Shown here piece by piece: positions 1-53,208 of a stretch of DNA of 53,208 nucleotides; the first letter of the stretch is position 1, and every line of letters begins with the position of its first letter. The stretch spans positions 1 through 53,208 of the forward strand of contig JAGCZO010000157.1 of NCBI GenBank assembly GCA_017959965.1, in the 5' to 3' direction. The stretch comes from Clostridia bacterium. Its GTDB lineage: Bacteria; Bacillota; Clostridia; UBA1212. The notes under the pieces are model-generated. The model had not been told where the DNA came from and searched no databases. It saw only the letters and a program-made list of their open reading frames with translations. Both the position numbers and the translations under genes were made by a program.

Positions 1-239
1 AGAAATTCAAAGACAAAAAGCTTTCGAGGCTCATTCTTTACGATATTGACGCGGCAAAGCTTTTTGCCAAGAAATCAAAGCAGCCCGCAAAGGCGGCTTC
101 CTCACGGAGCAGTTCCCGGAGAGAGACCGAAAACGGTGATGAAGAAACAAACGGCGGATCCGGCACGGTGGAGGATATCTATTTCCAAAACGACAGTTCC
201 GGGGACGATGACGGATCCGATGAGGATCATTGGAAATAA
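1..239 (+). CDS. Partial CDS (3' end only), unknown product with acidic low-complexity C-terminus
   Basis: Frame 3 is open from the window edge (KFKDKKLSRLILYDIDAAKLF...GDDDGSDEDHWK) to TAA at 237-239, 3 nt before the next ATG; not in the ORF track because its start lies outside the window. Confidence 0.6.
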   Translation, partial: KFKDKKLSRLILYDIDAAKLFAKKSKQPAKAASSRSSSRRETENGDEETNGGSGTVEDIYFQNDSSGDDDGSDEDHWK

Positions 240-242
240 ACC

Positions 243-1526
243 ATGGATGACAAAAACCAGATATTTAACGAACTCGGCGTTTCCGACAAGGTGATCGAAT
301 ACGGCGAAAGCGTTCTGGCAAAGCTTGAGAAGAGATTCAAGGCAATCGACGACATCGCGGAGCGCAACCAGGCCAAGGTGCTTCTGGCAATGAGAAAAAA
401 CCGGGTCAGCGCCGCCTGCTTCGCGGGCTCCACCGGATACGGCTACGACGACGCCGGCAGGGATACCCTTGAGAGGGTGTACGCCGACACCTTTCACACT
501 GAGGCGGCCCTTGTGAGACCCCAGATAACCTGCGGGACCCATGCTCTTGCGGTCGCTCTTTCCGCGAACCTGAAGCCCGGAGACGAGCTGCTTTCGATAA
601 ACGGGGCGCCTTACGACACGCTGCAGGAAGTGATAGGAATAAGGCCGAGCCCCTGCTCTCTCGCGGAAGCAGGTGTAACTTATGCCCAGGTCGAGCTTAA
701 TTCCATTGGCGGCTTCGATTTTGAAGCTATTAAGAAGGCAATAAACGAAAAAACTGCCCTTGTGGCGATCCAGCGCTCGAAGGGCTACTCCATGAGGCCC
801 AGCTTCTCGGTCGATCAGATAGGCGAGGCCATCGCCTTTGTTAAAAAAATCAAACCGGGGCTGGTAGTCATGGTGGACAACTGCTACGGCGAGTTTACGG
901 AACTTGAAGAGCCCTCTGACGTGGGTGCGGATATGACGGTAGGGTCCCTTATTAAGAACCCCGGCGGCGGTCTTGCCCCCTCCGGCGGATATATCTGCGG
1001 CACGTCGGAATGCGTTGAAAGGTGTGGCTACAGACTGTCCGCTCCGGGTCTGGGAAGAGAGGTAGGCGCCAATTTCGGCATCATCGACAGGCTTTACCAG
1101 GGCTTTTTCCTTGCCCCCACGGTCACCGCAGCGGCGGAAAAAGGAGCTATATTTGCGGCAGAACTTTACGAGCCCCTTGGCTTCAAATGCGTGCCGGGCG
1201 CTTCGGAAAAGAGGCACGACATAATCCAGTCAATAGAGCTTGGCAGCGAGGAGGCAATGCTCGCCTTCTGCAAGGGGATCCAGGAGGCGGCGCCTGTTGA
1301 CGCTTACGCCACACCTCTTCCCTGGGATATGCCGGGCTACGACTCCAAAGTCATCATGGCGGCGGGAGCCTTCGTGCAGGGGTCGTCCATCGAGCTGTCC
1401 GCGGACGGGCCCATCAGGGAGCCCTACGCGGTATATTTCCAGGGCGGTCTTACCTGGGCTCACGCGAAGCTCGGCATTCTTTTGAGTTTGCAGCACATGG
1501 TTTCCGGAGGTTTAGCGAAGCTTTAA
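243..1526 (+). CDS. YnbB-like PLP-dependent methionine gamma-lyase family (aluminium resistance) protein
   Basis: Motifs GYGYDDAGRD, GTHALA, DNCYGEF, GSLIKNPGGG (PLP Lys), FVQGSSIELSADGP; 427 aa. Confidence 0.9.
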   Translation: MDDKNQIFNELGVSDKVIEYGESVLAKLEKRFKAIDDIAERNQAKVLLAMRKNRVSAACFAGSTGYGYDDAGRDTLERVYADTFHTEAALVRPQITCGTHALAVALSANLKPGDELLSINGAPYDTLQEVIGIRPSPCSLAEAGVTYAQVELNSIGGFDFEAIKKAINEKTALVAIQRSKGYSMRPSFSVDQIGEAIAFVKKIKPGLVVMVDNCYGEFTELEEPSDVGADMTVGSLIKNPGGGLAPSGGYICGTSECVERCGYRLSAPGLGREVGANFGIIDRLYQGFFLAPTVTAAAEKGAIFAAELYEPLGFKCVPGASEKRHDIIQSIELGSEEAMLAFCKGIQEAAPVDAYATPLPWDMPGYDSKVIMAAGAFVQGSSIELSADGPIREPYAVYFQGGLTWAHAKLGILLSLQHMVSGGLAKL

Positions 1527-1563
1527 AAAGGCCCTTGAAACAGTCCTTTAAATGCGGTCGCCG

Positions 1564-1592
1564 TTGCGTCGCTTTTTTCTTTGTGATAAAAT
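1564..1592 (+). promoter_or_regulatory. Putative sigma-A promoter for the 1628-6778 gene run
   Basis: TTGCGT-17 nt-TAAAAT with extended -10 TG. Confidence 0.55.
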
Positions 1593-1627
1593 AATCTCGC
1601 TATAGCATTCCGAAAGGACGGAGAGCG

Positions 1628-2665
1628 ATGAAAAAAAGCCAATTCATTACTATTTTCATAATGCTGGTTGTTGCGTCGGTGCTGATCTGCATCGGATGTT
1701 TCCTTGACAATCCGAAGGGTGAGCCGGAGGCGACGCCAACGCCTTCCAGCCCGGTGGAGCTTCTGCCGACAGTGAAACCGACTGATTCCACGTACAATGA
1801 GGATGACTCTCCGACCCCGACTGCCGAGGCTGCCACACCGACGCCGGATGCAACGGCCGCGCCCACGGAAGCGCCTACTGAGGCGCCTACTGAGGAGCCC
1901 GGATGGCCGGATATACCGTTCCCGGTGATCAAAAACCTTGACTTTGTCCAGTATGACAACTCCTTTGACTACTTCTCCACAAAGTGGGTGACGGACTCCA
2001 ATCAGCAGAACAAGGCTGAGATCTACAGCAGCGTCATTTCAAAGCTGAAGGACGTTGACTACGTATTCTACACCATCGATTCGGATACCGAGTGGGCCCA
2101 TTACATGACGTTCACGCTTCACTTCGAGTCTGGATACACCGCGGAAATACTGGATCTGCTCAAGGACAAAGAAATCAAGGCGGTGTTCTTCGTAACGCAG
2201 AAATATATTGCCGATAACCCGAACCTGGTGCGCAGGATGAAGGATGAAGGACATATCATCGGAAACAGAGGCATAATCGGCGACAGTAACATTAAAAAGC
2301 TGACTCCCGAGACCTTCGCGGAAGGACTTTTGGCGGTGGAGCAGGAGTATCAGAAGCTGTTCGGGCCTCTTGAGAGAATGTATCTTTTCAGGACGGACTA
2401 TTTCAGCAACAGACTCCTTAAGGTCGCCGAGGCTATGGGCTATACGGTCGTATTCAGAACGTACACGTATTACAGTAAAGATACCGAGCCCTTCAAGGAA
2501 CAGTCCCCTGCCAAACTGGCCGAGTGGTTCATGGCAAGAGGCGGATACAACGGCTCCGTTGCAGAGTACACGAACGACAAGAAATGTCTCGACGCCCTCA
2601 AACTGTTTATCCCGAACTGCATTGACCAGGGTATCACTTTCAAACTTATTGAGAGAAGGCATTGA
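1628..2665 (+). CDS. Membrane-anchored/secreted PdaA-like polysaccharide deacetylase (CE4) homologue with Pro/Thr linker; catalytic motifs degenerate
   Basis: N-terminal hydrophobic segment, PT/PTEA linker, then GYTAEILDLLK..IKAVFFVT..Y...NPNLVRRMKDEGHIIGN typical of the NodB fold. Confidence 0.75.
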   Translation: MKKSQFITIFIMLVVASVLICIGCFLDNPKGEPEATPTPSSPVELLPTVKPTDSTYNEDDSPTPTAEAATPTPDATAAPTEAPTEAPTEEPGWPDIPFPVIKNLDFVQYDNSFDYFSTKWVTDSNQQNKAEIYSSVISKLKDVDYVFYTIDSDTEWAHYMTFTLHFESGYTAEILDLLKDKEIKAVFFVTQKYIADNPNLVRRMKDEGHIIGNRGIIGDSNIKKLTPETFAEGLLAVEQEYQKLFGPLERMYLFRTDYFSNRLLKVAEAMGYTVVFRTYTYYSKDTEPFKEQSPAKLAEWFMARGGYNGSVAEYTNDKKCLDALKLFIPNCIDQGITFKLIERRH

Positions 2666-2667
2666 CT

Positions 2668-2940
2668 ATGAATAAAGCTATCATCACGATCCTTGGCGCG
2701 GACAGAGTCGGCATCATTGCCGCGGTCAGCACGTATCTTGCCAAGGTGAACGTAAACATACTTGATATAAACCAGACCATCATGGAAGAACTCTTCACAA
2801 TGGTGACGATGGTAGACATAAATGAGGCCACGAAGCCCTTTGACGAGATATACAACGATCTCAACGAGCTTGGCAGCGAGCTGGGAGTAGTTATCCAGAT
2901 CCAGAGGGCGGAAATTTTCCAGTCGATGCATAAGATTTGA
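2668..2940 (+). CDS. ACT-domain protein (UPF0237)
   Basis: AIITILGADRVGII...NILDINQTI...IFQSMHKI; usual partner of the downstream UPF0210 gene; ATG at 2668 preferred. Confidence 0.9.
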   Translation: MNKAIITILGADRVGIIAAVSTYLAKVNVNILDINQTIMEELFTMVTMVDINEATKPFDEIYNDLNELGSELGVVIQIQRAEIFQSMHKI

Positions 2941-3029
2941 ATGCAGGAGAGCCTCATCAGAAATTGCGCCGTCCCCGGAAAAAGCAGGCCGGCGCATAAT
3001 TTTTACAAAAAAACGAAAGAAGAACGCAG

Positions 3030-4391
3030 ATGTTAATATCAGTTGACGAAATCAGACAGACGATCCACATGATACAGTCGGAACACCTTGACATAAGGAC
3101 GGTCACCATGGGCATAAGCCTGCTTGACTGTGTAAGGAGCGGTTTCGGGGACACAAAACAGGCGGTATATGACAAGATCTGCAGATCCGCGGAGAGGCTC
3201 GTGCCTGAGTGCGAGGCCATCGAGAGAGAGCTGGGGATCCCGATAGTGAACAAGAGGATATCCATCACACCTGCATCGGTGATCTGCGGAGGCGCGTCTC
3301 CCGAAGAGTGCGCAGGGCTTGCGGTAAAGCTGGAAGAGGCGGCAGAGACAGTCGGAGTGAATTTCATCGGCGGTTATTCCGCTCTTGTCCACAAGGGCTT
3401 CACCGAGGCGGACAAAGCGCTTATCGCATCCATTCCGGAGGCATTGGCGTCCACTTCAAGAGTCTGCTCAAGCGTAAACGTGGCGACGACTAAGGCCGGC
3501 ATCAATATGAACGCGGTGAAGGATATGGGTATCCTTATTAAGAAAGCCGCGGAACTGACTAAGGACAGCGGCGGCTCTGCCTGCGCAAGGCTGGTGGTTT
3601 TTGCCAACGCCCCCGAGGACAATCCCTTCATGGCAGGCGCCTTCCACGGTATCGGAGAACCTGAAAAGGTCATCAACGTGGGCGTCAGCGGCCCCGGGGT
3701 TGTCAAGTGCGCCATAGAGAAGGTGAGAGGCGAGGACTTCACGGTACTTGCGGAGACCATCAAAAAGACTGCTTTTAAGATCACCAGGATGGGTCAGCTG
3801 GTGGCCAGGGAGGCCAGCAGACGCCTTGGCGTTGAATTCGGCATAGTTGACCTGTCTCTTGCCCCGACCCCTGCGGTGGGCGACAGCGTAGCAAGGATCA
3901 TAGAGGAAATGGGCATCAGCTCCTGCGGCGGTCCCGGGACCACAGCCGCGCTGGCTCTTCTCAACGACGCAGTGAAGAAGGGCGGCGTAATGGCTTCGTC
4001 CCATGTCGGCGGTCTCAGCGGCGCCTTTATACCGGTCAGCGAGGACGAGGGTATGATCTCCGCGGTGAGAAACGGTTCCCTTTCCCTTGAAAAGCTGGAG
4101 GCGATGACCTGTGTCTGCTCCGTGGGCCTGGATATGATCGCGGTGCCCGGCGATACCGACGCGGCAACGATCTCCTCTATAATCGCGGATGAGATATCCA
4201 TTGGCGTTATAAACAACAAGACGACTGCCGTGAGAATAATCCCCGTACCGGGCATGGTGCCGGGCGATACGGTGGAGTTTGGCGGACTTCTGGGCGAAGC
4301 ACCCGTTATGAGCGTCAGGAAGGCCGACAGCAGCTTGTTTATTGACAGAGGGGGCAGAATACCGGCTCCGATCCACAGCCTGAGAAATTAA
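3030..4391 (+). CDS. UPF0210 / DUF711 (PFL-like family) protein
   Basis: [56 protein letters not shown]. Confidence 0.9.
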
Positions 4392-4421
4392 CTGCAGGCT
4401 CAAAAAACGGCGGTACGAAAA

Positions 4422-5621
4422 ATGACAAAAACAGGTATTCTCGGCGGCACGTTTGATCCGATACACAGAGGACACATTGAGTGCGCTTTAAAGGTTAAAG
4501 AAGAATTCGGCCTGGACAGGGTGATAATACTTCCCTCGGGCAACCCGCCCCACAAGTTCGCAAAGCCGGTGACCGCAGGGGCAACGAGGCTGAAGCTTGC
4601 GGAGATAGCGGTGAGGGGCCTTGACGGGATCACTGTCAGCGACGTTGAGGTGAGAAGAAACGGATACACCTACGCCGCGGATTCCCTTGCCGAGCTCAAG
4701 GAGAAGGATCCTTCAGCCGGGTTCTTTTACATCCTTGGTGAGGATACCGCTTCAGGCATTGCGGGCTGGAAGGACGTAGGAAAGCTGAAGGACTACTGCG
4801 GTTTTATACTCGTAAGGCGGGATACCGGAAGCGGCGGCAGCTTTGAAAAGGCTCTGGAGGCTTTAAAGAGCATCGGAGCGGATACCTTGGTCTCGAATGT
4901 ATCTGTCAGGCAGGTCTCCTCCACAAAGATCAGAGAGGCCCTTGCCAACGGCATCATGCCTGACCCGGAGCTGATGGATCCGGAGGTGTCGAAATACATT
5001 CTTGAAAAGGGTCTTTACAAGGGCGGCAGGATGACGGAGGAGGAGATCATCGAGGATCTCAGATCGGTGTTGCCGCCAAAGAGATTCATTCACAGCCTTG
5101 GCGTTGCCGAGGAGGCAGTAAGGCTTGCGGAAAAATTCGGCGCGGACAAGGATAAAGCCAGGCTTGCGGGTCTTCTTCACGACTGCGCAAAGAGCGTTGC
5201 GGTCACCCAGCTCCGCTGGATCGGTATGACCGTCGGAGATTTCTCCCCCGACCCTGCCGCGGGCTTCAGCACAAGAGTCCTCCACGGACCGCTGGGAGCT
5301 ATTGTGGCAAAGAGCAGGTACGGGGTCACGGATGACGAGGTGCTGAGCGCCATCTCGAAGCATACAACCGGCGACAAGCAGATGAGTCTTCTCGACAGGA
5401 TAGTTTTCATAGCGGACTACACGGAGAAAAACAGATGCGGAGGCTTCTTCGAGGAAGTGAGGCGTCTGGCAGACGACGAGGGACTGCTTCCCGCTGTAAG
5501 CTTTGCCTGCGGCGAGACCATCAAGATAATTCTGAAACGCGGCGAATCCATTGACGTCAGGACCGTATACACCAGGAACATGGCCATATACGATATGGGA
5601 AATACTGACGGAGCAAATTGA
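4422..5621 (+). CDS. nadD: Nicotinate-nucleotide adenylyltransferase fused to a YqeK-type HD-domain (Ap4A hydrolase-like) domain
   Basis: GGTFDPIHRGH, PPHK and VSSTKIR in the N-half; RFIHSLGV, LLHDCAK, LHGPLG, HTTG, IADYTE in the C-half; one ORF. Confidence 0.9.
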   Translation: MTKTGILGGTFDPIHRGHIECALKVKEEFGLDRVIILPSGNPPHKFAKPVTAGATRLKLAEIAVRGLDGITVSDVEVRRNGYTYAADSLAELKEKDPSAGFFYILGEDTASGIAGWKDVGKLKDYCGFILVRRDTGSGGSFEKALEALKSIGADTLVSNVSVRQVSSTKIREALANGIMPDPELMDPEVSKYILEKGLYKGGRMTEEEIIEDLRSVLPPKRFIHSLGVAEEAVRLAEKFGADKDKARLAGLLHDCAKSVAVTQLRWIGMTVGDFSPDPAAGFSTRVLHGPLGAIVAKSRYGVTDDEVLSAISKHTTGDKQMSLLDRIVFIADYTEKNRCGGFFEEVRRLADDEGLLPAVSFACGETIKIILKRGESIDVRTVYTRNMAIYDMGNTDGAN

Positions 5622-5750
5622 AACAATATTTCCGCCTCCTGCGCGGGGCGGAGGCTCTAAACCGATAATTAAACACCCGGCGATGCTGACGCCGGCAATG
5701 ACCCTCGGGGCAGGGGCCCCGGGCTTATCTGATAATCAGGAGGATACCAA

Positions 5751-6116
5751 ATGACACCCGAAGCAATGGCTGAAAAGATCAAAAGCGTAATTGAGGACAG
5801 AAAGGGCAAAGACATAGAAGTGATCGCGCTTGCCGACAAGACGATAATCACGGATTATTTTGTCATTGCCAGCGGCACGTCCACGACCCATATCAGGGGT
5901 ATGGCGGACGAGGTCATATTCGAACTAGGCAAGCTCGGCGTAAAACCCGCGGGAGTAGAAGGGTATGACACCGCGTCCTGGATACTTATCGACTTCCTTG
6001 ACGTTGTCGTGCATATTTTTCAGCAAAGCGAGCGTGAATTTTACAATCTGGAAAAGCTCTGGAGCGGCACCGCGGCTGCAAAGCGCAAAAACGAGAAGGA
6101 AAATCAGGAAAGCTGA
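5751..6116 (+). CDS. rsfS: Ribosome silencing factor
   Basis: DYFVIASGTS..HI, WILIDFLDVVVHIF...REFYNLEKLW; AGGAGG RBS; conserved position after nadD-yqeK. Confidence 0.93.
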   Translation: MTPEAMAEKIKSVIEDRKGKDIEVIALADKTIITDYFVIASGTSTTHIRGMADEVIFELGKLGVKPAGVEGYDTASWILIDFLDVVVHIFQQSEREFYNLEKLWSGTAAAKRKNEKENQES

Positions 6117-6130
6117 GGCCTGTCAGTGTT

Positions 6131-6778
6131 ATGCCGCAAAAGGGACTTTATATTTTTGATTTCGACGGTACGATATCCTACACCGGCGATGACATTGCCC
6201 TGTCGCTGAACGAAGTAAGAAAAGCTCACGGCCTTGTTCCTCTCGAGACAAAGGAGGTCCTGAGATTTGTTGGCTACGGTGCGAAATATCTTATTGACAA
6301 TACGCTGAACGTACCGGGTGCATCACCGGAGGATATTCTTAACGAGTACAAAAAAGCGTACTACTCCCATTGCACGGACACGTCAAGGCCTTACGAAGGG
6401 CTTGACGAAACGCTGGACCGCATCATTGAAGAAGGCGGAACGGTGTCGATGTTCACCAACAAGCCTCTTAATATTACTCTTAAGATGCTGGACTTTTTCG
6501 GGGTCAGAGACAGATTTCACTCGATCTTCTGCCCTGAGAATCTGGTTAAAAGAAAACCTGACCCGGAAGGCATTTTCAGATGCATGGAGGAGGCGAACCG
6601 CAGCAAAAGGGATACGGTCATGATCGGGGATTCAAAGGCTGACATTGACGCGGGAAGGGCCGCGGGAGTGAAGACCTGTGCCTGCCTTTACGGAGTGGGG
6701 GACAGGGAAAAGCTCCTTGAAGCAGGGCCCGATCTCCGGATATCAGACATCAGGGAGATCACAGACCTGAAAATATGA
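6131..6778 (+). CDS. HAD-superfamily hydrolase (phosphoglycolate phosphatase-like)
   Basis: FDFDGT, TNKP, KPDPE, MIGDS..DI..GR.AG motifs. Confidence 0.85.
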   Translation: MPQKGLYIFDFDGTISYTGDDIALSLNEVRKAHGLVPLETKEVLRFVGYGAKYLIDNTLNVPGASPEDILNEYKKAYYSHCTDTSRPYEGLDETLDRIIEEGGTVSMFTNKPLNITLKMLDFFGVRDRFHSIFCPENLVKRKPDPEGIFRCMEEANRSKRDTVMIGDSKADIDAGRAAGVKTCACLYGVGDREKLLEAGPDLRISDIREITDLKI

Positions 6779-6796
6779 AAATATGAGAAATTGAAC

Positions 6797-6862
6797 AGAC
6801 CCGCATACCGGGGAGTTTCAGGGAATTCATCTGTTTCCCGAGACCTGATATGCGGGTCTTTA
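6797..6862. terminator. Probable bidirectional terminator between convergent genes
   Basis: AGACCCGCATA (6797-6807) / TATGCGGGTCT (6849-6859) inverted repeat followed by a T-rich run. Confidence 0.6.
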
Positions 6863-6896
6863 TTTGTTTAAACAGTTGGAGAATTTTAAGAACGGA

Positions 6897-8795
6897 TCAG
6901 AATCTTCCGCCTCCGCCTCCGTGGCTTCTGCCTGAGGAGCCGCTTGAGTGACCTCCTCCGCCGCCTGAGGAACCGCCTGAAGAGGATGGGGGAATGTAGA
7001 CTCTCGTGGTAGTTGTGTCAATGTAGATCTCGTTTTTGTCACGAATATTCAGTATCGAATTGTCGATATACTGGGTGGGCGAGACCCTGGTCACGGGATT
7101 GCTTGAGTTGCTTGTCCTGATCATGGTGATGATCAAGCCTACTGCGACTGCTATCGCGACGGACCAGAACACGTTGCTGAAGGAAAGAGGATAATGGCCG
7201 AAAATCATTTTCCAACGGACGTAGGTGATGAAGATCTCGGAGGTCTTCATCCAGGTGTTGCCGAATAACGAGTTAAGGCGCAGATCCAGAGCGTCCTCAA
7301 GATCGTCTGACTTGTAGGCCGGGATCCTTGATCCCGCTTTGACTCCGGTGGAGGCAAAAGCGAATTCCTTATAGGTGTTGTTCTGGTAGAGCACAAGGAT
7401 CACCGCGTCGCCGTTATCGCCGGCTCCGTACCCGTGATATCTCAGGTAGCATTCGGCGTAGTCCGTCAGATTGAAATAACTGCCGAAAAAGCCGTGGTTG
7501 TAACCGACGATGCAGCCCGGTCCGAACTCGGAGGGAGCGTAGTCGACCACCGTAAGTATCACCAGCTCGGTCTTTATATCGTTAAGGGCCTTGGCGGTCT
7601 TCTCCGTAAGGGTCTTGACGTTGTCGTCGCCAAGGACTTTGGCGTTGTCCGAAACAAGCGGAGCGTCCCCGCCCGCGCCTTTTTCAAAGAGATCCGCAAT
7701 ACTGTATTCATTGTGCCGAGCGTCGATCTCCAGTAAGCCGATGAGGTCGATATAACTGACCAGTCCTTCAACGCAGGCTGAGGGGGTCCCGGCGTCTTTG
7801 GTATACTGATACTGCTCGTTTTTCAGGCCGAAGCCGCATTCCTTGATCATGCCCGCAGAATAGCAGGAAGAGTTGAACCCGTTTTCATCCTTGCAGATAG
7901 CGAATATAACGCCGCAGGGAGCTTCCGAGCCTTCCGAGGCGCCAAAGCCATTGGAGTTGAAAAAGTCAGCCGCGTAGTCGTTCAGATTGTACACCGGGCC
8001 TCTGTTTTTGTAAAAAGCTTCGGCTTCGGGACCGAAATCAGCTGCGGAAAAGTCTTCCTTTACGGTCAGCAGAACAAAGTCGCAGCCGCATTGGGCTTCG
8101 TACTTTTTCAGGGTCTCCTCCGCCAGCTTTTTGTCGGCGGCACTGAGGATACCGGCGTTGTCGTAAACGAGCTCCGCGTTGACGGTGGTCTCAGTCTTGA
8201 AGGAATATTTCTGACTCAGGGCAGCCTCCTTGGCAACGTTCTCGGCGCTGCCAATGTAATAATCCATGGCTTCCTCGTATTTTCCTGCCGAGAGGAGGGG
8301 CTGGATGCCGCTCTTCATTTCGCTGATATACGGTTCAAAAATATCTTTGGCTTCGCCTGTGGTGATAAACCAGTACATCCTGTCGTCGGGATCCATGTTG
8401 ATTCCGAGAATGACTCCGCTGTAGTTATCGCCAAGGCCGTAGCCGTTGTAGTCGAAAAAGTCCGCGACATAATCGTCAAAGGCCATGCCGCCGGGCTCAT
8501 ATCTGTAATAATACGCCACTTTTTCTCCGAATTCGGAGGCCGAGTAGCCGTTGACGGTCAGGACCACGAAGTCAATGCCGTAGAGAGCGCCGTCATTGGC
8601 GATACGCTCCGCAAGCTTTTCTTCATAGGTCTGAGACAGAATGTCGGCTCTGTCCGTGACTCTCGGCGCCGTGGGATCGTGAAAGGGCTCAAAGCCTTCG
8701 ATGGCTGCGGAGACGTTGGGAACGAACAGGGAGGATACAAGCATCAGCGCCGCGAAGAACAGGGCTGTGATCTTAAAAATCTTTGAGTTTTTCAT
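6897..8795 (-). CDS. Secreted/membrane protein with three tandem TPM domains and a Gly/Ser-rich tail
   Basis: Signal peptide; three repeats starting V.D.A.IL, each with (D/E)(F/L)V.LTV and ...NG(Y/F)G; one TM helix; SSGGSSGGGG...HGGGGGRF end typical of TPM (YgcG-like) proteins. Confidence 0.8.
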   Translation of the reverse strand: MKNSKIFKITALFFAALMLVSSLFVPNVSAAIEGFEPFHDPTAPRVTDRADILSQTYEEKLAERIANDGALYGIDFVVLTVNGYSASEFGEKVAYYYRYEPGGMAFDDYVADFFDYNGYGLGDNYSGVILGINMDPDDRMYWFITTGEAKDIFEPYISEMKSGIQPLLSAGKYEEAMDYYIGSAENVAKEAALSQKYSFKTETTVNAELVYDNAGILSAADKKLAEETLKKYEAQCGCDFVLLTVKEDFSAADFGPEAEAFYKNRGPVYNLNDYAADFFNSNGFGASEGSEAPCGVIFAICKDENGFNSSCYSAGMIKECGFGLKNEQYQYTKDAGTPSACVEGLVSYIDLIGLLEIDARHNEYSIADLFEKGAGGDAPLVSDNAKVLGDDNVKTLTEKTAKALNDIKTELVILTVVDYAPSEFGPGCIVGYNHGFFGSYFNLTDYAECYLRYHGYGAGDNGDAVILVLYQNNTYKEFAFASTGVKAGSRIPAYKSDDLEDALDLRLNSLFGNTWMKTSEIFITYVRWKMIFGHYPLSFSNVFWSVAIAVAVGLIITMIRTSNSSNPVTRVSPTQYIDNSILNIRDKNEIYIDTTTTRVYIPPSSSGGSSGGGGGHSSGSSGRSHGGGGGRF

Positions 8796-8807
8796 AACAC
8801 CCTCCCT

Positions 8808-9875
8808 TCACCGCAATAGAAACATAATGATCATCAAAACTGCCGCGATTATGCCTGCCGAGATGGCGAAATTCTTCAGCCAGCGGAATTTTGACTTTGG
8901 GAACTCACCGACTATCTTGCCGGTCTGTCCGTTGATGGTATAGGTATACGTGTTGCCCCCGTACTTGGCTTTCATCATGTAAACGGGAAGCAGGGCGTAT
9001 TTTGCTTCGGTATCCTTGAGACTGAGATCGTCGCTGACCTTCCTGACGGAGGAGTAACCGGTGACGCTTTTTGAGAAAGCTTTGTTGACTCCGTCCGAGA
9101 CCTTGACTCCCGCTCTGGGCGTGCAGGCCTCCGGGTCGTCATCGTACCTGTCGGCAAGAAAACCGCTGAGATAGCCCGGGGCGAATTCCTCCAGCTGGGA
9201 GTAGTCGTAGGGCTCAAGGAGATCCATGGTGTTGTCGTCCATTTTGATGCTGGCATCAACGGGTATCTTCTTGAAGCCCACCTCGCCGTCCACCGTCACG
9301 TAGTAATACTTGGTCTCGGTGTAGCGGTAGTTAGAGGAGTACCAGGATCTTGTGGTGGTGGTCTCGAAGGTGACCTTGCCGTCGGCGGTGCAGTCGTAGA
9401 GCCAGAAGGGCACGTACAAGCCAATGGCCTTGTCGATGACCACGTCCGTGACCAGCTTTTTTGGAAGGAGCTTTCTCTTTTTCACAAGGTCCTTCCACAT
9501 GTCGGCAAGATCTTTTTTGACGATCTTAAAGGGAATAATGTAGTTCGGCCGCAGCGCTCCCTCCAGGTTTTGATTGATTATTATTTCATTGTCGCAATAG
9601 GGGCAATGGGTCGCGCTGGTGGTCGCGTCGGTGACGATATCGGCTCCGCAGTATTTGCAAGAATACGTCACGGAGCCTGTCAGGTCCTCCTTGACGAATG
9701 AGGCAATGTGATCGCCCCAGTCGAAGGAGGGCTCATCCGATGCGGCGGCGTTTCGTATTGCGAAAAGATCATACCGGTTCCCGCAAGCGGGACACCGAAA
9801 TTTTCCGATGGCGACGTCATAAAGCAATGAAGTGTCGCATGACGGACATTTGAATGATACCAAATTATTCTGCAT
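8808..9875 (-). CDS. Zinc-ribbon membrane protein commonly paired with TPM proteins
   Basis: CPSC/CPAC and CKYC/CPYC pairs, LYVPFWLYD, LLPVY, INGQTGKIVG, C-terminal TM. Confidence 0.75.
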   Translation of the reverse strand: MQNNLVSFKCPSCDTSLLYDVAIGKFRCPACGNRYDLFAIRNAAASDEPSFDWGDHIASFVKEDLTGSVTYSCKYCGADIVTDATTSATHCPYCDNEIIINQNLEGALRPNYIIPFKIVKKDLADMWKDLVKKRKLLPKKLVTDVVIDKAIGLYVPFWLYDCTADGKVTFETTTTRSWYSSNYRYTETKYYYVTVDGEVGFKKIPVDASIKMDDNTMDLLEPYDYSQLEEFAPGYLSGFLADRYDDDPEACTPRAGVKVSDGVNKAFSKSVTGYSSVRKVSDDLSLKDTEAKYALLPVYMMKAKYGGNTYTYTINGQTGKIVGEFPKSKFRWLKNFAISAGIIAAVLMIIMFLLR

Positions 9876-9902
9876 TTTGATCCTTTCAATTGTGTAAGCC
9901 GT

Positions 9903-9941
9903 AAAAAAGATCCGGATTTCCCTTTTACAGGAGATCCGGAC
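9903..9941 (-). terminator. Rho-independent terminator after the diacylglycerol kinase gene
   Basis: Minus strand TCCGGATCTCCT-gtaa-AAGGGAAATCCGGA imperfect stem followed by TCTTTTTT. Confidence 0.55.
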
Positions 9942-10033
9942 CGCCGTTTATGAGAGTGTTATCCGGACCTTTGAATCTCCGTGAGAAGCCTGCCTTAAGG
10001 AGGCCGTTCACACTTTCATCTTTTTTCGTGACG

Positions 10034-10891
10034 TCAGTCTCTGTAAGCATGTGTTTCGGTTGAGGAAATATTCAGGAAGGTCTCGCCGTCGATCTGCATA
10101 GCGCAGGGCTGATCGAACTCGACTGTGATGTCCTTACCGGTGAACACCGAAACGTGCTTTGTTTCGTTCACAAGCTCTCCCTTGAAGATCTTCGGGAAGA
10201 TCATGAGGGCGTGGAGCGGGATCTTATCGTACATCACGACGCAGGTCAGCGTTCTTTCCTTGTTCAGTCTGTCCTGATCCGGAGCGACCTTCATGCCGCC
10301 GCCGTAGAATTTTCCGTTCATAACAGGAGCCAGCCAGGCGTTTTTAAATTCATGCACGACGCCGTCAACAGTGATCTTGGCGGTCCTGGGCTTGAATTTG
10401 AAAAGCAGACCCTTGATGGCAATGGAAGTGTAGTTTATCGGCTTGTCGCTGAGAGCGCGCTGTCTGTCGCCTTCTTCACAGCAGTATCCGTCGATACCGT
10501 AGCCAACGCCGTTCACAAAGCAATATTCCTTGCCGTCAACGATCGTAACAGGCAGCTTCTCCAGGTATTTGTTGACGAGAAGCAGCTCATCCTTTACGCT
10601 GCCTTTGACGTCGTTCCAGAAATCGTTGCCCGATCCGGCGGGAAAGAAATAAATATCTCTCTTAAGAGGCCTGCTGTGGATGTCGTTCGCAAGGTGCTGG
10701 AGAGTTCCGTCTCCGCCGCAGAAAACGACCTTCACGTCCTCGGGAACCGTGTCGAGATAGTCGTAGGCATTGCCAATGGTCGTAACGTCGACATATTCAA
10801 AGGTCTCGCCCGGGAGCAGCTTTTCTATTTCTTCGCCTGAGGTTTTGCCCGTTCCGTTGTTGGATTTACTGTTAATAAGGATCCTAACCAT
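10034..10891 (-). CDS. Diacylglycerol kinase family lipid kinase (YegS/BmrU-like)
   Basis: GGDGT, PAGSGNDF, FVNGVGYGIDG, NGKFYGGGM, QIDGE. Confidence 0.88.
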   Translation of the reverse strand: MVRILINSKSNNGTGKTSGEEIEKLLPGETFEYVDVTTIGNAYDYLDTVPEDVKVVFCGGDGTLQHLANDIHSRPLKRDIYFFPAGSGNDFWNDVKGSVKDELLLVNKYLEKLPVTIVDGKEYCFVNGVGYGIDGYCCEEGDRQRALSDKPINYTSIAIKGLLFKFKPRTAKITVDGVVHEFKNAWLAPVMNGKFYGGGMKVAPDQDRLNKERTLTCVVMYDKIPLHALMIFPKIFKGELVNETKHVSVFTGKDITVEFDQPCAMQIDGETFLNISSTETHAYRD

Positions 10892-10977
10892 TATTTCCTC
10901 CTGATCTTATCACACTTATGGCTTGTTTTTTTGAGGATCACCGGAACGGAAGACCGTCCCGGTGACCAAATCTGTCT

Positions 10978-11817
10978 TTATCTGGATTTCTTTTTGATGA
11001 ACACTGACACTGCGGCAAGGGCGAGCAGCGAAAGTCCGGATACCGAAATGATGCTGCCGCAGCCACTGCTTTCGGGCGCTTTTGTCGCAGGCGCGTCGGT
11101 GGCTTCCGGAGCGTCGGTAACTTCGGGAGCGTCGGTTACCACCGGAGCTTCGGTCACTTCGGGAGTAGCGGTGGGCTCGGGTGTCGCGGTAGGCTCGGGA
11201 GTGGGCGTGGGAGGCTCGGGAGTTACTTCTTCGCCTTCGTCAAGGATAACGGCGCAATGGAACCCGTCGGCTTCAATGCTGCATCCGTCGATATCAAACT
11301 CGATGCCGTCCGCAGGCTCTGCGGCGCTGAGGACCAGGTAGGCACCTTCCTCGGAGAGAAGCATAACTCTGAAGCAGTAGGTTCCGCCGGGGAGCTGATC
11401 AAAGGTCCACACGAAGTTACTGTTGTCCTTGTCGGTCGTAATAACTTCTCTTCTCAGAGCGTCTTCGGCTTTATACTCGTATCCGGACTTTGAGGAATCC
11501 GCTTTGAATATTGCCAGCTCCATTTCTCCTGCGACGATACCTTCAAACTGGTTCGGGTCGCCTGCCCAGTAAGGCATCCGGATGGTGCTGAAGGGCTTCT
11601 TGGCAAAGAACGAGACCGATGCGTAGGCGTCCTCGAACACTGTGGCTGTCCACTCGCCGCCGAGAGCTCCGGCAACTGCCGCAAACCAAAGAGTCGGCTG
11701 AGCCGCCTCGATACCTTCGGCAAGCTCCAAAACCTCGGGAGCTTCCTCGGCGGATACTGACATCATACCCATGACCAGAACGGCCAGGATCAAAAGAATC
11801 GATACTACTTTTTTCAT
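10978..11817 (-). CDS. Secreted surface protein: beta-rich module, PT linker, C-terminal SGCG-TM-basic tail
   Basis: Sec signal MKKVV...VSA; TPEPTA/TDAPE linker; ends SSGCGSIISVSGLSLLALAAVSVFIKKKSR. Confidence 0.8.
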   Translation of the reverse strand: MKKVVSILLILAVLVMGMMSVSAEEAPEVLELAEGIEAAQPTLWFAAVAGALGGEWTATVFEDAYASVSFFAKKPFSTIRMPYWAGDPNQFEGIVAGEMELAIFKADSSKSGYEYKAEDALRREVITTDKDNSNFVWTFDQLPGGTYCFRVMLLSEEGAYLVLSAAEPADGIEFDIDGCSIEADGFHCAVILDEGEEVTPEPPTPTPEPTATPEPTATPEVTEAPVVTDAPEVTDAPEATDAPATKAPESSGCGSIISVSGLSLLALAAVSVFIKKKSR

Positions 11818-11970
11818 GATGAATATTCCTTTCTTCTAGATCAATTCCGGGCAGCTTGTAATAGAGGCTGCCCTGTTATATGCGACAGTTGCCTGTCTGA
11901 AACCGAAGACAGCGAACTGTCCGGCTTTTTTCACAATTTATAACTCCGGCAACGCCAGAGTGCGCCCGGG

Positions 11971-13407
11971 TCACCTGTCGATGAAGGCAAGGTAGCCCTT
12001 GTAGGCCCAGTAAACGTCTGCCTTTGAAGCCATCTCGAGAGGGGCGTGCATGCTGAAGAGAGGCACACCGCAGTCGATCACTTCGACGCCCTTGTCGGCC
12101 ATGAACTGAGCAATGGTCCCGCCGCCGCCGGCGTTCATCTTACCCATTTCGTTGATCTGCCAGGCGACCTCGTTTTTGTCGAAAATGCCCGTGACCTCGG
12201 CGACAAATTCCGCAGGAGCATCGGAGGTTCCGCCTTTTCCGCCGCCGCCGGTGTACTTTTCGATGGCGATGCCGCCGCCCATGAACGCGGCGTTTGACTC
12301 ATCGTAGACCTCGGAGTACGAGGGATCGAAGGCCGTGGTAACGTCCGCGGAAAGCATTTTTGAGGATGCAAGGCAGCGTTTGGCGGCGAGAAGGGTCTCA
12401 CCGTAGCCGTAAAGGGAAGCCACCTCCATGGCGAAAAGCTCGAGAGAATTGGACCTTGCGCCTGTGACGCCGACGGAGCCGATCTCTTCTTTATCAGCAA
12501 AATAAGCTACGGCTGTCTTTTCGGGTACGTTCTTCATGTCGATGAGAGCCCGGAGCTCGGTGAATGCGCAGACTCTGTCGTCGTGTCCGTACGCAGCAAT
12601 GATGGCTCTGTCAAAACCGATGTCGACTGCTTTGTCCGCAGGGGTGATGACGAGCTCGGCGTTTATGAAATCTCTCTCGGAAATCTTGTATTTTTCGGAA
12701 AGATAGGTAAGTATTGCCTGCTTTACCGTGAATGGCTTATCGTCCGGATCTGCTTCATTTATGACGCCGGGCATTGAGCCTACGATAACGTTAAGGTGCG
12801 CCTCGGGGTCAATGAAGCCGTTGGCGGGCTTGCTCATCTGGGCATGGCCAAGGTGAGGGAGCAGGTCGGAGATCATGAATTTCGGATCGCCTTCGTCTTC
12901 GCCGATCCTGAAATTGACTTTGGTTCCGTCCGATCTGACGATAACGCCGTGAAGGGCGAGGGGAATGGTGGGCCACTGATACATCTTGATGCCGCCGTAG
13001 TAGTGGGTCTTGAAGTAAAGGAAATTATTCCTCTCCATCAGGGGCCAGGGCTTGAGGTCGAGCCTGGGACAGTCCACGTGGGCGCCGATCAGGTTAAAGC
13101 CCGCATCCGGGCAGGTCTTTCCCAGTCTGGCAATGAAGATGCATCTGTTGTGGTGAACGTAATAAAGCTTAGTGCCGGGAAGCTCGGCGGCAGGGATATT
13201 CTTAGCTTTGATCTCGTCAAGTGAAAGAAATCCGTCGGCTCTAAGCATCTCTACGGCCGAGTCAACGGCCTCGCGTTCGGTCTTGCTGTTGTCAAGAAAT
13301 TTTTTGTAGTCCTCGCAGAAATCGAAAACTTCCTTTTTCTTTTCGTCCGACATATACTGCCAGGAATTCTTTTTCTTAAATTCAAGGGATTCATCAAATT
13401 TTGCCAT
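11971..13407 (-). CDS. M18 family aminopeptidase
   Basis: SKTEREA, GAHVDCPRLDLKP, THYYGGIK, GHDDRVC, DKEEIGS, SADV, SMHAP. Confidence 0.9.
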   Translation of the reverse strand: MAKFDESLEFKKKNSWQYMSDEKKKEVFDFCEDYKKFLDNSKTEREAVDSAVEMLRADGFLSLDEIKAKNIPAAELPGTKLYYVHHNRCIFIARLGKTCPDAGFNLIGAHVDCPRLDLKPWPLMERNNFLYFKTHYYGGIKMYQWPTIPLALHGVIVRSDGTKVNFRIGEDEGDPKFMISDLLPHLGHAQMSKPANGFIDPEAHLNVIVGSMPGVINEADPDDKPFTVKQAILTYLSEKYKISERDFINAELVITPADKAVDIGFDRAIIAAYGHDDRVCAFTELRALIDMKNVPEKTAVAYFADKEEIGSVGVTGARSNSLELFAMEVASLYGYGETLLAAKRCLASSKMLSADVTTAFDPSYSEVYDESNAAFMGGGIAIEKYTGGGGKGGTSDAPAEFVAEVTGIFDKNEVAWQINEMGKMNAGGGGTIAQFMADKGVEVIDCGVPLFSMHAPLEMASKADVYWAYKGYLAFIDR

Positions 13408-13481
13408 AACAATCCTCCACTCAGAAGTTTGAGGTAATTATATCATCTTTGCTTTTTTTGTGCGACCTTTTTTTATATTGT

Positions 13482-13521
13482 TTAACAGATTCGTGCTGCT
13501 TTACTTAACAGATCCGTGCTG
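13482..13521. repeat. Direct repeat, 17 bp x2 (period 23)
   Basis: TTAACAGATTCGTGCTG 13482-13498 and TTAACAGATCCGTGCTG 13505-13521. Confidence 0.8.
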
Positions 13522-13523
13522 TC

Positions 13524-13561
13524 AAAAAAGAAGCCCGGAGGTTTTTATGCCTTCAGACTTC
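13524..13561 (-). terminator. Rho-independent terminator of the dockerin-protein gene
   Basis: Minus strand GAAGTCTGAAGG-loop-CCTCCGGGCTTC then TTTTTT. Confidence 0.6.
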
Positions 13562-13623
13562 TTGATCCTACACCGATCCGTTACGGACAGTGTTTATTTC
13601 TATCGATCAGCTGCTTTTAAATA

Positions 13624-14958
13624 TCAGCCGAAGGTCACGTCCCAGCCGGCGAGATATCTGGCCAGCATGATGGCATCCCAGTCGGAGACTTCACTGTCGC
13701 CGTCGAGATCAAGGGCGTCAAGATCGACATCAACGCTCCAGCCTGCCAGGTAACGCTCAAAGCTAATGGCATCCCAGTCGGAGAGCTCTCCGTCGCCGTC
13801 GGCATCGCCGAGCAGAACGTCGGTCTCGTCATCAGGATCCTCGGGACCGGTGTATTCTGCCGTTCTGAGGGCACAGTAGGGATAGAGCTCCGCTTCATCT
13901 CCGTTTACGAAGAACTCCCAATCTCCTCTTTCGATCGAATTCTCAGTGCCCTGCCAGAAACCGATAGCGCCCTCGTTTATGCGGGTGATGACTATGAGAT
14001 AACGGCGTCCGGCTTTCAGTTTGGCGCCGAAATCAAATTTCAGATCCTGGTTATCGATGTGATCCAGAACTTCGTCCGAGAATACCGGGGAGGAAGCAAT
14101 CGTGGTGTCATAATCGCCTTTCCAGACGTAAACGTCAACGCCTGCGTCAGAGTCGTGATTCTTGTTGCTCCAGGTGGGAGACTGCTTGAAGGTGAATTCC
14201 TTGATGACTTTTCCTGCGGGGACCTGCTCCGTAAGGATCGCGAATTCTTCATCTTTTCCTATTTGGTGAGGATCGTAAGCTCCGTCCACACGGGCAATGA
14301 TAGTGGTCTCCACGTCTTCTATGAAGTACGAAGGAGTCGACGTTTCGATAGATTTAAAGAACTCCGATGCGGCGACTGAGCCGTCGTAGAAAACGCCGAA
14401 AACAAAATCAGATCCGAGCACGTTTTTAGTCGATCCGAACTTTATGTATGAAGGTCCGTAAGCAGCCACGCCTGAAGGGAGAACTGTGTACGGCCCGGGG
14501 GCGTTGGGATTCAGAGTCTCCGCATACGGAGTTATCTGTGCGATCCTGAAAATATACTGGCCTGCGGGCAGAGTCTTTCCGAATCTGAACTCGACGTTAA
14601 GAGTATCTCCGTCGATGTTCCTGTCTTCGGAGAAGAGCGGGGCGGCCGCAACGGATGAATCCGCATCGCCGTCGAAAGCAAAGATCTCAAAACGTACGGT
14701 TGCATCAGCTTCATCAGCGCTTTTGCCGGCAAAGATAACAGGCAAATAGATTCCTGTGATGGGCGCCGCCGCGTTGAAAGTGGCATCGACGTTTCCGACG
14801 CAGTTTCCGTCGCTGTCAAACTGGCTCAGCCAGTATCCTACGCCGGTCGCGACGCCGGTATCGTATGAAAAAGCCAGACCTTCGTCGGCAAAAGATCCGA
14901 TCAGGCATACGGAGAGGATCATGGAAACGGCCAGAAGAACAGCTAATAATTTTTTCAT
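13624..14958 (-). CDS. Secreted protein with two beta-rich modules and a C-terminal type I-like dockerin
   Basis: Signal peptide, AGGAGG RBS; duplicated Ca-loop GDADGDGELSDWDA..RYLAGW / DLDGDSEVSDWDA..RYLAGW at about 13624-13815. Confidence 0.85.
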   Translation of the reverse strand: MKKLLAVLLAVSMILSVCLIGSFADEGLAFSYDTGVATGVGYWLSQFDSDGNCVGNVDATFNAAAPITGIYLPVIFAGKSADEADATVRFEIFAFDGDADSSVAAAPLFSEDRNIDGDTLNVEFRFGKTLPAGQYIFRIAQITPYAETLNPNAPGPYTVLPSGVAAYGPSYIKFGSTKNVLGSDFVFGVFYDGSVAASEFFKSIETSTPSYFIEDVETTIIARVDGAYDPHQIGKDEEFAILTEQVPAGKVIKEFTFKQSPTWSNKNHDSDAGVDVYVWKGDYDTTIASSPVFSDEVLDHIDNQDLKFDFGAKLKAGRRYLIVITRINEGAIGFWQGTENSIERGDWEFFVNGDEAELYPYCALRTAEYTGPEDPDDETDVLLGDADGDGELSDWDAISFERYLAGWSVDVDLDALDLDGDSEVSDWDAIMLARYLAGWDVTFG

Positions 14959-15138
14959 AAATTACTCCTCCTTTTTTTGAAACGGTGCTCCGCAGGGCAA
15001 CTGATGCACAGGCTCCGGCGCACGCTCCGTTGATATACAACCATCACTTTAACAAAGATAGAAACCATTTGCCCTTACGCATAAAAAACCTAAGCGTTCG
15101 GGAAATACTTTCCGGAATTGTTCGTGGTCATTGCCAAC

Positions 15139-15167
15139 ATTTTAAACTATCGCAGGGCGAAAATCAA
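15139..15167 (-). promoter_or_regulatory. Putative sigma-A promoter of the dockerin-protein gene (implies a leader of about 170 nt)
   Basis: Minus strand TTGATT-17 nt-TAAAAT. Confidence 0.5.
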
Positions 15168-15236
15168 CAGTGTTTATCGGCTGTAGACAGGGATGGAAAG
15201 GCGGTAAAAGAGAAGTAAAAGGGCGTGACGCGGTAC

Positions 15237-16178
15237 TCAGACTGCGGAAAGGATGTGGGAATTTCTGACGGAGGAGTCGGATATAAGCGCGTTTACGGCA
15301 TATGCCTGCGCCTCAAGGGAAGGACCGGGATCGGGAAGGAGACCCCGCTCTTTAAGACAATGCGTTATGGAACGAGAAACGTTTTCGATACCGCTGATTT
15401 TTCTTTCCGCGTCGGAAGATGAATTGGCGGTGGTCATAAGGCCGTTCAGGACCGGGATAATATCGCAAAAAGAGGGAATTTCACGCAGAGCGCGGAAGGC
15501 CCATTTGTAGTAGGGACGGTACTTGCCGGAAAGCAGAAAGGCGGCGGAGACCGCGTTGTCGACGAATTCGAAGACCGCCAGCTGGGCTGCTTCGGGCTCT
15601 CCGTGTTTTATACACCGTTCGTAGTTGTACTGGCCGGACTGGCCCATGAGAAGGAGCCTGCCCGCAAGCTTTTTAAGCATCACATCCCGGGGAAAAAACT
15701 CCAGCCTTTCGCGTATCGAGGTGAGAAGCCCGAAATTGTCGAAAAAGATCCGGCCCGAGGTCGCTTCAAGCAGAGCCTGTTCGGGCAGGGAGAACCACAT
15801 GCCGAAGGTAAGCTCTCCGTCCTCCGAACCGACGGTCTTACTGAAAAAATCCGGGATCCTGATGACCCCGTGACGGGGGCCTCCGACGGGAGCCAGCCGC
15901 TCGCGCTTTACGCCCATAAACTCCTTGGGGAGCTTTGCGTAAGCTTTTTCAAGAAGAAATGCGTCACGGCGGCTGACGGTGTCCTCGCCAGGGAGAAAAA
16001 TGCAGAAGCCCGGCTCGAAATCGTGGTCTCTGGATACTTCGTCATCAAAGCCAAGGCACTCTGAACCGCTGCCGGCCAGCCCGACGGCAATGAAAGGCAG
16101 CAGCCCGCTGAATTCGTTTTCAAGCAAAGGCCGCCCGAAGTTTTCAAAATATTGTTCCGAAAGCTCAATTCCCCGCAT
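15237..16178 (-). CDS. DUF4037-domain protein with N-terminal nucleotidyltransferase-like motif
   Basis: Start reassigned to MRGIELS (ATG 16178); GLAGSGSECLGFDD..SRDHDF.PGF, GQYNY.R, PYYKW. Confidence 0.8.
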   Translation of the reverse strand: MRGIELSEQYFENFGRPLLENEFSGLLPFIAVGLAGSGSECLGFDDEVSRDHDFEPGFCIFLPGEDTVSRRDAFLLEKAYAKLPKEFMGVKRERLAPVGGPRHGVIRIPDFFSKTVGSEDGELTFGMWFSLPEQALLEATSGRIFFDNFGLLTSIRERLEFFPRDVMLKKLAGRLLLMGQSGQYNYERCIKHGEPEAAQLAVFEFVDNAVSAAFLLSGKYRPYYKWAFRALREIPSFCDIIPVLNGLMTTANSSSDAERKISGIENVSRSITHCLKERGLLPDPGPSLEAQAYAVNALISDSSVRNSHILSAV

Positions 16179-16189
16179 GGATCCGTGTA

Positions 16190-17041
16190 TTATTTGCCTG
16201 AGTAGATACGCTCCGCCTCGCCTTCCAGGTACTCGGAAGCAAGAAAAAATCCGTAGTGACCGAAAACAGGGGCGCATTTTTCGCAGACGAAGGCGTAGTA
16301 CCCGTCCCTCGGCGCGGCTGTTTTCGTGAGATAGTCATATGCTTTGTCGAGGAGCTCAAAGATCTCGGGCTCGCCGTCCACCTCGCCCTTGTCGGCGGCA
16401 ACTACGTCCGCAACGTTCAGGCAGGTGATGGCCCGTTCCAGCTCGCCGAATTCCACCTTTGACATGTATTCGTCGGCTTTTGCGTATGCTTCGAGGGCGT
16501 CGCCGTACCGCCTCAGCGCTTTACAGCAAAGCCCCATGTTATTGTAAAGTCCTCCGAGAAGGGTGGAAGACACGTTTTCAAGTTGTTTGAAGGCCAGCTC
16601 GGCTTTTTTGAAAAGGACGATGGAGCGCTCGTTCTCGCCAAAAGCATTGCAGGCGGTGGCTGCGTTGACGTAAGTGGTGCCGGCGCTCATCGAATCGCCG
16701 AGATCCAGCTCGTCAATGAGGCTCAGCGCCAGGTCCGCGTTGGCGAGAGCTTTTTCCTTTTCGCCGCACTTGCGGTAGTGGCCGATGAGCTCGTTGGCGA
16801 TCACAAGCATGCCTCTTTTGTCGTTGCCGAGCCTTGCCTCCTCAAGCCAGTAGAGCAGATGCCTTTCCGCCCCCGCGTAATCCTTTTTTGCCAGATATTC
16901 ATCGTTTTTTTCGATGATGCGCTGCTGGGGCACGGAGCGGACCTCGGGCTCTTTTCCGAAGGGCTCGTCGCACAGAAGACAGCGGGGCTCCGCGAAATCC
17001 TCGGGACCTATCACACCGTTTTGAGAAGGATCGTTATTCAT
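16190..17041 (-). CDS. Tetratricopeptide-repeat protein
   Basis: Helical repeats NELIGHYR, TTYVNAATA, GLYNNMGL, AITCLNVAD; adjacent to DUF4037 gene. Confidence 0.75.
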   Translation of the reverse strand: MNNDPSQNGVIGPEDFAEPRCLLCDEPFGKEPEVRSVPQQRIIEKNDEYLAKKDYAGAERHLLYWLEEARLGNDKRGMLVIANELIGHYRKCGEKEKALANADLALSLIDELDLGDSMSAGTTYVNAATACNAFGENERSIVLFKKAELAFKQLENVSSTLLGGLYNNMGLCCKALRRYGDALEAYAKADEYMSKVEFGELERAITCLNVADVVAADKGEVDGEPEIFELLDKAYDYLTKTAAPRDGYYAFVCEKCAPVFGHYGFFLASEYLEGEAERIYSGK

Positions 17042-17093
17042 GTCAAACCTCAGTAAAGCGCAGGCGCGTTCATGGAGCGTACCTTAAAAAAGG

Positions 17094-18380
17094 TTATTCT
17101 TCGCAATTTTCGAGAAGCTTCTCCATGGAGCAGATCTTGACGCACACGCAGAGGATGTTTATTGCAGCCTCAAGCTCCTGGATCGGGGGAAGGGTGGGGG
17201 CAATGCGGATGTTGGAGTCGTTGGGATCCTGCCTGTAGGGGAAGGTGGCGCCCGCGGGCGTGAATTTCACGCCGCACTCTTTGGCCTTGGCAACGACCGC
17301 CGAAGCGCAGCCCGGAAGAGTGTCGATGCTTATAAAGTAGCCGCCGTCGGGCTTTGTCCATTTTAGAATGCCGAGACCGCCAAGCTCCTTGGCGAGTATG
17401 TTGTTCACCGCCTCGAATTTCGGCAGAAGGATCTCGGCGTGCTTTTTCATGTGAGCGATAATGCCGTCGTAGTCCTTGAGAAAACGGGCATGCCTCAGCT
17501 GGTTGACCTTGTCGTAGCAGATGGTCTGGACCGTGAGGCAGGAGAGCAGATATTTGATGTTCTTTTCCGAGGCGCCGACAGCGGAAATGCCGGAGCCCGG
17601 GAAGGTGATCTTGGAGGTGGAGCAGAACAGGAACACTCTGTCGGGGTTGCCGGCTTCCTTGCAGGCTTCAAGCATGTTGAGCTGCTTCGCCGGGGCTTCC
17701 CTGAGAAAATGAACCGTGTAGGCGTCGTCGCACATGATCCTGAAATCTTTGGCGCCGGTCTCCATTGCCGCGAGACGGCGGATCTTCTCGTCGGAAAAGA
17801 CCTCGCCCGTGGGGTTGGAGTACTTGGGTATCATCCAGATACCCTTAACGCAGGGGTCCTTCACGAGCTCTTCCACCATGTCCATATCCGGTCCGTCGCC
17901 CTGAAGGGGCACCGCGATAAGCTCAAAACCCAGCTTCTCCGTGATGAGAAAGTGACGGTCGTAGCCGGGCACGAGGCAGATCCATTTGAGCTTCTCCTCT
18001 TTGACCCATGGCCTGCAGCCCTCCGTACCTGTGCCGAAAAGCATGAAACGGACCAGCAGGTCGTACATCAGGTTGAGACTGGAGTTGCCGCCAACGACGA
18101 TCTCCTCCGTCCCCACGCCAAGCATCTCGGCCATGAGCTTCTTCGCCTCCGGAATGCCGTCGAGCACGCCGTAGTTTCTGACCTCCTGGTCGGAGATCGA
18201 GCTGAAGCCCTTCAGGTACTTCTGATTTTCCAGCTCGTTGGACAGGTCCAGCTGTATCCTGCAGGGCTTGCCCCGGGTCATATCGTAGCTGAGCCCCAGG
18301 TTCTTGTAGCTGTTGAATATCTTGTACTCCGCGTCAAGGAGTCCTTTAAGCGTCTTTTTGTCGAGGTCTTTGTACTGCAT
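17094..18380 (-). CDS. PLP-dependent aminotransferase class I/II (Rv3722c-like aspartate aminotransferase type)
   Basis: DMTRGKP, RNYG, PGYDRHF, PKYSNPTG, DDAY, STSKIT, NIRIAP. Confidence 0.88.
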   Translation of the reverse strand: MQYKDLDKKTLKGLLDAEYKIFNSYKNLGLSYDMTRGKPCRIQLDLSNELENQKYLKGFSSISDQEVRNYGVLDGIPEAKKLMAEMLGVGTEEIVVGGNSSLNLMYDLLVRFMLFGTGTEGCRPWVKEEKLKWICLVPGYDRHFLITEKLGFELIAVPLQGDGPDMDMVEELVKDPCVKGIWMIPKYSNPTGEVFSDEKIRRLAAMETGAKDFRIMCDDAYTVHFLREAPAKQLNMLEACKEAGNPDRVFLFCSTSKITFPGSGISAVGASEKNIKYLLSCLTVQTICYDKVNQLRHARFLKDYDGIIAHMKKHAEILLPKFEAVNNILAKELGGLGILKWTKPDGGYFISIDTLPGCASAVVAKAKECGVKFTPAGATFPYRQDPNDSNIRIAPTLPPIQELEAAINILCVCVKICSMEKLLENCEE

Positions 18381-18389
18381 GTTAATCCT

Positions 18390-18415
18390 CCATGTTATTT
18401 GCCATGTTATTTGCC
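18390..18415. repeat. 12-bp tandem duplication spanning the amidohydrolase stop codon
   Basis: CCATGTTATTTG x2 (18390-18401, 18402-18413). Confidence 0.75.
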
Positions 18416-19234
18416 GGCAAGCTTTGCCTTAACTTCGCCGATGAATCTCACCGCGTTCTCTCTGAAGATCATATTCCTTTCCGTGTCCGTGAGATCAAGC
18501 TTCATGAAATCCTCAAGCTCCGCGGTGTGGTTCTGCATCGGGTAGTCCGTGCCCCAGAAAACGTGTTCTACGCCGTGGGCCCTTATGATATCCACGGACT
18601 CTTTGGGATCGATAAATCTAATCGAACTGCTGGTGTCAAAATAGATGTTGGGGTTTCCCAGGTACCCCTTGAGCGCCACAACGCTTTCCCACTCGCTGTA
18701 GCCGCCAAGGTGAGCGCAGATGCAGGTGAGCTTTGGAAAATCCTTCAGGATCTTAAGAACTCTTTCGGGATTGGAATAGCTGTACCTCTTGTCTCCCGTG
18801 TGGAACAGTATGGGCAGCCTTCCTTCGGCGGCCTCGTAGATCGGATACGCCTCTCTGTCGTCAATGGCAAATTTCTGAAAATCCGGGTGCAGCTTTATAC
18901 CGACAAGGCCGATCTTAGTGATCCTGTCGACCTCTCCGCAGATGTCATCAAACCCTGGGTGCATCGTCCCGAAGCCAATGAACTCCGGATGTCTGCTCAC
19001 TTCTCCCGAAACGAAGCTGTTTATGGCGGTCACCTGAAGAGGGGTTGTAGCCGTGGAGCAGACAAGGTACTTGTCAACGCCGATCTCGCTTCCGGACTCT
19101 ATCAGATCCTCAGAGAACCCCTTTTTGACCATAGGGATCCCGTAGAACCCGCCAATGGACGACACCGCCTTTTCCGCTATTTTTTGCGGAAAAATATGGG
19201 TATGCATATCGTATATGAACTTTTCCACAAACAT
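18407..19234 (-). CDS. Amidohydrolase family protein (Amidohydro_2-like)
   Basis: DMHTH, GIKLHPDFQ, FHTGD, AHLGG, WGTDYP; GGAGG RBS. Confidence 0.85.
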   Translation of the reverse strand: MFVEKFIYDMHTHIFPQKIAEKAVSSIGGFYGIPMVKKGFSEDLIESGSEIGVDKYLVCSTATTPLQVTAINSFVSGEVSRHPEFIGFGTMHPGFDDICGEVDRITKIGLVGIKLHPDFQKFAIDDREAYPIYEAAEGRLPILFHTGDKRYSYSNPERVLKILKDFPKLTCICAHLGGYSEWESVVALKGYLGNPNIYFDTSSSIRFIDPKESVDIIRAHGVEHVFWGTDYPMQNHTAELEDFMKLDLTDTERNMIFRENAVRFIGEVKAKLAGK

Positions 19235-19493
19235 CCCTCCCTTTGCAATAACGGGGATCCGGCTTTTTGAAAATTACAGCCGGTAAGAATAAAAGTAGGA
19301 TTCTACCACCGTGAGAGAGATTATTCAAGAGCGGGGAACGATTAATTGAGCGTGTTTCTTCTTTTGCGGAAAAAACCGCGGGTCCGCCGATACACGGAAT
19401 GAGAGCAAAAAACGGGCCCCGTACCGTTCCGGAAGTGTTTGTCTCTTTTTGAGACCTGCGGAAACGAGAGGGCCCGAAACACTTTAGTCGTTT

Positions 19494-20108
19494 TTATCTT
19501 TCAGGCATATCATCCGGAGAAGCCTGAGCGATGTTGATCTCAAATCCCGCTTTCGCAAAGGACGCTTTGCAGAAGGCGTAGGGGGCTTCCGGCGTAACAG
19601 TGACCACCGGCATGTTGGAGGCCCTGGTGGCGGTGTGAGTGAGGTGGACCTGATGCTGTCCGAAGGGAACGCTGACTCTGACGGATTCTTTATTGCCAAG
19701 GTGTCCGAAGGGCTGACTGTCGATGTAAATGCCCATTCCGACTGCGCAGCCCATCATGTTGCCCATGCGGTAGATCTGTATGAAGCCGCCCTTTTTGAGC
19801 GGGGCTCCGCAGGTGGGGCAGGCGGTCTGGCTGTCGTTGCCGTCGAAAACGTGGCCCCCGTCGCAGCGGTATCTGACCTTGACGGCCGCAAACCGGCGGT
19901 TGAAGGTCTCAAGGTAGGGACCGGGAACGGTACTGTACTGAACACCGCCCGGGACGGGCCGGGAAACAGGCTGCGGGTCAGGCTGATAAACGGGTATTGG
20001 CTGTGGTGCGGGCTGTGGGGCAACGTTGACTGAGCGGCGGAAGCCGCAGGCGGGACAGAACTGTGCTGTGGGGTTTACCGATTTTCCGCATTTCGAACAA
20101 AATGGCAT
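19494..20108 (-). CDS. Zinc-ribbon domain protein
   Basis: FCSKCG..FCPACG, Pro/Gln linker, second C..H/CPTC site, beta-rich C-terminal domain; GGAGG RBS. Confidence 0.7.
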   Translation of the reverse strand: MPFCSKCGKSVNPTAQFCPACGFRRSVNVAPQPAPQPIPVYQPDPQPVSRPVPGGVQYSTVPGPYLETFNRRFAAVKVRYRCDGGHVFDGNDSQTACPTCGAPLKKGGFIQIYRMGNMMGCAVGMGIYIDSQPFGHLGNKESVRVSVPFGQHQVHLTHTATRASNMPVVTVTPEAPYAFCKASFAKAGFEINIAQASPDDMPER

Positions 20109-20204
20109 GGCTTTGATCCTCCGAAAAAAATTGTCAAAAATTTTGGTTACTATGAAATATTTCGCATTTCTGCGGGAATATGATACAAACTAAAAGTGCG
20201 GCTG

Positions 20205-21683
20205 TCAACCCGGACCGGTACGGAGCATGTATTTTCTGATGAAATACGAGGGGGTGCAGCTCCAGGCGTGGCAGAAGCTGTTCATAGCGGGAGAGCCGTA
20301 GGGTGAGGCTTCCGGATCTCCGGGCACGAATACCTCGGGGAAGCAGTCATAGCCGCGGTCAAGCATTCCGCCCCAATAGCTTTTGAGCAGGGCAAAAGCT
20401 TCGTCCTTAAGACCGGAAAGGATAAGCGCTTCGACGAAATAATGCATCGCATAGGGCGCCACGGGACTCACAAGCTCCGCTTTGAGAGCCGCCTTCATCA
20501 TTTCTTTCTGCTCCCGGGGCCCGAGAACTCCTGCGAGTGCCGCCCACATCTGGGAGTGGGCCGACAGCTGACCTGAGGCTCCCCGGAAAAGACGGATATC
20601 GGGGGAATACATATCAAGCAGCGCCGATGAAACGTCTTTGATCCGTTCTTCCAACGAAGCTTGTTCCCAGGCTGTGCCCACGGTATCGGCGAGATAAAGA
20701 GCCTCTTTGAACATTGCCAGGATCATTCCGAGGGCGGCGCAGGACTTGTCAAGAGACGGACACCAGTCGATGAAGAAAAGGTCGACGTTGGCGGAACGGC
20801 CGCACTGTTCGAAACTTTTGTAAGCAAGCTCGGTCTGGCGGTAAGCGGCGGGCCAGAGCTCCTTCAAAACGCCAATGTCACCCGTTGCCCTGTAGTAGTC
20901 TGCCAGGGCTCCGACAAAAAGCAGGGCGTAGTCATGGAGCACCCAGGACTGGTTTTTAAGCACCGGCTCGTGGAAGACCGCTGAGGAAAGAAGCCCGTCG
21001 TCATGGGGGAGGCCGGCGAACAGATACAGACAGCGGAGGACCAGGCCGTTGTTTTTGAAGGTATAATAGTTCGTCTTGGCCTGGAGGTAAAGGTCGCCCA
21101 GCCAGAGCCTCCGGTCCCTCTTGGGGCCGTCCTCGAAGACCTGCTGCATGCAGTCTCTGAGCGTCAGGAGGGAGACCTTGTCAAGCTTCACGAGAAGGGG
21201 GTCCGTGTTTTCCGGAAGAGGCGCGACCTTGGTCATATCGGCGGAGGTCACGGCCCTCACAAAACAGTCCTTGTACACCACGGAGTAGCTGGTGTTTGAC
21301 GGAAAGCGGATCTTCACGTATCTGAAGGAGTAGCGGCGGTGAAGCTCGATGGGCGCGTAAGGATCGTCAATGAGTACGCTTGCGTTCTGGAACCAGGAGC
21401 GGGACATGCCGCCGGTGTAGGGCTCATCCGTATTTTCCCGCAAATTTTCGAAAAATCTGAACTCGACTGCCAGCGGCGCGTCCGCCGCGTCGTCCCCGGG
21501 CCTTTTCACGTCAAGGGCCAGCGTCAGATAACCGACGAAATGGGAGCCGAAATCCAGAGTGAAACCGTCTCCGTCCCTCATCAGTCTGTCCTTGCCGGGC
21601 ATTCCGGAGACCGGCCGCACCGTCGTCTCGTAAAGGACGGGCATAAGGTCATGCGCTTTTTTCAAAAAACGGTCATCCTTCAT
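20205..21683 (-). CDS. GH78-like alpha-L-rhamnosidase family protein (no signal peptide)
   Basis: LDFGSHFVGY, RYSFRYV, DGPKRDRRLWLGD, SFCHAWS; ATG at 21683 overlaps the upstream TGA (ATGA). Confidence 0.8.
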   Translation of the reverse strand: MKDDRFLKKAHDLMPVLYETTVRPVSGMPGKDRLMRDGDGFTLDFGSHFVGYLTLALDVKRPGDDAADAPLAVEFRFFENLRENTDEPYTGGMSRSWFQNASVLIDDPYAPIELHRRYSFRYVKIRFPSNTSYSVVYKDCFVRAVTSADMTKVAPLPENTDPLLVKLDKVSLLTLRDCMQQVFEDGPKRDRRLWLGDLYLQAKTNYYTFKNNGLVLRCLYLFAGLPHDDGLLSSAVFHEPVLKNQSWVLHDYALLFVGALADYYRATGDIGVLKELWPAAYRQTELAYKSFEQCGRSANVDLFFIDWCPSLDKSCAALGMILAMFKEALYLADTVGTAWEQASLEERIKDVSSALLDMYSPDIRLFRGASGQLSAHSQMWAALAGVLGPREQKEMMKAALKAELVSPVAPYAMHYFVEALILSGLKDEAFALLKSYWGGMLDRGYDCFPEVFVPGDPEASPYGSPAMNSFCHAWSCTPSYFIRKYMLRTGPG

Positions 21684-24184
21684 TTCTCTTTGCGCCTCTT
21701 TGTTTTTTTGCATAACGCCAATGCGCCCGCGGCAAGGGCCGCCGGAAGAGCTCCCGCAGAGACCCCGGCGCCGCAGCCGGAGGGATCCTTGCCCGCGGGG
21801 TATGCCGCGGCCGCGAACTGGTATTTAAACCTTCCGCCGGGGGCGGTATCTCCCTTGGTGTAAAGCTCCAGAGGATCGCTGCCGTCCGCAAGGTTGTTGT
21901 CCGCCCATTTAAAATTCAACACGAAGGGAACTCCTCTGCCGAGGCCCAGGGCCTCACGGGGGATCTTCAGCTGAAGGATGTTGGCGTTTACCGAAAGCTC
22001 TGCCTCGCCGGTCTTTTCCCAGCTCCAGCCGCCGGAGGATCTCTCAACGGCAGTTATGGAGGAGGCGCCGGGGCTCAGACGGTTGACGATATAATTGAAG
22101 GATTCCCAGGATGGAAGCTTCACTGCCTTGCCGTTTACGGACTCAACGTCTATCAGGAGCCTCATCCAGAGTTCGTCCGTCGGAGACGTGATGTCTTCTG
22201 CAGTTTCGACTCTGAAATACACGAAGTCATTGTCGTAGGAGGCTTTGGCGGACACGATATCGTTGCGGCCGCTCTGATCCTGATACAAGTAATACTCGCC
22301 GGTGGCCTCGTTTTTGTATCCCTTGCAGTCTCTGTCAAATGTGTCGCCGGGGTAGCTCTCGTAAACGAGCTTAACGTCGTCCCAGCCTGCGCCGGTACCG
22401 ATGTCAATTGTGGCGGGCTCCTCCGCTACCGAAGCGGCGGGAACGCCTTTGTACTTTCTGATGAAGCTGCAGAGCTGGTAGTAGTAATTGTCCTTCAGGT
22501 CGCCTTTCGAGGGCTCGATGTCGCGGCTTAATTCGTCGCTGAAATTGTCTGGAAAAGCGTTTTCGACGCCCCAGAAGTCCTCAAAGCGGCCGGCGACGCC
22601 TTCGTTCCAGCCTGTGACCCATATGAACTCGGGATCCACGCTGAGGGCATACTCCCATTGCTCCTGAAAGTACGCTCCGTAGAGTTTGGCGTCGGGACGG
22701 CTGTCGTAATCGCCTTTCGAAGGCATATAGTGGCGCCCGAAGACCTTGAACTTGTCGTTGTTCATGGCCGTAAGGTGTGTCTCGGCGCACCAGTTGTGGG
22801 CAATGGCCACTGCGACCTCCTCGGGGGTGCCGTCAGGGTTCCTGTTTATGAGCTGGGGGGTGGTGGAGATCCAGTTCCAGAGCTGAAAGCTGTCCGTCAC
22901 CTCGGACTGGATGGCTCCCATGACGATGGGATCGCCGGATTCGCTCTGTACCTGGACGTGGTCCCGGGACTGGGCGTGGTTGATCACCCGGTAGTTGAAG
23001 AATTCGTAGATCTCCTTGTCCTCTTCCTTAGAAAGGTTCAGCCTTCCGGGATAGCCAACCATGAGGGGCTTGCCCTTCCAGTAAAACCAAAGCTCCCTAT
23101 AGAGTCCGTCCTTGTAGATATTTTTGTAGATCTCCCGGAGCTGGACCGCCACGTCGTTGTACTCGAACATGGGAAGCATGAAGGATATCTTCGGCGTGTT
23201 CACTCCGTCGGCCCTGGCGAGAGACCAGACCTTCAGCAGCGTCAGAACGTCGTCAATGAAGGTGGCGGTGCCGTTGGTGTTGTCGAAGAACACCGCATCC
23301 ACTCCCGCATCGGCAAGGAGCTCAGCCTGGCGCCTCAGGACCCATTCGTCGGAGCTTCTGTAGTAGCCCCAGATCGGCTCGTTCCAATGGTACGCGCCGG
23401 CGTGTCCCCAGAGAGGACTTGAATAGTCGTTCTTTATCTCGGGGTGCTCCCGAAGTATCTCCGTGATGTTCCTTGTGCCCGATGCGGTGAGACTGGTGTG
23501 CCAGGTGTGGAAGAAAAGTCCCACAGTTTTGTTTTCCCTTACGGTGCTGCTGTAGGAATTGTCAACGGTCCTGCCAAGCTCGTCGATGGCCACCCAGGTG
23601 CCTTGCGAAGAGACGAGCTTCACAACGTTTTCGGAGATCCCCGCCAAAGTGCCCCCGGCGTCTTTAAAAATGATCCTCGAAAGGATATTCCCCTGCCTGA
23701 CGGAGGCGTTGAAGTAGGTCCTTGCGTAGGGCGAGACCGCGGAATCGATGCTCAGCCGGACGCCTCCCAAAGTGTTCTTGATCAGGGCAACGTACTCTCC
23801 CGCAGGCGCCGGACAGTCCATCCGAAGCCAGGTCTGCATGTCGAAATCCTCGAATTTCCGCGTGAAAATCGCACTGCTCCGGGCAGACTCCCCATAGCTT
23901 CCCTTCCATTCGTGAAGCTCCACGGTGAGGCTCGTACCGCTCCCGGAAGCCGTCTTGGCAACGTATATTTCGAAAGCGTCTATTTCCTGACACGATTTAA
24001 ACTGTATGCCGTAGATATTGCCCGCGGTCTTTTCAAGGGAAAAGTCCGACTCCGGGCAGCACAAATACTGATAGCTTCCGGCCGCCATAGATCTTAAAAC
24101 ACCCCCGGTGAAAAATGAGGAGGCGACTGCCGCCAATGCGACCGTTACCGCCAATGTGATCCTGATAAATCGTTTTATACTCAT
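21680..24184 (-). CDS. Secreted GH71/GH99-like putative glycoside hydrolase, paralogue A; C-terminal SGCG-TM-basic tail
   Basis: Signal peptide; DELGR, VGLFFHTW, HWNEPIWGYY, DAGVD..FFDNTN, VTGWNE, SRDIEP, FKWADN, GDTAPGGRF. Confidence 0.7.
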   Translation of the reverse strand: MSIKRFIRITLAVTVALAAVASSFFTGGVLRSMAAGSYQYLCCPESDFSLEKTAGNIYGIQFKSCQEIDAFEIYVAKTASGSGTSLTVELHEWKGSYGESARSSAIFTRKFEDFDMQTWLRMDCPAPAGEYVALIKNTLGGVRLSIDSAVSPYARTYFNASVRQGNILSRIIFKDAGGTLAGISENVVKLVSSQGTWVAIDELGRTVDNSYSSTVRENKTVGLFFHTWHTSLTASGTRNITEILREHPEIKNDYSSPLWGHAGAYHWNEPIWGYYRSSDEWVLRRQAELLADAGVDAVFFDNTNGTATFIDDVLTLLKVWSLARADGVNTPKISFMLPMFEYNDVAVQLREIYKNIYKDGLYRELWFYWKGKPLMVGYPGRLNLSKEEDKEIYEFFNYRVINHAQSRDHVQVQSESGDPIVMGAIQSEVTDSFQLWNWISTTPQLINRNPDGTPEEVAVAIAHNWCAETHLTAMNNDKFKVFGRHYMPSKGDYDSRPDAKLYGAYFQEQWEYALSVDPEFIWVTGWNEGVAGRFEDFWGVENAFPDNFSDELSRDIEPSKGDLKDNYYYQLCSFIRKYKGVPAASVAEEPATIDIGTGAGWDDVKLVYESYPGDTFDRDCKGYKNEATGEYYLYQDQSGRNDIVSAKASYDNDFVYFRVETAEDITSPTDELWMRLLIDVESVNGKAVKLPSWESFNYIVNRLSPGASSITAVERSSGGWSWEKTGEAELSVNANILQLKIPREALGLGRGVPFVLNFKWADNNLADGSDPLELYTKGDTAPGGRFKYQFAAAAYPAGKDPSGCGAGVSAGALPAALAAGALALCKKTKRRKEK

Positions 24185-24257
24185 ACTTTTGTCCTTCGGA
24201 TATCGCCAAAATATCCGGCATTTGTTCTCCTGTGTGTCCGGAGGAACCTCTTCACCG

Positions 24258-25004
24258 TCAGTCGATCCCCGACGGGCTGAGAGGCCCGTATTTATTGGCA
24301 GGAGTCTTAAGGTACTTGATGTTCATGCAGACGGACACGTCGTACCAGACCTCGTCGTCAAGGTACGATCGCTGACATTCGCACTCCGAGTCCATGTACC
24401 AGACGCCGGAATTCTTCATGTTTTCACTCGAATAGTATTCCGCCGTAAGCACGTACTCACCGGCGGGGAGGCTGTCGACCTTGAGAGGCACGTTGGCGCC
24501 GTCCGCCCAGTTCTCAAAACTGCCCCCGGCAACAGGCCTTCCGGCCACAGTGTGCGGAAAGTCCCTGTCCCATTTGTAGAGAGTGTAATCCAGCGAATAG
24601 CCGTCCTTTGCCGTCCACGTGGGTGACTCAAACCCGACGCCGGAAAAATCGGCGGTGGCGTAGAACTGCACGGCAATGGAATGCCCGGTCCCGCAAAAAG
24701 GTTCTTTCGTGCCTCCGGAGGGATACATTGCGAACGACAAGGGCTTATCCTTCACGATGCCTCCGGAATAGTCGACGGCTGCTTCGGGCTCCTTGGTGGG
24801 AGAGGGCGCGGCGGCTTCCTCCCCCGACGTGGGAGCGGGAGTCGTTGTGGGGACCTCGGCCTTTTCGGAAGCGGGAGTCTCCGTGCCGGCAGAGGGAACG
24901 GAAACGTCCGGCTCTTTTACGCCGCAGCCCGCAAGGACGCAGAAAGCCGTCAGAACCAAAAAGATAAAGATGACGGCGCGCAGTTTTCTCTGATTTACTG
25001 CCAA
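24258..25004 (-). CDS. Lipoprotein with PT linker and beta-rich putative binding module
   Basis: Lipobox LAGC; TTG at 25004 follows GGGAG at suitable spacing (start uncertain); SPTW..LYKW..LPAGEY module. Confidence 0.7.
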   Translation of the reverse strand: MAVNQRKLRAVIFIFLVLTAFCVLAGCGVKEPDVSVPSAGTETPASEKAEVPTTTPAPTSGEEAAAPSPTKEPEAAVDYSGGIVKDKPLSFAMYPSGGTKEPFCGTGHSIAVQFYATADFSGVGFESPTWTAKDGYSLDYTLYKWDRDFPHTVAGRPVAGGSFENWADGANVPLKVDSLPAGEYVLTAEYYSSENMKNSGVWYMDSECECQRSYLDDEVWYDVSVCMNIKYLKTPANKYGPLSPSGID

Positions 25005-25076
25005 TAGCTTCACTCCCTTTTCCGCGAATCGAAAGCAGATCAAAAGTCAAATCAAGGTGTACAAAAATCAAAAATA

Positions 25077-25105
25077 AATATATCAGATTTCCGGAGACAA
25101 AACAA
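25077..25105 (-). promoter_or_regulatory. Putative promoter of the lipoprotein/paralogue A/GH78 operon
   Basis: Minus strand TTGTTT-17 nt-TATATT with extended TG. Confidence 0.45.
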
Positions 25106-25119
25106 GATTTTCGGCAGCT

Positions 25120-25141
25120 CAATGCGGCGCAATGCGGCGCA
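25120..25141. repeat. 10-bp tandem repeat containing GCGGCGCAATG
   Basis: CAATGCGGCG x2 followed by CA. Confidence 0.7.
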
Positions 25142-25270
25142 TAATTGCCGGAAGCGATAACGCCGGTAAGCGCCGGGGATCCTTCTCCGCGGGGCCCCAC
25201 TCCCTCCTTTTTTTCCCCGGCGGGGTGTAGTATAATTGGCTTGCAAAAGCAACTGAAAAGAGGGAAAAAA

Positions 25271-27850
25271 GTGAACGGATCAAAACGTTTTATTGTCAGG
25301 ATCGCATTGGCGGCAGTCGCCGCGGTAATTCTCGCGGGAATATCGGCGTTTTCGGGAGGATCCGCGGCCGCGGAAGACGCAGGCTCTGTCGTGTACCCTT
25401 TGTGGTACGAAAAATACGGCGCCCGGGACGAGGACACGTGGAAACCGGGCATGAGTGTCCAGTACCAGATATCGACCACTGTGCCGATAAAATCCGTGAC
25501 GCTGAACTATTTTCACTCCACGTCCTCAGAGACGGGACCTGTCGGACTTGAGTTCACGGTGAGAGTGTACAAGTGGGACACCAATATTCTGCAGTCCATC
25601 GGGGCGGAGCCTATATTAACGCAAAAATGCGTATCATATGAGAAAAAGGAAGCCGATTCGGACTACGCGGTCACATGCGATATGTCCGCCGATCCCCTTC
25701 CAAAGGGTGAATACGTTTTTGAATTCGAGAACAATAACAGCTTTTCAGTTTTGCTGTCGAGGCTCATGCCCGCGCCCACGGGCGTCAGGAGCTACCTGGC
25801 GGGAAGGGGCTGGTACGGTTCATTCCCCGGCAGCATTGAATTTACGGAGGACGCGAAATTCGTTTTCCGCTCCGCCACGTCAAACTATAAGCTTGTCTAC
25901 AACGAACCCCCGGAGGAGCCTGTGCTGACCGAGGACGACCCCATCGTTTCCCTTGGCGTCGATTCCACAAAGTGGGGCGCGGTGGACGGCCTGGGAAGAA
26001 CTCTGCCGGACAACAGTGAGACCGGCGATAAGAAGGAAAAGCTCGTCGGCATTTTCTACTGGACTTGGCACATGGGAAACCGCTCCAAGGAAAATCCCAA
26101 AAACATTAACAATATTCTTGAGGAATATCCTGAGGCGGTGAACGACTACTACCATCAGGTGTGGCAGACGGGAGGCGCCAATTTCTGGAATGAGCCCATA
26201 TACGGATACTATATCGAATCGGACGACTACGTTCTCAGAAAGCACGCGGAGCTGCTTGCGGACGCGGGCATTGACTTTGTTCTTTTCGACTGCACGAACG
26301 GCTCCATGGTGTGGACCGAAGCCTACATGAATCTGCTCAGGGTCTGGTCCGATGCCCGCAAGGACGGTGTAAAAACTCCTAAAATTGCGTTTATGATGCA
26401 ATTTGACTACAGCGGCAACACCAGGGCCTCCCTCTGGGATATCTACACGAACCTCTACAAGAAAGGATTTTACAAGGATCTTTGGTTCTATCTTGACGGC
26501 AAGCCCATGGTGATGGCCTGGGAGACGGGACTTGACACCAACGTCGGCGATGAGGCCGAGATCAGGTCCTTCTTCACCTACAGACATCCCATTGCCGGCT
26601 ACTGGGCCCAGGACGGAACCGACGACAGCTGGGGCTGGCTCAGCGCGTATCCCCAGGCCTGCTACTACAACGAGGACGGCACGGTGGAAATGACCACGGT
26701 GGGTATTGCCCAGAACGCCAATTACGAGACCCGGAGTCTCAGCGCCATGAACAGCGGCAAAAACATGGGCCGGTCCTACGCCGCGCAGCCGAATTATTCC
26801 TACAGCTACACTTACCGGGGACGAAGGATCACGGTGGACTCCAAGATCGAGAACAGCAAGCTCTACGGCCGCAATTTCCAGGAGCAGTGGGACTACGCCA
26901 TCTCCAAGGACCCGGAGATAGTTTTCGTGACGGGCTGGAACGAATGGATCATGGGCAGGTACGAGGAATGGTGCGGCGTCAGCAACGCCTTCCCGGATCA
27001 GTGCAACGACGAGAACTCCAGAGACATTGAACCCTCAAAAGGCGACCTCAAGGACTATTACTACTACCAGCTCGTCGCCAACGTCAGACGCTTCAAGGGG
27101 ACCTCGGAGCAGGACTATCAGCCGGACCCGAAGACTATTGATTTCTCAGGCGAAATGAGCCAATGGGACGACCCCTCGATCGTGACCTACAACCACTACG
27201 CGAATAATACTTTGCCAAGGAACAACATCGGCTTCGGCGAGCTGAAATACGTTTCCGAAGGTATCAGAAACGACTTCGTACAGACGAAAGTCTCCTACGA
27301 CAAAGACAATCTGTGGTTCTACGTAAAGACCGCCTCAGGCATAACTCCCTTCGAGGCCGGCAACTGGATGACTCTGCTCATAGACTCCCGGGCTGCCACG
27401 GCGTTTTCGAAGGACTGGGAGGACTTCGAATACATAATAGGGCGCGAAGGCACCACGGAGGATACGATGGTCCTGGAAAAGAGCACCGGCGGCTGGAACT
27501 GGGAATCCGTGGGAAACGTCAAATACCGCGTGTCGGGAAATGAAATGGTGATCGAGGTGCCCCGGAAGCTGCTGGGCGGCGCGGGCAGCTCCCTTGATTT
27601 CGGTTTCAAGTGGTGCGACAATAACCTTGCCGAGGGCGACATAATGGACCTTTACACGGACGGGGACGCGGCCCCCGGCGGAAGGTTCGTGTTCAGATTC
27701 GCGACGAAGCCCTCAGTTAAAAACGGCTGGGTGATACCGGTGATCATAGTCTGCTGCGCAGTCGCGGCGGCGGCCGCATTGGCGGTCGTGATCGTCGTTC
27801 TTAAGAAGAAAAAAGCGGAAAAACCCGCCGAAAACGTTAAAAACGATTGA
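25271..27850 (+). CDS. Secreted GH71/GH99-like putative glycoside hydrolase, paralogue B; C-terminal TM anchor
   Basis: GTG start 25271 gives a signal peptide; DGLGR, VGIFYWTW, FWNEPIYGYY, DAGIDFVLFDCTN, VTGWNEW, SRDIEP, FKWCDN, GDAAPGGRF; hydrophobic tail plus KKKK. Confidence 0.7.
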   Translation: MNGSKRFIVRIALAAVAAVILAGISAFSGGSAAAEDAGSVVYPLWYEKYGARDEDTWKPGMSVQYQISTTVPIKSVTLNYFHSTSSETGPVGLEFTVRVYKWDTNILQSIGAEPILTQKCVSYEKKEADSDYAVTCDMSADPLPKGEYVFEFENNNSFSVLLSRLMPAPTGVRSYLAGRGWYGSFPGSIEFTEDAKFVFRSATSNYKLVYNEPPEEPVLTEDDPIVSLGVDSTKWGAVDGLGRTLPDNSETGDKKEKLVGIFYWTWHMGNRSKENPKNINNILEEYPEAVNDYYHQVWQTGGANFWNEPIYGYYIESDDYVLRKHAELLADAGIDFVLFDCTNGSMVWTEAYMNLLRVWSDARKDGVKTPKIAFMMQFDYSGNTRASLWDIYTNLYKKGFYKDLWFYLDGKPMVMAWETGLDTNVGDEAEIRSFFTYRHPIAGYWAQDGTDDSWGWLSAYPQACYYNEDGTVEMTTVGIAQNANYETRSLSAMNSGKNMGRSYAAQPNYSYSYTYRGRRITVDSKIENSKLYGRNFQEQWDYAISKDPEIVFVTGWNEWIMGRYEEWCGVSNAFPDQCNDENSRDIEPSKGDLKDYYYYQLVANVRRFKGTSEQDYQPDPKTIDFSGEMSQWDDPSIVTYNHYANNTLPRNNIGFGELKYVSEGIRNDFVQTKVSYDKDNLWFYVKTASGITPFEAGNWMTLLIDSRAATAFSKDWEDFEYIIGREGTTEDTMVLEKSTGGWNWESVGNVKYRVSGNEMVIEVPRKLLGGAGSSLDFGFKWCDNNLAEGDIMDLYTDGDAAPGGRFVFRFATKPSVKNGWVIPVIIVCCAVAAAAALAVVIVVLKKKKAEKPAENVKND

Positions 27851-27875
27851 ACGGACTCCGGTGAAGTGGTAAAAT
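27847..27875 (+). promoter_or_regulatory. Putative sigma-A promoter of the oxidoreductase operon
   Basis: TTGAAC-17 nt-TAAAAT with extended TG. Confidence 0.6.
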
Positions 27876-27926
27876 TCCCGGTTTGAATAACACTTTTCTC
27901 TGCGCAAACAGGCGCAAGGAGGTTCT

Positions 27927-28133
27927 ATGGCTAAAGTTACTTTTGATATCGACAGATGCAAGGGCTGCAGACATTGTGTGGCTGCCTGCCCGAAAAAGAT
28001 CGTTGTGATCCGCGAGGACGTCCTTAATAAGAACGGCTACCATCCCGCGGGAGTTCTTGAAATGGAAAAATGCATCGGCTGCGCGTCGTGCGCTACAATG
28101 TGCCCCGACTGCGTTATTACTGTTGAAAGGTAA
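27927..28133 (+). CDS. 2x[4Fe-4S] ferredoxin-like delta subunit of 2-oxoacid:ferredoxin oxidoreductase
   Basis: CKGCRHCVAACP and CIGCASCATMCP. Confidence 0.92.
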   Translation: MAKVTFDIDRCKGCRHCVAACPKKIVVIREDVLNKNGYHPAGVLEMEKCIGCASCATMCPDCVITVER

Positions 28134-28145
28134 GGAGGCGGAAAC

Positions 28146-29210
28146 ATGGGTGAAAGAATTCTTATGAAGGGAAACGAGGTCATTGCCGAGGCTGCGCTCA
28201 GAGCGGGCTGCAGGCACTATTTCGGATATCCCATCACCCCTCAGACAGAGGTGGCCCACTACATGGCGAAAAAGATGGAGCAGCTGGGCGGCACCTTCGT
28301 GCAGGCTGAGAGCGAGGTCGCGGCTATAAATATGGTCTACGGCGCGGCCAGCGCAGGCGTAAGAGCCATGACGTCATCCTCCAGCCCCGGCATATCCCTC
28401 AAGCAGGAAGGCATTTCCTATTCCGCCGGCTCCGAGCTTCCCATGGTCATCATTGACATCGTGAGATGCGGCCCGGGCCTCGGAGGCATCCTTCCGGCCC
28501 AGTGCGACTATTTCCAAATGGTCAAGGGCGGCGGACACGGCGACTACCACCTTCCGGTGCTTGCTCCCTGCAGCGTGCAGGAAATGTACGAGCTGGTGGT
28601 GGAAGCCTTCAATATTGCCGATAAATACAGGAATCCCGTTGTCGTCATGGGCGACGGATACCTTGGCCAGATGATGGAAGCCGTCACCTTCAGGGACGAG
28701 GAACCCATCTACAAAGCGGACAAGTCCGGCTGGGCTGCCTGCGGAAGCAAGCTGGAAAGACCCCACCACACGATAACCTCCATTTACATCGAAGCGGACG
28801 TGCTGGAGGCCCACAACGTAAAGCTCCAGAAGAAATACGCCGAGATCAAGGCCAATGAGACCCGGGTGGAGGAGTTCAACTGCGAAGGCGCCGACATCAT
28901 CATCACCGCCTACGGAACCATCTCCAGGATCGTGAAGAACGTGATCAAGGACGCCGAGAAGGAGGGCATAAAAGTCGGTCTGATCAGGCCCATTACCCTC
29001 TGGCCGTTCCCCTCGGAGTCGTTTGAAAAGTACGCCGGTAAAGTGAAGAGCTTCCTCTGCGTTGAAATGAGCGCCGGCCAGATGATCGAGGACGTTAAGC
29101 TTGCCGTCAACGGCAGAAACGAAGTCAGGTTCTACGGCAGAACGGGAGGCAACGTACCCTCCCAGAACGAGATCTTAGAACAGGTCCGCGTCATCGCGGC
29201 ACAAAAGTAA
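28146..29210 (+). CDS. vorB: 2-oxoacid:ferredoxin oxidoreductase alpha subunit (3-methyl-2-oxobutanoate dehydrogenase VorB type)
   Basis: GYPITPQ, QAESE, TSSSSPG, KGGGHGD, RPITLWPFP. Confidence 0.88.
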   Translation: MGERILMKGNEVIAEAALRAGCRHYFGYPITPQTEVAHYMAKKMEQLGGTFVQAESEVAAINMVYGAASAGVRAMTSSSSPGISLKQEGISYSAGSELPMVIIDIVRCGPGLGGILPAQCDYFQMVKGGGHGDYHLPVLAPCSVQEMYELVVEAFNIADKYRNPVVVMGDGYLGQMMEAVTFRDEEPIYKADKSGWAACGSKLERPHHTITSIYIEADVLEAHNVKLQKKYAEIKANETRVEEFNCEGADIIITAYGTISRIVKNVIKDAEKEGIKVGLIRPITLWPFPSESFEKYAGKVKSFLCVEMSAGQMIEDVKLAVNGRNEVRFYGRTGGNVPSQNEILEQVRVIAAQK

Positions 29211-29223
29211 GGAGGCGAGCACT

Positions 29224-29970
29224 ATGGCAATTGTTTTTCAGAAACCCCACGCTCTTACGGATAAGCCCTTCCATTACTGCCCCGGATGCACCCACGGACT
29301 GATCCACCGCCTTGTCGCCGAGGTCCTTGACGAGCTTGGCATCGAAGGCACCACGGTAGGCGTTGCCAGCGTTGGCTGCACCTATAACAGCTATGAATAT
29401 TTTAACTGCGACATGGTCCAGGCCGCTCACGGCAGGGCTCCCGCAGTCGCCACAGGCCTCAGACGTTCGCTTCCCGACAGACAGGTGTTCACCTATCAGG
29501 GCGACGGAGACCTCGCGGCTATCGGTACGGCTGAGATCGTACACGCGGCCACCAGAGGCGAAAAGATCACCACGATCTTCGTTAACAACGCCATCTACGG
29601 CATGACCAGCGGTCAGATGGCTCCCAAGACCCTTGTTGGTCAGGTGACCACCACCACTCCCTTCGGAAGAAAGCCTGAACTCCACGGCTACCCCATCAGA
29701 GTCTGCGAGATGCTCTCGACTCTTGAAGGCGCCGCCTTCGTGGAGCGCGTGGCGGTGAACAACGTCGCCAACGTAAGAAAAGCAAAGGCCGCCATTAAAA
29801 AGGCCTTCAAGGTCCAGATGGCCGGCAAGGGCTTCTCCATCGTTGAAGTTCTCTCGATCTGCCCGACGAACTGGGGCATGAATCCTCAAAAGGCCCTCGA
29901 ATGGCTTGAGCAGAACATGATGGAGCATTATCCGCTTGGCAATTTCAAAGGCAAGGACCTGGAGGTGTGA
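29224..29970 (+). CDS. 2-oxoacid:ferredoxin oxidoreductase beta (TPP-binding) subunit
   Basis: YCPGCTH, HGRA, YQGDGD, NNAIYGMT, CPTNW. Confidence 0.9.
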   Translation: MAIVFQKPHALTDKPFHYCPGCTHGLIHRLVAEVLDELGIEGTTVGVASVGCTYNSYEYFNCDMVQAAHGRAPAVATGLRRSLPDRQVFTYQGDGDLAAIGTAEIVHAATRGEKITTIFVNNAIYGMTSGQMAPKTLVGQVTTTTPFGRKPELHGYPIRVCEMLSTLEGAAFVERVAVNNVANVRKAKAAIKKAFKVQMAGKGFSIVEVLSICPTNWGMNPQKALEWLEQNMMEHYPLGNFKGKDLEV

Positions 29971-29971
29971 T

Positions 29972-30499
29972 ATGCAAGAGATCATTTTAGCGGGATTCGG
30001 AGGACAGGGCATACTGTCCATGGGAAAATTCATCGCGATGGCAGGTCTTGAAGAAGGCAAAAACGTATCCTGGCTCCCCTCTTACGGGCCGGAGATGCGG
30101 GGCGGCACCGCAAACTGCAACGTTATCGTTGCCGAGGAAGAGGTCGGCTCCCCGATCATCAACAAAGCCACGGCGATAATCGTTATGAACCAGCCTTCGC
30201 TGGAAAAATTCGAAAGCTATCTTATCCCGGGCGGCGTGGTCATCCTGGACAGCTCCCTTGTCCCTGTGATGCCCGAGAGAAAGGACGTTGAGGTCTACGC
30301 GATACCCGCGACTCAGATGGCTTACGAGCTGGGCAACTCGACCTTTGCCGGCATCATCCTCCTGGGCAAGCTCCTTGAGGTGACCGGAGTCGTCTCCCGC
30401 GAAAGCTTTGAAAAAGCGCTCTACAAGATACTGCCGCCAAAAAAGCACGGGATGATCCCGGACGAGATGGCCGCTCTTGAAAAAGGCGCGAAATACTGA
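29972..30499 (+). CDS. 2-oxoacid:ferredoxin oxidoreductase gamma subunit
   Basis: AGFGGQG, PSYGPEMRGG; ATG 29972 after GGAGG. Confidence 0.9.
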   Translation: MQEIILAGFGGQGILSMGKFIAMAGLEEGKNVSWLPSYGPEMRGGTANCNVIVAEEEVGSPIINKATAIIVMNQPSLEKFESYLIPGGVVILDSSLVPVMPERKDVEVYAIPATQMAYELGNSTFAGIILLGKLLEVTGVVSRESFEKALYKILPPKKHGMIPDEMAALEKGAKY

Positions 30500-30569
30500 A
30501 CGTAAAACCTGAAGGGGCGGCGCTGTTTCATAAAGGCGGCGCCCCGAATCATATTGATCGGGAGATACT

Positions 30570-31148
30570 ATGAAGAAAACTCTTTGCCTGGCGTCAAATT
30601 CCCCGAGACGACGCGAACTGATCAGGTATTTAAACAGACCGTTCGTAACTTTTTCCGTTGATATAGACGAAAAAAGCAATTCGAACGACCCGGTGGAATA
30701 CGTGCGGGAGATCGCCAATGAAAAGGCGGACGCCGTCCTTGAACAGAGAGGCATGGGCGATGACGAGATCGTGATCACCGCGGACACCTGTGTTGCCGTT
30801 GGGGGCGAGATAATGGGAAAACCCGGGAACAGAGCGGAAGGCTTTGAAATGCTGAAAAAGCTTTCGGGAAAGACCCACACCGTTTCCACAGGTGTGGTGA
30901 TCCTGAATAAACTCGGCGGGACCGTTATGCGGCACTGCCTCTGCGAGACCACAAGGGTGACCTTCGCGGAGCTTTCGGACGGAGAAATAAACGAGTATCT
31001 GGACACGGGAGAATATGCGGACAAGGCAGGCGCCTACGCGATACAGGGAGCTTTCTCAAAGCACATCACAGGTATCGAGGGAGATTACAATAACGTTGTA
31101 GGCTTCCCGGCGGCGGCTGTTTACGAGCTCTTGAAGACGATAGAATAA
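30570..31148 (+). CDS. maf: Maf family nucleoside triphosphate pyrophosphatase
   Basis: LASNSPRR, ADT, GKP, LSGKTH, DKAGAYAIQG, NVVGFP. Confidence 0.92.
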   Translation: MKKTLCLASNSPRRRELIRYLNRPFVTFSVDIDEKSNSNDPVEYVREIANEKADAVLEQRGMGDDEIVITADTCVAVGGEIMGKPGNRAEGFEMLKKLSGKTHTVSTGVVILNKLGGTVMRHCLCETTRVTFAELSDGEINEYLDTGEYADKAGAYAIQGAFSKHITGIEGDYNNVVGFPAAAVYELLKTIE

Positions 31149-31232
31149 AGCCTTAAAGGCGTAAAAAACAGCGGTCTCCCAAGATCCGATCTCAGGGAGC
31201 CCGGCGATTTTATTATGCAAGGTGCAGGTGTG

Positions 31233-31982
31233 TCAGGCCGCGATTATCTCGATCTCGCCTATCTGCATCAGTATGCCGTCAACTCCCGACGGAACGTCGT
31301 AGAGCTTTGTGGCAACGAACTTAACGTATCCGGCGGTGACGGCGTCGAACGTCAGTACGACGGGTTTGGTGCTGCCGGTCTTCGCGTTTTTGCACCCTTC
31401 GACGGAGGCCACAGTGGTGTAATTCTTTCCGTCAAGAGACACCTCAATGTGGAAGTCCACCGGGAAGCAGGAGCCTCCGATGGTGGGGCAGACGTTGACG
31501 GTGTCTATGAGAGTGTATTTCTCGAGCTTGAAGATCATCCACTCCTCCTGGTCCGGGTCGTCCTGATTGACGCCCACGTTGGTGGTCCAGCCCAGGCTGG
31601 GCTGCTCAAGGGTCGTATCGTAAATAATACCGTCGTTTATAAACTCATAGGACCAGCCCCATTGCACGTGGGTGTCGCCCGTTGTCGACGAAACGTCTTC
31701 GATATCGGCGGTAAGAGCAACGTTGACTCCTTTTTCGATAGTCGGGTCCGCGGTGGGAACCGGGGTCGGGGTAGGCTCCTCCGTCGGCGCCGGAGTGTCG
31801 GTGGGCGCCTCAGTGGGGGCAGGGGTCGCTTCCTCCGCAGTTGCCTCTCCCGCAGTCTCGTTAACGCCCGGCGCGGCGCTTTCCGCGGGGCTTTCCGTGG
31901 ACGGTGCGCAGGAGCAAAGGAACGCCGCGGTAAGAACCGCAAGAACGGAGACAAAAACGGTGATAATTATCGTTTTTTTCAT
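31233..31982 (-). CDS. Lipoprotein with PT linker and discoidin (F5/8 type C, CBM32-like) domain
   Basis: Lipobox-like LCSC; NVAL..., INDG, EWMIFKL, FP.DFHIEVSLDG.NY, YVKFVAT, QIGEIEI; start MKKTII. Confidence 0.78.
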   Translation of the reverse strand: MKKTIIITVFVSVLAVLTAAFLCSCAPSTESPAESAAPGVNETAGEATAEEATPAPTEAPTDTPAPTEEPTPTPVPTADPTIEKGVNVALTADIEDVSSTTGDTHVQWGWSYEFINDGIIYDTTLEQPSLGWTTNVGVNQDDPDQEEWMIFKLEKYTLIDTVNVCPTIGGSCFPVDFHIEVSLDGKNYTTVASVEGCKNAKTGSTKPVVLTFDAVTAGYVKFVATKLYDVPSGVDGILMQIGEIEIIAA

Positions 31983-32011
31983 AGCTGAGATCCTCAAAAT
32001 CTTTTAGTTTC

Positions 32012-32037
32012 AAAGACCGGCGGAACGGTCTTTTTTA
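32012..32037. terminator. Terminator-like hairpin between the GH1 and lipoprotein genes
   Basis: AAAGACCG-gcggaa-CGGTCTTT plus T-run. Confidence 0.45.
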
Positions 32038-32058
32038 TTGGCGGCGTCAGTTCCCTGA

Positions 32059-33414
32059 TTATTTAAGAAAATCCCGGAACCAGGCGGCGCTGTCCTTTTC
32101 TATATAACCGTCTCCTTCTTTTCTCATGAGACCGAAACGGTAGCCGTAGCCTGCGGTCCACTCGAAATTGTCAAGGAGAGTCCAGGCAAAATATCCTCTC
32201 ACGTCCGCCCCTTCGTCAACGGCCTTTTTCAGCCACTCGAGGAAGCCTTTATAATAGCGGACTCTGGTGGGATCATGGATCACGGGCCTGCCGTTTTCCG
32301 TTTCGATCCTTTCGTTCAGTCCGAAGGTGCCGTTCTCAGTGATAAAAATGGGCAGATCGCCGGTGAAATTGGATCTGACGTTGGCGAGGGCGTCGTATAT
32401 CGCTTTTGGGTAGTACTCCTGGCCGTTGTCCATGAAGTTGCCGCCTCTGTGTTCGATCTCGTCCCGCGCTGCGGAGGGGTCTGAACTGTCGACGACCCGG
32501 TTGTAGCAGTTGAGACCAAAGAAATCCAGGGACTCGCATATGCTCTCCATATCTCCGGGCTGAATGTCGGGCATGGACCCGGTCTCCTCCATGTAGCGGA
32601 GAAGAGGCTCGCGGTAGAAGCCCTTGAAGATGGGACTCATGTAGGATCTGTAGGTCTTTTCGTTCTCCAGCTCCGCGATCCGGATATCACCGGGATCGTC
32701 CTTCCTTGCGGGGTGGTGGTGCCAGACGTCGACGACAATGCCAATGTTCGGATGGTCAAGCCCGAACTCCTTTTTGGGTCCGCAAACGTCCCTGAAGCGT
32801 CTCACAGCCTCGCCGTGGGCAAGGAGAAGATTGTGATTGGCCTGTCTGCCGCATTTTTCGCCTTTTCTGCCGGGGGCGAAGGCCCCAAGACTGTAGCCGA
32901 CGTACGTGGCGATTGGCTCGTTGAAGGTGGCGAAGAGGGGGATCTCATCCTTGAAGGTCCTGAAGATCAGCTCCGCGTAGTCCCCGAACCAGCCGGCAAT
33001 GTCCCTGGTGAGAAAACCGCCCCGGCACTCCAGCTCGAAGGGAAGGTCCCAATGGTAAAGAGTGGCGTTCGGCGTGATCCCCAGCTCCAGCATCTTGTCG
33101 ACAACGCGCCTGTAGAAGTCGAGACCGGCCTGATTCACCCTTCCGAAGCCGTCGGGGAGGATCCTTGCCCAGGAGAAGGAAAATCTGTGAGCGTTGAAGC
33201 CAAGGGACTTCATGAGCTCAAGCTGCTCCGGATACTTGCGGTAGTAGTCGCAGGCAACGTCCGGCGTGTCGTTGTTCCCTATTTTTCCGGGAATACGTGA
33301 AAACACGTCCCATATATTCAGGCCCTTGCCGTCCTCAAAAGCCGCGCCTTCGATCTGTGCCGCGGAGGTGGCAATTCCCCACAAAAAGTCTTCGGGAAAA
33401 TCCTTTCTGTTCAT
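32059..33414 (-). CDS. GH1 beta-glucosidase
   Basis: FLWGIATSAAQIEG, RFSFSW, TLYHWDLP, catalytic TFNEP and ITENG, DNFEW. Confidence 0.92.
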   Translation of the reverse strand: MNRKDFPEDFLWGIATSAAQIEGAAFEDGKGLNIWDVFSRIPGKIGNNDTPDVACDYYRKYPEQLELMKSLGFNAHRFSFSWARILPDGFGRVNQAGLDFYRRVVDKMLELGITPNATLYHWDLPFELECRGGFLTRDIAGWFGDYAELIFRTFKDEIPLFATFNEPIATYVGYSLGAFAPGRKGEKCGRQANHNLLLAHGEAVRRFRDVCGPKKEFGLDHPNIGIVVDVWHHHPARKDDPGDIRIAELENEKTYRSYMSPIFKGFYREPLLRYMEETGSMPDIQPGDMESICESLDFFGLNCYNRVVDSSDPSAARDEIEHRGGNFMDNGQEYYPKAIYDALANVRSNFTGDLPIFITENGTFGLNERIETENGRPVIHDPTRVRYYKGFLEWLKKAVDEGADVRGYFAWTLLDNFEWTAGYGYRFGLMRKEGDGYIEKDSAAWFRDFLK

Positions 33415-33469
33415 TCTTCGATCCTTTCGGTCAGGGCGGAGCCCCGGTCAAAACCTTAATAGGCAGCCT

Positions 33470-34639
33470 TTATTCGCCTGTCACGGTGGCGTAGACCACC
33501 TGGGCGTAAACTCTCGACATGAAGTCGTTGGGGTGGTTGATATTGTTTCCCGTGTAGTCCCGGAATCTCTTGGTCTCCAGCATGGAGAGACTCATGGCGG
33601 TCATCTGTCCAACGGCAATGTGTTTACCGAGAGCGGTGTATTCCTGCGCCAGCTCAAAGAAAACGCCTTCGAACAGATACTGATTGCCGTACCAGCCGTT
33701 CACCGCCTCGTTGTTGGGCACCATCGTTGCGAGAAGAAGCATCTCCACGTCGGGGACCATACCGTATACCGCTTCAATGGCGGCCTTCTGGAGCTCCTTT
33801 TCCGTCTCAAGGGAGTTCCCCGCGTCATTCATGCCAAAGGCAAGGAGCATAAAGTCGCAGCCGTATTTTTCTATGAACGGCTTGACGTAGGTGTCGAATT
33901 TCTCCACGCCGTCGTTGATCCTCCAGCCGCCGACGGCGGGGTTGATATAAGTGATCGTACCTCTTGTGCCGAAGACCGCCGGTTCCTCCGGGACCGCGTT
34001 GGTGCCGGGAAGATCCACCGATACGTATTTGACGGTGTAGCCGTACTTTTTGGCGAGGTAGTGGGTGAACATCCTGGGCCAGATGGGAGTGTGGGGCTCA
34101 AGGCCCAGCATTCCCGTTGCGGAGGCTCCGAAGGTGATGCTGTCGCCGTAGAACAGGAGGGTGACGTCTTTCCCCGCGTCAAGCTTTTTGAGAAGCCTTG
34201 CGAATTTCGCGCTTTCGTCATTGGGGATGAACAGCTTCCTGCCGCTTGAATGGGCGTAGGTCACGAACACCTGATATTTGCAGATGAGCTCGCTGAAATA
34301 GATGCTTTTTTCTTCGCCTCTGTCCATGACTTTGATCTGGAAGGGAAATTCCTTGTTATCCGAAAAATACAGCTCCTCAGGGATAAAACTGATCGTCGAA
34401 TCCTCCGTCAGCTCGACCTTGCCGTCCACCAGGTTGTAGTCTTTTCCTTCTTTGTATTCGGTCTTCAGGTCAAAGGAGCGGATCGAGATGATCCTGTCCG
34501 CGGGGTAAAGCAGGGGAGCCTTGTCGCCCCGGCCCACGAACATGACAGATTCGTTGTAGACGTAGGGGCCTTTCCAGACAGGCGCCATCCAGGTTTCGAT
34601 GTCGTACTTGTCAAGTACGGGTTTTCCGGTAATACTCAT
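33470..34639 (-). CDS. SGNH/GDSL hydrolase (putative carbohydrate esterase)
   Basis: YGDSIT, AFGMND, NINHPND blocks. Confidence 0.8.
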   Translation of the reverse strand: MSITGKPVLDKYDIETWMAPVWKGPYVYNESVMFVGRGDKAPLLYPADRIISIRSFDLKTEYKEGKDYNLVDGKVELTEDSTISFIPEELYFSDNKEFPFQIKVMDRGEEKSIYFSELICKYQVFVTYAHSSGRKLFIPNDESAKFARLLKKLDAGKDVTLLFYGDSITFGASATGMLGLEPHTPIWPRMFTHYLAKKYGYTVKYVSVDLPGTNAVPEEPAVFGTRGTITYINPAVGGWRINDGVEKFDTYVKPFIEKYGCDFMLLAFGMNDAGNSLETEKELQKAAIEAVYGMVPDVEMLLLATMVPNNEAVNGWYGNQYLFEGVFFELAQEYTALGKHIAVGQMTAMSLSMLETKRFRDYTGNNINHPNDFMSRVYAQVVYATVTGE

Positions 34640-34713
34640 AACAAATATCCTTTCAGATCGCTATATTAATTGCGCAAAACCGGGACCCGGAATGCGCCAA
34701 TGCTATATGCGGG

Positions 34714-34742
34714 ATTTTAGTATTGAAAGGGGGAAAAGTCAA
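34714..34742 (-). promoter_or_regulatory. Putative sigma-A promoter of the SGNH-GH1 operon
   Basis: Minus strand TTGACT-17 nt-TAAAAT. Confidence 0.65.
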
Positions 34743-34765
34743 GGTGCGGATGATGCAGTGGGAAT

Positions 34766-34813
34766 GACGCGCCTGGCGGCGCAATGCTAATGGACGCGCC
34801 TGGCGGCGCAATG
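34766..34813. repeat. Perfect 21-bp direct repeat x2 (period 27) between divergent promoters
   Basis: GACGCGCCTGGCGGCGCAATG at 34766-34786 and 34793-34813. Confidence 0.85.
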
Positions 34814-34841
34814 ATGCACTTTTAACACATGCGTCAAAATA

Positions 34842-34870
34842 TTGGCGCGGACACGTTTTTTTGATATAAT
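34842..34870 (+). promoter_or_regulatory. Putative sigma-A promoter of paralogues C and D
   Basis: TTGGCG-17 nt-TATAAT with extended TG. Confidence 0.6.
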
Positions 34871-34956
34871 AAAGCCAAACGACCGGAAACGGCGCCGTGG
34901 GTGCGCCGTGAAGATAAGATCACCGGAAAGATTCCGGGGAAAAACGGAGAACTGTG

Positions 34957-36810
34957 ATGACCCATTCGGAAAATTCTTCAACGCAAGGCTTTAAGTCAAT
35001 GAGACAAAACCGCACGTCCGCGTTTGCCAAGGCCCTCGCCTTGCTGGCAGCGGCTGTCGCAGTAATACTTTTGGCGTCGGGGTGCAGCACGGGCCCCGTT
35101 GAAACGTCCGACGAATACGTCAACACCTCCGAGGCGAGGAACAGTGTGACCTTCGCGGTGGACGACCTTGGCAGGAAGACCGTCACGGGGAAGGACGCTC
35201 CGGAAGCCCGGGAGGGTAAATACGTCGGCATTTTCTATTTTCTCTGGCTGGGCGAGCACGGCCTCAGCGGTCCCTACGACAACAGCGTCATCGAGAAGAC
35301 CCTCGGGTCCACTGCGTCGGAAAAGAACTGGATCGACGCCGGCGGCGGAAAGGAGAGGGCTCACCATTTTTGGGGCAAGCCTCTCTTCGACTACTACGTT
35401 TCATCCGATAAATGGGTCACCAGGAAGCACATCCAGATGCTTACGGACGCGGGAATTGACTTCGTGGTCTTCGACACCACGAACTCGGTTACGTACATTG
35501 ACAACGCGCTGAACTTCATTGCCATTGCCCACGAGTACAACCAGGCGGGGTTCAAAGCGCCCCAGGTGGTCTTCTACACCAACACCCGCTCCGGACAGAC
35601 CATGGAGGAGATCTACCGCAAGATTTACATGAAACACCGGGGCTTTTCCGACACCTGGTTCTGCCGCGACGGAAAGCCTCTGATCATCGGAGACAAATAT
35701 GACTCCGGACTTAGCGACGAGGCGTCGGCTTTCTTTACGTTCAAAGCCAATCAGTGGCCGAACGAGGACAAAAAGGACAACGGATTTCCCTGGATGGAAT
35801 TCAGCAGGCTCCTTTCGGATTACGCCGTCTACGGCGAACGGGGACGCAAAGAGATCGTGAACGTTTCGGCGGCACAGCACTGCAACACCATCAGGTTCAG
35901 CGCCACGGCCTGGTACGGCGGTTCGGATCACACCAGAAGCTGGCACGACGGGGCCATCGACACCTCGCCGGACGCGTATCTTTACGGTTACAACATTGCC
36001 GAGCAGTACGAGTGGGCACTCAAAATGGACCCTGAGATAGTGTTTATCACGGGCTGGAACGAGTGGGTCGCCCAGAGACAGCCGGGAAGCGCAGACCAGC
36101 CTGTGGTGTTCGTCGACTGCTGCGACACCGAGTGCAGCCGAGACATCGAACCCATGGAGGGCGGCTTCTTCGACAACTACTACATGCAGATGATATCCTT
36201 CGTCAGAAAATTCAAGGGCGTTGACGCGGACACCTCCGCCGTCAGGAAGACCATAAGCATCGACGGAGGGTTTGCCCAGTGGAACGACGTGGCGGCGTAT
36301 TACGTTGACTACGAGAACGATACGGTGAACCGGGACTGGTACATCTTCGGATCCACTGAAATACAGAACACCACCGGAAGAAACGATATCGTTGAAATGA
36401 AGGTCTGCGAGGATACGCAATACGTCTATTTCTTCGTAAAAACCGCCAATGACATCACCGAGCCCTCAGAGGACTGGATGAGGCTCTACATCGGCACCTA
36501 CGGAAAGGGCCGCGGCGGCTACGACTACTGCGTCAACTACAAAGCACCCGACAAGGAAGGAAAGCTCCACGTCGGAAAGATCGCTCCCGGCACGGGCGAC
36601 TACAGCTTCACGGAGGCCGGCGAGGCAGATTACAGGATCAAGGACAACATGATGATGCTCAGGGTCAGAAAGAGCACCATTGGCGTGTTCATAAACGCAA
36701 ATATTATATTCAAGTGGGCCGACAACTGCGGCGACAACGTTGAAGGCTTCTACAAAAACGGCGACGCCGCTCCCATCGGAAGGGCGGGGTACTGCTACGG
36801 TAACAGATGA
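34957..36810 (+). CDS. Lipoprotein GH71/GH99-like putative glycoside hydrolase, paralogue C
   Basis: Lipobox ASGC; DDLGR, VGIFYFLW, FWGKPLFDYY, DAGIDFVVFDTTN, ITGWNEW, SRDIEP, FKWADN, GDAAPIGR; start 34957 or 34999. Confidence 0.7.
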   Translation: MTHSENSSTQGFKSMRQNRTSAFAKALALLAAAVAVILLASGCSTGPVETSDEYVNTSEARNSVTFAVDDLGRKTVTGKDAPEAREGKYVGIFYFLWLGEHGLSGPYDNSVIEKTLGSTASEKNWIDAGGGKERAHHFWGKPLFDYYVSSDKWVTRKHIQMLTDAGIDFVVFDTTNSVTYIDNALNFIAIAHEYNQAGFKAPQVVFYTNTRSGQTMEEIYRKIYMKHRGFSDTWFCRDGKPLIIGDKYDSGLSDEASAFFTFKANQWPNEDKKDNGFPWMEFSRLLSDYAVYGERGRKEIVNVSAAQHCNTIRFSATAWYGGSDHTRSWHDGAIDTSPDAYLYGYNIAEQYEWALKMDPEIVFITGWNEWVAQRQPGSADQPVVFVDCCDTECSRDIEPMEGGFFDNYYMQMISFVRKFKGVDADTSAVRKTISIDGGFAQWNDVAAYYVDYENDTVNRDWYIFGSTEIQNTTGRNDIVEMKVCEDTQYVYFFVKTANDITEPSEDWMRLYIGTYGKGRGGYDYCVNYKAPDKEGKLHVGKIAPGTGDYSFTEAGEADYRIKDNMMMLRVRKSTIGVFINANIIFKWADNCGDNVEGFYKNGDAAPIGRAGYCYGNR

Positions 36811-36861
36811 CCGTTCCGCGGAACAGGACGCTTGTTTACAAACGGTAAGGAGAAACGACCT

Positions 36862-39291
36862 ATGAAAAAAATGCTGACGTTCATACTTATATTGGCGATG
36901 ATGCTGTCAATTCTTCCGGCGGGGAATATCGTATCCTTCGGAGATACCGCTCCCCATTACGAGCTGACAGCCGGAAAAGCCTATCCCGGCGGTTCTGTGG
37001 AGCTGACCATTTCGATCGCGAACAATCCCGGGGTCATTTCCCTGAGAAACTCGGTCACGTTCAATATGGACATTTTTACCCTTGAGTCCGTGGAGGATCT
37101 GGGGCTTCTGAACGGATTTACGACTCCCGCGCCGAAAAAGGTGTCCCCTTATACGCTGAGATGGGCGGACGCATTGGCGACGGAGAACAATTTCGCGAAC
37201 GGGGACCTGATCAAGGTCACGTTTACCGTAAATGAAAACGCGGCGCCCGGGAAATATGCCGTGACCGCGGCTCACCTTGAAGCCAGAAACGCAGGAGGAG
37301 AAAAGATCTACTTCACCGCCGCCACTACTGAGATCGAGATCCTTAAACCTCTCAAGGGCGACGCAGACGGCGACGGCGAGATCACGGACTGGGACGCAAT
37401 AATATTTAACAGGTACCTTGCGGGCTGGGAGGTCGAAATAGATCTTTCGGGGCTTGACATTGACGGCGACGGAGAGGTGACCGACTGGGATGCGATCATA
37501 CTGAGCCGCTATCTGGCGGGCTGGCAGATCGAACTGAACCCCGAGGAGACTCCCGTACCCACCCCTGAGTACACCGAAGAATACGTCAATACCGCGACCT
37601 ACAAGAACACGTACTCGATAGGCATCGACGACCTCGACAGAAAGCTTTATACCAGCGAGGCTCCGGCGATGAGAGAGAACCGCCAGGTGGGAATATTCTA
37701 CTTCCTCTGGATCGGCTATCACAGCAGCACTCTGTACGACAACTCAGTTATAGTGGCGAACGATCCCAACGCGATAAAGTCCGTTGACAACTGGATCGCT
37801 GCGGGCGGCGGCGGAGAGCAGGCTTTCCACTTCTGGGGCAAGCCCATGTTCGGCTATTATCCTTCAAACGAAAAGTGGGTCATGAGGAAACACGTTCAGA
37901 TGCTGACAGACGCAGGTATTGATTTTCTGTGCTTCGACGCCACCAATGCCTACACTTATTCTTCCAACGCTCTCAGCCTTATGAAGGTGCTGGAGGAATA
38001 CAGAGTTCAGGGCTGGAGAGTTCCCAAGGTGTGCTTCTACACAAACTCCAGTTCCGGAAAAACCATCAACACGATCTACAACGAGATATACAAGGCGCAC
38101 CCTGAGTATCAGAATCTTTGGTATTACTGGGACGGCAAGCCCATGATCGTCGGCGTTGCAGCTGACAGTGACCTTTCCGCTGAGGCCAAAAACTTCTTCA
38201 GAATAAAAGCAAGCGTCTGGCCCAACTCGGGCAGAACGGACGACGGCTTCCCGTGGATGGAATTCGGCAGGCTTCTTACGAACAATGCGGTCTACGGTCT
38301 CAACGGACGCAAGGAGGTCGTGAACGTTTCGGTGGCCCAGCATAGCTCCACCTGCACCTTCAGTCTGACGGCCTGGTACGGCTCCAACGACAGGACCCGC
38401 AGCTGGCACTCCGGCAAGAACGAAAAGGGTGCCGACGCATATCTCCACGGCTACAATTTCGCGGAGCAGTTCGAATGGGCCCTCAGAGTGGATCCGGAGA
38501 TGATCTTTATCACCGGCTGGAACGAGTGGATCGCCCAGCGTCAGCCACCGAGAAACTCGAGAGAACAGATCATATTCGTTGACAACGCCAGCGCCAACTG
38601 CAGCCGCGACATAGAGCCGATGGAAGGCGGATACGGCGACAACTACTACATGCAGATGATATCCTTCATCCGCCGCTACAAGGGCCTTGACGATGCGGGC
38701 GGAAGCTCGAAAAGGACCGTTGACCTGGAGAACGGATTTGCCCAGTGGAACGACGTTGAGTCTTACTACAAGGACTACGAGGGCGACGCCGTAAGGAGGG
38801 CCAACTCCACCTTTGAGAGAAAGGTGGACTACACGAACCGCAACGACATCACCGAAATGAAGGTGTGCGAGGACGACGGAAACGTCTATTTCTTCGTGAA
38901 AACCAAAGCCGATATCACGGACCCCGCCGCCAACGATTTCTCGCAGACCGGCTGGATGACCTTGTATATATCCACCGACCTGGACAAGGGCTGGAAGGGC
39001 GCGAACTACGTGGTCAATTTTGAGGCGCCATCAGACGGCAGGACCTCCATCGCCACATTGGCGAATTCCGACACCTTCACACCCATCAAGAGCGGCGAGG
39101 TGTCATACAGACTGTACGAGGACATGCTTATGATATCCATACCGAAGTCGATGATAGGCATCTCCGGCAAAGCCAGGCTGGGCTTCAGGTGGTCCGACAA
39201 CAACACCTGGGGAGACGTTTTCAGCTTCTACAAGAACGGCGACTCCGCGCCCATCGGCAGAAATTTCTACACCTACGGGTATGCGGACTGA
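36862..39291 (+). CDS. Secreted cohesin + dockerin + GH71/GH99-like catalytic protein, paralogue D
   Basis: Signal peptide; cohesin-like domain (A.PGGSVELTISIANNPG...GDLIKVTFTVNENA.PGKY); dockerin GDADGDGEITDWDA/DIDGDGEVTDWDA; catalytic motifs as in paralogue C; ATG 36862 after AAGGAG. Confidence 0.75.
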   Translation: MKKMLTFILILAMMLSILPAGNIVSFGDTAPHYELTAGKAYPGGSVELTISIANNPGVISLRNSVTFNMDIFTLESVEDLGLLNGFTTPAPKKVSPYTLRWADALATENNFANGDLIKVTFTVNENAAPGKYAVTAAHLEARNAGGEKIYFTAATTEIEILKPLKGDADGDGEITDWDAIIFNRYLAGWEVEIDLSGLDIDGDGEVTDWDAIILSRYLAGWQIELNPEETPVPTPEYTEEYVNTATYKNTYSIGIDDLDRKLYTSEAPAMRENRQVGIFYFLWIGYHSSTLYDNSVIVANDPNAIKSVDNWIAAGGGGEQAFHFWGKPMFGYYPSNEKWVMRKHVQMLTDAGIDFLCFDATNAYTYSSNALSLMKVLEEYRVQGWRVPKVCFYTNSSSGKTINTIYNEIYKAHPEYQNLWYYWDGKPMIVGVAADSDLSAEAKNFFRIKASVWPNSGRTDDGFPWMEFGRLLTNNAVYGLNGRKEVVNVSVAQHSSTCTFSLTAWYGSNDRTRSWHSGKNEKGADAYLHGYNFAEQFEWALRVDPEMIFITGWNEWIAQRQPPRNSREQIIFVDNASANCSRDIEPMEGGYGDNYYMQMISFIRRYKGLDDAGGSSKRTVDLENGFAQWNDVESYYKDYEGDAVRRANSTFERKVDYTNRNDITEMKVCEDDGNVYFFVKTKADITDPAANDFSQTGWMTLYISTDLDKGWKGANYVVNFEAPSDGRTSIATLANSDTFTPIKSGEVSYRLYEDMLMISIPKSMIGISGKARLGFRWSDNNTWGDVFSFYKNGDSAPIGRNFYTYGYAD

Positions 39292-39303
39292 CGTTGCAGT
39301 CCG

Positions 39304-39359
39304 GACAGGAAGAGATAACTGCGGTAAGATATAACTGCGACAGGAAATAACGGCGGTAA
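39304..39359. repeat. Degenerate repeat: ATAAC(T/G)GCG x3 with 16-bp period
   Basis: 39315-39323, 39331-39339, 39347-39355; GACAGGAA also occurs twice. Confidence 0.65.
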
Positions 39360-39392
39360 AGGGCACATTGGCGGAAGACGGAAGGAAGGTCC

Positions 39393-41279
39393 ATGGAGAA
39401 GGTTAGATTTAACGACGTAAAGATCACAGGCGGCTTCTGGCGGAAGCGGATCGATCTTGTCAGAAATACAACGCTTAAAGCGGTGTACGACAGATTTTCG
39501 GATACCGGCCGCTTTGCCGCTTTCCGCTGCGACTGGAAGGAAGGCATGCCCAACAAGCCCCACTACTTCTGGGATTCCGACGTGGCAAAATGGATAGAAG
39601 GCGCCGCTTATCTCCTGCAGGAGAAAAGAGATCCCGAGCTGGAGGCGATCGTTGACGGTATTGTCGACAATATAGAGAAAAACCAGTGGGAGGACGGCTA
39701 CTTCAACATTTACTATACGCTTTTCGCCAAAGACAGACGCTTCACCCGCAGGGATGAGCACGAGCTGTACTGCGCGGGCCATCTGATGGAGGCAGCGGTG
39801 GCCTACGCTGAGGCAACGGGGAAAAAAAAGTTCCTCGACTGCATGGTGAAGTACGCCGCATATATCGAAAAACGTTTCAAAACAGACTGCGACACGGGTT
39901 TTGTGACGCCGGGACACGAGGAGATCGAGCTTGCCCTGGTAAAGCTTTACGGTTTTACCGGCGATGAAAGGTGGCTCGAGCTTTCCCGATTTTTTATCGA
40001 CAAGAGAGGCGTCTCAGACGAGCAGCGCCCGGACTGGATGAAGCCGGAGTATAACCAAAGCCACCTGCCCGTAAGAGAGCAGAGGACCGCGGAGGGACAT
40101 TCCGTGAGAGCCTGTTATCTTTACAGCGGCATGGCGGATATTGCCCGGCTCACGGAGGACGGGGAGCTGAAGGAGGCGTGCAAGGCGATCTTTGACGACA
40201 TCACCCGCAAAAAGATGTACGTCACGGGAGGCATCGGTTCGTCCTCGGGCGGAGAGGCCTTCACGGTACCCTATGATCTGCCCAACATCATTTCCTATAC
40301 GGAGACCTGCGCCGCCATTGCCCTTGGGATGTTTGCAGGAAGGATGCAGCTTATCGAAGCCGACTCGAAATACGCGGACACCTTGGAAAGGATCATTTAC
40401 AACGGCTTTTTATCCTCTCTGTCCCTTGACGGAAGGTCGTTTTTCTACGAAAATCCCTTGGAAATACTTCCCTGCATGCACACAAGAGACGTGAGCATTA
40501 AAAATCCGGCGATCCATCTGCCGCCAATGAGAAGAAGCGAGGTCTTCGGCTGCTCCTGCTGCCCTCCGAACATCGTGAGGTTCATACCCTCCATTTCGGA
40601 CTATTTCTACACCGTGGACAACAGCGGAAATCTGCCCCTGATCTACATGCACCAGTTTGCCGAAAGCACCGCCAAAATACCTGCGGGCAAGGGCAGCGTC
40701 ACAATAAAACAGAAAACAAAATTCCCGGAGAACGGGAAGCTGGCGGTCACCGTGAAGGGCGGCAAGGCAATGCTTGCCGTAAGAATACCCTCCTGGAGCG
40801 ACGGCTTTAAGGTCTCTGACCTTTCCGGCGCGATATTCGTCAGGAAGGAAAAGGGCTACGCCTTTTTCAACGTCTCCGACGGCGCGGAGATCAAGCTGGA
40901 TCTCGGAATGAGAATAAGACTCGTGGAGGCAGACCCCTATGCAAGGTTTGACTGCGGCAGGGTCGCGGTCACCCGGGGGCCGGTAGTGTACTGCCTTGAA
41001 GGCTGCGACAACGGAGAGCCCCTGAGAGATATCAAAATAAAAGCCAAGTCGCTCAGGTACAAGGACGACGGCCCCGTAAGAGACGTCCCGTCAATCGTCT
41101 GCGAGGCGACGAGACGCTACGCGGATTCGTTTAAGAACGAACTGTACAAGGAAGCCGGGACTGCCGCAACGCTTGATTTTGAGGCGGTGTTCATACCCTA
41201 CTACGCCATGGCCAACAGAAAAGAGACCGAGATGCAGGTTTGGACCCTTGCCGAGGCCTCCGGCAAAAGACTCGGTTAA
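39393..41279 (+). CDS. GH127 beta-L-arabinofuranosidase family protein
   Basis: FWDSDVAKWIE, HELYCAGH, GHEEIE, GHSVRA, ETCA, CSCCPPN, RGPVVYC; no signal peptide. Confidence 0.9.
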   Translation: MEKVRFNDVKITGGFWRKRIDLVRNTTLKAVYDRFSDTGRFAAFRCDWKEGMPNKPHYFWDSDVAKWIEGAAYLLQEKRDPELEAIVDGIVDNIEKNQWEDGYFNIYYTLFAKDRRFTRRDEHELYCAGHLMEAAVAYAEATGKKKFLDCMVKYAAYIEKRFKTDCDTGFVTPGHEEIELALVKLYGFTGDERWLELSRFFIDKRGVSDEQRPDWMKPEYNQSHLPVREQRTAEGHSVRACYLYSGMADIARLTEDGELKEACKAIFDDITRKKMYVTGGIGSSSGGEAFTVPYDLPNIISYTETCAAIALGMFAGRMQLIEADSKYADTLERIIYNGFLSSLSLDGRSFFYENPLEILPCMHTRDVSIKNPAIHLPPMRRSEVFGCSCCPPNIVRFIPSISDYFYTVDNSGNLPLIYMHQFAESTAKIPAGKGSVTIKQKTKFPENGKLAVTVKGGKAMLAVRIPSWSDGFKVSDLSGAIFVRKEKGYAFFNVSDGAEIKLDLGMRIRLVEADPYARFDCGRVAVTRGPVVYCLEGCDNGEPLRDIKIKAKSLRYKDDGPVRDVPSIVCEATRRYADSFKNELYKEAGTAATLDFEAVFIPYYAMANRKETEMQVWTLAEASGKRLG

Positions 41280-41294
41280 GGAAGATCAGAAGAT

Positions 41295-41954
41295 ATGGTT
41301 CCGGAAAACGCCCGTGAAAAGATCGGTTTTGTGATAGAAGAGCTGAAACGCCTGTACCCGGATGCGGAGTGCACGCTGAAATATGACGACCCGCTTCAGC
41401 TCCTTATAAGCACCAGACTCTCCGCCCAGTGCACAGACGCCAGAGTCAACATGGTGACGCCTGCTCTGTTCAAAAAATATCCCGACTGCAGGGCTTTCGC
41501 CGAAGCGGACGCAGAAGAGCTTGAGGACATAATAAGATCCACGGGCTTTTTCAGAGCCAAGGCAAGGAACATAATCGACTGCTGCAATGAGCTGCTGGAA
41601 AGGCACGGGGGTCAGGTCCCTGATACGATGGAGGAGTTAACGGCCCTCTCAGGCGTCGGCAGAAAGACCGCCAATCTCGTGCTGGGGGACGCCTTCGGCA
41701 AGCCCTCGTACGTTGTGGATACCCACGCCATCAGGCTGACCAACAGGATAGGTCTCACCGACACTAAAGATCCCGAAAAAATAGAGAAAGACCTGAGAAA
41801 GTTGGTGCCTCCGGAGGAGAGCGGCGGCTTCTGCCACAGACTTGTTGACCACGGAAGGGCGGTCTGCAAAGCGGCAAGGCCCGACTGCGTTAATTGCACC
41901 CTGAGACCGTATTGCGCGGAATACGAAAAGAGAGGTGAAAAGGTTGTTCACTAA
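41295..41954 (+). CDS. nth: Endonuclease III
   Basis: LSAQCTD, HhH motif LSGVGRKTA, VDTH, C-x6-C-x2-C-x5-C Fe-S motif. Confidence 0.95.
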   Translation: MVPENAREKIGFVIEELKRLYPDAECTLKYDDPLQLLISTRLSAQCTDARVNMVTPALFKKYPDCRAFAEADAEELEDIIRSTGFFRAKARNIIDCCNELLERHGGQVPDTMEELTALSGVGRKTANLVLGDAFGKPSYVVDTHAIRLTNRIGLTDTKDPEKIEKDLRKLVPPEESGGFCHRLVDHGRAVCKAARPDCVNCTLRPYCAEYEKRGEKVVH

Positions 41955-43881
41955 CTATGACAGCTACCTTTTTCACGAAGGAACACATTGCGAATTATAC
42001 AACTGCCTGGGCGCGGCGACGACTGTGGAAAACAACACCAAAGGCGTCAGGTTTTCTGTCTATGCCCCCAACGCGAAGCTTGTGAACCTGAGGATCGCCG
42101 GGCAGTATGACGGCGGCGGACGGGGCGTTGACCTTGACGAATGGACCTCCTGGCTCATTCCCATGGAAAGATGTTCCGGCGGCGTGTTTTCCGTGTTCGT
42201 TCCCGGGGTAGGAGAATACGCTTCTTACAGATATGAGGTCCTTGGCAGCGACGGGATCCTTAGAAAAAAAGCGGACCCAATGGCAAGATTCTCAAGGCTC
42301 AGACCCTCAGCTCTTTCCGTCGTGTGCCCTGAATCAAAATACGTCTGGCGTGACGGAAAATACATGGAGGCTCTGGATCCGAAGACGGTCCATGAGAAGC
42401 CGATGTCGATATACGAGGTACACCTCGGCTCGTGGAAAAAGGACTACCGGAGAGGCGAGGACGGATTTCTGAATTACAGGCAGCTGGGAGACGAGCTCTC
42501 CGATTACGTCAAGTACATGGGCTTTACCCACGTGGAGCTTATCGGGATCTGCGAGCACCCCTTTGACGGCTCCTGGGGATACCAGGTGACGGGGTTCTTC
42601 TCCCCCACCAGCAGATACGGAGAACCTGACGATCTTCGCTATTTTATCGACAAAATGCACGAGAATAACATTGGCGTCATACTGGATTTCGTTCCGGCGC
42701 ATTTTCCGAAGGATCCCTTCGGCCTTGAGAGATTCGACGGCACGAATCTTTACGAACCGGAAGACCCGATGCTTGAGGAATACCCCGAGTGGGGCACGAA
42801 GGCCTTTGACCATAAAAAACCCGAGGTGAGAAGTTTTCTTATTTCCAGCGCCTGCTATTGGCTTAAAGAGTTTCACTTCGACGCTCTCAGAGTCGACGCG
42901 GTGGCCTCAATGCTCTACCTGAATTTCGGCAGAAACACGGGGAGAAAAAACGTTTACGGCGGCGAGGAGAACATTGACAGTATTGAGTTCCTGAGGCAGC
43001 TGAACAGATCCGTCGGAAGCATGACGAAGGGGTATATGATCGCCGAGGACTCATCCATCATGGGAGGCATCACGGTGCCTGAGGAGGAAGGCGGCATTGG
43101 CTTTGCCTTCAAGTGGAATCTCGGCTGGATGAACGACACGCTGAAGTATTTTGAGAAGGATCCGGTCTTCCGGGGCTACCACCACGGACAGCTCACACAT
43201 ACCATCGATTACGCCTTCACCGAGCATTTCATCCTGGTACTTTCCCACGGCGAGGTGGTGCATCTGAAGAAATCTCTGCTCGGCAAGATGCAGGGCACCG
43301 ACGGTGACAGACTGGGGGCTCTTAAGACCCTTTACGCATACCAGTACGCCCATCCGGGCAAAAAGCTGCTCTTCATGGGGCAGGAGTTTGCGGAGCCGAC
43401 GGAGTGGTACGAGGGCGCGGAGATCGACTGGTCTCTGGCGTCGGACACCTGGCACAGAGACGTCATGGAGGAGCTCAGGCTTCTGAACTCTCTTTACAGG
43501 AAATATCCCTGCCTCCATAACGATTCTCTCAACGCCAATACCTTCAACTGGGTCAACAAAAGCGACGCGATCCGGTCCACGGTGAGCTTCATCAGAAGAA
43601 ATCCCTGGAACTACAACGGCGCAGTCCTGGCAATATGCAATTTCACTCCTGTTTACATAGAAGGGTACACCGTGGGCGCCCCCATAAATGGAAAGTACAA
43701 GAGGATATTCTCCACCTTCGACACCCTTCCCGGCGGAGGGACCGTATCTTCCGACACTGTTCCCGCGGAGGCGGAGGAGAGAGAATGCGACGGGCTCCCC
43801 TATACTCTCACATACGATCTGAGACCCTACGAGACCGTGTTTTTCGAGGTGCCCGGAGAGTATACGGAGACCCCCGGCTGA
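41935..43881 (+). CDS. glgB: 1,4-alpha-glucan branching enzyme (GH13); conserved HD motif reads HG
   Basis: YEVHLGSW, SWGYQVTG, VPAHFP, LRVDAVASM, IAEDS, WNLGWMND, HPGKKLLFMG; GTG start after GAGG region overlapping nth. Confidence 0.88.
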   Translation: MKRLFTNYDSYLFHEGTHCELYNCLGAATTVENNTKGVRFSVYAPNAKLVNLRIAGQYDGGGRGVDLDEWTSWLIPMERCSGGVFSVFVPGVGEYASYRYEVLGSDGILRKKADPMARFSRLRPSALSVVCPESKYVWRDGKYMEALDPKTVHEKPMSIYEVHLGSWKKDYRRGEDGFLNYRQLGDELSDYVKYMGFTHVELIGICEHPFDGSWGYQVTGFFSPTSRYGEPDDLRYFIDKMHENNIGVILDFVPAHFPKDPFGLERFDGTNLYEPEDPMLEEYPEWGTKAFDHKKPEVRSFLISSACYWLKEFHFDALRVDAVASMLYLNFGRNTGRKNVYGGEENIDSIEFLRQLNRSVGSMTKGYMIAEDSSIMGGITVPEEEGGIGFAFKWNLGWMNDTLKYFEKDPVFRGYHHGQLTHTIDYAFTEHFILVLSHGEVVHLKKSLLGKMQGTDGDRLGALKTLYAYQYAHPGKKLLFMGQEFAEPTEWYEGAEIDWSLASDTWHRDVMEELRLLNSLYRKYPCLHNDSLNANTFNWVNKSDAIRSTVSFIRRNPWNYNGAVLAICNFTPVYIEGYTVGAPINGKYKRIFSTFDTLPGGGTVSSDTVPAEAEERECDGLPYTLTYDLRPYETVFFEVPGEYTETPG

Positions 43882-43907
43882 TGTGAAAAACAGTGATAAT
43901 AAGCTCT

Positions 43908-43958
43908 GCCTGACCTGCCCGGTTTTTCCAAAAAAACTGCGGGATCAGGCTTTTTTTT
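43908..43958 (+). terminator. Rho-independent terminator after glgB
   Basis: GCCTGA...TCAGGC outer stem followed by T8. Confidence 0.65.
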
Positions 43959-43959
43959 G

Positions 43960-43988
43960 TTGAACGTAAAGGCCGGAAATGGTATAAT
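43960..43988 (+). promoter_or_regulatory. Sigma-A promoter of pfk
   Basis: TTGAAC-17 nt-TATAAT with extended TG. Confidence 0.7.
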
Positions 43989-44052
43989 TTCAAGCGGAAA
44001 TCCAAAGGGAGGAAAACCCGCGCAGCAAACGTGCGCGGGATGTTGGAATGTT

Positions 44053-45297
44053 ATGAAAAAATTGGTTGGCGCAGCGGTTTTCGGACAGTCCGGAGGCCCC
44101 ACATCGGTTATTAATTCCAGCGCGGCAGGCGTGTTTCTGACCGCTCTTGACAGTGAATGCATCACAAAAGTTTACGGCGCGGCTCACGGGATCAGGGGTA
44201 TCCTTGACGAGCAGCTTTATGACATCGGCCTTGAGGACAGGCAGGAGCTCCTTTACCTTAAAAACACCCCTTCGTCCGCACTGGGAAGCGTAAGATATAA
44301 GCTCGCGGACGCGGAAAAGGACGACACGGACTATAAGAGGCTGCTTGAGGTCTTCAAAAAGTACGATATCAGGTATTTCTTCTACAACGGCGGAAACGAT
44401 TCCATGGACACCTGTAACAAGATATCGAAGTTCATGCAGAAATCGGGATACGAGTGCCGGGTCATGGGCGTTCCCAAAACTATCGACAACGACCTCTGGG
44501 GCACCGATCACTGCCCGGGCTTCGGAAGCGCCGCTAAATATATTGCCACGTCCCTCATGGAGGTCTACTGCGACGCCAGAGTTTACGACAAGGGCTGCAT
44601 CATTGTCATCGAGATCATGGGAAGGAACGCGGGCTGGCTGACAGGCGCGGCGGCTCTTGCCAGTGCCAAGGGCGCAGGCCCCGATCTTATTTATCTCCCG
44701 GAGCTTCCCTTCGACAAGGAGAAGTTCATCGAGGACGTGAAGCGCATTTCCAAAGCCAATAACGGAAACTGCATGATAGCCGTTTCCGAAGGCGTGAAAT
44801 ACCCGGACGGCAGATACGTTGCCGACAGCGGCGTAAAAGACAAGTTCGGCCATGCCCAGCTCGGCGGCGTTGCCGGGGCTCTCGGCGCGATCCTCAGGGA
44901 AGAGATCCAGGACTACAGAGTCAGGACCATTGAACTCAGCCTTCTCCAGAGATGCGGAGCCCACTGCGGATCCGGAAGAGACGTTGAGGAAGCCTTCGAG
45001 GCCGGAAAGACCGCAGTCGAGATGGCTGTGTCCGGAAAGACTGATTTCTGCGTCGGCTTTGAGCGCGTTATAAAGAACGGCGAGTACAAGTGCGAGATGA
45101 AGCTCATCCCGCTTTCCGAGATCGCTAATACAGAAAAGAAGGTCCCCAGAGAATGGATCAACGAAGAAGGAAACTTTGTAAACGAAAAATTCGTTGAGTA
45201 TGCTCTTCCTCTCATCCAGGGCGAACCGGACTACTGCCGCGAAGACGGTCTCCCCAGGTTTGCCAGACTCAAAAAGATCCTTGCAAAGGCTAACTGA
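44053..45297 (+). CDS. 6-phosphofructokinase, probably PPi-dependent type
   Basis: GQSGGPT.VIN, GGNDSMD, PKTIDND, MGRNAGW; Asp in GGNDS and the PKTIDND Lys are typical of PPi-PFK. Confidence 0.88.
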   Translation: MKKLVGAAVFGQSGGPTSVINSSAAGVFLTALDSECITKVYGAAHGIRGILDEQLYDIGLEDRQELLYLKNTPSSALGSVRYKLADAEKDDTDYKRLLEVFKKYDIRYFFYNGGNDSMDTCNKISKFMQKSGYECRVMGVPKTIDNDLWGTDHCPGFGSAAKYIATSLMEVYCDARVYDKGCIIVIEIMGRNAGWLTGAAALASAKGAGPDLIYLPELPFDKEKFIEDVKRISKANNGNCMIAVSEGVKYPDGRYVADSGVKDKFGHAQLGGVAGALGAILREEIQDYRVRTIELSLLQRCGAHCGSGRDVEEAFEAGKTAVEMAVSGKTDFCVGFERVIKNGEYKCEMKLIPLSEIANTEKKVPREWINEEGNFVNEKFVEYALPLIQGEPDYCREDGLPRFARLKKILAKAN

Positions 45298-45325
45298 TCT
45301 TCCTTTGAACAAAAGTTGATTCCGG

Positions 45326-45364
45326 ACGGAAAAGGCCCCGTTTTGAGACCTTTTCCGTTGTTTT
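45326..45364 (+). terminator. Terminator after pfk
   Basis: ACGGAAAAGG...CCTTTTCCGT followed by TGTTTT. Confidence 0.65.
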
Positions 45365-45371
45365 ACACCTT

Positions 45372-45472
45372 ATGACGCCCCTCCCGGGCGCGAAAGACCG
45401 CCCGGGAGAAGGTTTCCTGCGGAAACCCGGCCGCGCCGCGGCCGGGGCGTCATGCGGCTCACAAGCAGCCGC
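45372..45472. other. GC-rich nested inverted repeats forming a four-way junction plus a hairpin
   Basis: Four perfectly complementary stems (9, 10, 7 and 7 bp) read directly from the sequence; see findings. Confidence 0.75.
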
Positions 45473-45507
45473 AAAAACGGGTGCGTTGCGACAGGATAAG
45501 AGACGAA

Positions 45508-48500
45508 ATGAACAGCAATATGACCATAGATAAACTGAAGGTGGCGAAAAACGGCTCCGTTGAGGTGTACATAAGCGGAGGCGTGTTTGGCTATGACGAC
45601 GCAAAAAAGTTCGCAGCCGCCCAGCTGGGAAATAAAATAGACATGGAAAAGGCCTCGATCCGCATCTCCTGGGGCGAGGAATATATAAAAGCGGTAACGG
45701 ACGACGTTTTAAGAGCAAAGCTCTGGAACACCATCAGGGAGTACGTCTGCGACAAACACCCTGCCTCCTGCGCCATGCTGAGGCTGGAAGGCTCCGCCCA
45801 CAAGATCACGCCTGAGGGCGTTTTCATTTTGGTAAACCCCATGGCGTATACTATTCTGAAGAACGAAAATATTGCCGATGAGATCAGAAAGTTCCTGAAA
45901 ACTCTCTTTAAAAAGACCGTCCCCGTGTCCATACGTGAGGCCGAGGACGTGAAAGCCGGTTCTTCCCGCCGCGGCAGGAAAAAGGAGCAGGTCTATTATT
46001 ACGACGAAGAGGCCTACAACAAGGAGGTCGCCGAGACCATAAAAAACAATAAGGACAAGAGAAAGACCAAGCGGGCGGCGGGCTCCTACTACAGCGACCA
46101 CTATAAAGGAGGCGGTTCGGGAAAGAAGCGCATCCTGACGCCGAAGGACGGGGCGGAGCTTCCGAAGGACACAAAAGGCAACACCATGCTCATTGGCGGT
46201 GAGATCGTTGACGAGCCTGTGAGGATGGATACGATAAATGCGGATATGGGCTTCGTTGCCGTGAAAGGCAGAGTCTTCAAGCTGGAGACGAAGCCTATCA
46301 GAAACAATTCCCGCATAGCCATATTGTACATCACCGACGAGACCTATTCCGTTGCCGCCAAATTCTTTTTCGAGCCCGAGGATGATGCCTTCGTGGAGAA
46401 GCACTTCGCGGCGGGCAGCCATCTGATACTCTACGGGGACATTGCCTACGATAAATATTCAAAGGAGCTCAGCCTTCTGATCAGGAACGCATCCTCCTAT
46501 AAGCCCGAAAAAAGAGTGGACCATGCGGAAAAGAAGAGGGTGGAGCTGCATCTCCATACCACTTTGAGCGCCCTTGACGCCCTGACAAGGCCGAAGGAGC
46601 TCATCAAAAGAGTGACTGAATGGGGCCACAGCGCGATCGCGATCACGGATCACGGCGTGGTGCAGGCATACCCTGACGTGTTCAACGCCGCAAAAGACCT
46701 CAAGAGCGACATAAAGATCATCTACGGAATAGAGTGCTACCTGACCGATTTTCCGGAGGAGACCGATCCCGAGACTTCTAAAAAGTTCCGCACCTGGCAC
46801 TGCATCATACTGGTGAAAGATCTCGTGGGCCTTAAAAACCTTTACAGACTCATCTCCAATTCCAACCTCAGCTACTTCCACAGAAGGCCCAGAATGCCCA
46901 GGTTTGATATAGACGCGAACAGGGAAGGCCTGATCATCGGAAGCGCATGCTCTGAGGGCGAGCTTTACCAGGCGATAGTTGACGGCGCAAGCGATGAAGA
47001 GCTTGAGAAGATCGCATCGTTTTACGACTACCTGGAGATCCAGCCCATAGAGAACAATATCTACCTTGTCCGGGAGGGAAGGGTGGCCTCCGAGCAGGAG
47101 CTTGTAAACATAAACAAGAAGATCCTCGGCCTTGCCGACAGACTGGGCAAGCTCACCGTTGCCACCTGCGACGTTCACTTCCTTGACCCCGAGGATGCGA
47201 TATACCGCGAGGTCATGCAGACCGCCCAAGGGTATAAGGACGCAGCTTTCCAGGCGCCGCTCTACCTCAGAACCACTGAAGAGATGCTGGCGGAGTTTGC
47301 GCACCTGGACGAAAGAGCCTACGAGGTGGTGGTGGAAAACACCAATAAGATCGCGGACATGATCGAGGTGATAAGGCCTGTTCCCAAGGGGACCTATCAG
47401 CCTGCCATAGAAGGGTCCGACGAAGACCTGAGAAGCATGTGCCTCAAAAAAGCTATAGACACCTACGGCGATCCGGTGCCGGAGCACGTAATGGCAAGGC
47501 TGAACAAGGAGCTTGACGCCATTATCTCCAATCACTTTTCGGTGCTCTACATCGCCGCGCAGAAGCTCGTGGCCCACTCCGCGGAGAACGGATACACTGT
47601 GGGCTCAAGAGGCTCTGTGGGATCGTCATTGGCGGCATACATGGCGGGAATAACGGAAGTCAACGCATTGCCTCCCCACTACCGCTGCCCCGAATGCAAA
47701 TACAGTGAATTCTACTTCAATCAGGAGTACGAGGCAGGCTGCGACATGCCCGAAAAGGACTGCCCGAAATGCGGCACAAAGCTCATAAGAGACGGCTTTG
47801 ACATTCCTTTTGAGACGTTTTTGGGATTTAAGGGCGAAAAAACCCCTGATATCGATCTCAATTTCGCCTCCGAGGACCAGGTCAGGGCCCACAAATACTG
47901 CGACGTGCTGTTCGGCGAAAAATACGTTTTCAGAGCCGGAACCATAGCGGGTCTGCAGGACAAGACCGCTATGGGCTATGTCAGGAAATATCTCGAGGTG
48001 ACCGGAAGAGCCGCCAATGAGGCCGAGATGATGAGACTTTCCGCGCCCCTTGAAGGTGTGAAAAAGACAACGGGCCAGCACCCCGGAGGCATCATGGTGG
48101 TGCCCAGGGATAAGGACATACTTGATTTCACTCCTATCCAGCACCCCGCGGACGACGACGGCAAAGGCGTTGTGACCACCCACTTCGACTACCATTTCCT
48201 CCACGACACGATCCTAAAGCTTGACATTCTGGGCCACGACGGCCCGAAGATCGTCAAGATGCTTCACACCTTCACGGGCATTGACCCCATGAAGATCGAC
48301 ATATCCGATCCTGAGGTGCTATCGCTTTTCGTGTCCCCGGAGCCCCTTAATGCCGACCAGGCCCTTCTCAACGAGCCTCTCGAAACCGGCAGCCTCGGCA
48401 TCCCCGAATTCGGAACCTCTTTTGCCATTGGCCTCCTGAAGAGCACAAAACCTAAGACAGTATCCGATCTGGTCAGGATCTCAGGCCTTTCCCACGGAAC

Positions 48501-49317
48501 CAACGTCTGGCAGGACAACGCCTCCGAGCTTATCGAAAACAACGTCGCCACGTTGTCGGAGTGCATCTGCTGCCGCGACGATATCATGATATATCTCATC
48601 AAAATGGGCGTTGAAAAGGAGATCGCCTTCAACGTCATGGAAGCGGTAAGAAAGGGAAAGGTCGCCTCCGGCAAGTGCCCCGAATGGCCCAAATGGAAGG
48701 AGGAACTCAAGGCTCACAACGTGCCCGACTGGTACCTCGGCTCCTGCGAAAAGATACAGTACATGTTCCCGAAGGCCCATGCCGTTGCTTACGTGCTTCT
48801 TTCCGTGCGAATGGCCTGGTACAAGATATACGAGCCCCTTGCCTATTACGCAACCCGGTTCACCCTGAAGCTGGAGTTCTTTGAAGGCCACAATATGATC
48901 AACGGCATCGACAAGGCGAAGCTTGCCCAGAAGGATCTGAAGCAGAAGGGCACCAGGGAAAAGCTGTCCAAGAAGGAAGAGGACCTGCTGGTGATCTACG
49001 AGCAGATCGTTGAAATGTACGCAAGGCACATAGAATTTCTGCCCGTTGACCTGTACAAGTCAAAAGCGGCCATGTTCGTGCCCGAGGACGGTAAGCTGAG
49101 GCCTCCCTTCTGCGCTCTTCAGGGCGTCGGCATCACAGCCGGCGAGTCGCTTGAAAAGGCCGCGTCCACGGGCGAGGAATTCAGCAGTATCGAAGACGTA
49201 AGGAACAGGGCAAAGGTGAACAAGACAGTTATCGAAGTCCTGAGGGCCAACGGAGTTCTGACCGGCCTTCCGGAGGACGACGCGCTCACCTTCTTTGACT
49301 GGGCAGACAAAAAATAA
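45508..49317 (+). CDS. polC: DNA polymerase III PolC-type alpha subunit lacking the 3'-5' exonuclease insertion
   Basis: OB fold, PHP (ELHLHT, ITDHG, TCDVH), GSRGSVGSS, CPEC/CPKC Zn finger, PDIDLNF, TTGQHPGG, KLDILGHD, YMFPKAHA; start uncertain (45481/45508/45520). Confidence 0.95.
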   Translation: MNSNMTIDKLKVAKNGSVEVYISGGVFGYDDAKKFAAAQLGNKIDMEKASIRISWGEEYIKAVTDDVLRAKLWNTIREYVCDKHPASCAMLRLEGSAHKITPEGVFILVNPMAYTILKNENIADEIRKFLKTLFKKTVPVSIREAEDVKAGSSRRGRKKEQVYYYDEEAYNKEVAETIKNNKDKRKTKRAAGSYYSDHYKGGGSGKKRILTPKDGAELPKDTKGNTMLIGGEIVDEPVRMDTINADMGFVAVKGRVFKLETKPIRNNSRIAILYITDETYSVAAKFFFEPEDDAFVEKHFAAGSHLILYGDIAYDKYSKELSLLIRNASSYKPEKRVDHAEKKRVELHLHTTLSALDALTRPKELIKRVTEWGHSAIAITDHGVVQAYPDVFNAAKDLKSDIKIIYGIECYLTDFPEETDPETSKKFRTWHCIILVKDLVGLKNLYRLISNSNLSYFHRRPRMPRFDIDANREGLIIGSACSEGELYQAIVDGASDEELEKIASFYDYLEIQPIENNIYLVREGRVASEQELVNINKKILGLADRLGKLTVATCDVHFLDPEDAIYREVMQTAQGYKDAAFQAPLYLRTTEEMLAEFAHLDERAYEVVVENTNKIADMIEVIRPVPKGTYQPAIEGSDEDLRSMCLKKAIDTYGDPVPEHVMARLNKELDAIISNHFSVLYIAAQKLVAHSAENGYTVGSRGSVGSSLAAYMAGITEVNALPPHYRCPECKYSEFYFNQEYEAGCDMPEKDCPKCGTKLIRDGFDIPFETFLGFKGEKTPDIDLNFASEDQVRAHKYCDVLFGEKYVFRAGTIAGLQDKTAMGYVRKYLEVTGRAANEAEMMRLSAPLEGVKKTTGQHPGGIMVVPRDKDILDFTPIQHPADDDGKGVVTTHFDYHFLHDTILKLDILGHDGPKIVKMLHTFTGIDPMKIDISDPEVLSLFVSPEPLNADQALLNEPLETGSLGIPEFGTSFAIGLLKSTKPKTVSDLVRISGLSHGTNVWQDNASELIENNVATLSECICCRDDIMIYLIKMGVEKEIAFNVMEAVRKGKVASGKCPEWPKWKEELKAHNVPDWYLGSCEKIQYMFPKAHAVAYVLLSVRMAWYKIYEPLAYYATRFTLKLEFFEGHNMINGIDKAKLAQKDLKQKGTREKLSKKEEDLLVIYEQIVEMYARHIEFLPVDLYKSKAAMFVPEDGKLRPPFCALQGVGITAGESLEKAASTGEEFSSIEDVRNRAKVNKTVIEVLRANGVLTGLPEDDALTFFDWADKK

Positions 49318-49372
49318 CTTACTTTAAAGGACGACGCCAAAGGGCCTGCCTGCCGCGGAGACGTTATTTTCC

Positions 49373-49410
49373 TTGACGAAACCTGCCGACTGTGTTATCG
49401 TTCGACAGGT
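49373..49410 (+). promoter_or_regulatory. Putative promoter with overlapping imperfect inverted repeat
   Basis: TTGACG-17 nt-TATCGT with TG; ACCTGCCGA (49381-49389) / TCGACAGGT (49402-49410). Confidence 0.45.
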
Positions 49411-49448
49411 AAAAGCATTTATGCTTTACCGGAAAGCTCTCACGGGTT

Positions 49449-49518
49449 TTTTGAAGTCCGGCTGCGTTGATGCCTTTTGAAGTCCGGCTGAGTTGATGCC
49501 TTTTGAAGTCCGGCTGCG
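49449..49518. repeat. 26-bp tandem repeat, about 2.7 copies
   Basis: TTTTGAAGTCCGGCTG(C/A)GTTGATGCC at 49449 and 49475, partial copy at 49501. Confidence 0.9.
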
Positions 49519-49536
49519 GAGCCGGAAGGAGTTTTT

Positions 49537-50607
49537 ATGAAAAACGAGAAAAAATATGTTCCGGAAGGATTTGAAGTATCGCCGGGTCAGAAATTCTACA
49601 GAATACCCGACGTTCATTTTGATCTTTACGGGGTGTTTTACGATGAGAAGGCGGGACGTTTTCTCAGAATGCCCTCCGACGCCGCGGCAGCCGTGAGCCC
49701 CGCTGTTGAGGAGCTTAACAGAAACACCGCAGGGGGCAGGCTCAGATTCACTACCGACGCTACGAGACTTTCCGTTTCCATGAGATGCGGCAGCCTCGCT
49801 TCAATGAACCATATGCCTCTCTCCGGTACCCACGGCTTTTCTCTTATCGAGGACGACGGCGACAGCCACTCCTTTGCTGCGGCTTTCATGCCCGGTCACT
49901 ACGCAAATCTTAAGGAGTCGGTCTGTCAGGACGGCTATTACGCCGAAAAGCCGCTGCTTGGCGGCAAGATGCGCTCATACACCTTGTTTTTCCCTCTTTT
50001 TACGGACGTACGCGAACTCACCATAGGCATTCCGGAGGAGGCGACTCTTACCAACGGCCCCGCCTACAGGCCCGTGAAGCCCGTGGTCTTCTATGGCTCT
50101 TCCATTACCCACGGCGGATGTGCGTCAAGGCCGGACAACATGTACGAGGGATACCTTTCGAAGTGGTTTGACGTTGACTTTATAAACCTGGGCTTTTCCG
50201 GGTCCGCATTGGCGGAGGTCCCCATGGCCGAATATCTCGCCGGCCTTGACCCTTCTGTTTTCGTATACGACTACGATTACAACGCCCCCAACGCAGAATT
50301 CCTTGAGAAGACACACTACCGTCTTTACCGCATTTTCAGGGAAAAACATCCGGACACCCCGATCATTGTCATTTCAAATCCGGACTACGATACGGACCTT
50401 TCTTCGGAGGACAGGCTCAGGGTGATAAAGAAAACCGTGGCATTGGCGAGAAAAAGCGGAGACAAAAACCTTGCGTTTATAAACGGAAAGAAGTTGTTCG
50501 GCAAGTCGGACAGAGAAAACTGCACCGTGGACATGACGCATCCCAATGACCTTGGCATTTACAAGATGGCGCAAGAGATCGCCAAGGCGCTCAGAAGGTT
50601 TATTTGA
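49537..50607 (+). CDS. SGNH/GDSL hydrolase with N-terminal accessory domain
   Basis: TAGGRLRF.TD, FYGSSITHGG, NLGFSG, DYDYN, DMTHPNDLG. Confidence 0.83.
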   Translation: MKNEKKYVPEGFEVSPGQKFYRIPDVHFDLYGVFYDEKAGRFLRMPSDAAAAVSPAVEELNRNTAGGRLRFTTDATRLSVSMRCGSLASMNHMPLSGTHGFSLIEDDGDSHSFAAAFMPGHYANLKESVCQDGYYAEKPLLGGKMRSYTLFFPLFTDVRELTIGIPEEATLTNGPAYRPVKPVVFYGSSITHGGCASRPDNMYEGYLSKWFDVDFINLGFSGSALAEVPMAEYLAGLDPSVFVYDYDYNAPNAEFLEKTHYRLYRIFREKHPDTPIIVISNPDYDTDLSSEDRLRVIKKTVALARKSGDKNLAFINGKKLFGKSDRENCTVDMTHPNDLGIYKMAQEIAKALRRFI

Positions 50608-50631
50608 AGGGCGCGGGGAGGATTGTGAAAT

Positions 50632-51489
50632 ATGATAATTCTTGACGGAGCAATGGGAACGACTCTCTGGGATATCGCTCAGAGGAACGGCGCGGAGAAA
50701 GTCCCGGTGTGGCGCTACAATATCGAGCATCCCGAATTTGTCGCGGAGATTACGAGGCGTTATATCGATGCCGGCGCAGACTTTGTGCAGGCAAATACCT
50801 TCGGCGCCAACAGACCCGCGGTTAAAAAAAGCTCGAAATACGACGTGAAGGACGTCGTGGCCGCCGGAATGAGGATCGCAAGGGAAACCGCCGCCGGAAA
50901 AGACGTGAAGATCTTCCTCAGCTCCGGACCGCTTATGGAGATGCTTGAACCTTACGGAGACCTTGAGGAGGACGAGTGCAGGGAAATATACGGAGAAATA
51001 TTCGACGCCGCGATGCCCTACAAGCCGGACGCGATCCTTCTGGAAACGTTTATAGACCTGGGAATGATGCGGGTCGCCGCTGAAAGGGCAATGGAAACGG
51101 ACATACCCGTGTTCTGCTCCATGTCCTTCGAAAAGTCAGGCAGGACTATGTTCGGAAACTCTGTAGAAGACGTTGTCGGTACCCTTGAGCCTCTCGGAAT
51201 AACAGCCGTTGGTCTCAACTGCTCTTTGGGCCCGGATTCCGCTGTGCCGATAATAAAAGATTTTTCCGGGAAAACGTCGCTGCCCCTTATCTTCAAACCG
51301 AACGCCGGTCTTCCGGTGACGACCGAAGGTGCCAAAATGACATCCGCCGTGGGGCCGAAGGAATTTGCCGAGGCAGTCTCCGCCGCTTTTCCATACGTGA
51401 CTTACGTTGGCGGATGCTGCGGAAGCGATTGGCGTTACGTTGAAGCCATAAAAGAAAAACTCCTTGAAAAAGGATCCTTATATTTATAA
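50632..51489 (+). CDS. Stand-alone homocysteine S-methyltransferase domain protein
   Basis: ILDGAMGT, NTFGAN, LET, GLNCS, KPNAGLP, GGCCG. Confidence 0.87.
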   Translation: MIILDGAMGTTLWDIAQRNGAEKVPVWRYNIEHPEFVAEITRRYIDAGADFVQANTFGANRPAVKKSSKYDVKDVVAAGMRIARETAAGKDVKIFLSSGPLMEMLEPYGDLEEDECREIYGEIFDAAMPYKPDAILLETFIDLGMMRVAAERAMETDIPVFCSMSFEKSGRTMFGNSVEDVVGTLEPLGITAVGLNCSLGPDSAVPIIKDFSGKTSLPLIFKPNAGLPVTTEGAKMTSAVGPKEFAEAVSAAFPYVTYVGGCCGSDWRYVEAIKEKLLEKGSLYL

Positions 51490-51531
51490 CCGAAGTATTG
51501 TTTATCAAAGAGATGCTGAGAAAGGATCGTT

Positions 51532-52848
51532 ATGTCTAAGAAAACGCGCTCGCTTCGTGCAGAACTCGCAAACAGAAAATACAGGATACCGAACCGCCTG
51601 TACTACTGGATCTACCACTTCTTGATGTCAGGCTTTATTGCCAAGAAATACAGACCCCACGTGGTGGTTAAGGACAGTATCTCGGACTGCAAGGGCCCCT
51701 GCTTCCTCATCTGGAACCACCTGTCGAGGCTCGACCATGCCTTCGTTATGCAGGCGGCCTATCCAAGACCGATAAACATTGTGGCGGGCTACAGTGAATT
51801 TTTCAGAGGCCATCTCCACACTGTGTTCAAGATGATGAATATAATCCCAAAGAAAGTCTATACCAACGACATGCTGGGCCTCCGGGGCATGAATTCCATC
51901 ATCAGGCAGGGCGGCTGCGTCGCCTTCTCCCCGGAAGGGATGAGCTCCATCTACGGCACGAACCAGCCCGTGGTCCCCGGCACCGCGAGATTCATCAAGC
52001 ACTACCGCATCCCGGTATATTTTCTCATGCTGAAGGGCAGCTACCTTACAAGCACCAAGGTTTGCCTTGACGAGCGCTACGGAAGAGTTGAAGCTGAGCT
52101 CTCGCTGCTTTTCACCCCGGAACAGCTGGATGAAATGACTGACGAGGAGATAAACGATAAGATCAACGAGGTCTGCCATTTTGACGACTACGAGTGGACC
52201 CGCAAGGAGCGCATCAAATGGAAGCATAAAACCGGCATGTGCACAAGGCTTTCCGACATCTGCTACCGTTGCCCCCGCTGCGGCTCCGAGGTCGAAATGA
52301 TCAACACCCCCGACATGGTCAAGTGCTCAAAATGCGGCAACGGCTTCACCGTAAACGACTACTACGACATGGTTCCCCTGGACGACACCTGCGTCATCCC
52401 CGAATCGCCTACGAAGTGGGTGGCAATGGAGCGCGAACACGTGATCCGTGAGATACGTGAAAACCCGGACTACTCTTATTCCGCCAAAGTCACTCTCGGC
52501 GACATGCCCGACGACAGGTACATGAAGCACTTTGCCACCACCGAACCCTGCGGAGAAGGCGAATTTACAGTCGATCACCTTGGCGTACACTACAAGGGCA
52601 CAAGGCACAGCGAACCCTGGTCCTTCGACATGCCCTACGAAATGGTCTACGCGCTCCCAATCATGACCAGCACCGCCAAGTTCGGCCTTTACGTTGACGG
52701 CGAATTCTATGAGTTTACGCCGGAGCTCCCCTGCACCGGCAAGATGCTCCTCCTGACCGAAGAGATGCACCGCCTCCACGTCAACGACTGGAAAAACTTC
52801 CCCTGGAACGACTACATGTACCAAAACGCCAACGACGCCAAGGCCTAA
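51532..52848 (+). CDS. PlsC-like lysophospholipid acyltransferase with CxxC-containing C-terminal extension
   Basis: NHLSRLD (HX4D), FSPEG, CPRC/CSKC. Confidence 0.8.
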   Translation: MSKKTRSLRAELANRKYRIPNRLYYWIYHFLMSGFIAKKYRPHVVVKDSISDCKGPCFLIWNHLSRLDHAFVMQAAYPRPINIVAGYSEFFRGHLHTVFKMMNIIPKKVYTNDMLGLRGMNSIIRQGGCVAFSPEGMSSIYGTNQPVVPGTARFIKHYRIPVYFLMLKGSYLTSTKVCLDERYGRVEAELSLLFTPEQLDEMTDEEINDKINEVCHFDDYEWTRKERIKWKHKTGMCTRLSDICYRCPRCGSEVEMINTPDMVKCSKCGNGFTVNDYYDMVPLDDTCVIPESPTKWVAMEREHVIREIRENPDYSYSAKVTLGDMPDDRYMKHFATTEPCGEGEFTVDHLGVHYKGTRHSEPWSFDMPYEMVYALPIMTSTAKFGLYVDGEFYEFTPELPCTGKMLLLTEEMHRLHVNDWKNFPWNDYMYQNANDAKA

Positions 52849-52935
52849 ACTTGAGCTCTCGAAGGCGCTTTGCGCAGCAAAAAAACGCAAATATTTTGCA
52901 TGTGATTTTTTCTCAAAAATCATTCAAAAAAGTTG

Positions 52936-52964
52936 TTGACAAGGCTTTTTCCTTGTAGTATACT
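52936..52964 (+). promoter_or_regulatory. Strong sigma-A promoter of the tRNA cluster
   Basis: TTGACA-17 nt-TATACT with A-rich UP-like region. Confidence 0.85.
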
Positions 52965-53005
52965 TGCAAAGCACCTCGCGAGGAGCCCCTCGAGGGATGT
53001 GCTTT

Positions 53006-53081
53006 GGGAGTTTAGCTCAGCTGGGAGAGCATCTGCCTTACAAGCAGGGGGTCACAGGTTCGATCCCTGTAATTCCCACCA
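53006..53081 (+). tRNA. tRNA-Val(TAC)
   Basis: Acceptor GGGAGTT/AATTCCC, anticodon loop CT-TAC-AA, GGTTCGAT, encoded CCA; 76 nt. Confidence 0.97.
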
Positions 53082-53085
53082 TTTT

Positions 53086-53162
53086 GGCCCGGTAGTTCAG
53101 TTGGTTAGAACGCTAGCCTGTCACGCTAGAGGTCGTGGGTTCGAGCCCCATCCGGGTCGCCA
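53086..53162 (+). tRNA. tRNA-Asp(GTC)
   Basis: GGCCCGG/CCGGGTC acceptor, CTAGC-CT-GTC-AC-GCTAG, GGTTCGAG, CCA; 77 nt. Confidence 0.97.
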
Positions 53163-53181
53163 ACTTCATAAGAATGTCCTC

Positions 53182-53208
53182 GCCCAGGTAGCTCAGTTGG
53201 TAGAGCAG
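53182..53208 (+). tRNA. Partial tRNA (5' end), probably tRNA-Phe
   Basis: GCCCAGGTAGCTCAGTTGGTAGAGCAG truncated by the window end; anticodon not visible; Val-Asp-Phe order is common in Bacillota. Confidence 0.65.

Follow-up and report, generated by a model that had tools for sequence, protein, structure and literature searches.

Two secreted proteins encoded in a 53,208-nucleotide stretch of Clostridia DNA (hereafter the window) carry a C-terminal tail built around a Gly-Cys signature, and this tail probably marks surface proteins for a still unnamed lipid-anchoring pathway. It is a recurrent module and not a coincidence, and in the sampled loci it is confined almost entirely to Clostridia-type Bacillota.

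A shared Gly-Cys tail on two proteins

Both tails singled out by the first-pass annotation (10978..11070 and 21680..21790) are present letter for letter and lie on the minus strand; translation of the same positions on the plus strand gives stops and nonsense. P0001 (279 aa; 10978..11817, minus strand; ORF and translation) ends in ESSGCGSIISVSGLSLLALAAVSVFIKKKSR directly before the stop and is laid out as a signal peptide, a small all-beta passenger, a Pro/Thr-rich linker and the GC tail. The signal-peptide-like segment (aa 1-23, MKKVVSILLILAVLVMGMMSVSA; 11749..11817, minus strand) was called by eye, with an estimated cleavage site, and is a helix at residues 2-21 of the AF2 model. The passenger (aa 24-198; 11224..11748, minus strand), placed by hhalign and the AF2 model, consists of strands only in a model of low confidence (pLDDT 57.6), and the protein matched no Pfam or NCBIfam family. 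A linker rich in Pro, Thr, Glu and Ala follows (aa 199-251; 11065..11223, minus strand), of a T/A/E/P composition also found upstream of the 46 tails described below, and then the tail itself (10978..11064, minus strand), which reads G252-C253-G-S, 20 uncharged residues, KKKSR and the stop.

P0002 (834 aa; 21680..24184, minus strand; ORF and translation) ends in KDPSGCGAGVSAGALPAALAAGALALCKKTKRRKEK before its stop, and over its last 34 nt it overlaps the beginning of a GH78-like gene (20205-21713, minus strand). Its N-terminus (MSIKRFIRITLAVTVALAAVASS) is signal-peptide-like by eye and helical in the AF2 model (pLDDT 90.9), and is followed by a beta-sandwich, a GH99/GH71-like barrel (Foldseek matches to GH99 and GH71), another beta-sandwich, a short linker and the GC tail. 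The passenger (aa 36-792; 21809..24079, minus strand) was delimited from the AF2 domain layout and from the core (aa 195-792) of a family with 2438 cluster representatives at E ≤ 1e-3. The tail (21680..21778, minus strand) reads G803-C804-G-A, an Ala/Gly-rich uncharged span with one Pro and a second Cys, KKTKRRKEK and the stop, and is modelled as a low-confidence linker (803-817) and then a helix (815-833). The annotation had also ascribed Sec signals to both proteins and had seen neither LPXTG in them nor a processing enzyme in the window. The signal-peptide-like N-termini, both modelled as helices, agree with the first point; a motif search found LPXTG, and likewise NPXTG and (S/P)PXTG, absent from P0001 and P0002; no CPBP, rhomboid or exosortase domain was detected among 38 window ORFs, and a crude hydropathy scan of the window detected no polytopic membrane protein.

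In both proteins the C-terminus consists of G-C-G, then a stretch of uncharged residues and then a cluster of basic ones, and a regular expression for Cys, 14-26 uncharged residues and a basic C-terminus matched these two alone among all six-frame window ORFs of at least 60 aa. A degenerate DNA pattern of the motif gave a single match in the window (the P0001 tail) and none in 100 shuffles. The tail is the sole region shared by P0001 and P0002 in BLASTP, although the tails alone align at a non-significant E of 31. Profile comparison with hhalign links aa 65-192 of the P0001 passenger to the N-terminal beta-sandwich of the P0002 family (probability 91%, E 1e-6), so the two proteins are not wholly unrelated. 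This remote shared module and the non-significant tail alignment would suit the view that the resemblance is due to chance or to shared ancestry of two paralogous genes and has no general meaning. That view is almost certainly wrong, given the zero count in the shuffles and the occurrence of the tail on many other passengers in other genomes.

Recurrence, anatomy and taxonomic range

The expectation that many other proteins would carry the tail was borne out: 46 non-redundant tails were collected, and BLAST separates their passengers into 12 groups, counted among the 43 carriers with enough passenger sequence. Passengers assigned by Pfam include GDSL lipase, Big_3 and Laminin_G_3, with many others unannotated, and one tail-bearing cluster (P0173) stands for 2278 member sequences. 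The tail, together with its Cys, whose conservation in orthologues had been a point to check, is kept in all four orthologues of P0001 (46-58% identity), and 12 of the 16 matches to P0001 bear it, namely these four and eight proteins with other passengers. Among the matches listed, 22 of 119 genome loci, from a sample drawn with GGC-TGC-GGC codons only, pass a strict in-frame filter. At least two loci (L072 and L077) come from one genome, L071 holds two tail genes in tandem, and the full-length tail ORFs begin with MKK-type signal peptides.

The architecture of Cys, helix and basic cluster is common to all 46 tails by construction, and in 22 of them the search pattern itself dictated the residues at C+1 to C+4. 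An acidic Thr/Pro/Ala-rich linker leads, usually through one or two Lys, Ser, Glu or Gly residues, to the invariant Gly-Cys, which is followed by Gly (C+1 in 38/46; less often Arg, Lys, Gln or Ser) and then Ser or Gly (C+2: Ser 29, Gly 12, Ala 4, Asn 1, and Pro never). Next come two hydrophobic residues of beta-branched or aromatic type and a stretch rich in Gly, Ser, Ala and Pro; the tail closes with a helix rich in Ala, Val and Leu and a basic cluster biased towards Lys (K:R = 104:65). The unconstrained positions C+5 to C+8 are rich in Gly, Ser, Ala and Pro, with G, S or P at C+7 in 28/46; the helix contains 27% Ala, 19% Val and 12% Leu, with Pro in 17/46 tails, and a second Cys occurs in 13/46, mostly deep in the helix. 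The Cys lies 25-32 aa from the C-terminus in 44 of the 46, and the uncharged span is 16-22 aa long in 45.

A leave-one-out HMM sets the tails apart from plain TM anchors and background, with a median of 37.9 bits and 42/46 tails above 17 bits, against a best score of 16.8 bits among 19 plain TM tails and 11.2 bits among 2223 background ORF ends, none of which exceeded that value. The P0001 tail scores above 28.1 bits (outside the ten lowest listed), and the P0002 tail scores 23.9 bits against the 16.8 of the best plain TM tail. Recurrence on other passengers, the 22 in-frame loci, the HMM separation and the 12 passenger groups together rule out chance or paralogy. Taxa were taken from the record titles of the listed species-genome matches, and among these Bacillota account for 20/22 confirmed tails against 21/97 non-confirmed matches (Fisher p 1.6e-9), the confirmed tails coming mostly from gut or rumen Clostridia.

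Plain membrane anchors on the same passenger

Among the best 150 of the 2438 P0002-family representatives, inspected by eye, GC[GRKQS]S tails occur in 10 and plain TM tails in 17, the rest having no tail or other C-terminal modules. In the closest full-length representative (P0019, 56% identity) the tail is plain TM+KKKKK and contains no Cys. Within the window, a divergently transcribed full-length paralogue of P0002 (25145..27850, plus strand; 38% identity, E 3e-150) has a plain TM+KKKK tail with no GC motif, and the alignment stops exactly at the start of the tails; the gene's true start probably lies downstream of the listed TTG. Another window paralogue, at 34954-36810, bears a true N-terminal lipobox. 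One passenger family thus has different anchors inside a single window, and because P0019 and the neighbouring paralogue have plain TM tails the GC motif is optional for this family. This fits a swappable sorting module, and shows as well that a plain anchor can serve a P0002-type passenger in a similar way.

The tail could be an ordinary unprocessed membrane anchor, the protein being held by its own helix and the Gly-Cys being a juxtamembrane feature such as a helix cap, a reversible S-acylation site or a metal or thiol contact. The plain TM+Lys tails of close relatives and of the adjacent paralogue speak for this, as do 16 of the 17 positive loci that had 2-kb flanks, in which, as in the window, no processing enzyme was seen nearby, and the fact that the weak LPXTG_anchor matches (2/46) fall on the TM and basic part only. 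We nevertheless consider it somewhat unlikely, since it leaves unexplained the invariant Gly-Cys, its fixed distance from the C-terminus, the spread over 12 separable passenger groups, the Gly/Ser/Pro-rich outer half (fraction 0.34 in GC tails vs 0.20 in plain tails), the HMM separation from plain TM tails and the narrow taxonomic range. Another point against it is that extracellular disulfides are unlikely in strict anaerobes. Furthermore, every other invariant-Cys signal of such architecture described in the available text has been assigned to a CPBP protease (10.1101/2023.06.07.544157).

Comparison with known C-terminal signals

The first-pass annotation knew of no named equivalent in Clostridia, and none of the 46 tails reaches the cut-off of any Cys-type CTERM model (NCBIfam 20.0); our literature search likewise found no description of such a tail in Bacillota. 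By analogy the tail would work like MYXO-, Synerg- and JDVT-CTERM, yet it is a member of none of them. It resembles MYXO-CTERM (TIGR03901, TIGR03382; MrtX, Myxococcota) in its tripartite form, in the invariant Cys of a Gly-Cys directly before the helix, and in the variety of Sec-exported passengers, of which MYXO-CTERM has many per genome and the Clostridia tail several, as far as indicated. No tail reached the cut-off of the MYXO-CTERM models (0/46), the nearest being L055 with TIGR03382 (15.6 vs 15.85 bits), and the best E-value with TIGR03901 was 2. In contrast to MYXO-CTERM, with its frequent GCGC, Arg-rich basic cluster and confinement to Myxococcota/Bradymonadales, the Clostridia tail usually has one Cys (GCGC is absent in the 46), a Lys-biased cluster and 20/22 matches in Bacillota (among those listed). 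As the hosts are monoderm Clostridia with no outer membrane, the myxobacterial type II secretion step would have no counterpart here, and no MrtX-, MrtC- or MrtP-type enzyme was identified for the tail.

Synerg-CTERM (TIGR04564; MrtS) shares with the tail a short signature rich in Ser and Gly that ends in a lone invariant Cys directly abutting the helix, and it is the best Cys-type model for some tails (top score 19.4 bits, L073), although 0/46 reach its 22.5-bit cut-off. The Synerg-CTERM helix is described as Leu-rich with an invariant Pro (10.1101/2023.06.07.544157), whereas that of the Clostridia tail is Ala/Val-rich and lacks an invariant Pro (Pro in 17/46). The Synerg-CTERM hosts, the Synergistota, belong to another phylum and are diderm with an associated T2SS. 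JDVT-CTERM (NF033191, NF033192; MrtJ, sporadic in proteobacteria) has a CPBP gene beside its target, as was seen once here (L027, below), but it has one target per genome, whereas several are indicated for the Clostridia tail (L072 and L077, L071, and the two in the window). L088 was the sole match to NF033191 (16.0 vs 27 bits), over the helix part, and the DP motif of JDVT-CTERM was seen in none of the 46 listed tails; the description of the JDVT neighbourhood, in the text available, mentions no Lgt gene (10.1101/2023.06.07.544157). The archaeal CGP-CTERM has an invariant Gly-Pro after the Cys, whereas C+2 is never Pro in the Clostridia tail, and its model gave no match among the searched tails.

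Sortase signals, both LPXTG (sortase A, TIGR01167) and the Ruminococcus NPXTG type (NF033846), resemble the tail in the Gram-positive host, the Sec signal, the long Pro/Thr linker and the C-terminal helix with its basic cluster, but the place of the pentapeptide is taken by Gly-Cys. Two of the 46 tails passed the LPXTG_anchor cut-off, at model positions 11-33 only, and 11 of 24 weakly matched the NPXTG model (best 19.0 vs 23.5 bits); these matches cover the TM and basic region only. Sortase signals lead to a peptidoglycan link, whereas the proposed product of the Clostridia tail would be a lipid anchor. The classical lipoprotein pathway (Lgt, then Lsp) likewise has a Cys at the outer membrane face beside a helix, and the tail is lipobox-like in its Gly at -1 and the Gly/Ser after the Cys, but it has no Leu at -3 and the topology is inverted, with the helix C-terminal to the Cys; the protease, signal peptidase II in the classical case, would be a CPBP protein. 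Cys-type CTERM signals have been assigned to CPBP proteases, and the Cys signature is given as the hallmark of CPBP-linked signals and not of rhombosortase (GlyGly) or exosortase (PEP) ones (10.1101/2023.06.07.544157).

A candidate enzyme pair beside one tail gene

In the remaining one of the 17 positive loci with 2-kb flanks (L027, Lachnospiraceae), LGT and Rce1-like neighbours were found; none of either domain occurred among 142 ORFs from 42 negative loci. The tail gene (383-2047) is followed on the same strand by an Lgt-family gene (2204-2989) and an overlapping CPBP gene (2970-3788), and this locus is the only direct lead to processing enzymes. The Lgt-like protein matches PF01790 (E 1.3e-32, 113.5 vs 24.9 bits), and over its YG..R...E block it can be aligned with E. 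coli Lgt 5AZB. Its scores, far below both housekeeping equivalog cut-offs of the TIGR00544/NF000778 pair (75.9 vs 118.9, and 94.5 vs 334 bits), make it look like a specialised paralogue, and its central motif is unusual (GRLGCLCAGCCHG), making its activity uncertain. The CPBP protein matches PF02517 (E 8e-14, 52.1 vs 22.4 bits) and contains EETAFRG, FGGIH and HGIFD, which we take to be the EExxxR, FxxxH and HxxxD motifs. It lies outside the named Mrt families: its sole Mrt match is to MrtJ (19.6 vs 75 bits), with no match to MrtX, MrtC, MrtP, MrtS or MrtA at E ≤ 0.01. No second copy of either enzyme was found by tblastn in the 119 loci or the window, nor, as weak evidence, any Lgt-CPBP fusion.

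The tail might instead be processed by another class of enzyme (a sortase variant, a rhomboid/rhombosortase-like, exosortase-like or unknown enzyme), with wall attachment or release into the medium as the outcome, the L027 pair being classical lipoprotein machinery that lies beside a tail gene by chance. A single locus ties the tail to Lgt and CPBP, 11/24 tails weakly match the NPXTG model, and in S. aureus a CPBP-like protein, LnsB, takes part in ordinary N-terminal lipoprotein acylation (PMC7387801), so the pair could serve classical lipoproteins. We regard this as quite unlikely, since P0001 and P0002 have no sortase motif, the sortase-model matches are limited as described, the Lgt-like protein looks specialised and the Cys signature is typical of CPBP-linked signals; moreover, LnsB is described, in the available text, as lacking the CPBP catalytic residues (PMC7387801), which the L027 protein keeps.

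Proposed pathway and significance

With little more than even confidence, and by analogy, we lean towards the tail being a Lys-rich monoderm variant of the MYXO-/Synerg-/JDVT-CTERM class, which would be lipidated on its Cys and clipped by a CPBP intramembrane protease; sortase-independent cleavage and lipid anchoring are what we infer from this likeness. Following established membrane-protein rules, the N-terminal signal peptide would route the protein through Sec and the C-terminal helix would act as a stop-transfer segment, with the basic cluster remaining in the cytoplasm and the Cys on the outer side of the membrane. An Lgt-type transferase may then put a lipid on the Cys thiol, and a CPBP/Rce1-type glutamic intramembrane protease may cleave immediately behind the lipidated Cys, in the flexible outer half of the helix, which is rich in Gly, Ser and Pro. 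The mature protein would remain on the cell as a C-terminally lipid-anchored product, with the long linker taking the glycosidase-like, lipase-like or lectin-like passenger domains across the wall. A similar route, Cys lipidation possibly by an Lgt-like enzyme and then CPBP cleavage, has been proposed for MYXO-CTERM (PMC11980579; 10.1101/2023.06.07.544157); MrtX cleavage requires the Cys, and the myxosortase field has yet to settle which enzyme lipidates it, Lgt being called a leading candidate (PMC11980579).

A more specific version, which we judge unlikely, is that the C-terminal lipoprotein pathway of gut Clostridia is a dedicated two-enzyme cassette of the L027 type, a divergent paralogue of Lgt paired with a CPBP protease, which would lipidate the Gly-Cys in inverted topology and then remove the helix. 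If true, the L027-type operon would name the enzyme class missing from all Cys-type CTERM systems, MYXO-CTERM included, in a system that needs neither an outer membrane nor type II secretion, and the operon of substrate, Lgt paralogue and CPBP would be a three-gene system directly testable in a heterologous host.

Surface display in Bacillota is usually ascribed to sortase, S-layer modules, dockerins, N-terminal lipoproteins and plain helices. Tripartite C-terminal signals with a Cys have so far been described, in the text available, from three diderm bacterial lineages and one archaeal lineage (10.1101/2023.06.07.544157), and with the Clostridia tail monoderm Bacillota would join them for the first time. 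It would supply a new model for NCBIfam-style annotation and would give new annotation to a set of surface proteins now called 'hypothetical' in Clostridia of the rumen and gut, many of these proteins being active on carbohydrates or lipids.

GC-tailed genes in the window

The ending common to P0001 and P0002, the two secreted proteins of the window that carry a linker, a Gly-Cys signature, an uncharged helix, a basic cluster and a stop (the GC tail), is a Cys-type C-terminal sorting signal that is genuine, recurs, has a restricted taxonomic range and is so far covered by no model. Both tails lie where the first-pass annotation had placed them, but on the minus strand, as translation of the plus strand gives stops and nonsense. 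The P0001 gene (10978-11817, minus strand) codes for 279 aa, comprising a signal peptide, a passenger (the part ahead of linker and tail) of ~175 aa, a 53-aa Pro/Thr/Glu/Ala linker and the ending ...ESSGCGSIISVSGLSLLALAAVSVFIKKKSR, and the P0002 gene (21680-24184, minus strand) codes for 834 aa with the C-terminal end ...KDPSGCGAGVSAGALPAALAAGALALCKKTKRRKEK. A regular expression run over all six-frame ORFs of the window of at least 60 aa found GC-type endings in these two proteins only, and a DNA pattern for the tail motif matched once in the window and in 0 of 100 shuffles. Neither protein matched a Pfam family. The sortase pentapeptide (LPXTG) is absent from both, and the window encodes no recognizable processing enzyme, both as previously claimed; CPBP, rhomboid and exosortase domains are absent, as are polytopic membrane proteins in a crude hydropathy scan.

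The window has a G+C content of 54% and its Pfam content includes dockerin, cohesin, GH78-like, GH127 and GH1 domains and a PHP-domain DNA polymerase III alpha subunit (assigned from Pfam domains only), so that it looks like part of a carbohydrate-degrading Clostridia-type genome. The ORF of a GH78-like rhamnosidase (20205-21713, minus strand, from the first ATG listed) overlaps the final 34 nt of P0002, including the basic cluster of the tail, which suggests translational coupling or a GH78-like start further downstream. A zinc-ribbon protein (8808-9875, minus strand) that lacks a signal peptide and has one C-terminal helix with the end ..MIIMFLLR seems to be tail-anchored in a different manner, with no relation to the GC tail.

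Recurrence and taxonomic range

Searching with P0001 gave 16 matches, of which two were spurious (linker-only) and two (P0016 and P0017), though homologous to tail-bearing proteins, have a plain helix. Eight others have different passengers followed by a Pro/Thr linker and a like ending, and the remaining four are orthologues. The first-pass annotation had made its proposal depend on conservation of the Cys in orthologues and on the tail being carried by more than a few proteins, and both points went in its favour: all four orthologues (46-58% identity) keep (K)KGCG[SG], the helix and [KR]KK, and 43 carriers, once stripped of tails and linkers, fall into 12 BLAST-separable groups. A protein search with the tail profile, which is not a census, returned at least 18 matches including 13 seeds; the public names listed for a few carriers are 'hypothetical protein' and 'PT domain-containing protein'.

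Species genomes were scanned with the DNA pattern GGCTGCGGCDSNNTNNTNN{45,57}ARRARRARR, which matched at least 119 stretches, a biased sample restricted to GGC-TGC-GGC codons that leaves out AT-richer genomes and GC[RKQS] variants. A strict in-frame filter (GCGx, 14-26 uncharged residues, a basic cluster and a stop) was passed by 22 of the 119 stretches listed, while 91 could be read in frame but failed it and six had no in-frame readout. By record title, Bacillota account for 20 of these 22 positives versus 21 of the 97 others among the stretches listed (Fisher p 1.6e-9); they are Clostridia, Eubacteriales, Oscillospiraceae, Lachnospiraceae or Ruminococcus MAGs, plus one Bulleidia, and the Clostridia-type MAGs come from ruminant, horse, rabbit, chicken and human gut. 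The two positives outside Bacillota are L051 from Patescibacteria, which is doubtful and has no linker, and L099 from a Methanobacteriota archaeon. The protein at L099:1-387 (plus strand), of which 129 aa are seen, ends ..KPKEGCGSIIVVGGVLLAAAPAVVVFGKRRTEG, a like architecture outside Bacteria, and this tail matched no NCBIfam CTERM model (models of C-terminal sorting signals) at E<=0.05.

Full-length tail ORFs start with MKK-type signal peptides. Pfam recognized GDSL lipase (L005, L036 and L044), Big_3 (L028) and Laminin_G_3 (L073) passengers, most others having no family. Two loci (L072 and L077) belong to a single genome, RGIG4231, and at L071 two adjacent tail-bearing genes (3-278 and 519-2081, plus strand), duplicated in tandem, end alike in ..KKGCGAVVAAPVVALVAIVGVAFVAKKKD. 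Within the 2-kb flanks, obtained for 80 of the 119 listed stretches, tails not selected by the pattern numbered one at a positive locus (the L071 tandem copy) and one, spurious, at a negative locus, giving no usable enrichment.

Anatomy of the tail and comparison with known signals

Across 46 non-redundant tails the Gly-Cys is invariant. It is followed at C+1 by Gly (38), Arg (4), Lys (2), Gln (1) or Ser (1), at C+2 by Ser (29), Gly (12), Ala (4) or Asn (1), and at C+3 and C+4 by Val, Ile, Phe or Leu; C+1 to C+4 are fixed by the pattern in the 22 genome-derived tails, later positions being free. Gly, Ser, Ala and Pro abound at C+5 to C+8, the remaining helix is composed mainly of Ala (27%), Val (19%) and Leu (12%), and Lys outnumbers Arg in the basic cluster (104 K to 65 R). 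At the two positions before the Gly, Lys is most frequent, followed by Ser, Glu or Gly, and the 25 residues upstream of the signature are made up of Thr, Ala, Glu and Pro. In 44 of the 46 tails, the distance of the Cys from the C-terminal end is 25-32 residues. A hidden Markov model of the tails, proposed earlier as a check, gave a leave-one-out median of 37.9 bits with 42 of the 46 above 17 bits (P0002 scored 23.9; the low scorers were P0046, P0069, L051 and P0107), compared with top scores of 16.8 among 19 plain TM tails (a C-terminal helix and basic cluster without Gly-Cys) and 11.2 among 2223 background ORF ends. Given this separation, the tail class lends itself to modelling and differs from plain anchors. 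Chance similarity of the two window tails can be rejected, given the absence of matches in 100 shuffles and the low scores of background ORF ends.

None of the 46 tails reached the cut-off of any Cys-type CTERM model in NCBIfam 20.0. The closest approach to the MYXO-type model TIGR03382 'GC_trans_RRR' was 15.6 against a cut-off of 15.85 bits (L055) and that to Synerg-CTERM 19.4 against 22.5 bits (L073), and membership of MYXO-, Synerg-, JDVT- and CGP-CTERM is ruled out as every membership test failed. Two tails, P0004 (17.2 bits) and P0107 (16.0 bits), pass the 15.9-bit cut-off of LPXTG_anchor, through model positions 11-33, which are the helix and basic part; the maximum for the Ruminococcus NPXTG model was 19.0 against 23.5 bits. 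With the pentapeptide absent from P0001 and P0002 and the model matches confined to helix and basic part, a reading as a sortase signal was rejected.

The MYXO-, JDVT-, Synerg- and CGP-CTERM signals have been grouped as Cys-containing signals cut by CPBP/Rce1-type proteases (Haft preprint, 10.1101/2023.06.07.544157). A term search of the text of that preprint found no mention of Clostridia, Firmicutes or Bacillota, and our literature search found no such signal described in Bacillota, in keeping with the earlier remark that no named equivalent is known in Clostridia. By analogy, the GC tail would work like the MYXO/Synerg/JDVT class, yet it lies outside each of these by the membership tests.

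A candidate processing route

By the positive-inside rule, the helix would span the membrane so that its Lys cluster faces the cytoplasm and the Cys is on the outer side. We lean towards lipidation of the Cys together with cleavage by a CPBP protease as the most likely mechanism. In myxobacteria, cleavage by MrtX is reported to require the Cys, and the lipidating enzyme is described as unknown, with Lgt named a leading candidate despite the inverted topology (PMC11980579). At L027, a 4.8-kb Lachnospiraceae MAG contig, a tail gene (383-2047, plus strand), ending ...TTEKSGCGSVVALSLMALVIPAAVVVAKKKEN, is followed on the same strand by an Lgt-family gene (2204-2989) and a CPBP gene (2970-3788) that shares 20 nt with the latter and encodes all three catalytic motifs. 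The Lgt-family protein stays far under the cut-offs of both Lgt equivalogs. Its centre (GRLGCLCAGCCHG) is unusual, but a YG..R...E block alignable to E. coli Lgt is retained. It is probably a divergent Lgt paralogue, and its CPBP neighbour appears catalytically intact. Look-alikes of the two enzymes confirmed only their LGT and Rce1-like families. As a control for this neighbourhood, 142 ORFs taken from 42 negative loci, a set leaving aside 59 ORFs at 21 others, contained no LGT or Rce1-like domain. The pair might instead serve classical lipoprotein tailoring, since LnsB of S. aureus is described as CPBP-like; the same account, however, has LnsB without catalytic residues (PMC7387801), whereas the L027 CPBP has them.

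The L027 CPBP falls outside every named Mrt family (the CPBP proteases of the known Cys-type classes), a PDB sequence search with it returned only noise, and no fusion was found among longer proteins. Its predicted complex with the last 45 residues of the neighbouring tail protein scored 0.04, giving no call for or against binding. A tblastn search of the 119 listed loci and the window detected neither enzyme a second time, and of the 17 positive loci that have 2-kb flanks, 16 show no Lgt-like or CPBP neighbour. Such enzyme-less neighbourhoods are expected for a system with many targets because, as the Haft preprint (10.1101/2023.06.07.544157) has it, housekeeping myxosortases never share an operon with a target, while the JDVT enzyme does. 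In a Ruminococcus MAG, a gene for a PAP2-family lipid phosphatase (L059:239-1240, minus strand) lies directly downstream of a GC-tail gene on the same strand, which is possibly linked to lipid handling or a coincidence.

Passengers and alternative anchoring modes

The AF2 model of P0002 (pLDDT 90.9) shows a beta-sandwich (38-175), a barrel (~197-580), a second beta-sandwich (600-792), a disordered stretch and a terminal helix. Its top single-domain Foldseek matches are GH99 endo-alpha-mannosidases (probability 1.0, TM 0.49-0.54 on target) and GH71 alpha-1,3-glucanases; no PDB relatives were found by sequence search. The core (aa 195-792) represents a large Pfam-less secreted family with 2438 cluster representatives at E<=1e-3, and because the model and Foldseek place it near GH99/GH71 barrels, this may be an unclassified glycoside-hydrolase-like family. 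The P0001 passenger is all-beta in a low-confidence AF2 model (pLDDT 57.6), remotely related to the N-terminal sandwich of the P0002 family (hhalign probability 91%) and weakly related to a dockerin protein (13624-14958, minus strand; BLASTP E 0.004), and a small Pfam-less beta-sandwich module seems common to all three.

Among the best 150 representatives of the P0002 family, ten have GC[GRKQS]S tails, as judged by eye (P0022, P0024, P0040, P0046, P0066, P0069, P0093, P0105, P0107 and P0135), one (P0108) has a truncated ending ..SGCGC..., and 17 have plain TM and basic tails; the remainder end at the domain or in dockerin-like, T9SS-like or other C-terminal modules. P0019, the nearest full-length representative (56% identity), has a plain tail, and P0107, a fragment with 60% identity to P0002, ends with a KKGCGS type tail. 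P0173, a tail-bearing cluster of this family (..GGCRSAVPALMPLAAAAACAFLHGKRRRDDTPEV), comprises 2278 member sequences from public read-derived sets, which makes at least one carrier very common among the communities sampled.

The window itself holds four anchoring modes of this family within 17 kb. Besides P0002, it encodes a divergently transcribed full-length paralogue with a plain TM+KKKK ending (25145-27850, plus strand; 38% identity, E 3e-150), whose alignment with P0002 stops exactly where the tails start, one with an N-terminal lipobox (LLASGC; 34954-36810, plus strand) and one with cohesin and dockerin (36832-39291, plus strand). The main alternative to a processed signal is that the GC tail is an unprocessed membrane anchor; the plain-TM paralogue shows that the Gly-Cys motif is dispensable for anchoring as such, and the occurrence of four modes on one passenger family argues that the GC tail would specify a fate other than that of a plain helix. 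The exchange of C-terminal modules on one passenger is the behaviour of a sorting signal.

Follow-up and report, generated by a model that had tools for sequence, protein, structure and literature searches.

A two-domain family of GH99/GH71-like proteins with an altered catalytic dyad, present in many copies in one group of ruminant-gut bacteria

Four open and intact genes in the window (the whole stretch of 53,208 nucleotides that was analysed) encode mutual paralogues, P0001 to P0004, which very probably belong to a distinct GH99/GH71-like family with an altered catalytic dyad. As a whole, we read the family as secreted two-domain extracellular endo-glycanases with a rewired catalytic centre, acting on a rhamnose-bearing glycan, and give this reading a probability of roughly 0.6. 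Judging from sequence and from a predicted model, its members are probably real glycan-cleaving enzymes; a rhamnose-containing substrate is proposed tentatively. The features concerned are collected in Table 1, and P0003 numbering (D174, E370, D388, D397, E399, D407) is used for family columns throughout.

Table 1. Family genes, their parts and neighbouring genes in the window, with key residues.
Feature	Position	Strand	Description	Key residues
P0001	21680..24184	-	834 aa; family HMM match 21803-23632; signal peptide, ~150 aa N-terminal domain without family match, barrel and C-terminal beta-sandwich, Cys-containing C-terminal tail	D301, N304, N527, E528, A531, D546, D555, E557, D565
P0001 C-terminal tail	21683..21781	-	SGCGAG, hydrophobic helix, KKTKRRKEK	
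P0002	25271..27850	+	GTG start with AGAGGG ribosome-binding site; longest ORF from 25145; HMM match 25931-27721; signal peptide, N-terminal domain without family match, barrel and sandwich, C-terminal TM helix and KKKK tail (27707-27847)	D382, N385, E600, M603, D618, D627, E629, D637 (25145-based numbering)
P0003	34957..36810	+	Lipoprotein family member; longest ORF from 34954; lipobox AVAVILLASG before Cys44 (35083-35085), read by eye from the sequence	D174, N177, N369, E370, A373, D388, D397, E399, D407, R460, N477, D590, R610
P0003 barrel	35206-36228		Residues ~85-425	
P0003 C-terminal beta-sandwich	36229-36807		Residues 426-618	
P0004	36862..39291	+	Family member; longest ORF from 36832; signal peptide, cohesin (36967-37272), type I dockerin (37354-37515), Pro/Glu/Thr linker, barrel and sandwich (37561-39288)	
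GH78-like alpha-L-rhamnosidase homologue	20205..21713	-	Glyco_hydro_78_N and Bac_rhamnosid6H	
GH1 glycosidase homologue	32059..33414	-	Syntenic in locus L015; context only	
SGNH/GDSL esterase homologue	33470..34639	-	Divergent, upstream of P0003	
GH127 beta-L-arabinofuranosidase homologue	39393..41279	+	102 nt after P0004, on the same strand	

The kinship of the four proteins is plain from their alignment, which extends over ~600 residues and has 107 invariant columns. P0001 is 41, 32 and 29% identical to the other three, and even the distant pair P0001 and P0004 is matched by BLASTP at E=5e-75 (32% identity, 630 columns), so that the similarity is far above chance. A GGAG-like ribosome-binding site lies 6-8 nt upstream of each start (24184, 25271, 34957 and 36862). 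An earlier note on this DNA had described four paralogues with the motifs D.L(G/D)R, VG(I/L)F(Y/F)..W, P...YY, DAG(I/V)D...FD.TN, TGWNE, SRDIEP, RND, F(K/R)W.DN and GD.AP.GR and the dyad-region variants NEGVA, NEWIM, NEWVA and NEWIA, all of which are seen in the alignment. All four paralogues are real, although four is an undercount for the genome, through which 17 family matches are scattered. P0001 has NEG where 370 of 375 family members have NEW.

The AF2 model of P0003 (pLDDT 90.2) consists of a (beta/alpha)8 barrel and a C-terminal beta-sandwich. The GH71/GH99-like core that had been proposed is borne out, with a GH99-type barrel rather than a non-barrel fold in the model. Searched against PDB sequences, the family profile (A2) finds BtGH99 at E=6.4e-9 and BxGH99 at ~2e-7, with WNEW aligned on FNEWHE. 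The top ranks in Foldseek are GH99 and GH71 at E ~2e-7, with target TM-scores of 0.55-0.59 against GH99. The VIA fold search gives Z 18.5 for MANEA (276 aligned, rmsd 4.3) and 15.4-15.6 for GH71, against at most 13 for generic TIM-barrel glycoside hydrolases, and all structural neighbours of the barrel with Z >10 are glycoside hydrolases or transglycosylases. The barrel is thus distantly homologous to GH99, and kinship to GH71 is indicated by the modelled fold. The distance is large: identity to GH99 structures is 13-17%, and the nearest solved structure or characterised homologue is no closer than ~15%. PF16317 (GH99, cut-off 33 bits) matches none of the four window proteins at E<=1, and PF03659 (GH71) none either; sub-threshold PF16317 matches occur in 15 of 46 family members (best E 1.6e-7), and a search of the genome returned four weak ones, none over the cut-off.

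With GH99 (BtGH99, BxGH99, human MANEA; PF16317) the family shares the (beta/alpha)8 barrel, detectable common ancestry, and the motifs FY..W (beta1), G.Y...D, RKH, GKP and NEW, the last bearing the first catalytic Glu. It differs in having Ala for the second Glu of EWHE, an invariant D174 in the beta3 loop, at the place of Thr124-Trp-Trp126 of BxGH99, ~20 extra residues with FVD and SRDIEP inserted before alpha8, and an obligatory C-terminal beta-sandwich, and no family member exceeds the Pfam cut-off. The GH71 alpha-1,3-glucanases (AnGH71C, Agn1p) have a barrel of the same superfamily with the first dyad acid at the same place and, according to PMC12394665, the same plan of a barrel with a tightly associated C-terminal beta-sandwich; they carry DYGE, with both acids essential, where the family has NEW(V/I)A. 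PmGH99 from Prevotella melaninogenica ('GH99_GH71_like'), which PMC13421300 describes as bacterial, secreted, '71/99-like' and of uncharacterised substrate, within a little-studied group, is a single barrel with a complete DYGE dyad, unlike the two-domain family that lacks the second acid.

The dyad is EWHE in GH99 and DYGE in GH71, and both acids are required in each (PMC12394665, PMC13421300). Among 375 family members, the first acid, E370, is Glu in 372, whereas the second (+3) position is Ala in 362 and Glu or Asp in none, so the absence of the second Glu noted in the window proteins is true of the whole family. Loss of a canonical acid could also mean loss of catalysis. D174, D388 and D407 are Asp in all 375 members, D397 is Asp in 373, and E399 is Glu in 363; the acids of FD.TN and SRDIEP had both been called invariant, which holds for the Asp of FD.TN and only nearly for SRDIEP. 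As read from the DSSP string of the AF2 model, the conserved acids sit at or just past the C-terminal ends of barrel strands, with predicted placements of E370 at the top of beta7, D174 at the top of beta3, D388 at the top of beta8, and D397/E399 in the SRDIEP loop before alpha8.

The C-terminal domain is modelled at pLDDT 92.5. In VIA, its ~190 residues match the CBM74 of Sas6 (Ruminococcus bromii) with Z 12.4 (178 aligned, 18% identity) and CBM9 with Z 9.6; searched alone, the sandwich finds CBM74, CBM9 and DOMON-type folds, with no GH71 chain among the matches listed. It has no sequence-family match in Pfam, and Foldseek gives a best E of 9e-3, with none at E<=1e-3. Although it resembles CBM74 and CBM9 in fold, the domain here is a constant component of the enzyme rather than a movable accessory module: it is never absent from full-length family members, and R460, N477, D590 and R610 are near-invariant.

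The family is large and unnamed. Of 8,000 candidates scored, 5,222 match it, those listed being unnamed or 'hypothetical protein'; at 50% identity, the family comprises 2,234 clusters that match at E<=1e-3, 868 of them reaching E<=1e-30, and the match spans both domains. Eight clusters whose names were looked up are called 'hypothetical protein', apart from a single 'GBS Bsp-like repeat-containing protein', and none of the nearest Atlas clusters is assigned to a Pfam family. The claim that the core is unassigned agrees with Pfam and NCBIfam, in which the core of the window proteins reaches no family threshold; no name for the family exists in Pfam, NCBIfam or NCBI records, its status being judged against Pfam, NCBIfam, PDB sequences and the literature. 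PF14307 (WbsX-like) scores P0003 at 16.1 bits (E 0.008), below its cut-off of 25.1 bits, and matches of any strength to it occur in two of 46 members. Other family members are fused to dockerin, SLH, F5/8 type C or GBS Bsp-like repeats.

The family is extracellular, as seen from signal peptides, lipobox Cys residues, GCG tails with a TM helix, and a dockerin. The earlier note had assigned each paralogue its own mode of attachment; the anchors are present as described, but P0001 and P0002 both end in a C-terminal TM helix with a basic tail, that of P0002 having no GC motif. The Cys tail of P0001 is not peculiar to this enzyme, since ~23 proteins genome-wide carry a GCG, TM and basic tail of this kind. 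It matches no curated C-terminal sorting signal in NCBIfam at E<=10 (the models scanned include LPXTG, MYXO-CTERM, Synerg-CTERM, PGF-CTERM, Firmicu-CTERM TIGR04145 and others), and none of ten such tails exceeds a cut-off there, the best being Synerg-CTERM (18.1 vs 22.5) and GVDTG-CTERM (18.3 vs 29). In P0004, Cohesin (32.4 bits, cut-off 24.1) is followed by Dockerin_1 (38.5 bits, cut-off 22.9), both at coordinates recovered again in the genome-wide search. Among the copies of the genome, seven have a lipobox Cys, five a GCG and TM tail, and one a dockerin; the signal peptide is missing from two.

The 17 matches lie in a genome of 2.45 Mb, most of them among housekeeping genes and not in sugar-utilisation operons. 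In the source order, 39 of 41 genomes contain the family, with a median of 14 copies and up to at least 32, compared to 10 of 150 genomes in a sample of the class and none in a phylum-wide sample of 200 other genomes. The expansion is lineage-specific, with high copy numbers in one group of ruminant-gut bacteria.

In the window, the first 34 nt of the GH78-like gene lie within the 3' end of P0001, which suggests that the two are operon partners. The GH127 neighbourhood is repeated in loci L015 and L053, and the SGNH/GDSL esterase homologue also stands beside family members there (80% and 34% identity, respectively); L053 repeats the set of GDSL, GH78, GH127 and family member found in the window. 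GH78 is the commonest specific neighbour (6-7 of 80 loci), directly adjoining a family member in L047, L049, L073 and the window, and such members fall into at least six separate clades. This is only a modest excess and the GH78 link is statistically weak; within the source genome, which has 10 GH78 genes, a single adjacency is about what chance would give. Across related genomes (15 genera, family counts above 32 entered as 32), GH78 copy number correlates with that of the family at rho 0.86, or 0.67 given genome size, against 0.57 and 0.17 for a GH43 control. The position of GH78 as commonest neighbour and its tracking of copy number suggest a rhamnose-bearing glycan as substrate. Some members share sugar-uptake loci of ABC or TonB type with exo-glycosidases (L035, L046, L049, L089), the L035 member being part of a sugar ABC operon and next to a GH106-like gene. 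Others stand next to GT4 glycosyltransferases (L100, and L013 beside a tandem pair) or a Polysacc_synt flippase (L098).

We infer that the proteins would act by hydrolysis within glycan chains. E370 is retained as the first acid, the second being replaced by Ala, and the role of the missing acid, as general acid or partner carboxylate, may be supplied by D174, D388 or the D397/E399 pair. Many diverged copies, displayed on the cell surface as lipoproteins, by GCG and TM tails or, in one case, with cohesin and dockerin, would cut a complex glycan whose pieces would be finished by the exo-enzymes GH78, GH127, GH1 and SGNH esterases. The likeliest substrates would be glycans that contain rhamnose, such as those of pectic RG-I, RG-II or arabinogalactan-protein type.

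The lack of the second acid in 375 of 375 members, the CBM74/CBM9-like domain that is always attached and the surface anchors on many copies would all suit non-catalytic glycan-binding proteins (pseudo-enzymes) that capture glycans for other enzymes to cut, and activity is reported for no family member. We consider this unlikely, however, because E370 and four to five further acids of the catalytic face persist in members from different phyla whose overall identity is 29-40%, which is more than glycan binding by itself would normally require, and the two copies without signal peptide look less like surface lectins than like enzymes that act on imported oligosaccharides. Retention of the GH99 mechanism by very divergent endo-alpha-1,2-mannosidases or mannanases would agree with GH99 being the best match in sequence and fold and with the shared motifs. 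It is nevertheless very improbable, given that the GH99 general acid is missing from every member, PF16317 remains below its cut-off, identity is low, an extra obligatory domain is present, and the scanned neighbours, mostly of rhamnosidase and arabinofuranosidase families, include no mannan-related family. Some other chemistry (polysaccharide lyase, transglycosylase, phosphorylase, or substrate-assisted catalysis, e.g. by a uronate carboxylate) also has little probability. Assistance by a substrate group would explain how the protein could lose its own acid, the small Ala in 362 of 375 members leaves room for it, and GH78, GH127 and SGNH esterase neighbours suit acidic pectic glycans; but no metal-site or lyase-type motif was found in the family, the close fold neighbours of the barrel point elsewhere, and the extracellular location speaks against a phosphorylase.

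The enzymes might instead turn over or remodel the envelope or extracellular glycans of their own cell, as cell-wall polysaccharide or EPS hydrolases, and not dietary glycans. The scatter among housekeeping genes, the GT4 and flippase neighbours and the membrane and lipid anchors, which hold the enzymes at their own surface, agree with this, as does the name of the Pfam relative PF14307, taken from an O-antigen cluster gene. A set of 14 to 32 diverged copies in one genome is, however, far above the usual need, and the dockerin, SLH, F5/8 type C and GBS Bsp-like repeats fused to other members, the sugar-uptake loci and the co-variation with GH78 also weigh against self-remodelling, which we regard as improbable.

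Returning to surface endo-glycanases for rhamnose-bearing glycans, a bolder form would make them a new GH family and the main depolymerase set of a ruminant-gut Clostridia order, cutting inside such glycans through a Glu-on-O2 route; we regard it as a long shot. GH99 proceeds through a 1,2-anhydro-sugar, with Glu acting on O2, and the manno configuration of L-rhamnose could allow the Glu kept in the family to do the same. In place of the lost acid, D174, D388 or D397 would then serve, or else a substrate carboxylate from an adjacent uronic acid. If true, the family may cut alpha-L-rhamnosyl bonds of pectic backbones, which only lyases and phage tailspike endorhamnosidases are known to cleave. 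The remaining neighbours of the family include GH89 in two loci, GH16, GH27 and a GH32-like gene, and this variation implies that substrates may differ between clades.

The four genes proposed as paralogues in the earlier note (P0001 to P0004) are open and intact at the positions collected in the table below, and each of the start codons chosen there is preceded by a GGAG-like ribosome-binding site. Paralogy is well supported: approximately 600 residues can be aligned with 107 invariant columns, the other three proteins being 41, 32 and 29% identical to P0001, and the distant pair P0001 and P0004 gives a BLASTP E-value of 5e-75 (32% identity over 630 columns). All motifs reported for the four proteins are found in their alignment, including the NEGVA, NEWIM, NEWVA and NEWIA variants. 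P0001 and P0002 are outliers at this active-site motif. At residue 529 of P0001, directly after the Glu at the catalytic position, Trp is replaced by Gly (NEG, not NEW), the sole case among 375 family members, and residue 603 of P0002, counted from the start at 25145, is Met at the Ala position, which makes P0002 one of three such members. We also noticed an extra N-terminal domain of ~150 residues, without a Pfam match, common to P0001, P0002 and two paralogues on contig C5 of the same genome (G000). Recent horizontal acquisition of the four genes was considered and rejected, as the GC content of the region (0.54-0.57) is the same as in the rest of the window.

A profile built from the four proteins only returned just IMPDH-type TIM-barrel noise from the PDB sequences (E ~1), so a 46-member profile was needed. 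The latter matched BtGH99 (E = 6.4e-9), BxGH99 (~2e-7) and MANEA (5e-4), with the FNEWHE motif of GH99 aligned to WNEW of the family. The AlphaFold2 model of P0003 is confident (pLDDT 90.2, pTM 0.89), and GH99 and GH71 chains rank first in its Foldseek search (E ~2e-7, target TM-score 0.55-0.59, 9-17% identity). With a second structural aligner, independent of Foldseek, the model gave Z scores of 18.5 for MANEA (276 aligned residues, rmsd 4.3), 17.1 for 5ngw, an unnamed "glycoside hydrolase-like protein", 15.6 for GH71 Agn1p, 15.4 for AnGH71C, and no higher than 13 for ordinary TIM-barrel glycosidases. On these profile and fold scores the barrel is a distant relative of GH99, with GH99 and GH71 as its nearest folds, in line with the likeness proposed in the earlier note. 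By Pfam thresholds the family belongs to neither; sub-threshold matches among the 46 members are to PF16317 (15 members) and PF14307 (two).

According to the accessible text of PMC12394665 and PMC13421300, the same site in GH99 (EWHE) and GH71 (DYGE) bears a D/E-x-x-E dyad, of which neither acid is dispensable. The corresponding residues were counted on the family HMM in 375 distinct near-full-length members, of which 302 were taken from databases and 73 are encoded in fetched loci. The absence of the second Glu, first remarked in the four proteins, extends family-wide: no Glu or Asp occurs at position 373 (P0003 numbering), and other acids are fixed. Half of the dyad is thus retained and half gone throughout the family. 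In the DSSP string of the P0003 model, D174 and N177 close strand β3, N369 and E370 come after β7, D388 is the end of a short strand read as β8, and SRDIEP lies in the loop ahead of helix α8, which D407 caps. Alignment to BxGH99, whose numbering was set by the E336Q variant chain 6fwo, places D174 on Thr124 and N177 on Asn127, either side of Trp126, a subsite residue of BxGH99. In contrast, His154 and Glu156 on β4 of GH99 have no counterpart in the family.

Coordinates and residue counts of the features discussed (residue counts in P0003 numbering, of 375 members; C-numbers are contigs of G000, L-numbers fetched loci)
Feature	Location	Strand	Source or count
P0001	window 21680-24184	-	
P0002	window 25271-27850	+	longest ORF from 25145
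P0003	window 34957-36810	+	
P0004	window 36862-39291	+	
N-terminal extra domain, P0001	residues ~35-185	-	paralogue comparison
N-terminal extra domain, P0002	residues ~80-260 (25145-based)	+	paralogue comparison
First dyad acid	E370		E 372, Q 2, D 1
Second dyad position (+3)	373		A 362, M 3, V 3, F 2, S 2, G/N/T 1 each; never E/D
Fixed Asp	D174, D388, D407		D 375 each
Conserved Asp	D397		D 373
Conserved Glu	E399		E 363
Conserved Asn	N177		N 374
Conserved Asn	N369		N 373
GCG tail of P0001	window 21683-21781	-	pattern scan
Unrelated protein ending in a GCG tail	window 10978-11817	-	pattern scan
GCG-tail contigs	C1, C5, C15, C23, C37, C65, C83, C88, C92, C93, C105, C118, C121, C154, C186, C231, C233		pattern scan
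Cohesin-dockerin cassette of P0004	window 36967-37515	+	Pfam
Cassette contigs	C51, C233, C117, C133, C47, C91, C90, C222, C37, C212, C6		domain coordinates
TAG-broken copy	C21:8823-10925 (L101)	-	
Barrel-only relatives	C80:6410-8419; C60:413-2119		
Copies without signal peptide	C153:1615-3258; C184:2916-4742		
Giant CotH/Lamin-tail neighbours	L099:7114-11427 (C37); L101:11015-13291 (C21); L103:2151-8342 (C60)		
DUF5722 proteins	L046:3927-7889; L049:3676-7641		between GH78 gene and family member

The last 190 residues were modelled alone from 74 sequences, and the resulting β-sandwich has a pLDDT of 92.5. Among solved structures it comes closest in fold to the CBM74 domain of Sas6 from Ruminococcus bromii (Z 12.4 over 178 aligned residues, 18% identity). 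Next come the gamma subunit of ethylbenzene dehydrogenase, of DOMON type (Z 10.4), the putative carbohydrate-binding protein 4jpq (Z 10.2), and CBM9 and the glucodextranase C-terminal domain (Z 9.6 each). Foldseek gave no match to the sandwich at E ≤ 1e-3, and a profile search with the sandwich alone against PDB sequences gave none at E ≤ 10. Since the domain has near-invariant polar residues of its own (R460, N477, D590, R610), a fixed role in substrate binding or cleft shaping is suggested; a comparable role is proposed for the GH71 sandwich in the accessible part of PMC12394665. Two divergent lipoproteins of G000 match the barrel part of the family model only (positions 66-396 for the one on C80 and 111-400 for the one on C60, the latter also with a weak PF16317 match) and have no sandwich. 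They may be intermediates that connect the family with other proteins of GH99-like type.

The family proteins are placed outside the cell by their signal peptides, by anchoring to lipid or membrane and, in one case, by a dockerin; such a location, from established knowledge, would exclude a nucleotide-sugar glycosyltransferase and leads us to read them as putative endo-acting glycanases. In such an enzyme E370 would take the part of the first dyad residue, either as base or by activating the nucleophile. The other half of the dyad would come from a carboxylate at a new place, with D174, D388 and D397/E399 as the candidates, and the sandwich would help to hold a long substrate. One dyad already serves two mechanisms in GH99 and GH71, and the family is a natural experiment on that active site, with half of the dyad given up and other acids invariant. 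Plain GH99 enzymes, which would share the ancestry seen by the profile, are very improbable beside a position 373 that is never acidic; another chemistry housed in the same barrel is unlikely. We likewise give little credence to a non-catalytic binder.

For the putative glycanases the substrate is most likely a class of complex glycan that carries rhamnose, a tentative reading to which we assign a probability of about 0.4, and the many diverged copies would provide many linkage specificities inside that one class. P0001 and a GH78-like gene share an overlap of 34 nt in the window, where P0003 and P0004 are preceded by SGNH-esterase and GH1 genes and followed by a GH127 gene. The remaining G000 copies lie mostly among housekeeping genes. 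That the proteins remodel the cell's own glycans seems improbable to us, as their copy number co-varies with that of GH78 (below). When flanking ORFs of 80 foreign loci were clustered, generic ABC ATPases were found in 14 loci and GH78 was next commonest with 7, as obtained from crude longest-ORF calls that recovered the family ORF in only 70 of the 80 loci and in 9 preferred a shadow ORF on the opposite strand to the true family gene. Six of the 7 are Pfam-confirmed, in a scan of neighbour ORFs that left out L063 and L077 and represented L089 by two ORFs; the member from L035 is a 146-aa fragment without a Pfam match at 1e-5, counted via BLAST clustering alone. GH78 directly adjoins the family member in L047, L049 and L073. 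In L046 and L049 the operon is the same and consists of GH78, DUF5722, family member, regulator, SBP and permease. The family member of L089 is accompanied by GH78 and a TonB-type barrel, that of L053 by GDSL, GH78 and GH127, as in the window, and that of L035 by a GH106-like gene and an ABC sugar transporter. These GH78-adjacent members fall in at least six separate clades of the family tree, and two further pairs ~1-3 kb apart (G025:C76 and G026:C39) were seen among the matches listed (150 of 597 for the family, 150 of 371 for GH78). Across 41 related genomes, family and GH78 copy numbers correlate with a Spearman rho of 0.86 (0.67 with genome size removed; 0.74 on 15 genus means), compared with 0.57 (0.17 with genome size removed) for the GH43 control. 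The G000 lineage is unusually rich in rhamnosidases, with ten GH78-type genes in G000 (2.45 Mb) and 3-19 in each of 40 relatives. The GH78 lines agree on a rhamnose-bearing substrate, but they are not strong. G000 alone has ten GH78 genes, the genomes compared are related to each other, and there is variety among the remaining neighbours (two loci with GH89; GH16, GH27, GH32-like).

The DUF5722 proteins between GH78 and the family member, from Cohnella hongkongensis and Paenibacillus sp. PL91, are 1,320 aa long and may be a further unclassified glycanase; a DUF5722 cluster is also the nearest to P0003 of the ESM-Atlas clusters named by Pfam only (score 0.77, a lead only). Three G000 copies adjoin giant secreted CotH kinase-like/Lamin-tail/CHB_HEX_C/Fn3_assoc proteins, two of them with RCC1 repeats and one with a cohesin-dockerin cassette.

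The family is large and nearly nameless. The cores of the four window proteins have no threshold match in Pfam, and the sole notable Pfam match, besides the cohesin and dockerin of P0004, is a 16-bit one of P0003 to PF14307 (WbsX). The NCBIfam scan gave no family for these cores, and the sandwich of P0003 has a weak match to TIGR04145 (E 0.0013, 18.7 bits against a cut-off of 50) in which no tail is involved. A word-indexed search with P0003 matched 5,222 proteins among 8,000 candidates scored, the 120 listed being "hypothetical protein" or blank throughout. Exhaustive phmmer against 1.84 billion cluster representatives yielded 2,234 clusters at E ≤ 1e-3, of which 868 also pass E ≤ 1e-30; with few exceptions the matches listed span query residues ~60 to 616, so barrel and sandwich travel together. 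Eight clusters checked by exact sequence are "hypothetical protein", except one "GBS Bsp-like repeat-containing protein", and the 30 nearest ESM-Atlas clusters have no Pfam family in common. The literature searched held no description of the family and nothing relevant on 5ngw, DUF5722, Firmicu-CTERM, or WbsX as a glycoside hydrolase, and the endo-rhamnosidase titles listed were phage tailspikes and reviews only. As stated in the accessible part of a 2026 paper (PMC13421300), "71/99-like" hydrolases are still little studied. Compared with Pfam, NCBIfam, PDB sequences and the literature, we class the family as a branch of its own in the GH99/GH71 fold group, marked by two domains and an altered dyad, and notable for its size, absent annotation and extreme lineage-specific expansion. 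More than 2,000 sequence clusters without a name, structure or known activity are a visible gap in the enzyme catalogue for gut and soil metagenomes.

In G000, a 2.45 Mb genome with 96.6% completeness and 8.35% contamination, the family is matched 17 times: 12 copies are near-full-length, two cut by contig ends, two divergent and barrel-only, and one has its frame interrupted by two TAG codons, leaving ORFs of 419 and 260 aa. Either a pseudogene or an error in sequencing or assembly could explain this last copy. The copies form two groups (45-57% and 41-61% identity, 27-36% between groups) plus singletons, with P0003 and P0004 in one group and P0001 and P0002 in the other. Contamination of the MAG was rejected as the cause of the high copy number, as seven genomes of the same genus hold 11-24 matches. 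In the window's order 39 of 41 genomes are matched at E ≤ 1e-20, with a median of 14 copies and up to at least 32, so that the family makes up an estimated ~1% of genes in these 2-3 Mb genomes. An even sample of the class that includes G000 gave 10 of 150 genomes at E ≤ 1e-30, all from the window's order or one other taxonomic family (there 5 of 5), and an even sample of the rest of the phylum gave 0 of 200 at the same threshold, with at most six candidates scored per genome. A wider scan, in which confirmation succeeded for 592 of 600 pattern matches and 80 loci were retained, found carriers in Paenibacillus, Cohnella, Hydrogeniiclostridium mannosilyticum, Planctomycetota, Verrucomicrobiota, Acidobacteriota and Armatimonadota. 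The first three are cultured, and with compact members of ~550-620 residues they make activity and mechanism directly testable. Bovine gut or gut metagenome is the label of the three sequencing runs that share at least half the words of window positions 34900-39400; no RNA run was among those listed as sharing the window's sequence words.

The four modes of surface attachment described for the paralogues all exist, but each is an instance of what proteins do across this genome. Seven of the family copies in G000 start with a lipobox Cys, and five finish with a (K/S)GC..G motif followed by a hydrophobic helix and clustered basic residues. In P0002 the Cys motif is missing but helix and basic tail are there, and P0004 alone has a dockerin. 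Two copies, on C153 and C184, begin directly at the conserved D.LGR motif without a signal peptide and may act intracellularly on imported oligosaccharides. A pattern scan of all G000 ORFs gave 27 tail matches, of which ~23 are clean, with (N/S/D)GCG(G/S), a helix and RKK after a Pro/Thr-rich linker. No NCBIfam sorting-signal model exceeded its cut-off on ten such tails (best, Synerg-CTERM at 18.1 against 22.5 bits); the tail, with its conserved Cys, has the look of a C-terminal signal dedicated to sorting. Over Pfam cut-offs G000 has 50 dockerins and 26 cohesins, and at least 14 of its proteins, as read from domain coordinates, share the N-terminal cohesin-then-dockerin cassette of P0004. Through cassettes of this kind proteins could be linked into chains; on C133, cohesins and dockerins alternate inside one 1,412-aa frame.

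Follow-up and report, generated by a model that had tools for sequence, protein, structure and literature searches.

A PolC-type DNA polymerase III without the exonuclease insert and with a complete PHP metal site in an uncultured lineage of Clostridia

The window analyzed here, a stretch of 53,208 nucleotides from a Clostridia bacterium (contig JAGCZO010000157.1), carries a polC gene whose product departs from the canonical architecture at a single point: the DEDDh exonuclease (Exo) domain is absent, in frame, and the PHP domain into which it is normally inserted retains all nine of its metal ligands. The sequence places this protein in a known natural subclass of exo-less PolCs, and we consider it probable that the PHP domain of this PolC is what removes 3′ mismatches.

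Results

PolC lacks the exonuclease insert

The open frame of polC extends from 45481 to 49317 on the forward strand, with a GTG start upstream, and encodes 1278 aa without a stop in 1278 codons; residue numbers are counted from this GTG. Translation probably begins at ATG 45508, which is preceded by a weak purine-rich stretch and gives a protein of the same length as the best database match (P0002, 1269 aa). The protein reached 1369.2 bits on the NCBIfam PolC model NF001688 (cut-off, 873) and 1248.5 bits on the PolC model TIGR01405 (cut-off, 1043.45). Its Pfam domains follow the order of PolC, namely, an OB fold N-terminal to PHP, then the Pol3 core, and then the helix-hairpin-helix (HhH) region (Table 1), the OB-fold match to PF01336 being slightly below the cut-off (25.5 versus 27 bits). 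The PHP match (PF02811) spans residues 355 to 515, with an E value of 2.8e-30. Within the polymerase core we found a Cys4 zinc finger (CPEC at 736 and CPKC at 761) and two acidic motifs, PDIDLNF (789 to 795) and LDILGHD (914 to 920), which may hold the catalytic aspartates of the palm. The sole PolC of this genome looks intact and functional.

The hallmark of a typical PolC, a DEDDh 3′-5′ exonuclease inserted in the PHP domain, is missing. The motif YGIECYLTD (residues 415 to 423, nt 46723 to 46749) is joined to WHCIILVK (residues 439 to 446, nt 46795 to 46818) by the 15 residues FPEETDPETSKKFRT. Model NF001688 matched the protein in two stretches, the second of which pairs residue 431 with profile position 607 of 1445, and profile positions ~417 to 606 remained without a match. 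When compared to the full-length PolC structure 9qpc, residues 275 to 423 aligned with chain positions 282 to 430 and residues 431 to 636 with positions 632 to 840, a longer alignment pairing residues 431 to 1274 with positions 632 to 1473. Since the alignment splits at 423/431, chain positions 431 to 631 of 9qpc, about 200 residues, have no counterpart in the present PolC. The structure 3f2b_A aligned in a single stretch (residues 244 to 1273 with chain positions 4 to 1031; E value, 2e-294), and this end-to-end match establishes the PolC fold. A Pfam search down to an E value of ≤1 detected no RNase_T domain in the PolC open reading frame, and relocation of the Exo domain within the frame is thereby ruled out.

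These results agree with an original prediction made from the letters of the window alone, which had described about 15 residues between the two motifs (there are exactly 15), a protein of about 1270 aa (1269 from the ATG, 1278 from the GTG), and an exonuclease insert missing with respect to typical PolC, as now borne out by Pfam, by the split NF001688 match, and by the unmatched residues of 9qpc. An RNase_T domain found by HMM elsewhere in the frame had been named as a finding that would overturn it, and the search returned none.

Table 1. Features of the polC gene and its product (positions in the window; residues counted from GTG 45481)
Feature	Position	Strand	Details
polC, exo-less form (PolC-type DNA polymerase III alpha)	45508..49317	+	1269 aa from ATG 45508
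OB fold, N-terminal to PHP (PolC-specific order)	46255..46479	+	residues 259-333; PF01336 E 1.2e-05
PHP, first part	46543..46749	+	residues 355-423; ligands H357, H359, D366, H391, E418
15-residue linker FPEETDPETSKKFRT	46750..46794	+	residues 424-438; site of the canonical DEDDh exonuclease (~200 aa)
PHP, second part	46795..47400	+	residues 439 to ~640; ligands H440, C490, D564, H566
Polymerase core, palm/thumb + fingers	47425..48669	+	PF07733 residues 649-844 + second stretch; PF17657 925-1063
Tandem helix-hairpin-helix	49030..49269	+	residues 1184-1263; PF14579 (HHH_6) E 2.1e-10

The junction is found in independent contigs and throughout the order

The source genome (G000) is a metagenome-assembled genome (MAG), 96.6% complete, fragmented into 235 contigs and with 8.35% contamination, properties that speak for an assembly collapse, a pseudogene, or a contaminant, in which case the real polC would carry the exonuclease. 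We regard such an artefact as extremely improbable, the frame being free of stops over its whole length. In addition, contigs of public sequencing runs, aligned on positions 46300 to 47300, crossed the junction without indels in three runs from three studies, one of which may be the source sample itself. A 1682-nt contig of run X1 (record 1) spans the whole interval with 0 gaps and 3 differing letters, a 1154-nt contig of run X3 (record 9) spans 46414 to 47300 with 0 gaps and 6 differing letters, and a 364-nt contig of run X6 (record 26) spans 46539 to 46902 with 0 gaps and 4 differing letters. The original prediction had called for the junction to be verified in reads; the contigs assembled from these runs agree with it.

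A search of the MAG with PF07733 matched only the present PolC and one DnaE, which rules out a second polC equipped with the exonuclease, another point on which verification had been proposed; the lack of a second PolC also argues against an artefact.

The same architecture was found in relatives. In the family, the NF001688 profile is split at ~406-416/605-608 in 12 of 12 genomes from three genera, in each case inside a single open frame (1278 to 1335 aa). A PolC match at an E value of ≤1e-100 was obtained from 45 of the 46 genomes of the order; the best match begins at profile position 597 to 609 in 44 of these and, where the contig is cut in one genome, at 776. In the 46th genome (G013), PolC lies at a contig end and matches profile positions 27 to 408 and then 607 to 708. 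All 46 genomes thus point the same way, toward an exo-less PolC. Searching protein clusters with PolC residues 340 to 700 showed that, among the best 120 of 7993 scored candidates, 108 are without PF00929 and 12 have it; organism names among the best matches include "Clostridia bacterium" and "Ruminococcaceae bacterium." When the present PolC (P0001) was aligned with these 120 homologues by MAFFT (121 sequences in total), linkers measured 13 to 26 aa in the 109 exo-less sequences (P0001 included) and inserts measured 204 to 253 aa in the 12 exo+ sequences. An artefact would fit neither the architecture shared across the family and the order nor the exo-less majority of these clusters, and assembly collapse is ruled out by the bridging contigs together with the family- and order-wide architecture.

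Apart from the bridging contigs, a single contig of run X5 showed a 69-nt "skip" joint at 46950 to 47020 with just 29 letters on its shorter side. This contig was taken as a conserved PolC segment of another organism.

Exo-less PolCs occur at many places in the PolC tree

We searched a library of representatives clustered at 50% identity with PolC residues 340 to 1278 and retrieved 150 proteins, giving 151 with P0001. After 18 sequences of <1100 aa were dropped, 133 were left, 24 exo-less and 109 exo+, and unrooted trees were built from 895 columns from which the linker and the insert were left out. On both the FastTree tree and the quick IQ-TREE tree, the Exo state requires 17 changes, and well-supported branches force at least 13 (FastTree) or at least 14 (quick IQ-TREE) of them. 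Forcing all exo-less sequences into one clade made the tree 1256.5 log-likelihood units worse (p-AU, 1.6e-61), and a single exo-less clade was rejected.

Because the trees are unrooted, the change counts do not decide between loss and gain. The simpler reading of the scattered distribution is that one homologous insert was lost repeatedly. Of the claim of a clean in-frame domain loss, the absence in frame was confirmed, while loss as the direction of change is what the scatter over the tree suggests.

In the same 133 sequences, the PHP motif described below is intact in 23 of the 24 exo-less representatives versus 69 of the 109 exo+ ones. These raw counts did not pass a test on independent pairs: among 13 such pairs there was no difference in 10 to 12 and an opposite difference in 1 to 3 (p, 0.25 to 1), and a statistical link between the exo-less state and an intact PHP motif was dropped. 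The exo+ neighbors of exo-less PolCs likewise retain the motif, and it seems a fair statement that Exo loss took place on PHP-intact backgrounds.

The PHP metal site is complete in both PolC and DnaE

A PHP domain counts as active if it displays the nine-residue motif HHDHEH[C/H]DH (PMC12926913). The ligands of the present PolC (Table 1) read HHDHEHCDH and match this motif at all nine positions, in line with the earlier claim that every PHP ligand is present. In the alignment of 121 sequences (P0001 and the best 120 of 7993 scored candidates), the motif is kept in 120. The lone deviant is an exo-less sequence reading HHDREHCDH, so that the site is intact in 108 of the 109 exo-less close homologues.

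The single DnaE of the genome is encoded at L002:610-3774, in a frame that is open at the 3′ end of the locus. It scored 1597 bits on NF005298 (cut-off, 1260), and its PHP ligands (H7, H9, D16, H41, E66, H89, C139, D207, and H209) also read HHDHEHCDH. By this score and this intact motif, the protein would be the DnaE1-type partner of PolC; DnaE3s are described as lacking the PHP motif (PMC3919608). The PHP domains of PolC and DnaE of this genome align without a gap through the linker, and the loop of the exo-less PolC is thus exactly as long as that of DnaE.

Taken together, these features suggest how the enzyme could proofread. A loop of 15 residues closes the PHP domain where the DEDDh exonuclease is missing, the replication system consists of PolC and a DnaE1-type polymerase, each with the complete metal site HHDHEHCDH, and the PHP domain itself would remove 3′ mismatches by a metal-dependent 3′-5′ exonuclease activity. 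There are precedents in DnaE-type enzymes, since the alpha subunit of Thermus Pol III has a PHP-based 3′-5′ exonuclease activity. M. tuberculosis DnaE1 is described as proofreading by means of its PHP domain (PMC5636811), and the survey of Timinskas et al. raised PHP proofreading as possibly widespread, the site being conserved in both PolC and the DnaE1 of Clostridia (PMC3919608). In the full-text literature searched, we found no biochemical demonstration of proofreading by the PHP domain of any PolC, natural exo-less PolCs included. Genetic data come from C. thermocellum PolC, in which the substitution C669Y at the PHP metal cysteine, corresponding to C490 here, causes an ~30-fold mutator phenotype (bioRxiv 10.1101/2021.07.30.454558, preprint). 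This effect could be structural, through destabilization of the protein, and C. thermocellum PolC also has an Exo domain.

An alternative is that the present PolC does not proofread and that DnaE1, with its intact PHP domain, is the main high-fidelity replicase, leaving PolC a narrower or auxiliary part. Such a DnaE1-centered role was raised for Clostridia by Timinskas et al., in whose survey some Clostridia have DnaE1 alone and the exo-less PolCs all occur in PolC+DnaE1 systems (PMC3919608), and the genome does encode a full DnaE1-like DnaE with HHDHEHCDH. Moreover, in one exo-less representative, P0240, the PHP motif is degenerate (HRSLE-ADQ), and some PolC therefore exists without a recognizable proofreader. 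We nevertheless consider this alternative unlikely. All 46 genomes of the order have preserved an open frame for polC, and the retention of the PHP motif in nearly all exo-less PolCs, representatives and close homologues alike, indicates selection on the site; the mutator phenotype of the C. thermocellum cysteine mutant also speaks against it.

A stand-alone DEDDh exonuclease is not a general feature of the order

In E. coli, proofreading is supplied to DnaE in trans by epsilon. A stand-alone DEDDh exonuclease could act in the same manner on the exo-less PolC, and the genome contains one candidate, a 281-aa protein (G000:C164, L001:1492-2337), as the search for such proteins advised in the original prediction revealed. 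It is the only RNase_T protein of the genome, its sequence shows D/E, D, and H..D motifs, and a single matching protein is found in all seven other genomes of the genus. Yet its best match is KapD, at 60.3 bits versus a cut-off of 169, and it remains below every curated cut-off; on the DnaQ model TIGR00573 it obtained 32 bits versus 71.5 and so does not score as a DnaQ. Its gene adjoins a tsaD-like gene rather than replication genes, and B. subtilis KapD, which is tied to sporulation and RNA, is not known to act in replication.

A sister genus (g2) gives further support to a partner in trans. Each of its two genomes has two RNase_T matches, one of which is a DnaQ-like protein of 183 to 184 aa that exceeded the cut-off of TIGR00573 (75.8 versus 71.5 bits) and matched the exonuclease portion of the PolC profile with an E value of 2.9e-32. 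The gene sits between an alpha/beta hydrolase gene and a RelA/SpoT-like gene. As a general partner it was ruled out, since neither G000 nor most of the order has it.

Across the order, stand-alone DEDDh proteins do not regularly accompany exo-less PolC. RNase_T was detected in 17 of 46 genomes, and the 29 genomes without it are all exo-less in PolC; in genus g3 it was found in neither of two genomes, one of them 95% complete in 20 contigs. The same search was positive in 10 to 11 of 14 control genomes. Among the 24 high-quality genomes of the order, 9 have an RNase_T protein and 15 have none, indicating that a DnaQ acting in trans is not the general answer. A DEDDh helper may be possible in the present genus, with one such protein in all its genomes, but proofreading by this candidate seems to us quite improbable.

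The original prediction had left the choice between the PHP domain and a trans-acting DnaQ-like protein. The first is now favored and the second did not hold as a general feature, because the sole DEDDh protein encoded apart from PolC bears a weak likeness to KapD and 29 of the 46 genomes are without RNase_T. Our best inference is accordingly proofreading by the PHP domain, whose exonuclease activity in the present PolC would account for it better than a DnaQ-like protein in trans.

Discussion

The original prediction had supposed that exo-less PolCs might have been noted in comparative surveys, and they were. In the survey of Timinskas, Balvociute, Timinskas and Venclovas (Nucleic Acids Res 2014, PMC3919608), the exo-less forms account for 6% of PolCs, from Clostridia and Negativicutes and with one extra copy in Thermotogae, and 16% of the PolCs in PolC+DnaE1 systems; they are reported there to conserve the PHP site. 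The present PolC shows all the defining features of this subclass. It shares with its members the lack of the Exo insert, the conserved PHP site, the DnaE1-type partner, and the clostridial host, and differs in nothing essential, the present case representing a further uncultured gut lineage and a whole order. It is a real and ordinary member of a variant that has been in print since 2014 and is common in metagenomes. As a discovery, it carries little weight, the architecture having been published in 2014; the scattered distribution over the tree and a linker as long as the DnaE loop are small additions to what was known of the variant.

Compared to canonical PolCs (9qpc; B. subtilis, S. aureus), the protein has the same OB-PHP-Pol3-HhH order, but a short linker replaces ~200 residues and the length is 1269 to 1278 aa instead of ~1430 to 1470 aa. 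It resembles the G. kaustophilus PolC structure 3f2b, which is without the Exo domain (PMC3919608). In this delta-Exo construct (3f2b/3f2c/3f2d), an artificial linker occupies the site of the natural 15-residue linker; the construct was engineered for crystallization, whereas the present deletion is natural and conserved in its lineage. The present PolC has the same nine-residue motif as DnaE1 of M. tuberculosis and the alpha subunit of Thermus Pol III, the difference being that the activity resides in DnaE-type enzymes in those cases and would reside in a PolC here.

Exo-less PolCs offer a handy natural test of proofreading by the PHP domain of PolC, since they have no DEDDh activity to mask that of PHP. 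It is a real though tentative possibility that the whole order replicates its DNA without a DnaQ-type proofreader, Exo having been shed repeatedly, nearly always from PolCs with an intact PHP site, and PolC's and DnaE1's PHP domains alone giving fidelity. If this were true, the PHP domain, and not the DEDDh insert, would be the primary or a sufficient proofreader of clostridial PolCs. The recurrent, scattered loss of Exo and the many DnaQ-less relatives strengthen the case that PHP proofreading may be enough for a Firmicutes replisome, which would have a bearing on PolC-targeted antibiotics and on the mutation rates of gut Clostridia.

Genomic setting and metagenomic depth of polC

The exo-less polC of the window does not lie in the classic polC-nusA-infB neighborhood, and its actual neighbors are listed in the table. 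For the 356-aa ORF, no NCBIfam match at an E value of ≤1e-5 was found.

Contig depth, summed over the gut metagenome runs, showed two narrow peaks within polC: one at window positions 46606-46673, around the ITDHG motif, and one at 47014-47047, in another conserved part of PHP. Since many short contigs with unlike flanks terminate at these two stretches, the peaks appear to represent conserved parts of PolC from other organisms.

Features near polC and stand-alone exonuclease genes
Feature	Location	Strand	Remark
PPi-dependent phosphofructokinase	window 43957-45297		neighbor of polC
356-aa ORF	window 49537-50607	+	immediately downstream of polC
Homocysteine S-methyltransferase domain protein	window 50632-51489		neighbor of polC
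438-aa protein			neighbor of polC; weak match to acyltransferase region
Stand-alone DEDDh exonuclease, 281 aa	L001:1492-2337 (G000:C164, about 9016-9861)		source genome
DnaQ-like exonuclease, 183-184 aa	L006:1220-1774 and L005:893-1444		sister genus g2, two genomes

Stand-alone exonucleases

The DEDDh protein of the source genome has a counterpart in all seven other genomes of the genus (one match each), in open frames of 287 to 508 aa. It is weakly KapD-like, carries a long C-terminal tail rich in lysine and arginine, and is encoded immediately downstream of a tsaD-like gene.

In both genomes of the sister genus g2 that encode the DnaQ-like exonuclease, PolC is exo-less, and the exonuclease bears a strong resemblance to the Exo segment of PolC (E value of 2.9e-32 to PolC profile positions 420-587). 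On one side of its gene lies an alpha/beta hydrolase gene and on the other a gene for a RelA/SpoT-like small alarmone synthetase, with identical placement in the two genomes.

Divergent PolC homologs

Among exo+ PolCs, P0233 and P0248 harbor an oversized insert of 405 to 407 aa at the Exo position, while P0031 has a 253-aa insert with a repeated segment visible within the Exo domain; these inserts may have arisen by tandem duplication or through errors in assembly.

The exo-less P0240 from the representative library (1,178 aa, linker of 9 residues) has a degenerate PHP motif, HRSLE-ADQ in place of HHDHEHCDH, and the motif of its exo+ sister P0163 is degraded as well (HHDGENCNK). P0240 may be either a flawed gene call or a PolC without a recognizable proofreader.
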